A stretch of DNA of 64,000 nt, taken from NCBI GenBank assembly GCA_019828565.1, contig JAHDYR010000008.1, forward strand, positions 186,001 through 250,000, read 5' to 3'. How positions within the stretch are numbered: the first letter of the stretch is position 1; every line of letters begins with the position of its first letter. The translations under genes and the position numbers were made by a program. This stretch comes from Carpediemonas membranifera BICM (Eukaryota; Protista; Fornicata). The notes beneath the pieces are model-generated. The model was not told where the DNA came from and did not search any database. It worked only from the letters and a program-made list of their open reading frames with translations. Below are positions 1 to 64,000 of the stretch, one piece after another.

Positions 1-1149
1 AGCGTCAAGCATAGCTGCGCCATCGCCATGGTTCGCGGTTGCTAGTGCCAGCCGGTCAACGAGGGCAAGGCCTGCGGCGGCCCCGAGCAAACAACGGACG
101 TCTGAGTCATCGAGCTTGTCCTTAGTGGATGTATCGCGTGCTCTGACAACAGAGATAATCATTTGATCAAAAAGGAGGACGGCAACGATGTGAACGAACC
201 GAGGGCGGACTGTACCGTCTGCAATGGCCGCCCGGGCCTTTGCGATGAATGCATTGGCGGTCTGTACGGCTGTAGTGGCTGAGCACTGGCTTCTTAGTGT
301 CTTGGCCAGCTGTTTGTCCCCCTTCATGGTGATTGCGGTGATCTCGTCGTGTCTGAGAGAGTACTTTCCACTTGGGGTGAGTTGAAGGACTGGAAGGAGC
401 TCCATGAGGCCTGCTAGAAGGCCGATGGGGGAATTATTGTCGCCAACACGGCCGGCAACACCAGGAATCATTACCCCGGCAAGCAGGATGGCTGGGAACA
501 CAGAGGCGTCGGCTTGCGGGTCCGTGAGACCGGCCACAATGTTACGGCCGGCCATGGCTGCGGGCATCATGGCAATAATGGAGGACCGCAGCTTCGACGA
601 GAGCGAGCGAAGCATGCTTATCATTTGATTGGTGAATGGTGACTCGATGAGGCTGAAGATGGCCTCCTCGGTAAGCTGGGGCGGCATGCCCACGGCATCC
701 CTTACCCTGGCGAGCATGGCCAGCCTGGCCCTGATTTGCGGCAATCTGGACGGAAGCATGGCAATGCGGATGTAGTTCTCGAGAAGACGGTAGTATGGGT
801 AGGCGAGGATGGGAGTATGAACGACGGATATGGTCTCAAAGTCGTTCATCACCTTGTAAAGAACCTGGTATGCAGTCTCGAGCCAACGGTGGAGGTGCTC
901 CATCAGAGCGTAGAGGGGGGTGTACCACTCCACGAGCTCCTGGGCCCGGGGCTCGAGTGTCTTGTATGCAGGAAGGCTCGTGAAGCCTGGTGGAACGTGA
1001 GGAAACTTCTGATCCAGGGATTTGAACAGCTTGGCGGTGGTGCTGTCCTTCTCGAGCTCGTGGAGGTAATCATCGGGCTGTATCTGATCAATCGTCTCTA
1101 AAATACTGCGAGACTCTCCTATTAGGATCTCGAGCGCTCTTAAAGCCAT
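1..1149 (-). CDS. Partial (runs off the left edge) Nap1/Hem/NCKAP1-like WAVE-complex subunit
   Basis: Not in the ORF track because it has no stop in the window. Manual translation from ATG 1149 is open to position 1: MALRALEILIGESRSILETID...KLFKSLDQKFPHV...ELVEWYTPLYALMEHL...YYRLLENYIRIAMLPSRLP. The pattern recalls the NCKAP1 N-terminus (RKFP, Y..L...Y..L..L.SR). Family call is from recall only. Confidence 0.5.
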   Translation of the reverse strand, partial: MALRALEILIGESRSILETIDQIQPDDYLHELEKDSTTAKLFKSLDQKFPHVPPGFTSLPAYKTLEPRAQELVEWYTPLYALMEHLHRWLETAYQVLYKVMNDFETISVVHTPILAYPYYRLLENYIRIAMLPSRLPQIRARLAMLARVRDAVGMPPQLTEEAIFSLIESPFTNQMISMLRSLSSKLRSSIIAMMPAAMAGRNIVAGLTDPQADASVFPAILLAGVMIPGVAGRVGDNNSPIGLLAGLMELLPVLQLTPSGKYSLRHDEITAITMKGDKQLAKTLRSQCSATTAVQTANAFIAKARAAIADGTVRPRFVHIVAVLLFDQMIISVVRARDTSTKDKLDDSDVRCLLGAAAGLALVDRLALATANHGDGAAMLDA

Positions 1150-1320
1150 CGTTGTCGTTCGTCCTGTTTCTGGAAATTTATCCAAGAGGACCTCGGTGGG
1201 CCAGGATGAATTGAGCTGCCGCTGAGTCTCATTTGGCAGTATCATGTCACCTAAGTCGCCAATCACGCTGTCAGTAAACTCACAGTAAAACCCAGCAGTT
1301 TAAGGGCAAGGAAAATCGAA

Positions 1321-2862
1321 ATGGCCGATAGGAACGTTCGGAAGGGCTTTGACGCCTTTAATAGCCGGAAATCTCGTGGTAGTGAGGTTGATTCTCTTCG
1401 TAAGAAGAAGCGTGATGACGTTCTCACCAAAATGAGCTCGGAAATCGAGGACATTGATTTCCGCGGCGCAGAGACCACTATCGATGAAGCTATTTTCGAT
1501 AATTGCCAGCGCCCTGAGCACCCTGACGACTATGTTGCTCTTGTCCTCGGTCTGCAATCCCCGGACCCCACAACTCACCTCCAAGCCGCCTATTCCCTTC
1601 GTCTTGGCGGCGCCCTCAACCGCGCCGACATATTCCAGCACATGGTGAACGCCGGTGCGCTCCCCCTTGTTATCAACCACATTGCGACGTCCCAGTCGCC
1701 TCGTATGCAGCTTGAGTGCGCCTGGCTACTCACCAACATCGCCAGCTGCGATAGGTTCACCACGACAGTGATCCAGAACGGTGCCATTCCCGTAATCATG
1801 CGGGCAGTGTCGAGCGGTCCTCATTCTGTTGCCTGCCAGGCCGCATGGTGCCTCGGTAACTTCGCAAACGAGGGCGACACCTACAAGAAGCTTTTCCTCA
1901 AGGAAGGTATGCACGATTGCATCGGCCGGCTCCTGATACATCCAGAGACCACCACTAAGCACATCCAGACGCTCTCCTGGGCGATTGGCTCGATCATCCG
2001 GTTCCAGATAGACTCTGCTGAGGCGCTCGAGCTCCACCACACGGCCCAGAGCGTTGTTCCGGTCCTTGCCGCCTCTCTACGCCGAATGGACATGACGTCG
2101 AACGACAAGGAGGTCCTTGCGGCCATCACCGACATCTTCTTCGCTGTATCATACGCCAGTGAGGGCAACGATGAGGACATCAAAGCCACCGTTGACGCAG
2201 GCTTCATCCCCATTTGCATCCAGTTCCTCTACACGAGCACCAGGGCTGCTGGGCCCGCTGCCCGCATCATTGGCAACATCACCTCGTGTGATGACAATAT
2301 CTTCTCAGATATCGCCATCAAGGGCGGGATCCTGGCGGCCTTGCAGTACTGTCTGACCAGCGAGAAGTCCTACCTCCGTAAGGAAGCGCTCTGGGCACTC
2401 TCCAACGTCTGTGCTGGTACGTCTGAGCAGCTCACGGCACTGTTGTCCCACGGCATTCTTACAGACATCATCGCCGTCCTCAAGAGAGCAGAGGCGATCG
2501 TCAAGGAGGAGGCATCGTACTGTATTCTCAACTTTGCGTGTAACGCGTCCAGAGAGCAGATTGAGGTTGCGGTCAATGATATGGATCTTCTGCAGATTCT
2601 TAGCGATCAGCTGAGGACGAGCAACAGAGCTCTTTTCCTCAAGACGATCCTTGACTCAATCAAATATATATTTGAGGCAATAGATTCACCGTATAATCCG
2701 TACGTTGATACATTTGCCGCTGCGAAGGGCGAGGACCGTCTTCAGGCGATGTCACACCACCCCAAGCGTGAGATCAACCAGCGTGCCGACTATCTTATTG
2801 AGACATACTTTGCCAACGAGGAGGAGGCCGAGTTTGACGAGGATGAGGAGTTCAATTTCTGA
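1321..2862 (+). CDS. Importin subunit alpha (karyopherin alpha)
   Basis: N-terminal basic IBB-like segment (LRKKKRDDVLTK), ARM repeats (ECAWLLTNIAS, QAAWCLGNFA, RIIGNI, KEALWALSNVCAG) and an acidic C-terminal ...FNF tail. Confidence 0.92.
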   Translation: MADRNVRKGFDAFNSRKSRGSEVDSLRKKKRDDVLTKMSSEIEDIDFRGAETTIDEAIFDNCQRPEHPDDYVALVLGLQSPDPTTHLQAAYSLRLGGALNRADIFQHMVNAGALPLVINHIATSQSPRMQLECAWLLTNIASCDRFTTTVIQNGAIPVIMRAVSSGPHSVACQAAWCLGNFANEGDTYKKLFLKEGMHDCIGRLLIHPETTTKHIQTLSWAIGSIIRFQIDSAEALELHHTAQSVVPVLAASLRRMDMTSNDKEVLAAITDIFFAVSYASEGNDEDIKATVDAGFIPICIQFLYTSTRAAGPAARIIGNITSCDDNIFSDIAIKGGILAALQYCLTSEKSYLRKEALWALSNVCAGTSEQLTALLSHGILTDIIAVLKRAEAIVKEEASYCILNFACNASREQIEVAVNDMDLLQILSDQLRTSNRALFLKTILDSIKYIFEAIDSPYNPYVDTFAAAKGEDRLQAMSHHPKREINQRADYLIETYFANEEEAEFDEDEEFNF

Positions 2863-2926
2863 GGCTAGCTTCCTGGCTCATTTCGGATAAAGGAGTGTGT
2901 TGATTTACTTAAGATTTTTTTAAGAC

Positions 2927-4570
2927 TTAATCGAATGGGGCCGGGGGTATTTCGACCATAAATCCCTCTGGTGGCGTCTGGCACTCGACCAGGGACCAGG
3001 CGGCGCCTCCTCCAATGTCAATGCGATGCCAGACTCCTGCTGTGTCTCTAAAGCAGTCGTCAACGTCGTAATGAGAGAAATGCGTGGTCTTGAACGGCAA
3101 AGTGAGTCTGCCCAGCAGAGGAGTCCACACATTAGTCTGCCCAATGGTCACCCAGACCACTTTGGTGTCGTAGTCAGAGAAAAAGCGGCTGACATCGCCA
3201 TTGAACACAAGTGGGGTCGCTGTTAAATACATATTACAGTCATTATTGCTCGCTGGGAGAAGCCCTGAGTCAATCAAACAGCGGGGTGCCTGGCCAGCAA
3301 CCAGGAGGTCTCCGCTGCTAACAAACACATTGAACAGAAGCTCGGTGTGCAGCTGGTCGACCCAGAAGGGGAGGGGGGTGAAGCGCTCGACCTTCTCATT
3401 GTGTCCGAGTCCCAGCTGACCCTGCTCGTTTTCACCGGTAATCATTTGATGACTGCCCATCGTCACGATCACTGCCCGACCCTCATCACGGATACGCTCG
3501 GGCACAAAGCCCTGGGGCATAGGAACTGGCATGAATACACGCGAGTTAGCTTGCCCATTCGCGCCGGTGAACCAAGCCATGTCCCGACCGGCCACGCACG
3601 TTCCCACTGGTGTGACTAGTATCGTTCTTCCATGTGTAAATGAGATAACCTTCACCGCCTTATGTTTGCTCCACTGGGACAGCCTTGCTTCGTACGACTC
3701 GATTGCCCATACACTGTGGAGATTCACGGGTGATGGGAACGCGATAAAATGCTCACGACATAGGGGGATGCTCAGCTGGTCGCTGTAGTTGCTGCCCCAG
3801 CCCCACAATCCTTTAGGCGTTACTGCCAGGAAGATACCGTCACCGCCGTCGTCGTCAGCGAACACGTTGATGATACGAGGCACGCGTCGCCACCCGGAGG
3901 TGGTGTCGTGGCCGACGCGTCGTCGGAAGAACCTGCCCCAGTAGATGTAATCAGCGACATACTTGTTGAGAGGGCAAATGTCGCATTCTTTTGACGAAAC
4001 TTGCTGGGTGAAGAAGAGCTTTTTGCAGAGAAACCAAAGAATACTGTCTTCGTCCTTGAAGGTAACCACACTGTTGGCAGGCTTTCTAATCCCATCAACA
4101 TCTGGGTTGGCCCCCGCTTGCATCATAATCGCCCAAATCGTTCCCTGGAGCAGAGTGTGCAATGCGTCGGGAAGCGTCTCGCCGTCTGCCAGCTCCACGT
4201 TCATACTGAGAGTTGGACCATCCGTGAGTATGCGCACGGCATGATTGATGAAGCATGTTGCGCGTGCTACGCCTGGCGTGAGCAACTTGTCAAGGAGACA
4301 TGGTTTGAGCAACAGCAGTGACGATTGAATGCTCTTAAGAAGAACTGTGAGGTCATCAAGAGAGTCAATATTGGTCGTTTTGGAAGAGTTCTTGGATATT
4401 TCGCGGCAGAACATCGTCCTGTGAGCTGTGGCGATAAGACATGGAATAGAGCCGGGAATACCCTCTGTTACTGCTAAAGAAAGCAAGTATGCATTACATA
4501 AATCCTCTTTGAGCTTCAAATTGACTGTATTCACACCGCAAATTGATGCAAAGAGAGATTTCATCGTCAT
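2927..4570 (-). CDS. RCC1/BLIP-II-like repeat protein with F-box-like motif (expanded family, member 1)
   Basis: RCC1-type motifs GLWGWGSNYSDQL and GENEQGQLGLGH. Shared family motif LPDALHTLLQGTIW...LWFLCKKLFF. The ORF-track start at 4747 overlaps the neighbouring gene, so ATG 4570 (MTMKSL) is preferred. Confidence 0.72.
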   Translation of the reverse strand: MTMKSLFASICGVNTVNLKLKEDLCNAYLLSLAVTEGIPGSIPCLIATAHRTMFCREISKNSSKTTNIDSLDDLTVLLKSIQSSLLLLKPCLLDKLLTPGVARATCFINHAVRILTDGPTLSMNVELADGETLPDALHTLLQGTIWAIMMQAGANPDVDGIRKPANSVVTFKDEDSILWFLCKKLFFTQQVSSKECDICPLNKYVADYIYWGRFFRRRVGHDTTSGWRRVPRIINVFADDDGGDGIFLAVTPKGLWGWGSNYSDQLSIPLCREHFIAFPSPVNLHSVWAIESYEARLSQWSKHKAVKVISFTHGRTILVTPVGTCVAGRDMAWFTGANGQANSRVFMPVPMPQGFVPERIRDEGRAVIVTMGSHQMITGENEQGQLGLGHNEKVERFTPLPFWVDQLHTELLFNVFVSSGDLLVAGQAPRCLIDSGLLPASNNDCNMYLTATPLVFNGDVSRFFSDYDTKVVWVTIGQTNVWTPLLGRLTLPFKTTHFSHYDVDDCFRDTAGVWHRIDIGGGAAWSLVECQTPPEGFMVEIPPAPFD

Positions 4571-4703
4571 TGCCGCACTTCCACTCTGCCACGACCACGA
4601 CTCAGCCAGAGTCGGCCGGGGCAACGACTGATCCCTCTGGCCATAGCAAGGGTCGAGTCTCATGTGGCCGCAGGAGATACATGAGCTAATATAATTCCGC
4701 AGT

Positions 4704-7700
4704 TTACCTATACATTTCCTCAATGACCACTGTGGCATCTGATGCATTCAACCTGTAGGTCGCTGTCACAGGACCTGTTGCCACGAGTGCAGCCTCTCGC
4801 TCATCAGCGCTCAAGGTCAGCCATGGGGCACTGGCGTTTGCCAGGGTCTTTTCATAAACACTGAGGACCCTCGGGGCCTCGTCCAGCGTCGTCATGACAG
4901 GGGCGCTTGCACCAGCGAAGGTGGCGACCTCGTTGGAGCGCACAGCGCTCTCCGTGTACATGTCGGTCGAGACGGTGTCCGGGAGGATCGCGACAATATC
5001 AGCGAATGTCGGTCGGTCGCGCTGGTCTTGTGCCATGCAGCGGCGGATCAGCTCGTTCACGGCCATGGGTGTGTCCGCGGGGATCGTCGGCCGGTAGCCA
5101 GCCCGAACATGATCACGGATGGCGTCGAGCCCGAGGCGCTCCTGGCGGTACGGGATGTCGCGCGCGGCGATCTCCCAGAGCGTGATGCCGAAGGCGAAGA
5201 CGTCGGCCTTCTCGCCGCCCACGCCGTCGAAGCGCTCGGGTGCCATCCACGGCCACGAGCCCTCGACGTCAGTGCGTTCGTTCAATCTCGCTGTCAGTCC
5301 GAAGTCGCTGATCTTGGCCGTATCATTCGCGACGAGGACGTTGAGCGACTTGAGGTCCCTGTGCTCATAGCCCTCGCCCACCATGAACGCCATGGCCGCC
5401 GCGATGTCGCGTGCGAACTTCAGCCGCGCGTCCCAGGGCAGATGAGAGTTTGAAAGCAGCAGCGCCGAGAGCGACCCAGACGCGAGCTCTAGTGCGATCC
5501 GGGTAGTCTGCTCGCCCTGCTCAAGGGCATACAGTGCGATGACGTTTCTATGCCGTAGTTGCTTGTGGACGAAGATCTCGCTCTGAAGCTGGTCGGCCTG
5601 AACTTCGTTCAAATTGGCCAGATGCACCTCCTTGACGGCACACTGTGAGCCCCCGTACGTGCCCCGGAACACTTCTGCCATGCCACCAACGCCAATACAG
5701 GTCGACTGGTCAATGGTGATGCTGCCAGCGGGCTTGGTGATGTCGACGTTGAGGTTAGGTCGCACAAGTGGTTCGCGGTCGTCCTTCATCAGGAGCTGCC
5801 TGAGCTTACTCCTTCGCTTCAACACCTGACTGACCTTCTTCCGCTTGTAGACAGCGGTGCGGTCGGCACCGTACCGTAGCAGCAGGCTGACGATGTCATA
5901 GTTGCCGGCCTTGGCAGCAGCGAAGAGGGGCGGCATCATGCTTGGCACGCCGCGAACAGGGGTGCTTGCAGAGAGCAGTCTTCTAACGACGGCAGTGTCA
6001 GCCTTAGATATTGCTCGCAACAGCTGACCAGTAAGGTTGGTGTTGATTCCATCGCGAATAAGTCCTGACATCACCGGATCTGCCACTGCCTTCAGCGCCT
6101 GTATGGCGTTGGTTCCCACTGGCGGCAGAAGGGGGTCTGCCCCGCGTGCTAGGAGCTTCATAGCAGAGTCCTGATGGCCACCGAGGATGGCGACCACAAG
6201 CGCGGTGGTGTTCCGACTGACAGTATTGATGTCGACCTTCGCTTTCAGCATAGCGTCAAGCATGGCCGGCTTGGCAACGGCAGCAAGAAGTGGGTGGCCG
6301 TCCGGGAAAGATCCTTCGAGCAGGCATCCGGCCTTGATCAGGGTTGCGAAGGCCTCTGGCTGGTCGTTCTCGAAAGCATTGAACAAGGGAGACCGGCCCT
6401 CCCAGTCGAGACAGTTGACGATAATACGCTTAAACTTACGACTCCGAAGCAGCGGTTTCGACTTCACCTTCCGAATATCTCCGCTGATCACAGCGTCGTT
6501 AAGCCAGTCGCTCCTCTCCAGAGCATCCTCGACGCGCCCTCTCACCGCCCTCATTGGGTCCTGCCGGAGTCGCAGCACGGGGCTGAGTCGGATCAGATCT
6601 GCTCTCATTCCTGATACGATCGATTGGTGTTGCTCGGCATGCTGGCCTGCTGCCTCAAGGAGGATTTCTATCTGTGTCAGCAGCTGCTCTGAGTGACGCA
6701 GGTCGGCTGTATCATACAGGGTTGTGTCGAGCTCTGTGATCATGTCCGCTGCCTTGTTTGCTGCCGCGAGGACCTTAAGCACCGGCCAACCATTCGCTGT
6801 TTGAACCATTGAATCGACCGCAGTGTTCCTGCGAGACGACACAAACCCAGTCCTACTGAGTGTTACAGTGGTTGATGGCCGAGTCAGCTCCATGTAGAAG
6901 GAGTGGGGCAGACCAGTGGCGAGTATGTGGAGGAGGATGCGAGCGAGGTCGGAGTCTGTCACAGGAGAACCGTCCGAGACTAAGTGGATGTGACCACCAG
7001 CGGCAGGCACAGCGCATACGTTATCGAACTCGGCAGACAGGGAAGCAGAGTGCCGTGAAATGAACCATGATTTGATGGTGTCATCACTGGCTGTTGATAC
7101 GAGAGCAAGACACATGCTGGCAGTCATAAAGGTCACTCCAGTCACACCCTCAATGTGCTCAGCAAGTGTCAGAAGACAGGAACCATCAATCATCGACCAA
7201 ATCTTGACGGTCTTGTCTGCTGAGCCCGAGGCTAGCATGGTGTTGGTCGGGGAGAACGCGACACATGTAACCCAGTGATCGTGCCCTTGAAAGGTATGAA
7301 GAAAGTCCCAGGTCCTGGTGTCCCAGAGTCTGATGGTGCGGTCGTGCGAGCCTGAGGCCAGTAGCGCGCCGTCCGGGGTGAATGCCGCTGCACTGACAGC
7401 CCGCGTGTGGCCCTCCAGAGTCTGCTCGAGTCGGCCGGTCGCGACGTCCCATACTCGGACGGTCTGGTCGGCCGAGCCGGAGACGACAGTCCTGCCGCTG
7501 GGCGAGAACACGACCGCGCAGACGACGTTGGCGTGGCCCACAAGTGTCTTGACGCAGTCGCCGCTGGCGGCATGCCACAGTCTGACAGTCTCGTCGTCGG
7601 AGCCGGACGCCAGCCACTTGCCGTCGGTGGAGAACGCAGCGCTAATCACCTCGCCTGTATGGCCTTTCAGCGTCGCGATGCGCCGGCCAGTCTCAGCCTG

Positions 7701-9425
7701 CCACAGCTTGATCGCGCCCAGGCTCTTCTTGGTCGGCCCGCCGGTTGCTATCGCTGTGCCGTCGGGTGAAGCGGCGACGCAGTGTATTACGCCCTTGTGC
7801 TCCATCGTCACGCAGCCGCACAGCCCCCAGAGCAACGCGCGGCCGTCCCATGCTGCTGTCACCATCGTCTGGTCCGGCAAAACTGCGACGCCGGTCACCC
7901 GATTCGTGTGCTTCGCGATCGTCTGGATGCAGCGCCCCGGCTTCACTGTCATGCGCGCGTTCCACGCGTCCAGCAGCAGGTCGACCTCTGCCACGGACCT
8001 GCTGGCGACGAGGCGGCCCAGTCTCATGGTGACGGCGACAGCGGGATCGGACAGACTGACACTGAACTCACGCGGTGTTACCCCAAGCGCTATAAGGCGG
8101 TCGAGCACGCGGGATAGGTCTTCCGGAGTCAAACTTGCCTCCAACTCCTCCGCATGCAGTCGGACAACGGAGTCGTCCATCGCTTCAGCCTGGGTTGACT
8201 CACGCTCGACTTGCAAAGAGCCTCCGATGGACCAGAGTTTCACACTGCGATCATGAGAACCAGATACGAGTGTCTGGCCGTCTTGGGAGAAAGCGATGGA
8301 GGTGACACAATGGGTATGGCCCTCAAGCGACTGGAAGCACTCGCCGCTGCTGATGCTCCACATGTTGATGCAGTAATCCTCGCCGCCAGACGCAAGTGCG
8401 GTTCCGTCTGGAGAGAATGCGAGCGCGTGGACCGGCTCGGTGTGGGCCGGTAGCGTGCAGACGCACTCCCAGGTCCTGGTGTCCCAGAGTCTGATGGTGC
8501 GGTCGTGCGAGCCTGAGGCCAGTAGCGCGCCGTCCGGGGTGAATGCCGCTGCACTGACAGCCCGCGTGTGGCCCTCCAGAGTCTGCTCGAGTCGGCCGGT
8601 CGCGACGTCCCATACTCGGACGGTCTGGTCGGCCGAGCCGGAGACGACAGTCCTGCCGCTGGGCGAGAACACGACCGCGCAGACGACGTTGGCGTGGCCC
8701 ACAAGTGTCTTGACGCAGTCGCCGCTGGCGGCATGCCACAGTCTGACAGTCTCGTCGTCGGAGCCGGACGCCAGCCACTTGCCGTCGGTGGAGAACGCAG
8801 CGCTAATCACCTCGCCTGTATGGCCTTTCAGCGTCGCGATGCGCCGGCCAGTCTCAGCCTGCCACAGCTTGATCGCGCCCAGGCTCTTCTTGGTCGGCCC
8901 GCCGGTTGCTATCGCTGTGCCGTCGGGTGAAGCGGCGACGCAGTGTATTACGCCCTTGTGCTCCATCGTCACGCAGCCGCATAGCCCCCAGAGCAACGCG
9001 CGGCCGTCCCATGCTGCTGTCACCATCGTCTGGTCCGGCAAAACTGCGACGCCGGTCACCCGATTCGTGTGCTTCGCGATCGTCTGGATGCAGCGCCCCG
9101 GCTTCACTGTCATGCGCGCGTTCCACGCGTCCAGCAGCAGGTCGACCTCTGCCACGGACCTGCTGGCGACGAGGCGGCCCAGTCTCATGGTGACGGCGAC
9201 AGCGGGATCGGACAGACTGACACTGAACTCACGCGGTGTTACCCCAAGCGCTATAAGGCGGTCGAGCACGCGGGATAGGTCCGTGGCCGTGATGGGCGAC
9301 TCGCAGACAGACGCCAGCCTGATGTCGCCATGAGCCTTATGTGCATGAGCTGTCACTGCTTCTACGCGAAGATCTAACTGCTTACAGCTGCTACTGTGTG
9401 ATGTGGGCGTTTTAGTACGTGCCAT
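4704..9425 (-). CDS. Multidomain protein: two WD40 propellers, ankyrin repeats and a TKL-type protein kinase
   Basis: Canonical WD40 repeats (LEGHTRAVSAAAFTPDGALLASGSHDRTIRLWD), ankyrin motifs (GRSPLFNA, PPLFAAAKAGNYDIVSLLLRYGAD) and kinase motifs (GVGGMAEV, CAVK, HRDLKSLN, DFG, WMAPE). Confidence 0.9.
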   Translation of the reverse strand: MARTKTPTSHSSSCKQLDLRVEAVTAHAHKAHGDIRLASVCESPITATDLSRVLDRLIALGVTPREFSVSLSDPAVAVTMRLGRLVASRSVAEVDLLLDAWNARMTVKPGRCIQTIAKHTNRVTGVAVLPDQTMVTAAWDGRALLWGLCGCVTMEHKGVIHCVAASPDGTAIATGGPTKKSLGAIKLWQAETGRRIATLKGHTGEVISAAFSTDGKWLASGSDDETVRLWHAASGDCVKTLVGHANVVCAVVFSPSGRTVVSGSADQTVRVWDVATGRLEQTLEGHTRAVSAAAFTPDGALLASGSHDRTIRLWDTRTWECVCTLPAHTEPVHALAFSPDGTALASGGEDYCINMWSISSGECFQSLEGHTHCVTSIAFSQDGQTLVSGSHDRSVKLWSIGGSLQVERESTQAEAMDDSVVRLHAEELEASLTPEDLSRVLDRLIALGVTPREFSVSLSDPAVAVTMRLGRLVASRSVAEVDLLLDAWNARMTVKPGRCIQTIAKHTNRVTGVAVLPDQTMVTAAWDGRALLWGLCGCVTMEHKGVIHCVAASPDGTAIATGGPTKKSLGAIKLWQAETGRRIATLKGHTGEVISAAFSTDGKWLASGSDDETVRLWHAASGDCVKTLVGHANVVCAVVFSPSGRTVVSGSADQTVRVWDVATGRLEQTLEGHTRAVSAAAFTPDGALLASGSHDRTIRLWDTRTWDFLHTFQGHDHWVTCVAFSPTNTMLASGSADKTVKIWSMIDGSCLLTLAEHIEGVTGVTFMTASMCLALVSTASDDTIKSWFISRHSASLSAEFDNVCAVPAAGGHIHLVSDGSPVTDSDLARILLHILATGLPHSFYMELTRPSTTVTLSRTGFVSSRRNTAVDSMVQTANGWPVLKVLAAANKAADMITELDTTLYDTADLRHSEQLLTQIEILLEAAGQHAEQHQSIVSGMRADLIRLSPVLRLRQDPMRAVRGRVEDALERSDWLNDAVISGDIRKVKSKPLLRSRKFKRIIVNCLDWEGRSPLFNAFENDQPEAFATLIKAGCLLEGSFPDGHPLLAAVAKPAMLDAMLKAKVDINTVSRNTTALVVAILGGHQDSAMKLLARGADPLLPPVGTNAIQALKAVADPVMSGLIRDGINTNLTGQLLRAISKADTAVVRRLLSASTPVRGVPSMMPPLFAAAKAGNYDIVSLLLRYGADRTAVYKRKKVSQVLKRRSKLRQLLMKDDREPLVRPNLNVDITKPAGSITIDQSTCIGVGGMAEVFRGTYGGSQCAVKEVHLANLNEVQADQLQSEIFVHKQLRHRNVIALYALEQGEQTTRIALELASGSLSALLLSNSHLPWDARLKFARDIAAAMAFMVGEGYEHRDLKSLNVLVANDTAKISDFGLTARLNERTDVEGSWPWMAPERFDGVGGEKADVFAFGITLWEIAARDIPYRQERLGLDAIRDHVRAGYRPTIPADTPMAVNELIRRCMAQDQRDRPTFADIVAILPDTVSTDMYTESAVRSNEVATFAGASAPVMTTLDEAPRVLSVYEKTLANASAPWLTLSADEREAALVATGPVTATYRLNASDATVVIEEMYR
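7306..8120. repeat. Intragenic direct duplication, copy B (815 bp)
   Basis: Matches 8467-9281 at an offset of 1161 bp. I see one difference, which is synonymous (7821 c vs 8982 t). Confidence 0.92.
8467..9281. repeat. Intragenic direct duplication, copy A (815 bp)
   Basis: Matches 7306-8120. Encodes most of the ~60-aa module plus about 5 WD40 repeats. Confidence 0.92.
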
Positions 9426-9733
9426 TGTCTCGAATCACTGTGTAAGTCTTGTTTGATGGCGTAAAGGCTTCATGGAGCCAAAAAGCATAATAACGAACCA
9501 ACTGGGTAATAATCGCGTTGAATGGCATACTTTTTGCACCATCTAACTGTTGCTAGATCGGCATTCATGCTGAAGCACGGTGTGACTCGGACAAGTCGAT
9601 ATTTTGTGACGCCAAAGATCGTGACAATTCACGCGAGCAGTCAACAAACAGCATCCAAGCTCACCTTTGTCTCTCCTCAAGCCCCACCTCCCATGTCACA
9701 ATCTCAGCAACCAACGAGCTCCGGCCTTTAGTC

Positions 9734-12157
9734 CTAAACCGTCCGAACCACCCCGTCAGGCGCCAGTGAGTGGGCTGCAAACGGCCTGACCCAGTTAGGG
9801 AGGCGGCCCATCACGACCTGGACATCGTCGGGGACATCTGACGCCTTGTGGCCAAACCAGACGGAAAGAGCGCCTGGGCCTGTGAATGTGACCTGGGCCA
9901 GACCCGGGGCACCTTGGTGAAAGATCTCGATAGTCGATCTCGCCTCAGCATGGATGATTCGACCTGGATCTGTAGATACGATTATTTCTCCGTCCATATC
10001 TGGGGTGATCTTCAAGATCCATCTAGAGTTGCTTGCAGTCGTCGTTGAGCTATCAATCGTGAGAAGATGACCACTATCCACCTTGGTGTGGGTCATTGTT
10101 GCGGGGTGGAAGCCTGTGGGGCGAGCTGCTCCCATTAGTGTCACGCCCGTCGCGTTCTTGAGTGCCAGATCGCATGGGCCGGTCACTGTATCGTATCCAG
10201 CAGATTTGATTGTCGCCTCCAATATCTCAATATCGTGTGGTCTCATTGTGCATATCTGTACCTTTTCATCTCCGTCGGGTGTGCTAATATGTCCAACAAG
10301 CACCGAGGCGGGTCTAGCGGCCGAGTACGGCATCACTGGGACAAATATAGCACACAGACAGGCAGCGATAAGAAGCAGGGCGAGCTTCGTGCTTGGCCCC
10401 GTAACAGTGGCCGCGAGGACAACCATACAGGGGGCCAGGCCGATGGATAGAATGGCGATGACGGCAGGGTCTGCTGCCTCGTTGTACAGGGCGATCACAT
10501 CGAGGATGGGGACGAATCGTGCAATCACATCTCCCACACAAGCCAAGGCCGTTAGTGCTGAGAGCAGTCCAAGGCCGGGGACGGAACCAAGGGTCAGGAG
10601 GACGGCAGCAATAATTGGGATGATGGTGCTGTGTGCGTTGACTCGTGCTAGTGCAAGGGCGATGACAGCGAGGGCGAGAGCGCCGTAGTGCCGCGCCAAG
10701 GCCATAGATGCGACAGATTGACGTGATATCATGCGATATATGATAGATCCACTCAATAAATGGATTAAACCGACCGCAGTCATGATCATCGGCACTCTCT
10801 GGTACGACGCGAGGTGTGCTGCAAACGAGGCGGGGTAAATGAGCAGAACAGTCACTGCCACGGCCCCAACACCAAGCGCGGCCATCTGCATAGCTGCAAC
10901 TACAGCCCTGCTTGGACCATGCCGCATGATACCGATGACATTGACAATGACGACGATGAAGATGGCAGCTCGCGTCTCGTTCCAAGGTATGGCAAGCAGC
11001 GCCCCGAAGACGGTGACGTATGTGACAGTAGAGGTTCCATGGCCAGTGGTGGCGCGGGTGGCGCTGCCGTGTTGTTCAGCAATGGCGAGCATGGTTTGGC
11101 CGAGACTGTTGAGGTCAGCCGGTGAGGTGTGTTCGATGTTATCGTCACGGGTGTGGTAAATGAAAGAATCTTTCAAGAACACCAGGTCGATGGAGGGCAG
11201 ACCTGCATAGCGGTAGTTGACACTATCCGTTGTCGGAGAAATTACACCTGCCATAAATACATCATGATAAAGCCCAGCACCAACCATGGGCGAGCCGAGT
11301 GTGAGCCGGTCAAACGGCAGGAGAGAGGCGGTACCGGGGGACATGGACGCGAGGTTGGGCTTACCTCCACCGCCCATGGCCTCGAGGTTGACGACGGCTG
11401 AGACGCGGTCAGCGTGATCAGTGTGTATGAACGCGTCAGAGCCTTCAAGACCTGTCTCCTCGGAGCCTAGAAAGGCGAAGCCGAGGGCATTCGTGCCAAT
11501 GAACTGTGGGCCTGAGGAAACAACAGTGTTGAGGACCTCAAGCATCGCCATGATGCCTGCCAAATCATCGCTCGTGCCAGGGCCGGCGTAGTTGCCATCC
11601 CAGTGTGCGCTGTACATCAGTACGTCCTCGCATGCCGGGTTTAGCGCTGGATCATGAACAGTTACATACACTACAGGTATGGCAGTGTAAGCCGTGTAAT
11701 GGCCTTTGAGTAGCTGCTCAGAGACTCCAGTAGAAGTGATCTGGTGGACATTAACCTCTATTCCGCTGACATCAGGGGTCTGTGGGATCTGTTCGAGGAT
11801 GAACTGGCGAGCGGCCTCCCAGCCTTCCTGGCCCCATTCTCGGGGTCCTTGGAAAAGAGATAGGTGCTCAAACACTCGCGTAGAATTGAAGTCGTACCGC
11901 TTTCGTGGCTCTAGAGGGACAGTGAGGTTGTGATCGAAGTCATTCGCGGCGTAATGGAGACTGAAGAAGGCTGCCACGAAAAGGACGCAACCAAGGAGAA
12001 AGACAGCATTCTGCTTGCGTATCCTGTTCTTCGCACGACGCTTAATAGCGGCTAGATCAAGCGCTGGCTCGAATGACACCTCGTTGGACATCACAGTCAG
12101 CGTCGCCCACTCCCAGTCGATCGAGTCGAAAATTTTCAAGAATCCGGATCGAGTCAT
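9734..12157 (-). CDS. M28 family membrane metallopeptidase (ERMP1/Pff1-like)
   Basis: Zinc-ligand motifs SAHWD, GTSDDLAG, SEETGL, VNLEAMG and YHTRDD, followed by multiple TM segments. Start could also be ATG 12091. Confidence 0.88.
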   Translation of the reverse strand: MTRSGFLKIFDSIDWEWATLTVMSNEVSFEPALDLAAIKRRAKNRIRKQNAVFLLGCVLFVAAFFSLHYAANDFDHNLTVPLEPRKRYDFNSTRVFEHLSLFQGPREWGQEGWEAARQFILEQIPQTPDVSGIEVNVHQITSTGVSEQLLKGHYTAYTAIPVVYVTVHDPALNPACEDVLMYSAHWDGNYAGPGTSDDLAGIMAMLEVLNTVVSSGPQFIGTNALGFAFLGSEETGLEGSDAFIHTDHADRVSAVVNLEAMGGGGKPNLASMSPGTASLLPFDRLTLGSPMVGAGLYHDVFMAGVISPTTDSVNYRYAGLPSIDLVFLKDSFIYHTRDDNIEHTSPADLNSLGQTMLAIAEQHGSATRATTGHGTSTVTYVTVFGALLAIPWNETRAAIFIVVIVNVIGIMRHGPSRAVVAAMQMAALGVGAVAVTVLLIYPASFAAHLASYQRVPMIMTAVGLIHLLSGSIIYRMISRQSVASMALARHYGALALAVIALALARVNAHSTIIPIIAAVLLTLGSVPGLGLLSALTALACVGDVIARFVPILDVIALYNEAADPAVIAILSIGLAPCMVVLAATVTGPSTKLALLLIAACLCAIFVPVMPYSAARPASVLVGHISTPDGDEKVQICTMRPHDIEILEATIKSAGYDTVTGPCDLALKNATGVTLMGAARPTGFHPATMTHTKVDSGHLLTIDSSTTTASNSRWILKITPDMDGEIIVSTDPGRIIHAEARSTIEIFHQGAPGLAQVTFTGPGALSVWFGHKASDVPDDVQVVMGRLPNWVRPFAAHSLAPDGVVRTV

Positions 12158-12339
12158 GCAGTATGAGTCGTGTTGGAAACATCGAGCGTGTGGCTGAAAG
12201 CTGGCCACTCTACCTTCCCACCTCGTTCGTTCTGATGTTGGTTGTTGACTATCTCATCGACACATGAAGCAAAGCATCCAACATTTGAATGAGATGTTGC
12301 ATAGGAGAAGACCTCTCCCTATTCCTTTAAAAGAAAGAC

Positions 12340-13575
12340 TTAGAGCTCGCGGCGGTTGGCCTGCTCGCGGGCGAGGCGGGCGGCGACACCATCGATGACA
12401 GCCTGGGACTTGGCGCCGAGGATGTTACGGCCCTCCTGGTGGACGTTCACACCCTCCATGAAGCCAGAGATGGCCTGGACGAGGGAGTCAAACTCACGCT
12501 TCTCCTCCTCGCGGACATCAGTGATGGCGAGGCAAGTGCAGGTGGACATGTGGGTGATCTGGCCGAGAACAGCCTTGCCGTTGATGATGGCGTAGGGGAT
12601 GCCCTGCTTGCGGCAGAGGGCGGGGAGGTGAAGGACAACCTCGATGGGGTCGACGTCAGCGGCGATGATGACAAGCTTGGCCTGCTTCTTCTCGATGAGG
12701 GTGGTGACGTGCTTGACACCGAACTTGGCGAAGTAAGGCTTCTTCTGAGCGATCTCCTTGCCCTCGGCCTTGGCCTCAGCGAGGGCCTGGAGGCGGGCCT
12801 TCTTCTGGGTCTTGTCCTCGGGCTTGTACTTAGAGAGGAAGGAGACGACGTTGGTGGCAACGTTCTTCTCGAGGGTGTGAGAGAAGTGGTGGATGGAAGC
12901 GGGCTGTGTAGGACGTATCGCTGAGGTTACTTACGGTCTTGAGGCGCTGGTTCAAGGTCTGCTTGTGGCGCTGGATCTTGACGTACTTGGGGAACTTGGT
13001 AAGAGAGCTAGTGGGGTGCATACCTTAGTGTAACGGGTAAGATCCATGTGCTTGTGACCCTCCTGGCTCATAACGCGGCCCATGATTTCCTTGGCTGTGT
13101 GACGGTAAGTTAAAGGGCGCCGGGTGGTGGAATATGTCAATAACGCATGCAATGTAGCCATATGGCAGAGTATTGGCGATAGGGGCCCATCCTGGCGACA
13201 AATACGAACGATTATGCTTCACACGCCTTCGAGGGTTTCGCCTTTTGGTGGCTGAAATCGGTAAAAATCAATAACGAGGAATCGAGTGCCTCCAACGCTC
13301 AGCATGTGCTGTTCATGGGTGTAGAGTGGGCCGCATGCAGAAAGTTGACTCGTAGCGTGGCTTCAATGTCGTGTTCTGAGCAATTACGTTAATCCTTCGA
13401 AATAAAGAAGCCAGCGTAATTCCGAGAAATGCCAGCACAGCAACGCCACGATAGGACAACGTGCCTACATAGTCTAACAATCATTCGAGGACGTTAATTA
13501 TCCCGTATTTGCCGCCAATCGCTGTGAAAATGGAGTCTTCTGTCATGAGAGTTTCATGAGCACTCCGCTCACCAT
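12340..13575 (-). CDS. RPL7A: 60S ribosomal protein L7a (eL8), 5 exons
   Basis: Exons: 13575-13573 (ATG|GTGAGC), 13251-13227, 13094-13024, 12994-12935, 12903-12340. Spliced product MPPKG...DLTRYTKFPKYVKIQRHKQTLNQRLKTPASIHHF...FGVKHVTTLIEKKQAKLVIIAADVDPIE...LPALCRKQGIPY. Introns 3 and 4 are GT-AG, 29 and 31 nt. Exact boundaries of intron 2 are ambiguous. Confidence 0.92.
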
Positions 13576-14090
13576 CTGACGCTCTAATGTTCGGAATTGA
13601 ACGACCATAATACTAACCAAATCGAGAACTGTGGCTGTTAGCAGCTTCTCGTTTCAAAACACCGCATGTGCTCTCTCGACTCGGGCCGACTCCAGCGCCA
13701 CAGCTGACCATCAATGAATGGGCCAGAGACGGGGCATATGCTTCCGCAGAGGCGATTGGATTGTTGTTAGCCTGGTCGTGCTGTCGTTACTTGCCCCTCT
13801 TCCCGTCACTCTTTATCCATCCTTATTCTTGAGTTGACTTTGGTAAACATGAGCGATACACGTGGGTATATCCTATGCTGCCAGACCAGCCACCCCAACT
13901 GTCTTTGATTGATGCTTGGCCCTACGTTCGCTAATCAGGGAACGAACAATCCCTGCCCCGCAAACCCCGGGGCAATGCCTCTTACCTCCACAGTGACAGT
14001 GATTCCGTCATCCTCAGGCAATATGGGGTTGATCACAGAGATTGCGCCTATATTGGACTGCATCAATTCTTGGTATTGGGGAAGGAACGT

Positions 14091-17000
14091 ATGTCGTTTA
14101 CGCTTCCCAAGAGCTTTGGCGAAGCAATTAGTAAGTCTCGAACGTTCACACTTCATAGGCTTCCCAATTTGGCGCTGGATAGCGCCAGACAAGCTCAGGA
14201 AGCTTCGTCATCGCGCACAAATCTCGAAGCACAGTCATCTAAGACGGCAATTCGTCTAGAGGATGTCTCCAATGACCGCGCTGCCACACGTCGCACCATC
14301 GGCCCGCGCATGCGCCTCCGCATGCTTCTCGAGAGACATTACATCCTCTTCCTGTACGACGTGGTCGATGTCCTGCTCAGCGCTTTCTACCTCGCCTGGT
14401 ACGTGTACATGACGTCCACATACGCCCCTTCATGGGGCCACTACGTCCAATTCGGCCTTGCCGTTGTCTTTCTCGTCGACACGATCATCCGTTTTATCAT
14501 CCACGACCCAATCGCGGGCGTTACAAGGTGGATGCCTGTCAACATCCTCTCATGGCTCCCCGCACTCCTCCTCATCGGCTGGAGCGATATGATCACGCTC
14601 TGTTTCCTCCGCTCTGTGATCATCGCTCTTCTATGCTACAGATACTTCACCAGCGACGCCAAGAGCTTGAAAGACACTATCAGGAATCTTGTCTGGGTCG
14701 CCTCCACCACCGCAATTGTTGCTGCCGGCGTCATTTACGTGTTCGAAGTACAGCTCGCCGATGGCCAAAGTCTTGATTATCTGACGTGCCTATACTTCAT
14801 CATTGTGTCCGTAACGACGGTAGGGTATGGCGATGTGGTCATGGTGACCTTCTTGGGCCGTGCTACTATCGTCCTCATCATCCTCGGCGGCCTCTCTCTC
14901 CTACCCGTCCTCTCGGCCCGCATTGTCGGAATCATGGGCCATAAGAAGCTGTACGGCGACCCGAAGGCCAGCAAACACGGCTTTGTGGTAGTTGGTGGCG
15001 ATATATCAGCCAGCAACCTCCGCCGTTTCCTCAAGGAGTTCTACTCGCCACAACACGGTTACCGCAGAGAGAAGGTCGTCCTGCTACTCAAAGACACTCC
15101 CGGCGACGACGTCGAGAGCATCCTGTCGAGCAAGCGGTACAAGGAGCGCGTCTCCTTCCTCCGAGGCTCCTTTGCCTCCGAGGACGCCATCACCAAGCTC
15201 AAGCTCCACTCTGCAGATGCAGTCTTCGTCGTACAAGACCACAGCGCCACTGTTGATGACAAGTCCGACTCTCGCACCGTACTTACGTCCCTGCAGGTCG
15301 CCAGGGCAGCCCCGTCGACGCGTCTCTTCTTACACACCAAGAGGGTCTCCTCGCCAGTGGGCCACGTAATTCCCACGTCATGGCTGATTGATGCAGTCAT
15401 GAGTGAGGGTGCGAGGGTGCCTGGGTTGGCTAACATGATTCTCAACCTCACGCGGTCGTTCAGTTCCTCTGAAACCTCGCCCCATGACGATGGTGCCAAC
15501 CCGTTCAGGCTGGTGAACCTCGGTCGCTCCCTGGTCTCCGGCTCGATCTCCCACACAAGGAACGGAGACTCGCTGAGCCAATCAATGCACCGATCGGACC
15601 GCTCACCCGGGGAGTTTGTCAGCTTCGAGTCTTGGCGCAGTCTTTACAGCCAGTCGCTCAGATCCAGGGTGTTCCGTACAGCGATCGCCTCGTCTTTGGA
15701 CGGCTTCACGTTCTCTGAGGCCGCACACCGCATCTATCGCCACACAGGTGCTTTCCTCTTGGCCGTCGAGGTCTCCGCTGAGCGGGGAAGGAAGGGACAT
15801 ATCCACTTTTTCACCGGCCGGTCAGGGAAGGTCTATTCCCGCCAGGTCGCCTACGTTATTGCCTCTGACACCAGCCACGCCAGCGCCGTCCGTCTGATCG
15901 GCCTGGCTGAGGAAGAGCACCAGACCGTCACGTCTCTTCCACTGACTAATCTCGCCTCGTCCATGAGGAGAGACCACAACAAGCGTCTCTCTGTCCTTCG
16001 CAGGCGCTGGGCCGAAGACGAAGACGCTGACATCCCGTTGGCGGAGATCGAGGCTGTCACCGTGCGGGACGGTGACACTGCAAGGGGGGCCAGTGAGCGC
16101 GTGTCCGGTCTCGTGACTGAGGACTCTTCCGTCTCGCTCTCCTCCTCGGGCTCATCCACAAGTCTTGAGTCGACTTCATTTGACTCTGACTCAGAGCTCG
16201 AGCCAACGTATCCTCAAACGCATGAGGATGACGCCCACTTCACCCGCCTCTCTGACGCCCAGGTCCTCGAGAGCGACCACGACTCGACTGACTCCCAAGA
16301 GTACCGCGGGGGCGAGGGCGAAGAGACTGAGGCCGGCCGTGGCACTGACACTGACATCGACGTGGAGTGCATCAGCGGCCATACTATCTTCGTCGGATCG
16401 TGGCATGAGCTTGCGATGTTTGTGCGACAGTCTGATCCCAAGTCGCATCCCACGATCATCTGGTTGACAGAGCAGGCTCACACAAGGAACAGGACCTTAT
16501 GGAACGCCTTCAACAGAGTCAGGCGAGTCGCTATAACCCATGGAAACCCGATGACATGGCTCGACTGGCTCCGTGCCAACGTCAGGCGGGCTCAGTCGGT
16601 CGTAGTGGCCCCGTACCTCGACCATGAGCCGAGCACGCCAGTAGTGATCGCCCAACTCCTCAGGGACAAGCTCGGTGCCGTCGCCAAGCCCTTGATCATG
16701 ACCAAGATCTTCTCGATCTCCCACATCCGCGTGCTCTCGCCTGTGGTAGAGGACCGCCTCCACTTCTGCCCCCTTTACGTCCAGGGCTCTGTAACCCATA
16801 TCGGTTCGCTCGACTCGCTCATGGCGATGTCCTTCTACAACCCCCACCAGCTCAAGTTCTTACACGCGCTGTGTTTGAGCGATACAGCCCATAAGGTGAC
16901 GCACGGCCACTCAAACGAAGACCTCACGCCGCCAGGCCAGGTTACATGCAAGGAGGCGGCCCGCGAGGCTGTAGCTGGCTCTAGATCGGTGCTGTCGCGA

Positions 17001-17261
17001 CAGGTCATCACTGTCCCAACTCCTCGAGACATGGTCGGCAAGGAGTTCAAGGAGCTCTTCGCCGGTCTGCTCGCCAGAACTCCGTCGCTGCTTTGTTTCG
17101 CAGTTTACCGTCCAGTGAACCTTATGTACGACGAGAGCTCAGGGAACTATGACCCCGAGGAGCCTCTGGGGGTGCCGATCCTGGGGCCACACGAGGACTT
17201 TGTTTTGAACGAGAGCGATGTGCTCATTTGCTTCCAGCAGAGGGGTGGGCATGAGACTTAA
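14091..17261 (+). CDS. Slo/BK-type potassium channel alpha subunit with two RCK-like domains
   Basis: TM bundle, pore YFIIVSVTTVGYGD, RCK start FVVVGGDI...FLKEFY, and second RCK (GHTIFVG, RANVRRA, DSLMAMSFYNP). First ATG is at 14091. Confidence 0.88.
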   Translation: MSFTLPKSFGEAISKSRTFTLHRLPNLALDSARQAQEASSSRTNLEAQSSKTAIRLEDVSNDRAATRRTIGPRMRLRMLLERHYILFLYDVVDVLLSAFYLAWYVYMTSTYAPSWGHYVQFGLAVVFLVDTIIRFIIHDPIAGVTRWMPVNILSWLPALLLIGWSDMITLCFLRSVIIALLCYRYFTSDAKSLKDTIRNLVWVASTTAIVAAGVIYVFEVQLADGQSLDYLTCLYFIIVSVTTVGYGDVVMVTFLGRATIVLIILGGLSLLPVLSARIVGIMGHKKLYGDPKASKHGFVVVGGDISASNLRRFLKEFYSPQHGYRREKVVLLLKDTPGDDVESILSSKRYKERVSFLRGSFASEDAITKLKLHSADAVFVVQDHSATVDDKSDSRTVLTSLQVARAAPSTRLFLHTKRVSSPVGHVIPTSWLIDAVMSEGARVPGLANMILNLTRSFSSSETSPHDDGANPFRLVNLGRSLVSGSISHTRNGDSLSQSMHRSDRSPGEFVSFESWRSLYSQSLRSRVFRTAIASSLDGFTFSEAAHRIYRHTGAFLLAVEVSAERGRKGHIHFFTGRSGKVYSRQVAYVIASDTSHASAVRLIGLAEEEHQTVTSLPLTNLASSMRRDHNKRLSVLRRRWAEDEDADIPLAEIEAVTVRDGDTARGASERVSGLVTEDSSVSLSSSGSSTSLESTSFDSDSELEPTYPQTHEDDAHFTRLSDAQVLESDHDSTDSQEYRGGEGEETEAGRGTDTDIDVECISGHTIFVGSWHELAMFVRQSDPKSHPTIIWLTEQAHTRNRTLWNAFNRVRRVAITHGNPMTWLDWLRANVRRAQSVVVAPYLDHEPSTPVVIAQLLRDKLGAVAKPLIMTKIFSISHIRVLSPVVEDRLHFCPLYVQGSVTHIGSLDSLMAMSFYNPHQLKFLHALCLSDTAHKVTHGHSNEDLTPPGQVTCKEAAREAVAGSRSVLSRQVITVPTPRDMVGKEFKELFAGLLARTPSLLCFAVYRPVNLMYDESSGNYDPEEPLGVPILGPHEDFVLNESDVLICFQQRGGHET

Positions 17262-17456
17262 TGAAATCGTCCAGTTTTGTATAAACGGTTTTATGTATCA
17301 GCTGCCTCTCACCTATGGGTAAAATTTCGAGGCCTGGGCGAAGGAGCTGGCCGAGCTCGGGGCGGACCACAACGAGGCCACACTGAGAGACAGAGAGACA
17401 GACGCTCACTACCATGGCGAAAGCCATCGCAATTTGGGTAAATGGTTCGGATTCAC

Positions 17457-19954
17457 TCAAGAAAAATGAAGAAATGCCCGTGAACCGAGTCTCACGTCGC
17501 TGACCACGTCCGCGGGCAGGGTGATGCCGTCATGCAGCATGAGCTGCAGCACGCGGCCGAGCCCCAGAAGGACCGGGCGCAGGTCGTCGAGCGGTATGTC
17601 GAGGGCGTCGGGCGTGAAGACGAACGTACCCTCGCGGAAGATGGGCACAGCGAACTCCATGTCCCCGATGGCCTGACGGACGGTCACGTGTGGCAGCTCG
17701 GCGATCAGGTCAGGCAGGGCCACTGCGGAGTCGATGCCCCACAGTGTCGCGGGGATGGCGAACAGGTCCTCCTCGCACGCCCCGATGTTGGCGACGCTGG
17801 TGGCGATGTTGTCATGAAGGATGATGTCCACGGGGACTTCGTTGAACATCTGCACGCGTGCACGGTCGACGTTGTCAACAAATGAGGAGACCATCAAGAG
17901 GCGGTTGCTCACCGCGTTGAGGCCGGCATCAGCGTCCATGTCTTTGGTAAAGGTGAAGAGAACATCGCCCAGGGCGCGGCGGACGGACCAGCGGGCCTCG
18001 GGGTGGGTGGCGAGAATGCCAGAGAGCAATTTGTGCATATCGGCCTCGGGGCTCCTTGGCCCGGTCGATGAGCTCTTTGTACTTGGCACGAGGGGTCTCT
18101 GGCTGGCGTCTGGCATGGCCGAGTCGGCCGATGAGACCAGCGGGCGACGGGATGTGGCCAACGCCATCGTGGGTCGGGATGGCGGCCGAGAGCAGGGGGT
18201 GGCCCTTGAGCATGTCGCTGATGTCCTTTGCGCGGTTGGCTTCGGGAAACCGGGCGGTCTGGGGCGAGAGTAGGGCCGCCTTCAGGTCGGCCAGCTCGGA
18301 GCTCGTGGCGGCCAGCTTAGCTTTGAGCATCCCTATTTGCTGCTCTTGCTCAGCCATGGCTCTCTGCTGATCGAGGCTCAGAGGCTCGGTGTCGGCAGGA
18401 GGTGTGACAGAGTCATCTAATTGGGGTATAGATTGACTCCTGGCGTCGTTGTAGACCTTGACCAGGCTTGCTAGCTCGTCGTCCTCGTCGTCTGTCTTGA
18501 TGAAACTGTTCTCGTCCAGCTCAACCCTGGCGACGGGGCGGGTCAGCGTCATCGTAAAGGAGCGGGGCAGACCAGTGGCGAGGAAGTGGAGGAGGATGCG
18601 AGCGAGGTCGCAGGGGAGTGCCACTGAGTCGCCAGGGTCGATGGTGATGTCGGCATCGGGGGCGACTGGGCTGGAGCAGAGCTGGTTGACGGTGGCCAGG
18701 AACTGGGGGGTGCGGGGGAGTGTGCTCCAGACCTTGGCAGTTCTATCATCTGATCCAGACACGATGGTTGTGCCGTCTCGGGAGAACGCGACGGCCCATA
18801 CCACCATCTCATGGCCCGAGAACGTCCTAATCAGTACCCCGGTCGCGACATCCCACTGCTTGATAGTGCCGTCTGCAGACCCAGACACCAGAGTCCTGCC
18901 GTCGGGGGAGAAGTCGAGGCTCCACACAATAGCGAAGTGCCGATCAAGGGTCTGAGCCCGCTGGCCATTTTCGGAGTCCCAGAAATGGATGGTGCCACAT
19001 TTGCTGCCAAATGCGATGATAGTACCATCAGGTGACACGGCAATACTATGGACAGGCTGGTCATGGTTCATGGTTCTGACGCATTCGCCAGTGTCGGAGC
19101 TCCACTTCTTGATGGTGCGGTCCTCACTGGCAGAATAAATGGCCGAGCCATCCGGGGAGATGGCCACGCCATACACAATATTGCCATGTTCTGTAAGTTT
19201 CAGCCTGCTCGTCCCAGTATCGACGTCCCAGACCTCGATGGAATCATCATACGATCCGGAGACCAGGGCACAACCATCATTCGAGAATGCAAGGCGACAC
19301 ATAGCATCAGTGTGCCCTATAAGTTTCTTTTTCACCCGGCCTGTGGCGTCCCAGAGATGGATGATATTATCATGGCTACCATAGGCGATGGTTGACCCGT
19401 CCGGCGACACGGCGATGCATAACATCTTATCATCATGTTCAATGTCCAATGTACACTGACCAGTGGCCGAGTCCCACTGCCTAAAGGCGCCGCCACGTTG
19501 ACGTCCACGTGGCAGATCATGATGTCCTGATGTAGTGAAGATTTCACCGTCAGGGGAGGTGGCGACACCATAAACGGCGCCGTCTCCATCCAGTGTCCTA
19601 ATGCACACACCATCATCCCCATCTATGATTGGCTGCGTGTTCCATGCTTCGAGCGCGAGCTCAACCCCTGTTCTCATGGTCGGCCTTGAGTCTGCCATCC
19701 ACCATCGTGACGGTAACAGCGGGCTCATTGAGCACCATTTTCAGCTCCTTGGGTTCTATCCTCCTGCTTATATGGACCTGGATGACCTTCTCTAGGTCCT
19801 GGATGGTGATCGGCGTCTCACCTCGCTTGCTGATCTGGATGCCATCGGAACCAGGCTGCTCGGAGCTTGCGGTGCGTATATGAGCGTCAATTGCTCTACA
19901 GTCGGCGCTGCGTGAGAATGTGGCTTCGATACGTACCATAGGCTGTGTAATCAT
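17457..19954 (-). CDS. WD40-repeat protein bracketed by the ~60-aa module, with coiled coil; apparently frameshifted
   Basis: Three overlapping ORFs (19661-19954, 17929-19728, 17457-18167). The first two join across a G-run near 19663-19666, rebuilding ...GRLKADHENR/VELALEAWN, homologous to ...GRLVASRSVAEVDLLLDAWN in the 4704-9425 protein. A second shift near 18170 is plausible but less certain. Confidence 0.7.
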
Positions 19955-20290
19955 TGAAGAGGCGGATCAATCGCGTCAGTTGTGCTGTGTGAGTGAATTT
20001 TGATGCTGCTTTGGCTGTGTCGTACCATCTGTGTGAGAATCGCTGGAAACCGCGAACCTTGGGCACCGTCGCGCCATTTTGTCTCGAAGCGACTCGACAA
20101 AGTCAACTCTGTTTGACCTCGCTGAGGGTAACAGAGGCTTGTCGTGCCACGCAGCCGGACCCCAGCCTCAGCAGTGGCTCTCTCTGCTGCCCCGCCCGAG
20201 TTGGGGAGTCCACTCAGCTGCGCCTCGCGCCAGACCTCCCAACGCAACAGCGTGCTATTTACGAAGAAATGTACAGAGAGATATACTATG

Positions 20291-22171
20291 CTACACACTC
20301 AACCCCGCCGTCTCGGAGTAGCCCTCGGCGACAATAAGCCGGCCAGACAGCACCAGGCTCTTCACATGCCGCGGGGCGTCTCGGGAAGGCACCCACTTCA
20401 ACCCCTGCCCCTTGTCGTCGGTGTCCTTGAACACGATACAGAGGCCGACGTCTGTGAACTCGATACAGTCGAACTCATCCCTCAGCGCGAGCTCCACCCA
20501 CCCCGCGTACTCACACGGCTTAAGCTGCACCCTACTTGTATGCTGGGACCCGACCGGAGTGAAGGTGCGGTCCTCAGAGAAATAGCACATGCCGATCCAG
20601 GACCCGTCGCTGTACTTGGGGTGCTGGTACGCCGCGATGACCTTGAACCCGAGCTCCACGGGGCTGCTGAGTACGGCGTCCGGCAGCGGGTAGACGTGCT
20701 GCTGCTCGTTGGACCCGCACACCAGGCAGCGCTGGTCCTCGAGGAAGAACACCGTCGTATCCGCCTGATCCCGCTCGGACAGCGACTGGATGTCGACGAT
20801 GGACCGGGAAGACGCGAGACGGACGGGGGTAAGCACGTCGACCGCGGGGGAGGACGAGCCGACACCCAGGGCACCGTTGCGGTTGGTGCCGCACGCGAGA
20901 ATGGGGGTCTGGGAGCTTGTTGTCCATGCAAACATGGCGGCAGCGGTTGAGCTGTATCTCGAGATTTTGAAGTCAGTAACGATCATGAACCGCGGCAGGA
21001 CCACCCGCGTCGGCGTGGCCACGAACGGGGCATCAGAACGCACCCCGAGACAGCCGCTCGTGTTGCTCCCCACCGCATACCAGGAGGCCCCCGCCTGGAA
21101 GAACAGGGCTTCGTCGGCCTGCCGTATGCGGGTGACGCTGGTGTCGGTGTCGATCGGGACCGGCATGGGGTGCTCGACGGCAGTGGCAGCCAGCCCCAGT
21201 CCCAGCAGCCGTTGGGAGTTGCACCCCCACGCGTAGAGCCCCTTCTCCGTGACCGCGAACACCGCCACGGCCCTGTCGTCTTCATTCGGCTGTGGGACTG
21301 TGAAGACACACCTCGTCTGGGGTAGCCCGCGAACAAAGGAGACTTCAGCATTGTCGAATAGGTGGTGGTCGCAGCGGGTCTGCCCGAGCTGGCCGTAGTC
21401 ATTGGGACCTGTGACAAAGATCCTGCCCGCAATGAGATAAAAGGCGTTGTCCCCGCATCTCTTGACGATTTGAAGTTTCTTCCTCTCTCTTTCACAGAAA
21501 AAGAACTTCCTACATAAGAAGCAACATATTTCGGGGTGGTCTACGCTGAACATCACCGTGGATATGAGCCAAGGCGGCAGGGTGAAGAGGGCGTCGGGGA
21601 GGGGGGTCCGAGGATCGAGGTTCATGGACAGCAGGGGGTGTACGAGGAGCTCTACTGCCTGCATGAGGTACCTGACCGACTGGTAGAGCTCAGGCATGCC
21701 CAGGGCGGCAATGTTGCGGATGGTTTGATCGATGAGGCTGATCACGTCGTCAACGGATGTGAGAGGCTTAACTGCGCCGAGCTCGCCCACAAGTTCAGTG
21801 ATGCCGTTGATCACGACGGGGACAGCGCGTCTGATGTACTGTGGGACGTTCTCGGGCATCCGTTCTTGAATCACGTCGGCCTGCAGAAGCAATTTGATCA
21901 TTTCGTGGAATTTGAACAAGAGGATGCGGGGATCATCGTCTACAAAGCCAATGGGATGCTTGGAGAGCTCTGGAGCGACGCCGCATAGATTCTGGAAGGA
22001 GAATCTTCGAAAAGATGAGCTGGAAGACGCCGCTGAAGCGGTTGAAGCCGCATCGTCGTTAGCATGTGGCGAGTCTGGTGGAATATCTTCAAGCGAGCTT
22101 TCACCAGACTCGCAATTACTCATAATCGGATTGAGAGCGAACCAGCGATGTGATCGAGAAGAATGATTCAT
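20291..22171 (-). CDS. RCC1/BLIP-II-like repeat protein with F-box-like motif (member 2)
   Basis: GPNDYGQLG, GLYAWGCNSQRLLGLG, GSNTSGCLG and CGTNRNGALGVG repeats. Motif LPDALFTLPPWLISTVMF...ICCFLCRKFFF. Confidence 0.8.
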   Translation of the reverse strand: MNHSSRSHRWFALNPIMSNCESGESSLEDIPPDSPHANDDAASTASAASSSSSFRRFSFQNLCGVAPELSKHPIGFVDDDPRILLFKFHEMIKLLLQADVIQERMPENVPQYIRRAVPVVINGITELVGELGAVKPLTSVDDVISLIDQTIRNIAALGMPELYQSVRYLMQAVELLVHPLLSMNLDPRTPLPDALFTLPPWLISTVMFSVDHPEICCFLCRKFFFCERERKKLQIVKRCGDNAFYLIAGRIFVTGPNDYGQLGQTRCDHHLFDNAEVSFVRGLPQTRCVFTVPQPNEDDRAVAVFAVTEKGLYAWGCNSQRLLGLGLAATAVEHPMPVPIDTDTSVTRIRQADEALFFQAGASWYAVGSNTSGCLGVRSDAPFVATPTRVVLPRFMIVTDFKISRYSSTAAAMFAWTTSSQTPILACGTNRNGALGVGSSSPAVDVLTPVRLASSRSIVDIQSLSERDQADTTVFFLEDQRCLVCGSNEQQHVYPLPDAVLSSPVELGFKVIAAYQHPKYSDGSWIGMCYFSEDRTFTPVGSQHTSRVQLKPCEYAGWVELALRDEFDCIEFTDVGLCIVFKDTDDKGQGLKWVPSRDAPRHVKSLVLSGRLIVAEGYSETAGLSV

Positions 22172-22400
22172 TCTCGATTTCCAGGGCTATCAGGCGTCAG
22201 TCACCCCAGCCTGGCGTTGCAGCAATCAGTGGCTGTATGGTTGTGACTTGTGGTGAGGCTCGTTGGGCCAGGCAGGGTGATGGTTCATGGACTCGCAGCA
22301 ACCTAGGCAGGCTGGCCAATACCCAGGGAGAGCATGGAGGGTCGGGTTTTTACCATTCCCAGGCTACTGGGGCCAATGTTGCGGTTGTCATGAAGTATCA

Positions 22401-22420
22401 TAGAGTGCACAGTGCAAGCA
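22401..22420. repeat. 20-bp direct repeat of element A, downstream copy (putative guide position)
   Basis: Identical to 24802-24821. Starts 15 nt after the terminal TGA of the Fanzor reading frame. Confidence 0.92.
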
Positions 22421-22560
22421 CTGCGTCTCTCCACTTCAATTAGCTTGCCCGGAGGCGAAGACTAGCCGCTGGTTAGCCGTAATTGGTGTATTGGGGTTAT
22501 AGTTGGGAAGACGGGCTGGATTTCTGAAAGCACTGGCTTGATACTGTGCATCCGTCATGA
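22401..22560 (-). ncRNA. Candidate omegaRNA of element A (scaffold overlapping the ORF 3' end, plus guide)
   Basis: On the minus strand a CAATTA/TAATTG stem (22480-22485 with 22437-22442) encloses GGCTA..TAGTC and GCC-TCCG-GGC hairpins. Position is typical of TnpB/Fanzor omegaRNA. The 5' boundary is a guess. Confidence 0.45.
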
Positions 22561-24418
22561 GGCCGCAATCCAAGATGTTCTGTGCAGCAGTCTTGTCTCT
22601 GTGGGAGAGATTGAGTTAAGTGGTGGTAGTAGGATCGGAATTGAGGCGTTGCTGTCTGTACCATGGAGCACCTTGACAATTCGGGTTGTGGCATCGCATC
22701 GTGCGCCTCGTGTAGCGAGTTCTACGGAACCTCGCGCGGCAGAAGGGGCAGACGAGTGAGGTTCGGAACTCGTTAGTCATCCGCACTTCAGCAGTGATGT
22801 TGAAAGCTCTCATGTGTGCTAGTGATTCTGCAAAGCGACCATACGGCGCGCATGGATGCACCCGACGGGGCGTCTTGAATCTAGCGCTTCCGTAGAAGAC
22901 AACCAGCCTGGTGGGGGCTGCCCGGGGAGGGGCAATACTGCGAGGGAGTCGCCGAGGAGTCCATCCTAGGGTGCGAGCAAGCTGCTCCCCAGCTCTGTGG
23001 AAGTGCTTTGGACGCAAGATGTGGTTCGTCAGGCGCACTCTGCGGAAGCTCTTGACCATCCCAGCGTCGAATATTTCCTGCTCGTGGAGGAGCACAAACC
23101 TAATCGAGTTTTGTAGACTATCTAGATTTGTACTTTTGAATGACGCAGGAGTCATATCGAACGTGAAGCTGGGGGTCTTGGTGTACCCACACTTCGGGAC
23201 CACACCGGAGCTGGTGGTGCCATCTGGGTGGCGGATGAAGAATCCACCCAGAGCCCGAGCACCCGGGTCGAAACCCATGAGGTGGGCATCGGGGTCTGGC
23301 GCGGGGTGAGCATCTGCGTCATCCACACCCAGACGCTCCCGAGCCTTTCGCTTCATCGTCGGGTTGCCACTGGCACGTCTGTTGACGTATGGCAGAGCAC
23401 CAACTTGGACCGTGAGGTCCACGGCGACCCCATCTGTCTTGACAGACAGCACCCGACGGATGTTCGGAGGAAGAGCCTCCAGCTGCTCTCGCGTCATGCG
23501 CTCAGTGGCGTGATGCTCCGGGTCGACCCCAAATTGGGCAAGCCAAGCCGGGTTCAGCACGTTGAGAGAACAGGGAACGTGCATGAACCCGGGGCGGACC
23601 GGAGCCATCGGGACAAGCGGAACAAGTTTGGGGCCCGCCAGCGGCTTGTCACCCGGAAGAGGTGGATGGGCGGTGTTGAATGCCGCAACCATATCCGTGA
23701 GCTCTCCCAGAGCCGCGGAGATCCGCCAGACGCAGGGCAGCGTGAGTAGAACGCCCTCGTCGACTCGTCCCGGAGTTGAGATCTTTGCAAGGTGCTCATC
23801 AACGATCGCCTTGACAGCGCGTTGTTCGGTGCGCAACCGGGTGATGTCGTCCCGGGGCACGTCTGGATCACGCTGAGTCAGGGCAGTGTCGACCCGAGTG
23901 ATGATCTTCGCCAGGCGCCAGCAGTAACCTTCAAGGGCATTGACGAGCGACAGCTTGGTGCTCGTGGCATATTCGCCCAGCCACACGTCGAACTCGCGAG
24001 GGCACTGTTGACGAGCTGCCCTGAAGGCGGTGCAGAGGCGGATGATGAACTCGTCATGCCACAGTGGCATCTCGGCTATTGAGGTGACAACCTGCCGAAC
24101 TGCGGCGTATTTTTTCGCGCCCAGGAAGCGGTCGACGAGTGAGTCGGCGGCGAGGTTTCGGTACTCTCCACTTCGTCGGTAGGCGACGATAACGATGGCC
24201 TGGTGCAGAGCCTGGTCATGCACGGGCAAGGAGAGATTGGCGTGGTGGCAACACGCGGCGATGTATGACAGAAGGCAAGTGTGAAAGTACTTGGCCTTCG
24301 TGAACGAGCAGAGCCTGTTCTCCAATCCGGCGTAGAAGTCCGCGATGAAAGGAATCACGTTTCTACGGTTATGGAGAACGGAGGATATGGAGAACTTGAC
24401 CGTATAGATGCTGGTCAT
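22436..24418 (-). pseudogene. Fanzor1-like RNA-guided RuvC nuclease (~660 codons) with one in-frame TAA
   Basis: SVKTDGVAV, RuvC-I MGFDPG, VVFYGSARF, RuvC-II plus zinc finger NEFRTSLVCPFC...RCHNPNC. After TAA (22616-22618) the same frame continues LNLSHRDKTAAQNIL (RuvC-III) to TGA at 22436-22438. Confidence 0.88.
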
Positions 24419-24801
24419 GCGAAGCTCTGCGTTTTGCGGTGAATGAACCGATCACTTGTTAACAACACACATCAAAGACGACAGACGTTTAATGAACGAG
24501 ACTATGCAGTGATAATGGCGAGAATTAGAAGAACTGAAGTGTTTTATCTTCAGGCAGCGGCATAGAAGAGCCCGCTGTGCGATGGAAGGCCATGGTGATG
24601 ATTGCAAGGACGTCATGATCAAGACCCCGAAATCCGACAAGCGGAAGAGAGCGGATGGAAGTAAGATGGGGTAGACGATAGGTGGGAAGCTAGTTGCTTG
24701 GCGAGAGGACTGGAGAAGCACTGATTGATGACCCCCGACGATGATGACTGACTATCGAAATATCACTCTCAAGAAGAAGGAAGAGGGAGAGCGGGAAGGG
24801 G

Positions 24802-24821
24802 TAGAGTGCACAGTGCAAGCA
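24802..24821. repeat. 20-bp direct repeat of element A, upstream copy
   Basis: Identical to 22401-22420. Preceded on the element (minus) strand by TTTAC. Confidence 0.92.
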
Positions 24822-24909
24822 GTAAAGTAAGACTCTCAATCGTCTATAGCAGACTTCATGTCAACTTGACGCAGGTTAAGCATCGTCTGTCCGGAGTGGA
24901 CCACCATGC

Positions 24910-25683
24910 ATGAGTACGGCCCTACAGGCCTACGTCTCTCATCTAAGGGTGGAGAAAAGCTCCTATGGGCAATATTATCGCGAGAACTGGTCTGCGATGC
25001 TCAAAGACGAAGTACGATGCCTGCCGAAGCCAAACTTCCTTTCCACTGTCCAAAGAGGCTACATTAAGCCATATATGAGACACACAATTATCGAATGGCT
25101 CTTCTCTGTCGCCCACCGTCATCTCCTCGAGGCCCAGATTGTCGCCCGCGCCACCAACTACATCGATCGCTACCTCTCGGCCATCGCCGTCAACCGCCAC
25201 AACTTCCAGGTCCTTGCACTGGCTTCTCTCTACCTAGCAGGTAAGATGGACCGGGTTGCGAGCGTCCCCCATCTTTCTCTCGAGACCATCAGCGGCGTGA
25301 CCGAGACGGACGTCTGGTTTGCTGAGCGATCGATTCTAGAGACGTTACGGTGGGATATGGCTGCAGTAACACCGCATATGGTGCTGGCGAGGGTGTGCAA
25401 CGTCGTCTCCGACCCTGCAGCCGCTGCCGAGCTCTTCGTCAAATCCGCCACCTACGCCAACGTCGCCCTCCTCCGCTACGACCTCAGCTGGGCCCCTGCC
25501 TCCGTCATAGCAGTGGGCGCTCTCATCTGTGGGGCAGCCGACCTCGCAGTCACCCTGTCCTCGATCAGTGCCCAGCTGAGAGGGCTCGGGGTCGACGTCG
25601 ACAGAGCTGAGTCCGTGGCGGAGGTGCTGAGGGAGGTCATGGAGGAGTCCAGTCAGAGTGGATCGGCCTGTAGCGTGAGTTGA
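24910..25683 (+). CDS. Cyclin
   Basis: Cyclin box MRHTIIEWL...ATNYIDRYLS...FQVLALASLYLAGKM...ERSILETLRWDM...TP. Confidence 0.9.
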   Translation: MSTALQAYVSHLRVEKSSYGQYYRENWSAMLKDEVRCLPKPNFLSTVQRGYIKPYMRHTIIEWLFSVAHRHLLEAQIVARATNYIDRYLSAIAVNRHNFQVLALASLYLAGKMDRVASVPHLSLETISGVTETDVWFAERSILETLRWDMAAVTPHMVLARVCNVVSDPAAAAELFVKSATYANVALLRYDLSWAPASVIAVGALICGAADLAVTLSSISAQLRGLGVDVDRAESVAEVLREVMEESSQSGSACSVS

Positions 25684-25995
25684 GTCAGGGAAGACTGTGG
25701 ACTTGACTCTGACTCTGACTGGGGGCTTGGAATTGTAGGTATATGGTGTATATATGGTTGGCAGCATTAATAGTGGCCGATGTACATAAAGGGGCCGCAT
25801 GACATCACTGCACCATTCTCACCACCGTCACCCATTGGCCAGTGGGCCGACCCAGTCAACCCGCCGAGTCCAACAACTGTGGCTTCAAGGCAGCGCTGTA
25901 TGCCAGCTCTCACCACTGTTTGACTGGCAGATGGGGGTTCCAACAATGGGCTGTCTGTGAGATCGCGGGAGATCGCCACCTCACACGACACAAGA

Positions 25996-27087
25996 ATGGG
26001 GCAGCACAGCAACAAGCCTATAGACGACACAACGGAGCGCATTGAGCGAGTATCAATCAAACCAACACATACTGGCCCGCTGAGCTCGACGGTGGACGAC
26101 GCTTTCGTGGAAAAGTGCCAGAACATCCTTCTAGCCGGTTCGTGTGGCGATGCGCTCGGCAAATGGACTGAATTCGTCCCCACATTGGACGCTATTGAAT
26201 CCAGTTGGCCAGGAGGCCTCCGTGGTTTTGATCAGGTCGAACGCCGCCTCCATGGAGCCCCGCCGCCATACACTGATGACACGCAGATGAGCCTGCTTGT
26301 CCTACACACGCTGATCAAGATGCGGAGGGAGCAGAGCGATATCAACTTGATCTGCACATCACTCGCCGAGGCATTCGCGACGACTTGGCTCGACGACCCA
26401 CAGACTCCCTCAAGAATGCCTGGCAACGCCTGTCTCTCAGCTTCAAACCTCCTACGTGAACGTCTCCCGGCCCGACCTGACCCGGCCTGGTGGAAGGCGG
26501 GGGCGCCCGGTGCTGGGGGGTGCGGGGCCGTCATGCGGGCCTACCCCTTCGCCCTCGTGTACGCGGACCAGCCCGAGTTCGCGGTCAGGGCGGCAGCGGA
26601 GCATGGTACGATCACCCACGGCGCGGCACTGTCTTCTGCGGCGACCGCGGCCTTTGTCGCCGGTGTGCTGGCCGGGATCCACGGCAAGGACTGCCCCGCC
26701 ATGGTCACAGCGATGGTCCAGGCCGCTGAGACGTACGACCACGAGACCGCGGCGATGATTGAGTCTGCCGCTGCCAAGGGGGCCGACCCATCAATCACCC
26801 AGAGCGCCGTTCTCGGGTCAGACAACAGCAACCCCTTCCCCGGCCAGCTCAGGGGGTGGGCTGGACACGAGGCAATCGCTGCGGCTGCCTTTCTCCTCGC
26901 ACGCCACGGATCCGACGCTGAGGCCGCCGTGGTGGCTGGGGCAAACACCCCGGGCGATTCGGACTCCATAGCATCCGTAGCGGGGGTTCTCAGCGCTGCT
27001 GCGGGCGGGGTGATGCCTGAGAAGTGGCGGGCAGTGGAGGGGTCCGGGGAGATCGCCCAGCTCGTGGAGGAAATGATCAGCGCATAG
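25996..27087 (+). CDS. ADP-ribosylglycohydrolase (ARH/DraG family)
   Basis: GDALG, YTDDTQM, GCGAVMR, ITH and GDSDSIASVAG motifs. Confidence 0.9.
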   Translation: MGQHSNKPIDDTTERIERVSIKPTHTGPLSSTVDDAFVEKCQNILLAGSCGDALGKWTEFVPTLDAIESSWPGGLRGFDQVERRLHGAPPPYTDDTQMSLLVLHTLIKMRREQSDINLICTSLAEAFATTWLDDPQTPSRMPGNACLSASNLLRERLPARPDPAWWKAGAPGAGGCGAVMRAYPFALVYADQPEFAVRAAAEHGTITHGAALSSAATAAFVAGVLAGIHGKDCPAMVTAMVQAAETYDHETAAMIESAAAKGADPSITQSAVLGSDNSNPFPGQLRGWAGHEAIAAAAFLLARHGSDAEAAVVAGANTPGDSDSIASVAGVLSAAAGGVMPEKWRAVEGSGEIAQLVEEMISA

Positions 27088-27262
27088 GCGTTTAAAGCAG
27101 TGTTGATTTGTTCTCGAGCCAGGATGAGTTTTGGAGCGATTGAATGGAACTAGTGTAGTTGAGATCTGATTATTTGATCGGATCTGTAGATTGGATTACA
27201 GTGCAGGTTTGCGACCGACGTTCTGCGACGCACGGAGCATACAGACGCTCAGCAAAGCACGA

Positions 27263-27835
27263 ATGACTTTTACCGACTGGTTAATGAATGCGCTGGCCTT
27301 TTTAGGCCTCTACAATAAGAAATGCAAGCTAGTCTTCCTTGGCTTGGACAATGCCGGCAAGACGACGCTTCTACACATGCTAAAAGATGGGCGCTTGGTC
27401 CAGCACAAGCCAACTTATCACCCCACAAGCGAGGAGATCCGTATGGGCAAGATCACCTTCTCTGCCTTCGACCTCGGAGGGCACAAGGAGGCCCGCCGCA
27501 TCTGGCAGGACTATTATGCGCAGTGCGACGGGATAGTGTACATCGTGGATGTCGCCGACGTGGAAAGAATGCACGAAGCCTGCGAGACATTACAGGAGTT
27601 GCTCAGTAACGACATTCTCGCCCGCGTCCCAGTCGCTGTTCTGGGGAACAAGGTCGATCGCCCAGAAGCCTGCTCAGAATCCCAGTTCTTGCACTCACTG
27701 GACATCAGGCCGACTGGGAGACAGGTGCCCAGGTCAGCCATTGAGGGTGACCGACCGATTGAGGTCTTCATGAGCTCCATTCTACGGAAATGTGGATATG
27801 CAGAGGCATTTAGATGGATGGCCCAGTATGTGTAG
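27263..27835 (+). CDS. SAR1: Sar1 small GTPase (COPII)
   Basis: FLGLDNAGKTTLLHMLK, QHKPTYHPTSEE, FDLGGH..ARRIW, GNKVD, RPIEVFM and GYAEAFRW. Confidence 0.96.
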   Translation: MTFTDWLMNALAFLGLYNKKCKLVFLGLDNAGKTTLLHMLKDGRLVQHKPTYHPTSEEIRMGKITFSAFDLGGHKEARRIWQDYYAQCDGIVYIVDVADVERMHEACETLQELLSNDILARVPVAVLGNKVDRPEACSESQFLHSLDIRPTGRQVPRSAIEGDRPIEVFMSSILRKCGYAEAFRWMAQYV

Positions 27836-27955
27836 ACGATGGGGGTGAGCTGGGTGCTGGTAAATGATCTTTTGGCGATGGCAATCAGCATGTCAGAACT
27901 GTCAGAAGTAAACTGCGTCGACTCTGCTGTCAAACAAGAAGAAACTGAAACTGAA

Positions 27956-28144
27956 ATGACTCACCCTGTTGTTGACCCCGATAAGTGCATTGGCTGCGGT
28001 GGATGCATTGATGTATGCCCTGAAGAGGTCTTTGGCACCGAACTGATTGACGATAAGGCTGTGGTCCAGCATCCGGACGCTTGCTCTGCCGTCGAAGCCT
28101 GTGTGGAAGCGTGCCCTGTCGAAGCTATCACTCTCGTCGACTAA
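27956..28144 (+). CDS. Bacterial-type dicluster ferredoxin
   Basis: 62 aa. CIGCGGCIDVCP and CSAVEACVEACP. Confidence 0.9.
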   Translation: MTHPVVDPDKCIGCGGCIDVCPEEVFGTELIDDKAVVQHPDACSAVEACVEACPVEAITLVD

Positions 28145-28515
28145 ATCACAGTTTTGTCGCTTTCGTGCTAATTACGACACTTCCTTGTGCTTGAAAAACA
28201 GCGACCACAGCGCCACAGGGCGATGTTCTGACAATGTGACAACACCATGCCCAGCTCACCCTTTGGTGAGGTAATTCGGTGCTCTGTTCACTGGTTCGAG
28301 GCTGAGAGATCAGCAGAGGGCTTCGTGGACGATGAGATGACGTTGACCAATGGATGGGAGACATGAGACGACGTCGGACGCATGGCCGGCGAGCGCAACG
28401 GGTGCGCTTACTCCCAAGCTTAGTCACAAGTGCTTTCCATCGCCGCTCTTACCTTTCCCGCTCCATTTATGCTTCGAAATAAGTAACATGTAATGATCGC
28501 CAAATTCCAACGCAG

Positions 28516-29880
28516 ATGGAAGGCTCTCTTCCACTGGTGAAGCCTGGAGCTTCTTTGAAGCTGGAATCGCCGATGAAAGTACGACCGCAGACTGCAGCCA
28601 GTAAGATAGGCTCTCTCCAGTCTCTCGATGGCGAGAAAAAGCGAATGATGCGAACAAATCAGACGTTCTCGCAGCAACAGATCTCCAAGCTCGAAGGGGC
28701 GCTGAACAAGCTCAAGCATGCATTCGACATGGAGCATGCGGACAATTTGCGGCTTCGGAAGGAGCTGCAAGATCACGAAATTGAACATCTCGCCCAGATG
28801 CGGAGCGTCGGCGGCATATACGCCGGTGACAGACGCGACAAGGCTGTCCAGAAGCAGATTCAAGATCAGGCCGACAAGATCGAGCAGATTATGGCGACGA
28901 ACAGTCTGCTGCTCGCCGAGAGTCGCCGTCTCAAAGATGAGCGCGACAGCGCCAAGAGCGAGCTCAACAACCTCAAGGGCATCCTCAAACGCAGCGACCA
29001 GGAGCTAGCCACCATGAAGCGCGAGCTAGCCAGTGTGAAACGGCAGTACGACCAGGTCGTGGTTGACAAGGAAGTCTGCGCGGGTGAGGCGAAGCTTCAG
29101 ATGCAGCGGTTCGAGAAGGAGAAGGAGCTGTGGCAGTCTGAGGTCCGCGAGATGAGGCAGCAGCTCGAGAGTGTCCGCCGGGTGAACACGCTGGTCTCGA
29201 GCGCCACCAAGAAGATCGGCAGCAGAAGCTCGTCCGCCGCCTCCTCCCTTGGTGCCCCTACTACCATCAGCAAGCGTACAGAGGAGATCCTGTCCCGTAT
29301 CATGGGAGACAGCGCCACTGACATCAACACGGGTCTGCTCAACTACGTCAACGAGCTCACTGTAGACCATGAAAAGCTCTCGAAGGCCATGGAGGTGAGC
29401 AACGAGACCATCAGCCGACTCAAGGTACAGGCGTCGGGCGACAGGAATGGGACGCGGCGACTGACTAGAATGCTTGAGGATAAGCTCTCGGCGTCAGAGA
29501 GCTTGGCACGGTCGCTGGCAGCCAAGGAGCAGGCCTCTGAGGCGCATAGGAGAGCAGCGCATGCGAGTCTTGACAGAATCGCCACCACTCTGCGCCTGTT
29601 CGAGTCCGACACAGAATTCAAGACTGAGCGGTCGACCCCAAATGACTCGTCCATCATGCTCCTCCTCGGCCTGATCGAGCAGTATGCCGCGGGTGTTGGG
29701 TTCAAGTCTGTCGATGCTGCGGGGTCCAAGGACACGATGACAGCGAGTGTGCTGGCAAGGGTGTCTGGGACACTCAGTCGCAGTGCTGAGAGGGATCCAG
29801 AGGCCACCCCGAAGAGGATCATGAGTCTGGCTGAGCATCGGGCGAACGTCAAGGATAGTCTGGCAGATTTGCGGCGATAG
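28516..29880 (+). CDS. Coiled-coil protein of unknown function
   Basis: 454-aa ORF rich in heptad E/K/Q/L segments. Confidence 0.7.
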   Translation: MEGSLPLVKPGASLKLESPMKVRPQTAASKIGSLQSLDGEKKRMMRTNQTFSQQQISKLEGALNKLKHAFDMEHADNLRLRKELQDHEIEHLAQMRSVGGIYAGDRRDKAVQKQIQDQADKIEQIMATNSLLLAESRRLKDERDSAKSELNNLKGILKRSDQELATMKRELASVKRQYDQVVVDKEVCAGEAKLQMQRFEKEKELWQSEVREMRQQLESVRRVNTLVSSATKKIGSRSSSAASSLGAPTTISKRTEEILSRIMGDSATDINTGLLNYVNELTVDHEKLSKAMEVSNETISRLKVQASGDRNGTRRLTRMLEDKLSASESLARSLAAKEQASEAHRRAAHASLDRIATTLRLFESDTEFKTERSTPNDSSIMLLLGLIEQYAAGVGFKSVDAAGSKDTMTASVLARVSGTLSRSAERDPEATPKRIMSLAEHRANVKDSLADLRR

Positions 29881-30100
29881 GTTGGGTGGCCGTTGGTTTG
29901 ATTCGACTTTGGCTGATAGCCCGTTTCCCTCATATTTTATTGACTTTTACTCAGTTTGCTCCATAAACTTCCCGGAGATGATCACCGAGATGACGGATAC
30001 ATGCTGAGAATGAAACCTTCGCCACTGGTCAAGTGAAGGGTCAGCTTCAGCGAGACACTGGCCAGATCCTGTTAGTCTTTCAAGGAGCATTGGGGGAACA

Positions 30101-30907
30101 ATGTTTAACCCGGCCGCGACTATACTCGGCCTCAGCAGTGCAGTAGGCCATGTAGTTGCCTCGGCGAGGGATTCATTGTTCCGCAGTCAGCTTGAGTTCG
30201 TCGAAAAAATCGCCCCATTTTCGACAATGAGCTTGTCAGGCAGTAGAATCGATATTGAATACAAGAGATCGCCGAAGCTGCTACTTAGCGGCAGCGGGGA
30301 TGCTATCGTGTCCCCCGGACGGCGTCTCCGTCCATCTTATTCCTCTCATACAAGCTCCTTCATTCAATCCTCGTCCTCTAGCGACACAACACCCTCTAGA
30401 ACATCAAATGGAACATCTTCTTTTGTTGCCCGATCCCCACATGCGCCTATGACCACGACCAGCACCGACCAGCTACAAGCAATCCTCGACAAGGCGACGG
30501 CCGCCATCCACGAGAACCTCTACGCTACATCCACAGGCATCAGACCACTGTCAATCAGGGCCCAGCCATCGAGCACGTCCTCTTCACTCCCCGAGTTCCA
30601 TGTGTCTCCCGTGAGGGTGAGTTCAGTTGGTGTGGAGAGGAAGACGAGGTCCCCCGCTGAAGCACGGAGGACTAAGCAGCCGGTGCATGCTCAGTTCAGC
30701 CCTTTCCGGAAGTCTGGAACACCTGATCCGTCTATACGACTCACCAGAAATCGCCAGGCTTCGTCTCCCACTAGAAGTGTCAACGGCTCGCTGCTCATAT
30801 CATCCAGAGATGAACATGAAGCTGCTGCACTGCTGGGCTCAACTGTAGACAGTGGAGACGAGTGTTCACTGGACGCCGTCTTGTTCGAGCACGAGTCGGA
30901 GGATTGA
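30101..30907 (+). CDS. Hypothetical Ser/Thr-rich disordered protein
   Basis: 268-aa ORF that fills the intergenic space. No recognisable domain and the start is uncertain. Confidence 0.5.
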   Translation: MFNPAATILGLSSAVGHVVASARDSLFRSQLEFVEKIAPFSTMSLSGSRIDIEYKRSPKLLLSGSGDAIVSPGRRLRPSYSSHTSSFIQSSSSSDTTPSRTSNGTSSFVARSPHAPMTTTSTDQLQAILDKATAAIHENLYATSTGIRPLSIRAQPSSTSSSLPEFHVSPVRVSSVGVERKTRSPAEARRTKQPVHAQFSPFRKSGTPDPSIRLTRNRQASSPTRSVNGSLLISSRDEHEAAALLGSTVDSGDECSLDAVLFEHESED

Positions 30908-31201
30908 GCTTGCGACGGTTGGAGTGTGGATGACAATAGCCGTTGCAATGGTCAGGCAGGCGAAGCGTGGGTGTAAACTAGCTGGATGCAGCAGGATTGG
31001 ATCGGTCAACTTGATTTCTTCAATTGATCCTTTCATTTTTGACGTCCGAAAGAGTGTCTGCCTTCCATCCATATATGCACGCCAGACCCCTTTTCATATT
31101 CGCACCAAATCGTCATAGATCCGCCGATTCCGAATCAGATCCGCGTGCAAAACCCGCGAGGATCCTATACGCCCATTCCGAACAAAGCACGGCCGCACGG
31201 A

Positions 31202-32704
31202 ATGGCTGAAGAACATGATCAAAATACGAAGAAAAGACGTGATAACACTTTTGGAACTTTTAGTGACATTCACAAGCAGTTTCTGACCGCCATACTTTCT
31301 CATCCATCCTTAGCCAACGAAACTGATGTTCGTCACAGCAAAACCACAACGTGCATGCGAAATCTCTGTGATTCCGAACAGGAAACAACCATTTTATTCG
31401 AAGATGCTGAGCAACAGTCCAGCGATTCCACAGCACCATCAGTTTCATCCGCCGGACCCGATTCAAGCATGAACATCCTTCTTGCAGACGGCGAAGACCT
31501 CCCAATACGCCTCCACACCTTGCTGCAGGCTACAATATGGGCAGTTCTACTCGAGGCAGGCGCCGACCCAGACATCGCCGACCCGTCCAACTCAGCAAAC
31601 GCCCTTTGGTTCCTGTGTCGGAAATTCCTCTTCACACGGGAGGTAGCGCAGAAAGACTGCTTCTCCTCTTCGATTGGGGAGGTCTACTTTAAGCTCTACG
31701 CGGGTAGACTGTTCGCGAGAAATGACGCTTTCATTTCCCCCTCAGACCGGCCCGGATACCGCTCAGCCCGGGTACCGCCCGTTATAGCCTTCAGGACGTA
31801 CGCAGGCAACACCACCGCCGTCACAGCCCGGGGCGTGTACTCTTGGGGCAATAACTCCCACGGCAGCCTCGGTCTGCCGCACACTGAACCCGCCTACCCA
31901 ACCCGAGTGAGATTTGATTCATTCAAACGGGTTTCTGACCGTGAGAAGGGCCTGCCGTCCTGGCACAAGGACGCACTAATTACCGAGGTGTTGTCGAACG
32001 AGCACCACACCATACTCGTCACGGAGGTCGGTCTCATGGTTGCAGGCGGGTCCCAGGGCGGCATCAGGCCCCAGGAGTGCCCGCACGCCTTCACTCCAAC
32101 CCACATGACCCCCGTCTCACACGGTGCAGCCCTCCTCATCCAGGGCAACGTGGCCATGGTCTTCGGTCACAACAACGACTTCGGGCAACTCGGGTTGGGT
32201 CACACTGAGTCGGTGCAGTCCTTTACACCGCTCGACTTCCCCGTCTCACGGTCCTGGTTCATGAAGGAGCAGACCCTTTACCTCAGCGGCACCACCTTTC
32301 TGTACGCGGGCATGGCTGATTCGATCGGGACACTGTTCCTGCCTGGCTTGGTTGAGGAGATTGCCCTGAGTCCAACGCCACTGGTGATGCCAGGACCGGT
32401 GAAGGCATGCTTCATTGGAGCCCAGATCTGGGTCTTCGTGAGGTCTGACGGACAGGGGTCGTTCGGTGCCCGCAAGGGTGTCGATGGAGTCAAATCATTC
32501 GAGATTTCCGAGGAAGTCACTGAAGTCAGGGCGAAGGGCGCCTCTGCTTGGTTGAACACGGCGGCTGGGTGGCACGGGGTCGGGTACAACGGCAGCGGCT
32601 GTCTCGGTCGGGCTGTACCGATGTGGATGGACGTACCCACACTCGTGATGAGGAGAACGCCGCAGTTCGAGGCAGCGGGGGCTGTGGAGGTTGTGCATGT
32701 TTAG
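31202..32704 (+). CDS. RCC1/BLIP-II-like repeat protein with F-box-like motif (member 3)
   Basis: LADGEDLPIRLHTLLQATIWAVLLEAGADPD...LWFLCRKFLF, GVYSWGNNSHGSLGL and NDFGQLGLGH. Clear paralog of 2927-4570. Confidence 0.8.
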   Translation: MAEEHDQNTKKRRDNTFGTFSDIHKQFLTAILSHPSLANETDVRHSKTTTCMRNLCDSEQETTILFEDAEQQSSDSTAPSVSSAGPDSSMNILLADGEDLPIRLHTLLQATIWAVLLEAGADPDIADPSNSANALWFLCRKFLFTREVAQKDCFSSSIGEVYFKLYAGRLFARNDAFISPSDRPGYRSARVPPVIAFRTYAGNTTAVTARGVYSWGNNSHGSLGLPHTEPAYPTRVRFDSFKRVSDREKGLPSWHKDALITEVLSNEHHTILVTEVGLMVAGGSQGGIRPQECPHAFTPTHMTPVSHGAALLIQGNVAMVFGHNNDFGQLGLGHTESVQSFTPLDFPVSRSWFMKEQTLYLSGTTFLYAGMADSIGTLFLPGLVEEIALSPTPLVMPGPVKACFIGAQIWVFVRSDGQGSFGARKGVDGVKSFEISEEVTEVRAKGASAWLNTAAGWHGVGYNGSGCLGRAVPMWMDVPTLVMRRTPQFEAAGAVEVVHV

Positions 32705-32955
32705 ACGTGCTGATGGCGGATTTTTTATTATTATTGCAGCTAAATTTCGTCCTTCGTTGTTGATTGACGAGACTCGCCTCTGGGCGAGTCGAATTTGAGA
32801 GCAGAATGAGGGCAAGCACGCTAGCCATGACAAGGAACATGCATTGAACCACCCTTCATATTCTTTTGAGTCCGCCGGAAGATTGGCACACTGACTTTGC
32901 GCAGTCTTGAACACGCGCACTTTCACCCGCCAAACACGAAAGCACTGAAAACAAC

Positions 32956-33306
32956 ATGATCGCCTCTTACGAACACATTATTGTTATCAAAAACAAACTT
33001 TCAGTACTAGATCCTACAGAGAGCTTCCCCGCTCTTTCCCAGAGTGAGAAATGCGTCCATCTCCTTGGTAACATCTTCCAGGAGCACAACGGAACCATTC
33101 TTTCACTAGATCCCGAGCTCACAGACACCGATGAGCCTGTGGAAGTGGCAGAATGCGGCCACTGCTGCTCCATGACGGCCTGCGTCTCCTGCTCCGTCTG
33201 CGGACGCCACACATGCCTCGCCTGCGCCTCGTCGTGCTCATGCTGCATGGATGTCTGCTGCCCACACTGCAGCACGGCTGGTGTGTGCCACGACTGCTCG
33301 GATTGA
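32956..33306 (+). CDS. Small Cys-rich zinc-finger protein (Siva-like)
   Basis: C-terminal array of six CxxC pairs (CGHC, CSVCGR, CLAC, CSCC, CPHC, CHDC) with spacing that recalls Siva. Confidence 0.55.
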   Translation: MIASYEHIIVIKNKLSVLDPTESFPALSQSEKCVHLLGNIFQEHNGTILSLDPELTDTDEPVEVAECGHCCSMTACVSCSVCGRHTCLACASSCSCCMDVCCPHCSTAGVCHDCSD

Positions 33307-33640
33307 CTCCCATTCCGCACTTTACTCCATTCCGCGCAAAAGCATGCCAACCTTGTCATCTCGAAAATAAAGCATTCCAGAAGCCCGTATTCCCTTCAGT
33401 CCTCTTCTACCAGCCTCAAGGTTGACCTGGTCTGGCATTCGAACGAATAGACCACATGCTCTGCCACTGCCGCCCAGCCACAGCCTCAACGTCCAGCCGA
33501 CACAGTGCAGCGACACCTCTGTATGCTCCTGAATCATCAACTCTTCGATAACTACCTCCGCACCCCATTCACAATATACTATAAGCTCTAGCTACTTTAC
33601 CAAGAGGGTGCCTAGTCACCAGTACGTCCCACCACATGCC

Positions 33641-35557
33641 CTACAGCACCCAGTGCTGGTACTTCTGATCAGTCAGGTCTGCCTCGACCCCGGCCTTGCT
33701 GAGCTCTTTCACGCCATACAGCCGACTCGCTCGGTCAGCCTTTGGCACATCCTGGCATCCCATGGCGGTAAACGACACGAGAGCCTCATAAAGCTTGCCC
33801 CGGCCCAGCATGTCCCGGGCTACAACCAACGCCATGTCCCACCGATCCGCAGTCGAGCCTATAGTGATCGCAGACGTCTCCGATGACGGTATCAATCCGT
33901 GCTGGACGAACTGGTGTAGTTGATAGAATCGCCCAGAGCGTACTAGGAGCTCGGTGAGTTGCCGCATAACCTCGTGGCGGACGGGGAGACCGTGGCGGAC
34001 CATTGACGAGATGATAACAACAACCACACTTAAAAGGTACGCCGGATCTTGAGTCGTGTTCCGAGATAATCTACCGACCAGCTTTGAGATGATGACCTGT
34101 CCCGCGTCACTCAACCGAGGTCTTGCCGGAACCGGAGGCTGGGCGTACGACGGCGATGTGACGACCGCCTTCATTGCCCTTCCCAGCGTCGTCTGTGGCG
34201 AGACCAGCTTGGCCAGTGGCGAGGCCAGTGCGGCTGCTGGTCTAGACGGGGGAGGGGGCGACTTGAGCTCTGTGTGTCTGAGCGGCATCAGCGATCTTAT
34301 GGCCGCAATGACGGAGTGCAACGGCGCATGGGAGTCGACTGCTTCTGAGAGGATGTCTACGATGTCCCCATGTCGTTGAGGACCGCGCATTAGGACGAAC
34401 ATCACTCTCACGTGCAGCTGGGAGAAAATGTGGTGCCGTAACACCGCTGGCAGTGAAAGACGGACTAAGCAGACAGTTCCGGCGGCCGCGTCATGAAACA
34501 AGTCAGGCCCGAGAAGCCTTCTACCGGGTGTTGGGGGTCTGGTCGAGGGGCATATAGCCGTCGTCATCGGCCCCGCAGTCATCGCTGGGATAACTGGGAG
34601 ACACGACCGGAGAGACATCGGGGTGTCCTCCACGACGTCCAGTTTCTCATCCCGTGGGTCGAGTCCATGGAGCGCGGCGGTGACCCTTGGGTCGAAGAGG
34701 ACGACGGACTCATGGGGCTCCGAGATGACGGCGATGCACTGCTCAACATACATAATGTGGGTCGCGCCGGGTACTCGGTGGCGCAGGAGCACGGGGCGGG
34801 GTACAGTCTGGGCAGCCTCTTCTATGACGTAAATATAAACCTTATCGTGCCCGAGAACGAGAAGACGAAGCTCAGGGGAGTCGGACCCGTCGAGCGTGGT
34901 GCTGCCCTCGTTGGTGGGCTCGGGCAGCGAGAAGCTCAGCTTCTTGGCCTTCGTCAGCTTCCCAGTGATGTTATCGACGAGGATGGTCGCCACCGACTGG
35001 CTGAATCTATCCGAGAAGACGAGGATGCGGCGACTGGGGGCGTGGTAGAGATAGCGGTTCACTTTCAAGGCTATGGACGAGTCGTGGACGGGCTCCGCGT
35101 GCGCTGAGATCCTAAACATCGAGATGCCCGCGCTGCTAATCACCGCGAGCCGGTTTCCATCGATCCACTCAAGTCCGATAAGCGTGCTGCCGTTCTTGTA
35201 CCTGATAGTGGCCTTCCAGTGCTGGCTGTGGCCTCCTATGCTCACTGTGTCGAGCTGGGAGTCCGCAAAGGTCACGAGGAGCTGGGAATCATCGGCGACG
35301 CCGTACGCTATGTACACTCCGTTCGGATCTATGCTTGCTACGTTCGAGGTACACCCGCATTCGTGGCTAATGATCTTCTGGCCGTCGGCTGTGTAGAAAT
35401 GGGCGGTGCCCGAGGGATAGAGGACTGATATGATCTTTGTGGCGTTAGAGTAGTTCACGATCGTGTTGCAGACACAATTTGTGCAGCACTTGGTGCTGAT
35501 GAGAGGTTCGGCTGCCAGTACGCTCGTTATCTTGATCGCACTCGCCGTACTCGCCAT
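33641..35557 (-). CDS. RMC1: RMC1/Mic1 (regulator of MON1-CCZ1) homolog
   Basis: N-terminal beta-rich region and C-terminal Mic1 motif LVRSGRFYQLHQFVQHGLIPSS...ARDML. Confidence 0.78.
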   Translation of the reverse strand: MASTASAIKITSVLAAEPLISTKCCTNCVCNTIVNYSNATKIISVLYPSGTAHFYTADGQKIISHECGCTSNVASIDPNGVYIAYGVADDSQLLVTFADSQLDTVSIGGHSQHWKATIRYKNGSTLIGLEWIDGNRLAVISSAGISMFRISAHAEPVHDSSIALKVNRYLYHAPSRRILVFSDRFSQSVATILVDNITGKLTKAKKLSFSLPEPTNEGSTTLDGSDSPELRLLVLGHDKVYIYVIEEAAQTVPRPVLLRHRVPGATHIMYVEQCIAVISEPHESVVLFDPRVTAALHGLDPRDEKLDVVEDTPMSLRSCLPVIPAMTAGPMTTAICPSTRPPTPGRRLLGPDLFHDAAAGTVCLVRLSLPAVLRHHIFSQLHVRVMFVLMRGPQRHGDIVDILSEAVDSHAPLHSVIAAIRSLMPLRHTELKSPPPPSRPAAALASPLAKLVSPQTTLGRAMKAVVTSPSYAQPPVPARPRLSDAGQVIISKLVGRLSRNTTQDPAYLLSVVVVIISSMVRHGLPVRHEVMRQLTELLVRSGRFYQLHQFVQHGLIPSSETSAITIGSTADRWDMALVVARDMLGRGKLYEALVSFTAMGCQDVPKADRASRLYGVKELSKAGVEADLTDQKYQHWVL

Positions 35558-35724
35558 CACGGTCGTTGTCTGCCCACGAGAAAATTTAAATGGCGGCGAT
35601 ATGCGGATCTGAGAGCCTGGCATCTGCCAAGTGCATAGTTTGTCGCCCAATGGCTGCGCTGGGCTCATTTTGCGAATTCGCAGGTTATGTTTGCGGACAT
35701 CGGACTTCGGCTGTCATTCAGACA

Positions 35725-36461
35725 ATGTCGGCCAATATTCGCCAGGATGTCAGCGCGTTTGTTCAGTGCTTCTTTAATACTCATATAGGCGCTATAATCC
35801 CTTCAGATTCCTTGGAGATGCCATGCATTTGCTCTCCATGATCATTCTGCTTCAAAAGCTGTACAGGACAAAGAATTGCACTGGCGTAAGCCTAAAGACC
35901 AAGATCCTGTACCTCCTCGTGTTTTGCATGCGTTACATGGATCTCTTTTGGAACTGGACGAGCCTGTACAACAACTCGATGAAGATCCTGTACATTGGGC
36001 TCACCGCCACGACGATCTACCTCATCCTCGGGCCTCTTATTAACACATATGACCGTGAGAACGATACTTTCAGGCTTCTATTCGCCATTGTCCCCTCTTG
36101 CGTCATCGGCTTCCTCGTCGCTATCCCCAGGACGTTCTTCTACAAGGGCTCCCTGTCTTTCCGTCCATTCGAGGTGGTCTGGGCCTCGTCCATCTGGCTC
36201 GAGTGTGTCGCCATCCTCCCCCAGCTGTTTTTGTTGGCAAGAACGAGTGAGATTGAGTCCTTTACGTCTTCATACATTGCCTGTCTCGGCGGATACAGGG
36301 CAATATACATCCTCAACTGGATCTACCGTTTCTTCCACCACCAGAACAGGCTGTGGTATGTGTACCTGTGTGGAATCATCCAGACGGCGCTCTATGCGGA
36401 CTTCTTTTACTATTTCTTCAAGGCTAAGCTCACCAAGACCAGGATGAAGCTGCCTCAGTGA
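35725..36461 (+). CDS. ERD2: ER lumen protein-retaining (KDEL) receptor
   Basis: FLGDAMHLLS, CTGVSLKT, RYMDLF, SIWLECVAILPQLF, GGYRAIYILNWIYR and QTALYADFFYY. The main exon starts at 35807 after ...cttcag. The 5' exon and start are tentative. Confidence 0.93.
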
Positions 36462-36681
36462 TCAGGGGGTACGGGCACGAGCTTGTGTAAATGATTCATG
36501 CGAGGTCACTGAAGAACTTTGAAGGAGGGCAAGTTGGGGCCACGGTTTGGCCCCGTCGGCCCGCATCAATACGGCTGTCTTGTCTTAAGTTGTATCCGGT
36601 TAGCCCATGAAGATGGCCGGGATCTGAGGTCTTGTTGCTTGCGCTGTATGCACATGTCGTGTCGAGAACCTTTACCCGTCT

Positions 36682-37146
36682 TTACTCCACAGCGCGTTCC
36701 GCCCAGTCCTTGAGCTCCTTGTCCACGCTACGACTGCCATAGCAGTAGAAGTGGGGTGAATACACGATGGCGCCAGGGGCAAATCGCTTGATGTCGTTGA
36801 TGGCTCGCCCAATGCCGCCGCCGCCGTGCGTTACAAAGGGGATTATCCTCTTGCCCTTCCAGTCGTGCTTGGCGAGGAACGAGGCCACGGGTGGGGAGAT
36901 CGTTGAACAGTAGTTGGGGCTGCCAATGAAGACGACGTCATCCTCGATGGCGGCAACGTCGTCAACGAGCTCGGGATGGAAGTCCGATTGGATCTCCTTC
37001 TTCGCTTGCTTCACGGTAGCTCCGTAGGATTCGGGATATGGAGTCTTAAGCAGGATTCTGTGTGTAGTACCGCTGACGGCTTCAGCGATGCGCTCAGCAA
37101 CGCTCTGAGTGTTTCCAGTCTTGGAGAAGTATGCTACAAGAACCAT
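36682..37146 (-). CDS. Flavodoxin (bacterial type)
   Basis: FMN-binding YFSKTGNT, plus FIGSPNY, PPVASFL and IPFVTHGGGG. Confidence 0.92.
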   Translation of the reverse strand: MVLVAYFSKTGNTQSVAERIAEAVSGTTHRILLKTPYPESYGATVKQAKKEIQSDFHPELVDDVAAIEDDVVFIGSPNYCSTISPPVASFLAKHDWKGKRIIPFVTHGGGGIGRAINDIKRFAPGAIVYSPHFYCYGSRSVDKELKDWAERAVE

Positions 37147-37662
37147 GTCCGGCTATCTTGCTCTGTCTGGTGTGTGATGTGATTCCTGATCCATCACTAC
37201 AGCAGTGGCAAATGACCGTGAACGAGATTTTCCCCAATCCTGCGAAGTCCGCTCAAGTCACTGGGCTGGCCTGCTGATGCTGAAACGAGTCCGGCAAACA
37301 GCACGGGTTCCGTTCAGCCGTGTGAATGCGGGCATGCTGACAGAGTGAAGATGATGACGACTGTGCCTCACCTTGCCAGATCGCCTGCGCTGTTCTTGTG
37401 AACAGTGCAGCTTCTCCCTTCATTGGCGGACCCCAAAAGACCGCTGTCTAAAAATTGAATAGCTCAAACGATTCATTCATGCAGCAGCCTAGTACGACCT
37501 CAGAAACGATTGCCGCGAGGCTTGTACGGGAAGCAAACGGCATCTACTCTTAACTATCCACTAATCTCATTGACAAGATTTTGAGCACTTGTAGTCCTCA
37601 ATCTTCATGATCGAGATTGAGTCGATTCGTCTCAGTCGTGGTTGGTCCTCAGAACAACAACA

Positions 37663-38493
37663 ATGCGTGTCCTTGTTGCTTTCCTCCTTTTTGCTGCTAT
37701 CCTTTGCAAGCACCACACCGATCACTGCAGCAACGAAGATTATGACGTGATTATTCTCGTTGGCTTCGCCGCTGCTGATCAGACCTCCATTAGCTCCCAG
37801 ACCCACCTGCCTAAGGGCGTCGATGCCTTCAGCATCCACGGCTTCTGGCCCACTGTTTCCAACCCCAAGGTCCACTGCCCCGGCAACTGCGGCGGCCCCG
37901 GATTCTCTGAGTCTAAGATCGAGGACCTCAAGCCCGAGCTCGAGAAGCTTTGGCCCACCTACATGAGCAGAGGCGATGAGTCCTTCCACCAGCACGAGTG
38001 TCTGTACCCTTAGTGAGGCTTTGTGGCTCATGCTTGCCATGAGCCCTTGCAATCGCCTCACGCCCCAACCATCTTACAAAGACGAGAAGCACGGCCGCTG
38101 CGCTATCCACGGCAAGGCCGGCGCCGGTACCGACCACGCCATCACCGACGAGCGCTCCTACTTCACTGTCGTCATGGATCTCTTCAAGAACCTCGACTAC
38201 GAGAACACCCTCGCCAAGGAGGGCGTCACCCCCTCTACCACCAAGACATACGAGCTCAACGACATCCTCAACGCCCTCCACTACGGCACCGGCAAGCTCT
38301 GCACCATTGGCTGCGGCCGTGGCAACGATGGCAAGACCTACCTCAACACCATCACCGCCTGCTTCGACAACAACCTTGAGCAAGTGTCGTGTTCGCTTGA
38401 ACGCGTGCATTATGATGTCAGTTTTTCCCCACCGCAAGTATTACACAGACCTGGAAGTGCCAGGGCGACATCCACTATCTCCCCATGCCCTAA
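37663..38493 (+). CDS. Secreted ribonuclease T2, 3 exons
   Basis: Signal peptide and CAS-I FSIHGFWP. CAS-II FHQHEYEKHGRC is rebuilt by removing GT-AG intron 38000-38081. A probable second intron (38417-38448) gives the C-terminus TWKCQGDIHYLPMP. Confidence 0.88.
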
Positions 38494-38772
38494 GTCACAT
38501 AAATCGGATTTAATGATCAAATCAGGCAACCGTTGACAGCAGCACACGAAATCAATGGGAATAACCGAAAAACAAAAGAGAGCTTCGACGGAAGACGCAT
38601 ACTCTGCCTGTCCTTGTCTGCCTGCGGATGAAGAGATCCGAATTTAAGAAATTGAGAACTGAGGTGTGCCGGTGTACAGTAACCCTGCGCATCCGGCACA
38701 TGTGCTCTCAGTTGTCCCAAGCAGGTCGACTGCGCTAAAGTCGGCAGGCATTGCAGGTCACACGGAAAGATC

Positions 38773-39555
38773 ATGGGAGGCAGCATTTCTGGCTCTGTTG
38801 TGGACTCAATACTATGGCCACCGGTCGCATATAGACGTTACTATACTCTTGACGGGCGTATCCGGGACATCGTCATGCTTGATATCGACGAGGAGCGGAA
38901 AATCGCCACCAGGTTCATCTCTGGGTCTAATGATGCCAAGTACGTTATTCTCTTCTCCCATGGCAACGCTGAGGACATAAGCATGTCCTATCACTGGATG
39001 AATATACTCGCAAAGAAGCTCGGTGTCGATCTTCTGCTTTGGGACCCGGAAGGCTACGGCGCATCCACCGGTGAGCCCTCAATCAAGGCCCTAGAGCAAG
39101 GCGTGGCCACGGTTCTTGCCCATTTGAAGACGATCATCCGCCCTGACCAACGCATCGTCGCCATGGGCCGGTCGATCGGCTCATACCCAGCCTCCTTCGT
39201 TGCCAAGAGCCCGGACGTCTGTGGGCTTATCCTAGAGTGCCCTCTGGCCAGTGCCTACCGCGTGGCCTTCGGGAGTACGGGCTCGGTTCTCCCGTTTGAC
39301 AGGTACAGGGTCATCGACAACGTCCGGACACTGGAGAAACCGGTGCTACTCATCCATGGAACAGACGACGAGATCGTGCCCTTCTGCAATAGCTCGCCAA
39401 TGCTCGAGAACTCGATCAAGCGCGGATACAAGGTCCCCCCGCTCTATCTGGAGGGCGGGGGCCATAATGACCTCGAGTCCAAGTTCCCGAACGAGCTGCT
39501 GCACCGTATGAGGGTCTTTTTCGAAACGGAGCTCGTCCCGGAGATGGCGAATTGA
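38773..39555 (+). CDS. ABHD17-like alpha/beta hydrolase
   Basis: ILFSHGNAEDI, GYGASTGEPS, GRSIGS nucleophile, IHGTDDEIVP and GGGHNDLE. N-terminal MG. Confidence 0.9.
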   Translation: MGGSISGSVVDSILWPPVAYRRYYTLDGRIRDIVMLDIDEERKIATRFISGSNDAKYVILFSHGNAEDISMSYHWMNILAKKLGVDLLLWDPEGYGASTGEPSIKALEQGVATVLAHLKTIIRPDQRIVAMGRSIGSYPASFVAKSPDVCGLILECPLASAYRVAFGSTGSVLPFDRYRVIDNVRTLEKPVLLIHGTDDEIVPFCNSSPMLENSIKRGYKVPPLYLEGGGHNDLESKFPNELLHRMRVFFETELVPEMAN

Positions 39556-39931
39556 GTCCTTCCCTGTTTTCGCGTACTGTTAAAATCGGTCGCTTTAATG
39601 TATTGATGTTGTTTTATGTGTGTTGAAATGTGAGTAGGTATTACTGTGTTTCTGATGGAAAGGGCCTTTGGCTGGCTGGCAGAAGCACTGTGCATTTATG
39701 CCAAAACAACTGTGGTATTTAGAGGTTTTATGTGGAGGATTCAGTGTAAAGGTGACTTAAGCTGTCGACCCCCCTGGGATGAACTCCAGAGGACTGAACA
39801 GGTTCAGTCTGACGGCCCACCTGTCGTACACCAGAAGGGTAGCGGACATGAGGGCGTCGGCGATGGTAAGAGCGACGGTTCTGGGCGGGATCTTGGTTCT
39901 CGCTCCAGCAGAAACTAGTTTCTTGTTTTTA

Positions 39932-39961
39932 GACTCAACAATTCTAATCCTGCGCAGCACA
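39932..39961. repeat. 30-bp direct repeat of element B, upstream copy
   Basis: Identical to 41325-41354. Preceded by TTTTTA. Confidence 0.95.
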
Positions 39962-40159
39962 CTACCTCCACTCACCCACTTCAGCCCTCGTCTGTACCAT
40001 CGGGCTGTCGTGCTTTCAGTCGTCGGTCTGCACGAAAAGATGCGTCGTCTGCCGTCCATCGTCTGTGTCGAACGCTGCTGTCTTCTTTCGCGTCTGTGCT
40101 CGTCTGTTACGCGCTCATCTGTCGTCCATTGCCGCGGAGTAACAGCGCTCACCCCAGCG

Positions 40160-41210
40160 ATGAAGAGGCGCCTCCGTGTGCACGTGAATTGGTCAGCAAC
40201 CAAGAATTTGACCGACGAGCAGGTTGATAGATACGAGCGTGATCACGGCGACATCACCAAGCTCCGCAGAGTGCTCTCTGTGAAGACAGACGGGGTCTCT
40301 GTTGCTGTGACGGTTTGGGTGGGTCGCGAGAAATACCGTGGCGGTCGGGTGGCTGACCGGCCCACGTACAAAAAGGATAACAGCAACAAGCGGGCTCGGC
40401 TCGGTCAGGATGACGCCGAGGCTACTCCTGCCCCGGACATTCAAGCTCGCATGGGCTTCGACCCTGGTGCTCGGTCGCTGGGCGGCTACACGATCCGCCG
40501 CCCAGACGGGCAGAGTGTATCTGGCGTACTCGCTAAGTGTGGCTACACTGCCACCCCCTCTTTCCGCGTGAATATGAGCGCAGCATCGTTCAAAACGACA
40601 AGTCTAGAGGCTCTCAAACAGTCGATTAGGTTTGTCCATGAGAACATCGTTCAGATCATCAACGAGGGGACGAGAAAGTGTTTCCGCCGTGCGACTTCTG
40701 CCAATCACTGTCTGCGCCAGAAGCACTTCGCCCGGGCTGGACGTCAACTCCTGGATGATCTCGGCGGGCGCCCCCAGGAGCCCATTCACCGTCGCGTATG
40801 GGGCTGCACTGTTCGGTTCCGCCAGCACTCCCTCGTGTGCTCCGTACCGCCACTTTGCTCGAGCTCTTCCTGGCATCATGCTCCGGCACAACGTCGTCGT
40901 GACTGTCACGATGGTCTCCGAATTCCGCACTTCCATCGTGTGCCCATACTGCAAAGCACACTTCAGACGCGTGGTGCACACACACCGCACCATGCTCTGC
41001 CAGAATCCCGCGTGCGAGGGAGCTCCATGGCGCGTTGAACGGCTACGTCGGCATCCCGAGCAGAGAGACATACTTCTCAATCTCTCTCACCGAGATAAGA
41101 GCGCCAGCGAGAACATCCTTTGGTGCACCATCGATGCAACTTCAGATCAGATAGAGCAATCTCCTTTCCACTACGACTCCCAGAGAGGTGCTCTTCCTCG
41201 CTATCATTGA
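40160..41210 (+). pseudogene. Shortened, frameshifted Fanzor1-like nuclease
   Basis: RRVLSVKTDGVSV and RuvC-I MGFDPGARSLGG are in one frame. VAYGAALF, SEFRTSIVCPYC, CQNPAC and RuvC-III LNLSHRDKSASENIL are in the next. The frames join by removing one C from the C5 run at 40771-40775. About 290 N-terminal residues of the element A protein are missing. Confidence 0.86.
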
Positions 41211-41354
41211 CTTGCTAAGTTGAGCAAGCACGCGCTGCAGCGCGCGTGATATGCTGCGCACGATTGATAGAGTATGATGAACCACACTGCGATCCTGATG
41301 CTGCTTGGATCACTGTGTGTTTTGGACTCAACAATTCTAATCCTGCGCAGCACA
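41211..41354 (+). ncRNA. Candidate omegaRNA of element B (scaffold plus guide)
   Basis: Hairpins CTTGCT/AGCAAG (41211-41228), CACGCGC/GCGCGTG (41229-41248) and CACAC..GATCC/GGATC..GTGTG (41283-41319), immediately followed by the direct repeat. Confidence 0.55.
41325..41354. repeat. 30-bp direct repeat of element B, downstream copy (putative guide position)
   Basis: Identical to 39932-39961. Ends 17 bp before the CCDC113 ATG. Confidence 0.95.
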
Positions 41355-41371
41355 ACAACATCGCGAACTGA

Positions 41372-42358
41372 ATGCAGGAGAACGAATACGCCGAAGTAGA
41401 GCATCTCAGGCGCGAGAACGCTCTATTTAGATCATTTATCAAGCGTTTCGACAACGTTATTCCCGCAGAATCCGATATTGAGGACGATGAGAACGAACAG
41501 CCGCGGAGGAAGCAAATTTCTCAAATGGAGTCTTCGATGAAGCCACTACTAGTCGAAGATAAGCTCACTATCGCTCTCAAAGAAGTTGAGGACCTTCAGG
41601 AAGACATATCAACCGCCCAGCGTGACGGAGAGCAGATCAACACAAGTATCAGGGCCCTGATCAGTGCCGCAGACGGCCTGATCACCGATACCATGAAAGA
41701 AGCACACGACTTCAAGCGTACTGTGATCGTATCCGACAATGGGGAAGGAGAGAATGTCGATGCCGACCGCGTCATCAAGTTCTTCACCGAACGGACCAAG
41801 GCCCTCCGCACGCGCGGCGAGAAGCTCAAGCTGAAGAACGCGAACATCACTAGACAGGCAGGCAAGCTCAAGAAGCAGCTGCAGCAGAAGACCGAGACTG
41901 GGGAGGTTCTCCACGCCATCGACTACGACCAGCTCAAGATTGAGCACCAGCAGCACTTGGAACGGATTGAACAGAAGAACCAGGAGCTCCTTAGGCTTAA
42001 GATCACATCTGGCAACACTATCCTCGTGTTGAACCAGCTCAAGAAGCAGCTCACGACGCTGCTGGATGAAAGCACGTGGCTCAGAGCAGAGCTGACCGCC
42101 AGGGAAGCTGTAGCCTCCAAGCTTGACGCGGACATCGGGCTGGCTACCAAACAGCAGCACAGTGTGATTGCCGTGCAGCGTTCGTTGAAACAGGAGCAGC
42201 ATGGCACGAACGAACCCCGGCCCATTGACTATATCAAGATCAAGGCAAAGGAGAATGACCTCATCAAAGCTAGAGACAACTATCGGCGGAAGATCGAGAT
42301 TGCCGAGATGAGGGTGAAGCGGGCGAGGGCAATGGCGCGGGAGTCCATGCAGATGTAA
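41372..42358 (+). CDS. CCDC113: Cilia/flagella coiled-coil protein CCDC113/CFAP263 (DUF4201)
   Basis: RENALFRSF, KLKLKN and KQLQQKTETGEVLHAIDYDQLKIEHQQHLERIEQKNQELLRLK, ending YRRKIEIAEM. Confidence 0.85.
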   Translation: MQENEYAEVEHLRRENALFRSFIKRFDNVIPAESDIEDDENEQPRRKQISQMESSMKPLLVEDKLTIALKEVEDLQEDISTAQRDGEQINTSIRALISAADGLITDTMKEAHDFKRTVIVSDNGEGENVDADRVIKFFTERTKALRTRGEKLKLKNANITRQAGKLKKQLQQKTETGEVLHAIDYDQLKIEHQQHLERIEQKNQELLRLKITSGNTILVLNQLKKQLTTLLDESTWLRAELTAREAVASKLDADIGLATKQQHSVIAVQRSLKQEQHGTNEPRPIDYIKIKAKENDLIKARDNYRRKIEIAEMRVKRARAMARESMQM

Positions 42359-42468
42359 ATAAGGGTCCATGTCTGTAACAAGGGAGTTGGGGAGCGTATG
42401 AGTTGACGTTGGGTGGTAAGATGAGATCATTTTCGACAGTTTAGTGCGCATCAGCGAAGCTCATCACA

Positions 42469-45404
42469 ATGGTGGGTCTTATCGGGAGAGACAGTGTCTT
42501 CCATTGCACTAGTATCGCTTTAGTTCTCCTTTCTCTGCTTATCGCCGCCTGTTGCAGCGTCGTTGAGTATGATATGGACAAGCAGATCGGTATTACCCCC
42601 AAGGTCGTCGATTCAAGCATGTTTGGCGATACCGTGTTCATCTATGGGTATGATACCTCTTTCCAGCCTTATCCAGCGAGTATGCAGCCATCTCCTCCCG
42701 CCCCTCTCTATCAAACGAACGCTTCACCCACGGTCATGTCTACGTGTACAAGTACTTCCTCGAGTCCTGGATCCTCCTCAACAAGCTCGTGGTACCTAGC
42801 GAGACTGAGGACGTCAAACCCTCAACGTTGGCTCTTAACGACGAGATTCTCGTGGCTGGGTCTGACAAGGTTTTCTTATACATGAACTCAGGTAACATGT
42901 ATGATTACAAGACTAGCTTTGCACTAGAGTCGTGTACTAACCACACCGCTGTCGTGTGTGGCGCTGAGGTTGTCGTCTCGTGCCGCCAGTCCGACATTCT
43001 CACGGTCGGCGTTTTCCACATCGACCCAAACCTGCACTACGGCTTTGAAGAGTACGCAGGCATCAGTATTACCGCCCCCGTCGTTGCCATGACCGCCGAC
43101 TCAGACAACGGTCACCTGGCCCTCGCCACGGGGACCATGGACTGGACAGTCTATGTCTACCTCTGGGATGACGGAAGCAAGCAGTTTAACCACCTGCAGG
43201 AGTTCACCACCAAGAACGCCTCTCTAGCCATGTCTTTCGGTGGGATTGCCATGAACAACCATACCCTCGCCATCACGGAGTCAAGGACCACGGGTAACAT
43301 TCAGAGTGAGTTGTACCTCTACCACTTCAACTCTGGGACGGAAACTTGGGAGTTGAAGGTCCACACAGAGCCTGGTCTGCCAGAGATCCTCACTTTCTTT
43401 GAAGGGGGGCTCAATGTAACCATCGCCCCGCCTTATATCACCATATGTGGGGGCTACGTCTCCATTATTTACGAATTCGATCTTGACGCCGGCACGTTGA
43501 CTTATCTTGACTATTTAGGATATCTCCCTTCGATCCCGATTGCCGCAGCGATGAACGAGAACGCTATGATTCACGTCAGCGCTCGTGCTGTGGACGAGGA
43601 CGACGTCACTGTAGTCTTTTCAGTCGAACGGTTTGGTAACAGGTGGAAAACGACCGGCTTCATGAGCTCGGTAGATTCGAAGTACAGCGAGTTCGGCTCC
43701 CTGAATGTCATGGAGGGAAACACGCTGGCTGTAGCAGCAGCCGGTAATGCCCAGGATCGTGTCTTTGGCTCAGCTTTCACATTTACCTTGGACCCTGATG
43801 GCTCATTCGTCACAGATCAACGGATCGATCCTATGGCATCGATGGCCAATGACGCGTTCAGCACGAGGATAGCACTGAGCGGAGACTACATGGCGGTCAG
43901 CGCACCAGGGTCGGACGGCCATCTAGGGTCTATTTACTGGTTCAAGAGGGACCAGGCGGGTATGTTCCAGCCGCAGAAGGCCTATGACAACTCCACGAAG
44001 CTCCAGCCGACCGTGGATGTCAACGTGGCGCAGGATTTCGGTATCAACGCCCTCACGCTCAAGGTCGACAGCAACGGCGACGGTGTGCTTGTCGCAGCCA
44101 CCACTACCAACCGAGTTTACCTTTATAAGTTCACTGCAGGCGTGCTCGACTCGACCCCATCCATCATTGAAGCAAGCACGTATGCCCGCATCACTTACTT
44201 TGGCATGACCATTGATATTCAAGACGACATCATGGTCGTCGGAACAACAGGAAACGCCTTTGAAATAGTGCAGTTAGACCAGGATCTCCACAAGGCCAAG
44301 GCATGGGAGGTCAGCGGCGATCAGTCTGCATTGGACCTCGCGTCTTTCGGGTACTTTGTAGCCATCAGCGAGGACCACACCATCCTGATCTCCCACGCAG
44401 ATGGCCCCACGGACGGTATGTGCACTATAGGGTCGATTTACAGGTACAACGAGGCCTCTGACGAGTGGCACTGCGACCAGAACATCACCATTCCCGAGTC
44501 GGCTGACCCGGAGTGCGACGGCTCGCGTGCTCTTGCCCAGGTGACCATTCAGGACGACTGGATCGCCATCGGCTGTAGCTCCAACCGGATGGGTAACGGT
44601 GTCGTTTGGCGCTTCGTGCTCGACTCGAAAACGGGCCTATATCATCAGGCTAAGAACTTCATGCTCACGGTGGAAGACGCCACGATCAGGCTGTTCAGCA
44701 TGACCGACGAGTACTTCGTCGTGAGCACCGTCAACCCGGCCAGCGCGTTCTTCTATCTTCCCAAGGAAGCTCCAGGGCTGTCGAACCTCGTCATCGCACT
44801 CGTCGTTATTGTAGTTGTTATGGCGGTCATCATCGCGTTGTTCGTCGTCGTCGCCTTATGCACCCTCAACATCTTTGGATGCACCACTGCTGGTGTCGCA
44901 GCGGTCGTGTTGCTCAAGAAACTGCGCCACGCCATCATCAAGCAGCGACTTAGACGCTTTGCCAAGGCTGAGCTGACCAAACTCGGGGTCGACTCCAGTA
45001 ACAAGCTCTACTCCGCCATTTATGACTTCTTCATAGCTCCCGAGGCTATCACCGAGACTGAGGTCATCGCGGCGGGTGGTTTCGGGTCTGTATCGCGTGC
45101 TGTGTACAAGGATCAGGTGGTCTGCATCAAGAAGCTGCACGAGGCGTTCCAGGCGGATGCCACGAGCATGAACGAGTTTGCCCGGGAGGCCAAGTCCCTC
45201 GTCGAGCTGTCCCACCCCAACGTGCTCAAGTTCCTGGGCGCCACGGTGCGTCTCCCGGCCATCTACATCGTGACCGAGTTCTGCGCTCTGGGGTCTCTGA
45301 CGCAGTATGTCGATAGGAAGCGCCAGCAGGGTCGGCTGTCTGTTACTGACCTGCTCGACCTCGTCATAGAGGCGGCCGACGGTCTCGCCTTCATCCACTC
45401 GAGA

Positions 45405-45437
<33 letters not shown>

Positions 45438-45884
45438 TTCTTCGTATCAGTCGAGGAGAAGGTTCGTAAGAACAGGATCCGCGTCAAGGTCGGCGATCTC
45501 GGTCTGGCCGTCAACAACACGACCAAGACGATGACCAACATCGGCACCATGGGCTTCGCCGCCCCCGAGCTTCTCCAGCGGGGCGAGTACGACCAGAAGG
45601 CGGACGTCTTCTCCTTCGCCATGACCATCTACGCTCTCTTCTCCGAGGAGCTCCCCTTCGCCAGCGAGAAGAGTTCTTTCGCCGCCATGAAGAAGATCAA
45701 CGACGGAGTCCGGCCTGAGCCGATGAAGGTGATGCTGAAGCTGCCAGAGCTCCAGGAGATCGTCTCGCAGATGTGGTCGCAGCGACCTGAAGATAGGCCG
45801 ACCATGAAGGCTGCAGTGGGGATGCTGAGGGGTCTGAGGAAGGCCATGGGCAGCATGACTGTGAACAAGATGAATAGGATTTAG
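42469..45884 (+). CDS. Single-pass receptor-like TKL kinase with FG-GAP-like propeller ectodomain, 2 exons
   Basis: The signal-peptide exon joins through a 29-nt GT-AG intron (42648-42676). Ectodomain repeats (FS.RIALSGDYMAVSAPG...GSIY), a TM segment and a kinase (AGGFGSV, CIKK, HRDIKPDN, DLG, GTMGFAAPE). Confidence 0.88.
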
Positions 45885-46410
45885 ACGGGATTGTAAAGAT
45901 TTGTGTTATCGGTGGGTTGACTCGTAAGAGGTATTGAATGTGTCAAATGGGCGTATAAAGCTAACCAATCGCGAGGGCAACTCATACACAAACGATCTAG
46001 GAGATGTGTCTCCTTACCTCCTCTGACTGAGTGACGTAAATCAGCTCGGCTGACTTAGAGAGTAAGTTTCGTGGTGCGCTGGGGTCAGGGAGGGTCGCCC
46101 CAGGCGTGACCCGTCCCGACACCCCCCTCCAAAAACAATGCTCTCGTTCCCGTGCTGTTCAACAGAGTGCACGACTCTCCTTGACACGACTCCACCGATC
46201 TGATGGTTAATTCATCTTCTCCGAAGATTGGGGGCGATCAATCAAATTTGTCGTTGTTGTCTGTCTTTCAGCTGATGCATTTACAGTTTGCCCGACAGCC
46301 AGCAAGTCTGCTCAATGCAAGCTGACCTGCAAAAATCAGCAATAACTTATCACTGCCTGCCTGCCACGCCATGCGTCAAAAGCAAAACTTTATAAAAACG
46401 TATCCACCAG

Positions 46411-48069
46411 TCAATCGCCATTGCCGTACCCTGCAAGAATCTCCTGCGACTGCGCACATCGCGTCAATGCCCTCAGGTAGACCAGCGGATGGTGCTGAAC
46501 AAGGCTACTAGGGTGAATGACAATGGTCCCTGCCAGCTCGTTGGGTGAGTCATAGGCAAACATCAACCTCTCGTCCAGGCCCCCGAAACGCCTCATAAAC
46601 TCGTTGAGGGGGTTCATCTTCAACATGGTCGGCGTGACCACCCGCTGTGAAAAGCCCCGCGTGTTGGATCGCGGCCGAGTCTCAACTGCGTCAGCGCGGC
46701 CCGACCAGGAAGAGACTGAGGCACGCAGCGTGGTGTCTGCCTCGCGGGTGAGGTTGGCCAGTTGGATCATCCGCCCTGCAGGGTACAGCGGGAAGATGTT
46801 GATCTCGTCGTTATCTCCTGCTGCAATCCTAGCCTCAAGCTCAGCCTGCCTCTTCGATCGCATGAGGCGGTTGACAATCTTCTTCCGGAAACTGTTGACG
46901 TTACTCTGCACAGGCTGGAAGACACCGAGAAGGAGGTCTTCGTCGAGATCGCTGTCTTCCGTGTCAGATAGACCCGAATCATGTCTTGCTCTCCAGTACT
47001 CCCGCTTCATCTCCCGTAACATGTCCTGATGCTCATGCTGCCTCTTCAAAAAATCGTGCTGCATTTTTTTGTGCATCTTTTTCCGTATATACATTGGGAC
47101 CAACTTAGACCACCGAGTGTCAGTGTGCATGACAACTGAGGGAGGCACAGAGGACTCGAACATTTCATACATGACCTTCGCCAGTTGCTCGTATGACTTG
47201 TACGACAGTCGCGGGATTAGGTCACCGCCCATGACGACGCTGGTTACTAACTCCTTGCTGGCTTCGACGTTTGCTTGAGTAAACACGCTGGGGCATGCAA
47301 ATGCGACTGCTTTGACTGAAAACTCGTCTCGACACATCATCGCCATGATAGCTGCGATACCCGCTCCTAATGAATGTCCCACGAATGTGACCGTTTTCCG
47401 GGAATACTGACCAAGGTAGGCCCGCAAAGCCTCCTTGATCTCGGGATACATGTTCTTTGCGGTCAGGAACATCCCCTTATGGGCATGTCCGCCCATGAAT
47501 GGCATTGTAGAGGCGACCAGATCAGTCATGACCTCGGGCATGGAAAGGGTTCCGCGGAAAGCAACAATAATCTCGCCCGTGGCAACATGGTCTAGCATGT
47601 AGTAGCAGCAGCGGAACGGCTCCTTCATGACCTTTGGGTAGTGTAGCCTTATCATATCCCTGGAGTCGGCCGTTGGCACAAATGAATCAATCATCTGGCA
47701 GATCCGGTCGGGAATGCTAGTGAGGACCCAAGCGGCGGCCTGGGCGGCGTCATAGACCTCGAAGAACTCCTGTGTGTTGGTGTAGTACGTCCCATGATAG
47801 GAAGCAAGGGCGAAATGGAGGTAGGTGACAAGGCGGTTCGTCTCCGACATCGAAAGGGCGTTGGATGGATCTGGACACTTAGGGAGCTCGAAGTACTCGT
47901 GGTGGACGGCTTCAATTTCCATTAGACAGTACACCATCGTTGGCAAGGAAATAGCATTGGCATTGAAGAACAATCTGAGCGTTTCTACAATCTCTGGAAG
48001 GCCCTGCATCCCCAAGGAGCTCCCATGACGAGATATGAAGCGCATATACGTGTTAAGTGCGACATTCAT
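46411..48069 (-). CDS. Class 3 lipase (DAG-lipase-like)
   Basis: IVAFRGTLS..EVMTDL, HAHKGM, VGHSLGAG, DLIPRLS and LYPAGR. Confidence 0.9.
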   Translation of the reverse strand: MNVALNTYMRFISRHGSSLGMQGLPEIVETLRLFFNANAISLPTMVYCLMEIEAVHHEYFELPKCPDPSNALSMSETNRLVTYLHFALASYHGTYYTNTQEFFEVYDAAQAAAWVLTSIPDRICQMIDSFVPTADSRDMIRLHYPKVMKEPFRCCYYMLDHVATGEIIVAFRGTLSMPEVMTDLVASTMPFMGGHAHKGMFLTAKNMYPEIKEALRAYLGQYSRKTVTFVGHSLGAGIAAIMAMMCRDEFSVKAVAFACPSVFTQANVEASKELVTSVVMGGDLIPRLSYKSYEQLAKVMYEMFESSVPPSVVMHTDTRWSKLVPMYIRKKMHKKMQHDFLKRQHEHQDMLREMKREYWRARHDSGLSDTEDSDLDEDLLLGVFQPVQSNVNSFRKKIVNRLMRSKRQAELEARIAAGDNDEINIFPLYPAGRMIQLANLTREADTTLRASVSSWSGRADAVETRPRSNTRGFSQRVVTPTMLKMNPLNEFMRRFGGLDERLMFAYDSPNELAGTIVIHPSSLVQHHPLVYLRALTRCAQSQEILAGYGNGD

Positions 48070-48386
48070 GTGAAATGCTTCTTCTCGAAACAGCCTGCAT
48101 GTCGTAGCGAGATTGGGTCAATACCACCTCGGGAAAAAATAAAATGGGCACCAGGAAAAACACGATTGATCACGACTATAAGCCTTCCATGCCTGATTAA
48201 ACACCATATACACTCTTTGAACCCTGCCTTTGCCCGAAATTGGGTGGCAAATGCAACACAAAAGTCCCTCCCGGCAATCACAAAAAGCAGGGCATCAATA
48301 TACCCACCTGACTCTTGGGTGGGCCAGCCACGACTTGGGATTGAGACAACCTCAATCTGTGTACGAGATCGACGAGATATTTCTTC

Positions 48387-51300
48387 ATGCGGGCCAGCGT
48401 ACATCCAACGTACACGCTGTTCTCGCTAATACTTGTTCTCAATCTCTTCATTTTGAGCACGTTTGCCGCTGGCACCGTGCTCATTGATTCGGATGCCATT
48501 GTTACTGGCGATGCCGGCTCATCTTTTGGCCAATCCCTGGCCATCCACGGCGATATGATATGTATTGGCATCCCAGACGGCACCCCAGGCACAACTGCGA
48601 CAGGCTTCGTCCAATGTGCCCTTTTGCCTCATATTTCTTCACCACGCACCCTAACACACGAAGACGACACGATCATTGGCTTCGGCGCCTCTCTAGCAGC
48701 CACTGACGCGTGTCTACTGGTCACTGGAACCTTATCCAACAACACCGACTTCATATCAGCCTGGAGTTGGGATTCACCACCTGCCCTACTTGCCGAGACA
48801 GTCATTCCTGAAGGAGCAGCCGGCTTGATGAAGGTCTCGCCGGACCAGACCAAGATCCTCGTCGCGTCCTCCACGATAGAGACCGCAGCTCTCTTTGATC
48901 TGGCAGTTGCGACTGATGTGGTAACAATTTCTCAACAGGGAGTCGACTTCAGCTTCAGCTTTTTGATCCCCTCGCGGGATAAGCAATGCACACACATCGC
49001 CATGAGCAATACAATGGTCTACTTCGCCTCATATGCCAGCACGGACGGCTACATCGACGCCTTTACCATCGAGGGTGAGTACATGCGTTCAAAGCAATTC
49101 AGCGGCCAAGAAATTGGGGCGATTGACGCGTGTGCGACCTGTGTCGTTGTCAGCGCAGACAACATATCCGCGAACTACTTCTACAGACTCACGCTTGACC
49201 TGAAAACAACGCTGGAGAGCTCCTCGAGTGCGACCATGATCGCAGCCTTGGCCCTCACTCCAAGCTGCTCGCTGTTCGCACACACAGACTCTTCCACCAG
49301 CACAGTCAGCCTGATGGCCCTGGGAGCACTCAACACGCCGCTCACGTCGGCCTCATACCTGACACTATCAGCCTCGACCACCCCTGGTCTTGGGGGTGTG
49401 GTCGCCGTCTCTGACGATTACGTGGCCTTCGCAGCACCGTCGATTGACAAGGTAGTGACCGTGCCCCTCTGCCAAGACATCAACACTGCTCTGACAAGCC
49501 CATACGATGCCTCGAGTGCGTGTTTGCAGTGCGAGTCCTGGAAAGAACGCGGAGACTATACGTCGTGCGTGACAACAGCCGCGGACCTCGAGAGCAGCGT
49601 GACTGACACGGCAATACCATTCACTACACTCGCGGTGGCCGGCAATACTTTCGTCCGAGGTTTCGCAGGTTACAATACTGACTTCGGTGCAGTTTATGTC
49701 AAATCTGTTGACTCGTTTATTGCAGGGTCGACGACCAACCAGGCCGCCCCTTCTGTCGAGTCGACCGTGGCCGGCCAGTCATTCGGCCAGGCTGTGGCGA
49801 CCAACGGCCGGTACGTTGTCGTCGGCAGTTCTGCCAGTGCCACACCAGTCTGTGTGGTTGATGCGATGATTGACCCCACCTCTCTCCTGCTCTACATCCC
49901 AGCCCCAGCAGGTATCAGCAACTTTGGGTACCAGACCCTCGCTGTGCACCCGACGGAGCTCATCGTTGCAGTAACAGGCAGGGCCGACGCCAGTGCGAGT
50001 AGTACTGAAGTTTTCCTGTTCAAAGGGGCCGAGCTTCTTGAAACCTTAGCGCCCGACACGCCCACGGTCCAGTTTGGCCATTCATTGGGCTTCTCTGAGT
50101 CCAGGCTGTTCATCGGCAGTCCCGAAGAAAGCACCGTATACACGTTCACTCTAGCTGACATCACGACTGAGCCCACAGTCACGGCATCCACCCCGATCAC
50201 CCTGCCCAGCGTCCCTAACTTCGGGTTGGGTCTCTGCCCATCAAATGATTACATCATGGCGACCGGGTCGGACGGTGCAGACGTATTCGTGGTCTCTGCG
50301 ACACGGGCGGGCGAGACCTGGTCGACGACCGTGGACAGCTACGCCTCTATCACGGCCCCAGTCTCTGGCTTCGACGTGTTGAGCAACATGTGTGTCATTG
50401 CTGTAGACGTCTCCGTAGCTGTTTACCGACTCGACGCAGACTTCTCACCAGTCAGTAGTACGCCGTACACGCCAACGAACGCACTCCCCGTGTCGGCCGT
50501 CGGCCTGTCCCCCAACGCACTGTTCCTCCAGACAACAGACGGGGCAGTTGAGTCGTTCTACACTACATGCGGCTCCCCTACGGCCCCATACGGCATGTAT
50601 AGTCCCAGCTTCCACACTTGCGAGACCTGCCCGACCAACACATTCGCTGACTCGCACCAGGTCCGGTGCAGCCCTGTCCCATTCGGCAAGGCGGTGTCCA
50701 CATGGTACAGGGCGTCTGTGTCTGATGATTATACTGATCACTACTACCACACTGAGGTGGCCGTCGCCCACGGCGCGGCAGTGGCGGCTAGGGACCACGT
50801 GCTTGCTGTTACCGATGGTACTAGCTTTACTGTGGCTGACGTAGACGGGTTTGGGATGTACAGGAGAGGCCAGGTCATGACTCAGCCCGACTCTGTCAAA
50901 TCTACCGTGTTTGGGTCAGATATTGCGGTCACCGAATCTGGCCACGTCATCGTGGGGTCGGCCACCACTGCAGCCGTCGCCCATGGCATGTCTGTATACG
51001 AGTTGACTCACCATTCCGCAGTTTATGTCCGCTCCTTCTTCGAGTATACCGCGAACTGCGAGTACGGCACCGCCATCGATACTCACGGCGACTACGTGGC
51101 TGTTAGTGCCCCTGGGTCTGCCTGCAACTTCATCGACGTCTACAACACCGCCGACTGGACCAAGGTCACCATCAGCGGCGACGACACCAGTGTCCTGAGT
51201 ATGCAGACGACCGACACCGGCCGCCACATGGCAATGGACCAGGACTATCTCTACGTTTACGCCACATCCGTTGCCGGGTCGACTGAATACCTCTTTGTTG

Positions 51301-54300
51301 TGGGAGACTTCGGCGCCGCGCCGACTCAGGCAGATGCTGTTACATACTCTGCTGACGCTTATGCGTATCAGATTGTACCAGACGCCATCACTGACACTGT
51401 TATGGTCATGGCGACAGTCTCGGGCGGCCTCACCGCTTTCATCTACCGCAAGGGCCAGGCCCCAGGCGAGCATCCCCTCGTGCCTGTAATCGCCCAGTCT
51501 GTTGCCACAGGCGTCGTTTATTACTTTGCCGGAGAATTATATGTAACTTCAGCATCGGGCGGTGACTTTGACATCATCAGCGGCCTCCTCGACGCCCGCA
51601 CAGGCCCTCCCGTGAGCACGACGATGCTCGCAGATCCAAGCCTCACGTCCATCTTCTTCCGAGACAGTATTTCATTGATTACGAGCTCAACCCCCGCCAC
51701 ACCGCTCGGCCTCTTCCTCCCATCGAAGTCCGAGTGCGCGGCGGGCCACGAGTTCCTTGCCCCTGGACTGTGCAGGCCATGCCCCGACGGGTACTACTCC
51801 CCCGGCCTCCAGACGCTGTGCACTAAGTGCCCGCCGCACTATGCCTCGAACACTGGCCACACGGCCTGTGTCCCAGATTACCAGATATCCCAGCTTGATC
51901 TTGATGGCCCAGCCCTCGCAATGGCCTCTGAAGGCGACGTAATGGTTGTCACCTCCAAGGGCTACGCCACCATCGCCGCATGCACGTCCACCAACAGCGG
52001 CCAGGTCTCAATTTACGAATACGACCCTGCCCTGCCAGGCTGGACCCGGGGCGACACTCTGACTGTGACCCTGCCGGATGCCTCTGGAGCCACATACTGC
52101 ATGGGCTGGGCGATCTCTCTCAGTGACTCGTGGCTTGCAGTCACTGGACGGGCGAGCACCACCACTGGTATAGTTTGGGTCTACTCCCGTAGCGGTGCGA
52201 CTATGACTTACAACACCGCTTTCGTGGGAAGCCCTGGCGGTAATTATGGTGGCGCTGTCAAGGTTGCGGGAGACTATCTTTTCGTGGGCGCGGTCACTGG
52301 GGGCTCTGTATCGGGCGGCCAGGTGTACATCTACTCATACTCCTCGAGCTGGCAGTCCATCACCGCGATTGAGTCACCCACACCTAATTCACTTTATAGA
52401 TACGGGTATGCCATCGACGCCATGGTCCTCGAGGACGACAGCCTCGTGCTGGCCGTCAGCCAGGTTCCATCGGACTCCACTCCCGGGAAGGTTTTCATCT
52501 ACGAAGCCCTGAACTTCGCGTCGCCCGCCGATGAGTTTACCAACGGTAATCCCGGATTCGGGACCACCGTCAAGCTTCTGTCCGCTGGCACCGGCCTCGT
52601 CTCCGACGGCGACGCTGTGTTCTATTTCGACCCATCCTCCACCACTGAGGTGTCGACAGAGCTCACTCTCTCTGACGGGTACGTCGCTGCCATGGGAACG
52701 TTCGGAGACATGCTCGTCGCGTCAGCTGACTCGTATCGTGTCTACGGCCACACCACAGGCGCCCTAGCTGTCGCCACTGACCATATGCACCCGTCCTACG
52801 ACCTTTCAGACTCCGGCCGAGTGTTCCCGCCCCAAGACTTCATGAGTGACAACCAAGGGTTCGGCCAGAGCCCGATGGAAGTCAATGACGGCGTCATTTT
52901 TGCCACTGACGCGCTCAGCTTGACTGTGACCAGCGTCAACCCGGGCTGCGGTGCAGGCGAGTACGCCGACACATGGTACTCGTGCGCTGACTGCCCCATG
53001 TACTCCACGGGCTCGGGCCTGGTGTGCACAGACCACAGCTTTACCTCAGTCAACGCTAACCTCGCCAGTGTTGTAACTTCCCTCGCCATTGACGAGAACA
53101 CCATGGTCGGCTACGTATCGATCGCTGCTTCCGGTACAGCAACAGTATTCAACCACATACCCGGTGACTGGGGTTCCGGTGTCGTCCTTGACAGCTTTTC
53201 AGCGTCTGGCGTTGGCAGTGGGCAACTCGGATACAACATTGCCCTGGATTCCTTCTGGCTAGTGGTCAGCGGCGGGAATGCTGCATCCACTGGCACTGTG
53301 AATGTCTACGCCCGCGATGGCGACACCTTGACGCTCAACGCGACCCTGCTGAGCGGTGTCGACCCGACCCTCGTTGCTGTCGACGGATACACCATTCTCG
53401 CGGCCACAGTCTCCACCGGCACCACTCTCCGCATCCTCGCCTTTTCCTCCGAAGTTGGTTGGGAAGAGGTCTTCGTCAACTCCACGGTCAGCAAGCCCGC
53501 CTCCAGTGTCGCAGTCAGTGGGTCCTGGGCGGTCGTCGGGTTCGCCTCGGATGGGTCAGTCGACCTGACTCACCGCGATGACAGTGGATCATGGGCGTCG
53601 TTCACCACGGTAGGCCTAGGGGCCGGCGACTTCGGGGCGTCACTCGCCCTAGAGAACACCACTCTTATCGTAGGGGCGCCTTCAGACGGCACTGGCGCAA
53701 TTTATGAGATCTCATTCGATGAAGAGGTCTGGGCAATCGGGTCGAGGGTCTCCCCCAACGATCCTGTTGCTGCTGGAGCGTTCCCTTCAAGCCTGGCTAT
53801 CCGAGACGGCCATGTCGCTGCCGGCTGGGTCAACTGCGAGGTCGACGGAGCCACCCCCGGCTGCATTCTCATGTTCGATAAGGACCAGACCAGTGTATGG
53901 CGCCAGACGACCCGCTACTACACGACAGAGGCGGCTGACTTCCCCATAGGCTTCAGTGTCGCCCTGTCTGACTACTCCATCGCCACTGTGTCTGATCCAG
54001 CCAACGATCACTCCACCATCGTGGTGTGGGACGCGGATTGTCCCGGCGGGAGCTACTCTGACACGTGGTTCTCGTGCAATGAGGCTTCGTACGCCACATA
54101 CGCCCCTGCTCGAAGCCTGAGACGCTACCTCTGCCCAGATGGATCCTGGCCTGATGCCACAGCAGCCTCCTGCGAGAGCGTAGCTTATACTGTCGCCGTA
54201 CTCGCCCCCGACGACACTACTGCCGCTGACGGCTTTGGTGTGAGTGTCTCTGTATTCGGCGACGTCCTCACAGTCGGCACGGAGGCGGGAGTCGCCCACG

Positions 54301-57300
54301 CATACCGAGTCAAGGGCCTCATGCCCGACCTGTACTTCGAGGACATCGGCCAGTTCACGACGAGTCACCCGAGTTTTGGAAGTGTGGTCGCCCTGTGCGG
54401 AGCATGGCTGGCAGTCGCGGCGCCAGACGCTGACGACGAGGCAGGTAGCGTGGCCGTCTTTGCCCGCACCGGCTACAGCTTCAGCGAGCCTACCATCCTC
54501 CAGGTCGCCGCCACGGCCAGCCTGGGATCCCGTCTAGCAGTCTACGATGACCTCCTCCTCGCCTCCTCCGATGCGGCAAACGGTACGGCCATCGCCTTCA
54601 CCTTCACTGACGGCGACTGGTCCACATCCGTGGCCCTCTTCGAGGAAGGCGCGGACGAGTTCGGCGCAGCAATAGCCATCACAGCGTCTTATATCTTCAT
54701 TGGTGCCCCTGCTACAGACCAAGTTTTTATTTATGACCACGGGCTCGACCTCGTCCAGGAGCTCGAGGCGGATAATGCCGGAGAAAGGTTCGGAAGCGTG
54801 CTGGCTGCCAGTGAAGCAGCTAGTACCCTGCTCTCCGTCGGCAGCCCGATGGCCAACGTTTCCGAGGTCACCGTTGGGACGACGTTCCTCTTTGAGCATC
54901 AGTCGACGTTCACCCTCATCGCCACCCTCGTCCACGGCCCTACCCTGCCCGATGTGACAGTCCCCGCCTCCCTGGCGATGGACCAGACGAGTGTGGTGGC
55001 CGGGTCGCCGATGACCTCTATTGGCACCCACACGTCCGCCGGGGCTATGCTCGCATTTACTAGTGAAGGGGCAGGCTGGGCAGAGTCGAGCGGCGCCATT
55101 GCCCCCGCCCCCAGAGCGAACGAAGGAGTGGGTCATGCAGCTGCTATGGGCAGCGCCGTCCTCGCCTTTGCACCGACTCCGTCCCAACAACCAGGGAAGG
55201 TCTACATCGCAGCCGCGGTCTGCAACGCAGGCTACCAGCCATCTTCATGGCGCTCGTGCGAGCCTTGCCCCACCGGCTCCTACTCTGAAGCGGGCTGGGC
55301 CAGCTGTCTCACTTGTCCCGAAGGCTCCACAGCCAGCGCCGGCCAGACGTCATGCACCCCCAGCTTCACCGCCGCCTCTCTCACTGGGCCGATCGACCAG
55401 CTCGGTTCGACTGTCAGAATCCACGAGGGCACCGTCTTCGCCATGAACGGCAGTACGGGCGTTGTACCAGATGTACACCAGGTGAACTATGACGGGTCCA
55501 CCTCTGCTTGGGTGCTCGACCCCACCGCGATCGCCCAGGCCGTAGACTCTGGCACAACGAGTGCATACCCCGCATCATTTGATGTGAGCGAGCATTGGCT
55601 GGCCCTCGGCTCTCCTGCGCTGAGCACCGTCTGTGTGTTCTCCCGCTCTGCCGACTCCTTCGACCTGCTCGACACGCTGGTGTTCGATGAGACTGCCACT
55701 TCTTTCGGCACCTCTGTGGCTATGACTGATGCCGTGCTTGCTGTGGGGGCACCTGACGCGGACAGCGGCGTGGTAGCGGTCTATGCATTCAACGGCAATC
55801 GCTGGGCTGAGCAGTTTAAGTTCAGGACCACTATGTCAGCACACGGCGATGCATTCGGCTCCGCAGTGGCTGTGGCGCCCGACTCGTCCTTCATTGCGGC
55901 CTCTGATCCCGCTACGAACAGCATCGTCGCCATCCTCGCATACAAATGCGGCCTCACGGGCGACGTCACCGAGACCCAGCTCATCGAGGGCGGTACCAGC
56001 TTTGGCACATCCCTTGCCGCGACAGAGACGACCATCGTCGTCGGAACCCCCGCTGCCACTGTTAACGGCATCCCCGGGGCCGGCACTGTCACTGTCCTGG
56101 CCCTGGACGGCGACGTCTGGGCGATCTCGACCACTCTCGAGGCCCATATCCCCGCAGCAGAGGCGTTCGGCTTTTCTGTTGCCATTGCTGACGACACCAT
56201 CGTCGCCGGTGCCCCTGGGTACAACGACGGCGCCCACGTCGCCGGACGGGCCCATCTCTTCGTCCTCGCCGACTCGGGCGACTGGGAGTTCGACCAGATC
56301 ATCGCCCAGCCCGCCTCAGACGACGCCCGTCTCGGATCATCAGTCGCCATCACCTCGCTGTTCATCGCTCTCGGTAGCCCCAGTTCATCAAATGATGAGG
56401 GCAGCCTGACGATTGTCTACCAGCCATGCGCCGACACCGCCGCAGATTACATGGCCAGCTGGCGCATGGGCTGTGCTGCCTGTCCGATGGGCACAGTGGG
56501 AGATGTCACGCGCTGCCAGTTCGTCCATGCTATCCAGCCCTACCAGGGGACGACGCTACCGGGCACCCCCAACTATGGTCATGCTGTGGCCGCCACTGAC
56601 AGTCTTGTTGCAATCTCGACCCACTATGCTACCGGTGATAACATCGTCGTTATCAGCTCGAACATCGCCTCGACCGCTATCCCACATGTACAGTATGACC
56701 AGCTGACAGTTGCTTCCGACAATGACTTTGGAAAGAGCCTGATGTTCACCGACTCGTTGCTATTCGTTGGGGCGTCCAGCTCTGTTGCTGTCTACGAGTA
56801 CTTCATCTCAAACGGCGTCTTCTTCAGTCACTACGATGACCTCGCGCTGACTCCGGCCGAGTCGTCGTTTGGTGACGTTATGCTCGCCTGGGATGACAAC
56901 ATCGCCATCGCCGCTCCAGATGCAACTGGCGATCTCATTCCTGGCGCCGGTCTTGTCGTTGTATATCACTATGACGGTGATTCCATCATCAAGATTGCCA
57001 CCATCGACCTGGCCGGCGTGTCTGGCCGCGGGGCGGACGCCCTCGGCACAAGCCTCCTCGAGCACGGCGGCACGCTGTTCATCGGCGCCCCCGGGGCGAA
57101 CACTGTCTTCGCCGTCGACGAGTCCGACTGGAGCACCGTCACCCAGGTCATCACAGCCACCCTGCCCACGGCGACTGTCAGCTTCGGGTCATCCATGGCC
57201 TACGACGACGTCAACGACCTCCTCCTGATCTCTGACCCCGACGCCGACATGTTTGGCACCGCCCAGGGCGCCGTGGTCGCCTTTGAACTCGACGCAGACA

Positions 57301-60300
57301 CCAGCGAGTGGACCCAGCTCACGTGGATTCGCCCTGGGGTTGCAGACATGGTCGCGTACGGCTCCGTTCTCCACACCTCACAGGGCATGGCATTCATGGG
57401 CTCAACGACGTATGTAGGCTCCACTGGGACCATCGGCTTCGTCGAGTTTCGTTCTTTTGACGACACAACACGCCGCTACGATACTAACGCGGAGATTTCC
57501 TACTTTATAGCCGAGCCAGGAGGCTTCCAGAGCACGGGCGTCTTGCAGAATGAGTATATCGTATCTAGGCCCTCCCACGATATAGCTGGGGTTGTAACAC
57601 GCAAGTGCGACGCAGGATACTACGCCTCTTCGCTGCTCGAATGCAGCGAGTGCCCAGAGTGGACATACTCGCCCGAGAATTCGCGATACTGCGAACCCTG
57701 CCCGGCTGGGTCCTCCCCCAACGCGAACAGGGATGGATGCGACCCCTCGATGTCCACATCCAGCGTGATTCCCAGCGCAAGTGTCGCAGGCACCGTCCAC
57801 TTCGGCACCACTGTCGCCGTATACGATGATCTCCTCATCCTTGGCTCAGATACCGCCCAGGCTGTCCTTTACATGCGTGTTCCCTCGGGTTACACTGAAA
57901 TCAAGTCGTTCAGCTTCGGGGCGACAGTTACCTCCGTGGCCGTCGACGAAGACTGGCTTGCCATTGCGACAGACGGTGACGGCCTTTACGTGTTCTCAGT
58001 CGGCCTGCGGACCTTCATAGAGCACTCACACCTGGCCTCCATCACCAACGTTCCTCTCATGGCCATGCTCGGCGGCCAGATCGTCACGGTGAGCACTGAC
58101 ACGAGGATCTACAGCTATCGCCCAGACCAGGACGACTGGCTGCCCAACCCTCAGGTCCCCCATGCTGGCACAACAGTGGCCCTGCACCCCGACTTCTTCA
58201 TCGTTGGAGATGGATCAACTGTCTATGCGGCACCGTGGCCAGCAGACTGTCCCACGTACTTGACGTGCGTTACAGATCTTGGTCTCGGAGGAAAGGACGC
58301 CCTTCTTCTCCTTGAGGATCACACCATCGTTGCTGTGGACGGTGCGTCCATCGAGTTCTTCACGATGACGGGGCCCGCTGCTACCCCCTCATGGACCCTC
58401 ACGCAGACCCTCACCGGCACCGACGGCGACTACGCCTCTATCACATCGACTGGGGAGCATATCATAGCTGGAATTCCCTCTCTTACAGGTGGCAACGGTG
58501 GCGCTCAGGTCATTGAGAAATCAGGGTTGACTTGGGCACTCGGCACCCTCATCACGGGGTCTAGTGGGAGTGCGGCGGGCACCACCATCGCCGCCACTGA
58601 CAAGGTCGTTGCTCTCGGTGCCCCTGCTACTTCCTCGGCGACTACCCAGGGCGGGGTCGACCTTGCTACCGCGTACTGCTCTGCCCACTCAGCCTCGCGG
58701 AGCTGGTCCGAGTGCGAGGTGTGCGACGGCGACAATACGTCAACTACTGGAGCCTTATCCTGCGAACTATGCCCAGCCGGAACGTACTTGGCCGCGGACT
58801 TCACGTGCCAGGGCGACGTTACCGTCCAGGAGCTCACGAATGTCAACACATTTGGAGACGCGGTCGCCCTGCATGGCAACTTCCTCGCTGTGACAGATTC
58901 GACTTCAGGTGACCTTTCCATCGGCCGTTTCGACCCTTACGCCTTGACCTGGGAGATCTCGAACAGTTTCGCCAGCGCCATGACCGCAGGCGGCACCCCT
59001 TCTCGGCTGGTGGTCACTGACGACTTCATTGTCTTCGGAGATCCATCGTTCAATGGGAATGTTGGCAGAGTTGGTTATATCCCCAGATCTGGACATATCT
59101 TTGAACCTTCTGAGTACATCGCCACCCCAGGCACCCGGGCATTGTTTGGCCACCAGGTTGCCCTGAACGGCACGACCCTCTTCGCCACGAGCGGCGATAC
59201 CTTAGGCATCCTCATGTTCGTCAAGGATCTGGCCGATCCAGCCGACACTGGCACGGAACATTCCCTCATGACTTGGGGAAATAATTTCGCAGTTTACGGC
59301 TCGATACTGGTTGCAACCAGCGTGAACGGTGATGTACGCATCTACCCCGACTTTTCTAGCGATGTGACGGACTTCCACGGCCTTGCCACGGTGCCCAACA
59401 GCAAGGTGACCTCCATTGCACTGAATGACGAGATCATCCTCATCGGCTCCCCAGACGACACCACCCACCTTGCCAATGACGTGTCCATCGGCAGTGTATA
59501 CATGTACGCAAATGCCCCAGCCGCCGGCTACCCATTCCTTCGCATCCTCACCCATCCAGACCTTGAGATGGATAGCACGGGGTTCGGGTCGACCGTCGCC
59601 CTTCTCTCAGCTGACGACATCGCCGTGGGACGTCCCGGTGACGCGTCCGACCCTTCCACGTTCGGCCAGACAGTCTGGTTCCACAGAGATGACGTGGGTA
59701 ACTGGAACGACGGGCTCGTTTCCAGTTCCCCCTTCCCCAAGGACTACTTCGCCCACTCCTCCGTCAGCGGCGGTGGCATAGCATACTCTGCGGCGGCGAC
59801 ATCCACTGTTATGCTGCTTGTACACGACTGCCCTGCCGGCTACTTCCCGGACTCGATGGTCAGCTGTGCTCAGTGCGCACCAGGCTCTGTCTCCGCGGCT
59901 TCCTCGTTCGTCTGCCACCCGTGCCCCGAGGGTATGACCGCTACTGCCGACCAGACCGACTGTGTGCCACTGTTCGCTGCCAAACGCGTCAACATAGCAG
60001 ACACGGGTACTATCCAGGGTCGCATCGACCTATACGGGGGCCAGCTGATGCTGATAGAGTCCGTTTCGTCTAGCCCCCCCTCCTATTTTGAGGTTAATCT
60101 GTTCATTTTCAATGCCACAACGCAAGACTGGTCACGTGAGGCTTCGATTCTTAAGGATTCAGCTTTCTTCACCGGATTAGGACGCAGCGCGACTATTACA
60201 GACGAGCATGTCTTGGTCGGCGCCTTCTTTATGACTGAATCCAGTGGCGTAACTGGCTCAGTCGCAGTTTATGACAGGTTCTCCCTGGAGCTCATTCAAG

Positions 60301-63300
60301 TCATACTACCCCCAACTGGACCGAAGATTCACTTCGGTGTCCGTACCTGCGTGCTCTTCGATGGCGACTTCATCGCGGTCGACAACCGCCAAGAGGAGTC
60401 TGCTGACGGCACTCTGTCTCGCGTTGGAGCTGTCCACATCTTCCACTTGGACCATGGCGTGTGGGTGTTCACGGAGACTCTTTATGGAGCGCCACCGGTT
60501 GCTAATGATAACTTTGGGATTCGTATGATCGGTCATGGGTCAACACTCGCCGTCATGTCGCGTGCCTCAGTGTCAGTGTTCACACTAGAAGACGGCAGCT
60601 TCACTCGAGTATGCACGACGCCGTTCTCTGTGACACAGACGGCACAAGCTGAGAACAGCATCGGTCTCTCCCCGGACGGGTCCGCGCTTGCCGTCCCATT
60701 CTTCTCATCGGACCATTCTGCGTTCTCTGTGTTCCACCTCAACGTCTCCACTGGCCGCTTTGCCGTCGTAGTGTCCAAAACAGGCCTACCTGACACTAAC
60801 ACCGTCTGTTGTGCCATGGTAGACTCTGGGACGATCCTAGTCGGTGTGGGCGATGAAGACTCAGGGGCTGGATCTGTCACGATCTATCACCGCGTCACGG
60901 ACGGGTTCTGGGTCGATGCTGGGGCTCTAGACTTACCTGATCATGCGGTCGGCGATCAATTTGGTCGCAGCGTCTTCCTAGGTGACAGTGGTGTCGTCAT
61001 CGCCGGGCTCATCGATGCCATTGTCCTGTCCCGATACGACTGTCCTGCGGGTGAAGTCGCGACGTCATGGTTTGAGTGCGGCCCCGTGCCCAGCGGTAGC
61101 ATCGCCTATTCCCACAGCCACACGAGGTGCCTCAACGGGTCCTACGCCGACGATGCAACAACATGCCTGCCCTGCGACGCCGGCACATACCAGCCCAACA
61201 AGGGTGCCACCGATTGCACGCCCGCCCCCGCAGGCTCCTTTGTCCCAGCCGACGGCCTTCCCCACGCGTCCCCCATTGAATGCCCGCTCGCCACGAACCA
61301 GCCTGGTGAGGGGGAGTCCAGTTGCGTCACATCCTATAACATTCAGTCGATTGTGTCAGACTCTTCATGGGACGATCGGTTCGCTGCATCAGTCGCGCTT
61401 GATGGGGATATGCTCCTCGTCGGGTCCCCTTCCAACCAGACCGTCCAGATATACCGCGACACCGGCGCCGTCTGGAACCGCACTGGCGAGCTATCAGTGT
61501 CATTCACAGTTAACCACTTTGGCCAGAATATGGTCCTGCGGGAATCCTGGCTCGCAGTCGCCAGCCCAGAGGCATGCAGTGAACCGTATTGCGAGGTCGG
61601 CCACGTCCATATGTATGCCCGAGACAGCTACGCCTTCATCCCCCACTCTACCCTGAACGCCACTGGCGACGAACCCGGCTTCGGCTTCGGCAGCAGCATT
61701 TCCCTTGAGTCCAATGTCCTCGCCGTGCTCTCGCCCCATTCAACCGACTTCTCCAACGTGGGCATGGCTGTAGTATTTACATACTCACATGTAACAGATT
61801 CATGGGACGAGGCGCCCCACGTCGGCCAGGCCGAGTCAACCGCCACGCCTGTGGCTGTGATTGTGACCGAAGTGAGCCCGCCCCGAGTCGTCTTCGGCAT
61901 GGGCGACAGCGGTCTCGTCTTCTGCACGTTCAACACAGCTCTTACCACTACGAGCTGTGATACTTCAGCCACTGCCGCGCTCCTTAGTGTTGCTGCCACC
62001 GATCTCTCTGAAGGAATCATCGTTTCGTCGAACTCCCACTACACCACCGGCGAGTTCGACCAAATCTCGAATGCTGGCTGGCCCCGCGTCTTCCTCAACG
62101 GAACGTCTACCACCCTTGACATCGAGCCTGTGGAGGGCCAGGAGTTCGGCCGGGCCGTCGCCGCGCATGGCACGCATGTGGGGTACACCGACGCCTTCGG
62201 GGCAGTTCATCTGCTTGAACCCGTTGGGGCCACTGAATTCGCCACGTTCGCCGACCTATACATCACTGACACTGGTTACACCCCTCTCGACGGCTACGGC
62301 ACTGCCCTCGCCATTGCACCGCTCAATATCGCTGTCGGTTCGAGCATGGAGGGCCATGGCACTCTCCACGTCGTCTCTAGGTCATGCCCTGCCGGCCAGT
62401 ACGCTACCAGCTGGCACTCCTGCGCTGACTGCGCTGCTGGGTCTTATTCTGCCACTCCGGGCCACCGCGAGTGCGTCGCATCACCGCTCGGCTCCATTGT
62501 AGCGACCGACGGGCAGGCCACCCCCGCGCCATGCGACGGGGGACGCCTTACCACCGAAACCGGCCAGACTGTATGCCAGAACTGCCCCGCGGGCTTCACA
62601 AACGACGCGAACGGCGAAGGCCACTCGAGCTGCCTTTCCACGTTCGTTGACTCGACGACTCCGATTTCAATATTCGGCCGCAGCGACGCGATCGCCACAG
62701 TTTCCGTGAACTCCATCAACTGCCTCCACACCGACGCTGAAGATCCTCTGAGATTCATCCCACTGATCCACTCCCCGGCCGCCGAGCGGGGCGTGATTGA
62801 CCCGGGAGACTATACTGTGCGGGTGGGGTACGTCGACGGGACGGCTGAGAGTACCACGCTGACGATCCCACCGGACTTTGTCACGCCAGAGACGACTGTC
62901 ACTGTCTACGGGACCACTGCACAGTCGGTGATGGCTTCCACTATTTGCCCCATCTACCTGCGGTTCGGTGCAATGGGACCTGTTCAGTTCGATAGGATTG
63001 AGCTTGATTCGACTCCGGCGCGGTGCACAGCGAACGTTACCCTCACCGCTGCCGATATCAATCAGTACTTCAACCCGACGCTGACTGAAGAAGACGGTGA
63101 GTATTGCCTTAGGCTGACAGAGCTTGTCCTCGCCGACACAGAGGCGTTCAGTATTATCATCGACGACGAGGTGCAGACTCTTGTGCTCAGAGACAACGCT
63201 ATCTGCACCAACCGGTCGACCGCTGCTACCACCGCCGTCTCGACCCAGGCATACCTCAGCGCCGACACCCGGACAATCATTGCACTATTCGACGGCGACG

Positions 63301-63842
63301 AGCTCCACTCCCGCTCGGAGACGTACAACGCCGTGAGTGCCCTCTACGCGGTCGTGCCCGTTGTAACCGTCGTATCGGGCGCCATGCTGAGCGTCCTATG
63401 CTGTGCCACATGCCTTGTCGCCGTTGCGGGCGCAGTTGTTGCTTTCGAGGGCAGCTCGCTGATCTACAACAGGAAACGCACACGACGGGAGCCCAAGCCT
63501 GAACTTCTCGGCAGTCCGTCGGTCACACCCATCGAGACGCTGCCCCCGCTTCCATTGGCCCGTAACACCGTGCAGCAGGTGGGCAGTGTGACCCTCAACG
63601 TCCCCACCAGCGCCAAGACCCCTCTACTGCCGACGATACGCTCGCCGCCAGGCCTCCCTCCCATCTCTGGGACAGTTGACCGCCCGAGACCGGTGCTGCA
63701 CCCCATTGGTACCCCCTCTGGCGGCCTTACCCCCGCCCTTGGTAGGTCTGGCCTGCCACCGATTGTTGGACCTCGACCTGGAGTGAAGGTCATGCCGGGG
63801 GGCCTCTCGCCGCTGAAACTGCCGAGCCCTCCAAAACAGTAA
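48387..63842 (+). CDS. Giant (5151 aa) type-I membrane protein with tandem FG-GAP-like propellers and Cys-rich linkers
   Basis: Signal peptide, recurring FG.S(V/L)A...(L/I).VG(A/S)P...G.V.(V/I)(Y/F) blades, 12 Cys-rich C.AG.Y..C..CP.G linkers, a C-terminal TM region and a Pro-rich tail. Confidence 0.88.
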   Translation: MRASVHPTYTLFSLILVLNLFILSTFAAGTVLIDSDAIVTGDAGSSFGQSLAIHGDMICIGIPDGTPGTTATGFVQCALLPHISSPRTLTHEDDTIIGFGASLAATDACLLVTGTLSNNTDFISAWSWDSPPALLAETVIPEGAAGLMKVSPDQTKILVASSTIETAALFDLAVATDVVTISQQGVDFSFSFLIPSRDKQCTHIAMSNTMVYFASYASTDGYIDAFTIEGEYMRSKQFSGQEIGAIDACATCVVVSADNISANYFYRLTLDLKTTLESSSSATMIAALALTPSCSLFAHTDSSTSTVSLMALGALNTPLTSASYLTLSASTTPGLGGVVAVSDDYVAFAAPSIDKVVTVPLCQDINTALTSPYDASSACLQCESWKERGDYTSCVTTAADLESSVTDTAIPFTTLAVAGNTFVRGFAGYNTDFGAVYVKSVDSFIAGSTTNQAAPSVESTVAGQSFGQAVATNGRYVVVGSSASATPVCVVDAMIDPTSLLLYIPAPAGISNFGYQTLAVHPTELIVAVTGRADASASSTEVFLFKGAELLETLAPDTPTVQFGHSLGFSESRLFIGSPEESTVYTFTLADITTEPTVTASTPITLPSVPNFGLGLCPSNDYIMATGSDGADVFVVSATRAGETWSTTVDSYASITAPVSGFDVLSNMCVIAVDVSVAVYRLDADFSPVSSTPYTPTNALPVSAVGLSPNALFLQTTDGAVESFYTTCGSPTAPYGMYSPSFHTCETCPTNTFADSHQVRCSPVPFGKAVSTWYRASVSDDYTDHYYHTEVAVAHGAAVAARDHVLAVTDGTSFTVADVDGFGMYRRGQVMTQPDSVKSTVFGSDIAVTESGHVIVGSATTAAVAHGMSVYELTHHSAVYVRSFFEYTANCEYGTAIDTHGDYVAVSAPGSACNFIDVYNTADWTKVTISGDDTSVLSMQTTDTGRHMAMDQDYLYVYATSVAGSTEYLFVVGDFGAAPTQADAVTYSADAYAYQIVPDAITDTVMVMATVSGGLTAFIYRKGQAPGEHPLVPVIAQSVATGVVYYFAGELYVTSASGGDFDIISGLLDARTGPPVSTTMLADPSLTSIFFRDSISLITSSTPATPLGLFLPSKSECAAGHEFLAPGLCRPCPDGYYSPGLQTLCTKCPPHYASNTGHTACVPDYQISQLDLDGPALAMASEGDVMVVTSKGYATIAACTSTNSGQVSIYEYDPALPGWTRGDTLTVTLPDASGATYCMGWAISLSDSWLAVTGRASTTTGIVWVYSRSGATMTYNTAFVGSPGGNYGGAVKVAGDYLFVGAVTGGSVSGGQVYIYSYSSSWQSITAIESPTPNSLYRYGYAIDAMVLEDDSLVLAVSQVPSDSTPGKVFIYEALNFASPADEFTNGNPGFGTTVKLLSAGTGLVSDGDAVFYFDPSSTTEVSTELTLSDGYVAAMGTFGDMLVASADSYRVYGHTTGALAVATDHMHPSYDLSDSGRVFPPQDFMSDNQGFGQSPMEVNDGVIFATDALSLTVTSVNPGCGAGEYADTWYSCADCPMYSTGSGLVCTDHSFTSVNANLASVVTSLAIDENTMVGYVSIAASGTATVFNHIPGDWGSGVVLDSFSASGVGSGQLGYNIALDSFWLVVSGGNAASTGTVNVYARDGDTLTLNATLLSGVDPTLVAVDGYTILAATVSTGTTLRILAFSSEVGWEEVFVNSTVSKPASSVAVSGSWAVVGFASDGSVDLTHRDDSGSWASFTTVGLGAGDFGASLALENTTLIVGAPSDGTGAIYEISFDEEVWAIGSRVSPNDPVAAGAFPSSLAIRDGHVAAGWVNCEVDGATPGCILMFDKDQTSVWRQTTRYYTTEAADFPIGFSVALSDYSIATVSDPANDHSTIVVWDADCPGGSYSDTWFSCNEASYATYAPARSLRRYLCPDGSWPDATAASCESVAYTVAVLAPDDTTAADGFGVSVSVFGDVLTVGTEAGVAHAYRVKGLMPDLYFEDIGQFTTSHPSFGSVVALCGAWLAVAAPDADDEAGSVAVFARTGYSFSEPTILQVAATASLGSRLAVYDDLLLASSDAANGTAIAFTFTDGDWSTSVALFEEGADEFGAAIAITASYIFIGAPATDQVFIYDHGLDLVQELEADNAGERFGSVLAASEAASTLLSVGSPMANVSEVTVGTTFLFEHQSTFTLIATLVHGPTLPDVTVPASLAMDQTSVVAGSPMTSIGTHTSAGAMLAFTSEGAGWAESSGAIAPAPRANEGVGHAAAMGSAVLAFAPTPSQQPGKVYIAAAVCNAGYQPSSWRSCEPCPTGSYSEAGWASCLTCPEGSTASAGQTSCTPSFTAASLTGPIDQLGSTVRIHEGTVFAMNGSTGVVPDVHQVNYDGSTSAWVLDPTAIAQAVDSGTTSAYPASFDVSEHWLALGSPALSTVCVFSRSADSFDLLDTLVFDETATSFGTSVAMTDAVLAVGAPDADSGVVAVYAFNGNRWAEQFKFRTTMSAHGDAFGSAVAVAPDSSFIAASDPATNSIVAILAYKCGLTGDVTETQLIEGGTSFGTSLAATETTIVVGTPAATVNGIPGAGTVTVLALDGDVWAISTTLEAHIPAAEAFGFSVAIADDTIVAGAPGYNDGAHVAGRAHLFVLADSGDWEFDQIIAQPASDDARLGSSVAITSLFIALGSPSSSNDEGSLTIVYQPCADTAADYMASWRMGCAACPMGTVGDVTRCQFVHAIQPYQGTTLPGTPNYGHAVAATDSLVAISTHYATGDNIVVISSNIASTAIPHVQYDQLTVASDNDFGKSLMFTDSLLFVGASSSVAVYEYFISNGVFFSHYDDLALTPAESSFGDVMLAWDDNIAIAAPDATGDLIPGAGLVVVYHYDGDSIIKIATIDLAGVSGRGADALGTSLLEHGGTLFIGAPGANTVFAVDESDWSTVTQVITATLPTATVSFGSSMAYDDVNDLLLISDPDADMFGTAQGAVVAFELDADTSEWTQLTWIRPGVADMVAYGSVLHTSQGMAFMGSTTYVGSTGTIGFVEFRSFDDTTRRYDTNAEISYFIAEPGGFQSTGVLQNEYIVSRPSHDIAGVVTRKCDAGYYASSLLECSECPEWTYSPENSRYCEPCPAGSSPNANRDGCDPSMSTSSVIPSASVAGTVHFGTTVAVYDDLLILGSDTAQAVLYMRVPSGYTEIKSFSFGATVTSVAVDEDWLAIATDGDGLYVFSVGLRTFIEHSHLASITNVPLMAMLGGQIVTVSTDTRIYSYRPDQDDWLPNPQVPHAGTTVALHPDFFIVGDGSTVYAAPWPADCPTYLTCVTDLGLGGKDALLLLEDHTIVAVDGASIEFFTMTGPAATPSWTLTQTLTGTDGDYASITSTGEHIIAGIPSLTGGNGGAQVIEKSGLTWALGTLITGSSGSAAGTTIAATDKVVALGAPATSSATTQGGVDLATAYCSAHSASRSWSECEVCDGDNTSTTGALSCELCPAGTYLAADFTCQGDVTVQELTNVNTFGDAVALHGNFLAVTDSTSGDLSIGRFDPYALTWEISNSFASAMTAGGTPSRLVVTDDFIVFGDPSFNGNVGRVGYIPRSGHIFEPSEYIATPGTRALFGHQVALNGTTLFATSGDTLGILMFVKDLADPADTGTEHSLMTWGNNFAVYGSILVATSVNGDVRIYPDFSSDVTDFHGLATVPNSKVTSIALNDEIILIGSPDDTTHLANDVSIGSVYMYANAPAAGYPFLRILTHPDLEMDSTGFGSTVALLSADDIAVGRPGDASDPSTFGQTVWFHRDDVGNWNDGLVSSSPFPKDYFAHSSVSGGGIAYSAAATSTVMLLVHDCPAGYFPDSMVSCAQCAPGSVSAASSFVCHPCPEGMTATADQTDCVPLFAAKRVNIADTGTIQGRIDLYGGQLMLIESVSSSPPSYFEVNLFIFNATTQDWSREASILKDSAFFTGLGRSATITDEHVLVGAFFMTESSGVTGSVAVYDRFSLELIQVILPPTGPKIHFGVRTCVLFDGDFIAVDNRQEESADGTLSRVGAVHIFHLDHGVWVFTETLYGAPPVANDNFGIRMIGHGSTLAVMSRASVSVFTLEDGSFTRVCTTPFSVTQTAQAENSIGLSPDGSALAVPFFSSDHSAFSVFHLNVSTGRFAVVVSKTGLPDTNTVCCAMVDSGTILVGVGDEDSGAGSVTIYHRVTDGFWVDAGALDLPDHAVGDQFGRSVFLGDSGVVIAGLIDAIVLSRYDCPAGEVATSWFECGPVPSGSIAYSHSHTRCLNGSYADDATTCLPCDAGTYQPNKGATDCTPAPAGSFVPADGLPHASPIECPLATNQPGEGESSCVTSYNIQSIVSDSSWDDRFAASVALDGDMLLVGSPSNQTVQIYRDTGAVWNRTGELSVSFTVNHFGQNMVLRESWLAVASPEACSEPYCEVGHVHMYARDSYAFIPHSTLNATGDEPGFGFGSSISLESNVLAVLSPHSTDFSNVGMAVVFTYSHVTDSWDEAPHVGQAESTATPVAVIVTEVSPPRVVFGMGDSGLVFCTFNTALTTTSCDTSATAALLSVAATDLSEGIIVSSNSHYTTGEFDQISNAGWPRVFLNGTSTTLDIEPVEGQEFGRAVAAHGTHVGYTDAFGAVHLLEPVGATEFATFADLYITDTGYTPLDGYGTALAIAPLNIAVGSSMEGHGTLHVVSRSCPAGQYATSWHSCADCAAGSYSATPGHRECVASPLGSIVATDGQATPAPCDGGRLTTETGQTVCQNCPAGFTNDANGEGHSSCLSTFVDSTTPISIFGRSDAIATVSVNSINCLHTDAEDPLRFIPLIHSPAAERGVIDPGDYTVRVGYVDGTAESTTLTIPPDFVTPETTVTVYGTTAQSVMASTICPIYLRFGAMGPVQFDRIELDSTPARCTANVTLTAADINQYFNPTLTEEDGEYCLRLTELVLADTEAFSIIIDDEVQTLVLRDNAICTNRSTAATTAVSTQAYLSADTRTIIALFDGDELHSRSETYNAVSALYAVVPVVTVVSGAMLSVLCCATCLVAVAGAVVAFEGSSLIYNRKRTRREPKPELLGSPSVTPIETLPPLPLARNTVQQVGSVTLNVPTSAKTPLLPTIRSPPGLPPISGTVDRPRPVLHPIGTPSGGLTPALGRSGLPPIVGPRPGVKVMPGGLSPLKLPSPPKQ

Positions 63843-63881
63843 ATTTTATGATGTGTTGATCGAATATAGGACGTTCAAGGA

Positions 63882-64000
63882 CTTCCTCAAGGACCAGCGC
63901 TGCCTGGTGTGCGGGTCCAACGAGCAGCAGCACGTCTACCCGCTGCCGGACGCCGTACTCAGCAGCCCCGTGGAGCTCGGGTTCAAGGTCATCGCGGCGT
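63882..64000 (+). repeat. Near-identical inverted copy of an internal segment of the RCC1-like gene (20629-20747)
   Basis: 118/119 identical to the reverse complement of 20629-20747. Begins 40 bp after the stop codon of the giant gene and runs off the window. Confidence 0.9.

Follow-up and report, generated by a model that had tools for sequence, protein, structure and literature searches.

TRIM and LARD elements have short terminal repeats, a purine tract, TG...CA ends and a 5-bp target-site duplication (TSD), lack gag and pol, and leave solo repeats. CAST elements have TG...CA ends and a 5-bp TSD. Cas12k of type V-K CAST derives from a fixed-guide TnpB (bioRxiv 2025.08.27.672191). The carriers of Fanzor1 are eukaryotic DNA transposons, including Mariner, Sola2, MuDR, Helitron and IS4-like elements (PMC3627910, PMC10711439). 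No retrotransposon with a Fanzor was known to a 2026 review. Among Ty3/gypsy elements, Tf1 of Schizosaccharomyces pombe integrates at -9 and +19 relative to the Sap1 motif (PMC5741268).

We analysed a 64,000-nt stretch of the Carpediemonas membranifera genome (the window), which holds two Fanzor1-like elements, E1 and E2. They are probably decayed members of two families, out of at least three, of non-autonomous short-LTR retroelements with an antisense Fanzor1-like gene, moved by gypsy reverse transcriptase (RT) and integrase. Like known Fanzor1 elements, they have a ~640-aa TnpB-type protein with DPG, an alternative glutamate and a zinc finger, non-autonomous carriers, and a candidate structured RNA that overlaps the right end. 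Unlike those elements, the carrier has LTR-retroelement marks, the gene is antisense to it, and no homologues were found outside C. membranifera in word-based searches, a scan of 1.84 billion representatives, or metagenome and viral contigs. A literature search for Fanzor in Carpediemonas found no mention.

Layout and ends of E1 and E2

A sequence-only reading of the window had described an exact 20-bp repeat at E1 (22401-22420 and 24802-24821) and an exact 30-bp repeat at E2 (39932-39961 and 41325-41354). Both were verified, and they differ between the two elements; the chance of a 20-mer repeat within 2.5 kb is ~6e-6. The repeats do not bracket the elements as had been thought. Homology between copies extends 10 bp beyond the right repeat and ~36 bp beyond the left one. 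For E1, the features are:

22386-22390, + strand: TSD TGTCA, first copy, 5 bp
22391-24858, - strand: E1, family-1 element, 2468 bp, TG...CA ends; Fanzor sense -, putative retroelement sense +
22391-22420, + strand: terminal repeat A, 30 nt; short 5' LTR in retroelement sense, right end in Fanzor sense
22391-22600, - strand: candidate omega/reRNA region, where RNA-like contigs pile up
22616-24418, - strand: Fanzor1-like ORF, 600 aa up to a premature TAA
24771-24801, + strand: polypurine tract directly adjacent to the 3' LTR, minus its final 3 nt, which went with a 13-nt deletion
24802-24858, + strand: 3' LTR, a repeat A remnant plus a U5-like part B, ending ACTTCA
24859-24863, + strand: TSD TGTCA, second copy, 5 bp
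24870-24880, - strand: host motif M (CTTAACCTGCG), separated from the TSD by 6 nt, with a cyclin ATG 30 nt downstream

The E1 repeat in the window is only 20 bp because the 13-nt deletion took the remainder of the 30-mer. Repeat A itself contains a copy of motif M (22399-22409). In intact family-1 copies the 3' LTR is 61-66 bp long. The premature TAA removes RuvC-III, including HRDK, from the window ORF. This position is TGG in 20/22 loci read, and the homologous frame continues to a stop at 22436-22438. For E2, the features are:

39691-39700, - strand: host motif M, lacking one base of the usual length, with 5 nt between it and the TSD
39706-39710, + strand: TSD ACAAC, first copy, 5 bp
39711-41354, + strand: E2, family-2 element, 1644 bp, internally deleted, TGTG...CACA ends; Fanzor sense +, putative retroelement sense -
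39711-39961, - strand: 3' LTR, 251 bp, containing the 30-mer at 39932-39961
39962-39985, - strand: polypurine tract, ending GGAGGTAG immediately ahead of the 3' LTR
40133-41210, + strand: broken Fanzor gene that has lost its N-terminal part and shifts frame near 40780-40800
41245-41354, + strand: structured 3' region, candidate omega-RNA scaffold, structured on both strands
41325-41354, - strand: terminal repeat A, 30 nt, short 5' LTR, with motif M inside at 41337-41347 (+)
41355-41359, + strand: TSD ACAAC, second copy, 5 bp

The two diverged RuvC/zinc-finger ORFs described earlier are both present; E1 stops prematurely and E2 is internally deleted and frameshifted; the RuvC D, E and D motifs and the zinc finger of E2 are recognisable in pieces. 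The family-2 3' LTR is 92 bp in loci L039 and L046 versus 251 bp in the window E2, and a solo-LTR-like E2 unit of 92 bp has the TSD TCACC.

Retroelement marks across copies

The ~30-mer of a family sits at both ends in nearly all its copies, at unrelated insertion sites. It is internal to the element and LTR-like, and not private to each insertion. Terminal inverted repeats had been reported absent; short ones are present (TGAAGT...ACTTCA and TGTG...CACA), with 5-bp TSDs outside them. TG ends and an exact 5-bp TSD were found in 11 of the 20 resolved E1 copies. Five further copies are left-truncated, with 6-12-bp duplications, and four more miss 2-3 left-end bases and have 7-8-bp duplications. 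Duplications longer than 5 bp are confined to such copies, damaged at one end. The one-ended truncation and variable TSDs recall the CRe-1/2/3 Fanzor1 elements of Chlamydomonas (TSDs of 7-19 bp), but those are Helitron2-linked and insert after TTTT, whereas intact copies here have TG...CA ends, a 5-bp TSD and a purine tract (PMC3627910).

Read on the strand that is antisense to the Fanzor gene, a purine tract ending in GGTAR precedes the inner repeat. This arrangement, followed by TG, occurs in E1, in E2 (11/14 purines) and in G1, the resident gypsy element described below. The background for at least 12/14 purines plus GGTAR is 1 in 19,210 TG sites. As the sequence-only reading had noted, neither E1 nor E2 contains a transposase, RT or poly(A). 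Many copies of the E1 and E2 types are internally deleted yet retain both ends.

These elements share with TRIM and LARD elements all the features listed for them above. They differ in that their cargo is a nuclease gene, that the U5-like part is missing from the 5' copy, and that we found no primer site for a tRNA. Of a 3' LTR of 61-251 nt, the 5' repeat corresponds to no more than the initial 30-37 nt, so that two full, near-identical LTRs are not seen. The elements would thus work like a non-autonomous LTR retroelement, but not a canonical TRIM. After the 5' repeat, neither E1 nor E2 has a primer site of the tRNA or the perfect palindromic type. In this region G1 has a 10-bp palindrome, E3 an 8-bp palindrome at the repeat edge and E1 a 14-nt near-palindrome; E2 has none that is clear.

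U5 alleles are unlinked to the body tree, which is poorly resolved. Acquisition of the U5 part from a helper by identity was not supported, as 29 of ~37 allele-1 ends lead into E1's own repeat. At C13:711.5-717.0 kb and C63:303 kb, the U5 allele of E1 is present but repeat A is not, and these loci may hold a parent or helper. An E1/E2 chimera at L017 was considered as an RT template switch; a nested E2 with local recombination explains it better. At L044, an E1 left end and an E3 right end are flanked by the TSD CAAAG, and this may be a real chimera.

A resident gypsy element with matching ends

G1 is a chromodomain Ty3/gypsy element, with gag zinc knuckles, a protease and a chromodomain C-terminus. 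Its LTR pairs are spaced ~4227 bp apart, and the genome has 150+ rve matches. At its start the G1 LTR has the 11-mer of the E2 left end, which is also the first 11 nt of the E2 3' LTR, and at its end the 9-mer of the E1 left end. G1 and E1 have the TSD GGGAC in common at one site. A search for RT-type elements with the same ends had been proposed, and G1 is such an autonomous partner: 9-11 terminal bases, the tract end, the spacing and one TSD are in common. Of the routes suggested earlier, RNA-templated insertion and a helper acting in trans are supported, and G1 may be the actual helper. No Fanzor occurs in the G1 parts read.

Base-precise insertion beside motif M

Insertions lie base-precisely beside M, an 11-nt motif (CWTAWHSTGCN) that is enriched 5-7x in host DNA (11 versus 1.7; 8 versus 1.1 with synonymous shuffles). 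Insertions of family 1 and of G1 are found 6 nt 3' of M, those of family 2 ~5 nt 5' of it. The E1 right junction is M+7 in all 20 resolved copies, two of them read manually, and TGC stands at -15 in 15/17 E1 flanks. For E2 and G1, flanks came from motif-specified pattern searches and from pieces inside L001-L060; in these, NGCA lies 16-18 nt upstream of 43/48 E2 left ends, and G1 U5 ends lie exactly 11 nt from TGCR in 6/6 matches (distances of 10-14 scanned). In a gypsy subfamily that is sister to G1 and has TGAAGGCTGG ends, the M spacing is absent. At three M sites there are insertions on both sides.

Tf1 is similar in several respects (PMC5741268, PMC7175516). It belongs to the Ty3/gypsy group, inserts base-precisely on both sides of a host motif that also lies within its LTR, uses promoter-proximal sites and is primed without tRNA. 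It differs in having no Fanzor, and the families here differ in the side of the motif used.

The Fanzor-like protein and its candidate RNA

The RuvC-I aspartate of DPG is present in 33/33 records spanning the site, and FDPG is nearly invariant. The canonical glutamate site holds Gly. An alternative glutamate lies about six residues before the zinc finger (EFRTSLVC or EDRTTVVC) in 24/25 records, with a YG strand upstream. The CxxC...C zinc finger and the RuvC-III aspartate are kept, HRDK in 22/23 records. Between families, dN is 0.41-0.46 versus a dS of ~1.7 (dN/dS ~0.25), and these ratios indicate that the nuclease gene is under purifying selection at that level. Within families, dN/dS is mostly 0.4-1.6 and the majority of copies are broken.

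Neither the profile search nor Foldseek gave a significant match for Fanzor placement. The PF07282 match is weak (E 0.03-0.11), and an AlphaFold model of pLDDT 35-42 gave Foldseek rows of which the best ten are all Fanzor1/Cas12 (E 0.04-0.17). A PDB sequence search, NCBIfam and a first structure model returned no match. Atlas similarity to TNB/DUF8286 clusters is 0.97. Length, Atlas neighbours and Foldseek rows together suggest the Fanzor1 class.

At the RNA level, unstranded RNA-like contigs cover the 3' end of the E1 Fanzor-sense region well, and the fold of the E1 right end is not better than shuffles. In E2 the last 28 nt base-pair with a stretch lying 73 nt upstream (z -4.4), and the E3 right end folds with z -4.7 in sense versus -1.6 in antisense. 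In both E2 and E3 the terminal repeat folds into the candidate scaffold and is not free as a guide.

Routes of mobility and the role of the Fanzor

The ends, TSDs, purine tract, repeat layout, fixed M spacing and the ends and sites in common with G1 are direct observations, and from them we infer a route. The antisense RNA would be packaged and reverse-transcribed by resident Ty3/gypsy elements, with plus-strand DNA primed at the purine tract. Gypsy integrase, held in place by a putative host protein on M, would then insert the cDNA at one or the other edge of that protein's footprint, with cuts staggered by 5 bp. If the U5 end of a copy is unfinished, only its U3 end may be joined before repair, which would produce the truncations with 6-12-bp duplications. 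Several points speak against this reading. Standard two-jump reverse transcription would not keep a 5' repeat of only 30-37 nt, and copies truncated at one end with longer duplications would also suit target-primed reverse transcription. Further points are the primer sites missing from E1 and E2, the U5 alleles unlinked to the body tree, the sister gypsy subfamily that does not keep to M, the lack of a significant match for Fanzor placement, and the within-family dN/dS with its many broken copies.

That alternative, in which a Fanzor-sense RNA is copied at a nick beside M by a non-LTR helper or the Fanzor, fits the always precise right end, the nature of the five truncated and four shortened copies, and the contig coverage of the Fanzor-sense 3' end. 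It is nevertheless very unlikely: most of the resolved copies begin with TG on the left and have a TSD of exactly 5 bp, a poly(A) or simple-repeat tail is absent, and the purine tract and G1 geometry indicate the opposite strand. Cut-and-paste movement of MITE-like elements by a putative DDE transposase, the inner repeat being a spare right end, would suit the short inverted ends, the 5-bp TSD and the numerous internal deletions that keep both ends, and known Fanzor1 carriers are DNA transposons (PMC3627910). We consider it very unlikely, as it leaves unexplained why the inner repeat has a purine tract of gypsy type and why end sequences, the identical M spacing and a TSD are in common with G1. 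The original proposal of long, variable, site-specific target duplications drew on repeats that are exact and different between E1 and E2; with the identical repeat in nearly all copies and 5-bp TSDs outside it, this is refuted.

Integration could instead be RNA-guided, a Fanzor RNP with a fixed guide from the element end picking the site as in type V-K CAST. A part of each family's terminal repeat is matched by the target motif of the other, and E2 is recurrently inserted 2-3 nt beyond the E1 right end. However, the two target motifs turned out to be a single motif read on opposite strands, and a prediction made for the E2 ends that remained was borne out, so cross-family guide RNA targeting was dropped. 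M is also enriched in host genes and used by G1, its fixed TGC and TA and loose middle appear to suit protein binding more than base pairing, and in E2 and E3 the terminal repeat is taken up in the candidate scaffold. The elements resemble type V-K CAST in combining a TnpB-family protein with oriented insertion at a fixed distance. Unlike it, they have no TnsB, TnsC, TniQ, CRISPR array or other ORF, the nuclease residues are intact, and the target motif is degenerate and common to a gypsy. We consider guided integration very unlikely.

Under the gypsy-mediated reading, the Fanzor would be cargo, not mover; no sign was found that it makes the insertion itself. Its likeliest job may be homing, a prediction we hold tentatively. 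The RNA scaffold would end at the element end with the downstream flank as guide, and the empty allele would be cut, with the filled allele as the template for its repair. NHEJ is missing in metamonads (PMC8516963), so homologous repair would be favoured. The TSD here is five random bases and gives no TSD-derived TAM, unlike in known Fanzor1 elements, but the fixed M spacing could give a constant, offset one. The fuller version is doubtful. In it, the Fanzor would be active in homing and adapted to its retroelement, with a flank guide and a TAM that is part of M 5-6 bases off the protospacer, and integration tethered by the host factor would make sure that the empty allele can be cut. The carrier would also replicate with unequal LTRs by non-standard strand transfer.

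Catalytic residues kept in three LTR-marked families over near-saturated synonymous divergence challenge the published view of Fanzor carriers. The homing prediction offers a concrete test, an offset TAM together with homing on empty alleles, in an organism that has no NHEJ. Base-precise gypsy targeting also reveals a genome-wide 11-nt host motif in an organism without ORC and Cdc6.

Element ends and target-site duplications

The sequence-only reading took two exact direct repeats (20 bp at 22401 and 24802; 30 bp at 39932 and 41325) to be long target-site duplications (TSDs) bracketing two Fanzor elements. Both repeats are present. They are not TSDs, since almost all copies of E1, one of three Fanzor-carrying families (E1, E2 and E3), contain the identical 30-mer at each of the two positions. 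Nor do they bracket the element. In an alignment of about 30 E1 loci, homology continues beyond each repeat, by 10 bp on the right and by about 36 bp on the left. The window E1 repeat is only 20 bp because of a 13-nt deletion. The elements are listed here, L044 and L034 being two of the loci read and M an 11-nt host motif, CWTAWHSTGCN.

22391-24858, Fanzor gene on the minus strand: true E1 element, TSD TGTCA
39711-41354, Fanzor gene on the plus strand: true E2 element, TSD ACAAC
L044:3050-3911 and L034:5027-5372: E3 Fanzor family, right end TATACTGCGCAACACA, M-like core, 37-nt repeat

TSD classes were assigned by hand in 20 resolved copies with the E1 left side; about 10 further copies could not be classed. 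A TG left end with exactly 5 bp duplicated was found in 11 of the 20. Four copies lack the first 2-3 left bases and have duplications of 7-8 bp, and five lack the entire left end, with duplications of 6-12 bp. In L044, a single 5-bp TSD encloses an E1 left end joined to an E3 right end.

LTR-like anatomy and features shared with a resident gypsy element

The layout runs opposite to the Fanzor gene: repeat A (a short 5' LTR), body, purine tract, then repeat A with part B, the U5-like remainder of the 3' LTR. The tract ends GGTAA or GGTAG immediately before TG in E1 and E2, and also in G1, a chromodomain Ty3/gypsy element. Such a context has a background of 1 in 19,210 TG sites, with E2 slightly below the purine threshold used. 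G1, seen in two loci (L037:1227-1322 and L054:3520-3615), carries gag zinc knuckles, protease and a chromodomain-like C-terminus. Its 98-bp LTRs are paired about 4227 bp apart, and a perfect 10-bp palindrome runs from the last LTR base, where a tRNA primer site would be. The start of the G1 LTR is the 11 bases beginning E2, and its end is the 9 bases beginning E1. A lone 92-bp E2 unit (A and B only) has its own 5-bp TSD, as expected of a solo LTR. Integrase matches number at least 150 genome-wide.

Some features do not fit a canonical LTR element. Part B is missing from the 5' repeat. Part B is hypervariable; two alleles spread over the body tree, a weak one (5 changes versus 5.2 shuffled), and sister copies sharing one internal deletion bear different alleles. 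Reading part B as simply the U5 of a helper is not supported. The E1 U5 allele also occurs without the usual repeat A on two contigs of the genome (C13:711523, C13:716974 and C63:303054); the C13 pair, on one strand at a distance of 5451 bp, could represent the LTRs of a parent or helper element. At C8:930999, 933080 and 935159, a 2.08-kb tandem array holds three E2 left ends whose flanks are identical.

The Fanzor-like gene and its genomic setting

We searched 24.24 Mb in 69 contigs; the published genome is 24.2 Mb in 69 contigs, with 57% GC (PMC8516963). At least 79 protein matches fell into the three families, about 45-55% identical to one another, E1 being read more fully than E2, E3 or G1. 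Every named protein homolog came from Carpediemonas membranifera. The two RuvC/zinc-finger ORFs first noticed are indeed related. The window E1 ORF runs only 600 aa before a premature TAA (TGG in 20 of 22 loci read), and the E2 gene is a relative with an internal deletion and a frameshift.

Nearly all covering records retain DPG, the alternative glutamate before the zinc finger and the RuvC-III aspartate, the same pattern as the published Fanzor signature (PMC10711439). Language-model neighbors are TNB/DUF8286 clusters of giant viruses and algae (0.97). Structure models were of poor quality, and the best ten Foldseek rows, for the RuvC part, were all Fanzor1 or Cas12 at E values of 0.04-0.17. 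The protein likely belongs to the Fanzor group, with these matches below significance. Comparison of the families gives a dN of 0.41-0.46 and a dS that is about 1.7 or saturated; dN/dS among E1 copies is close to neutral. P0011, a family-2 Fanzor with 22 cluster members, is publicly annotated as cytosine deaminase.

In E2 (z -4.4) and E3 (z -2.0) the last 28 nt base-pair with a stretch upstream of them. The fold prefers the Fanzor-sense strand in E3, both strands in E2 and neither in E1. Contigs of one run, judged RNA-like because they leave an intergenic gap empty, heap over the last 300 nt of E1. Contig depth is flat and summed across copies, so this pile-up is a hint only.

The window is dense in genes of ordinary kinds. 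An 815-bp direct repeat (7306-8120 and 8467-9281, 99.9% identical) within a WD40-plus-kinase gene is either a recent internal duplication or an assembly artefact. There are three RCC1-like genes, and part of one has a 99% identical inverted copy (20629-20747 and 63882-64000, at the window edge). A flavodoxin-like gene, of a family common among bacteria, lies at 36682-37146. An intron-free ORF of 5151 aa (48387-63842) contains FG-GAP and ephrin/TNF-receptor-like cysteine repeats and probably encodes a giant surface protein.

Insertion beside a host motif

In 15 of 17 E1 left flanks, TGC lies within M at precisely position -15; no motif was found in the right flanks. At E2 left ends the reverse complement of M places NGCA 16-18 nt upstream, mostly 17, in 43 of 48 ends, which include a few duplicated flanks. 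E1-type spacing occurs at only two. Relative to M, E1 therefore inserts on the 3' side at 6 nt and E2 on the 5' side at about 5 nt; both are present at three M sites. G1 takes the E1 position, with 6/6 matches at 11 nt (10-14 searched; about 10 outer ends), and G1 and E1 stand in tandem at one site with an identical TSD. The spacing is absent from a sister gypsy subfamily. Because every element's right end holds M, elements stack on each other.

Observed directly are the structure and ends of the Fanzor elements and the geometry that they share with G1. Carriage by a DNA transposon is improbable; target-primed insertion and RNA-guided integration are just as improbable. We favor a gypsy helper that would co-package element RNA and reverse-transcribe it. 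Integration would then adjoin an M-bound protein, a presumed host tether. Tf1 shows this kind of motif-linked insertion: its integration sites fall at -9 and +19 of the Sap1 motif (PMC5741268), and Sap1 is bound by the Tf1 LTR (PMC7175516). Truncated copies may arise by one-ended integration and then repair. Most speculatively, Fanzor could cut the empty allele, guided by the flank and with an offset TAM supplied by part of M, after which the cut allele could be repaired from the filled one. Metamonads lack NHEJ (PMC8516963).

M is enriched 5-7x in host DNA away from elements, and this holds within genes against synonymous shuffles. Several of the copies are found at 10-40 nt from a start codon. 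The window holds 11 CWTAWHSTGC sites against 1.7 expected (1295, 24871, 28884, 34841, 35680, 49689, 51018, 55811, 58754, 60264 and 62443), both near start codons and at 1.3-4.8 kb intervals within a 15-kb ORF. The motif is a candidate target for a general DNA-binding factor; ORC/Cdc6 are missing from this organism.
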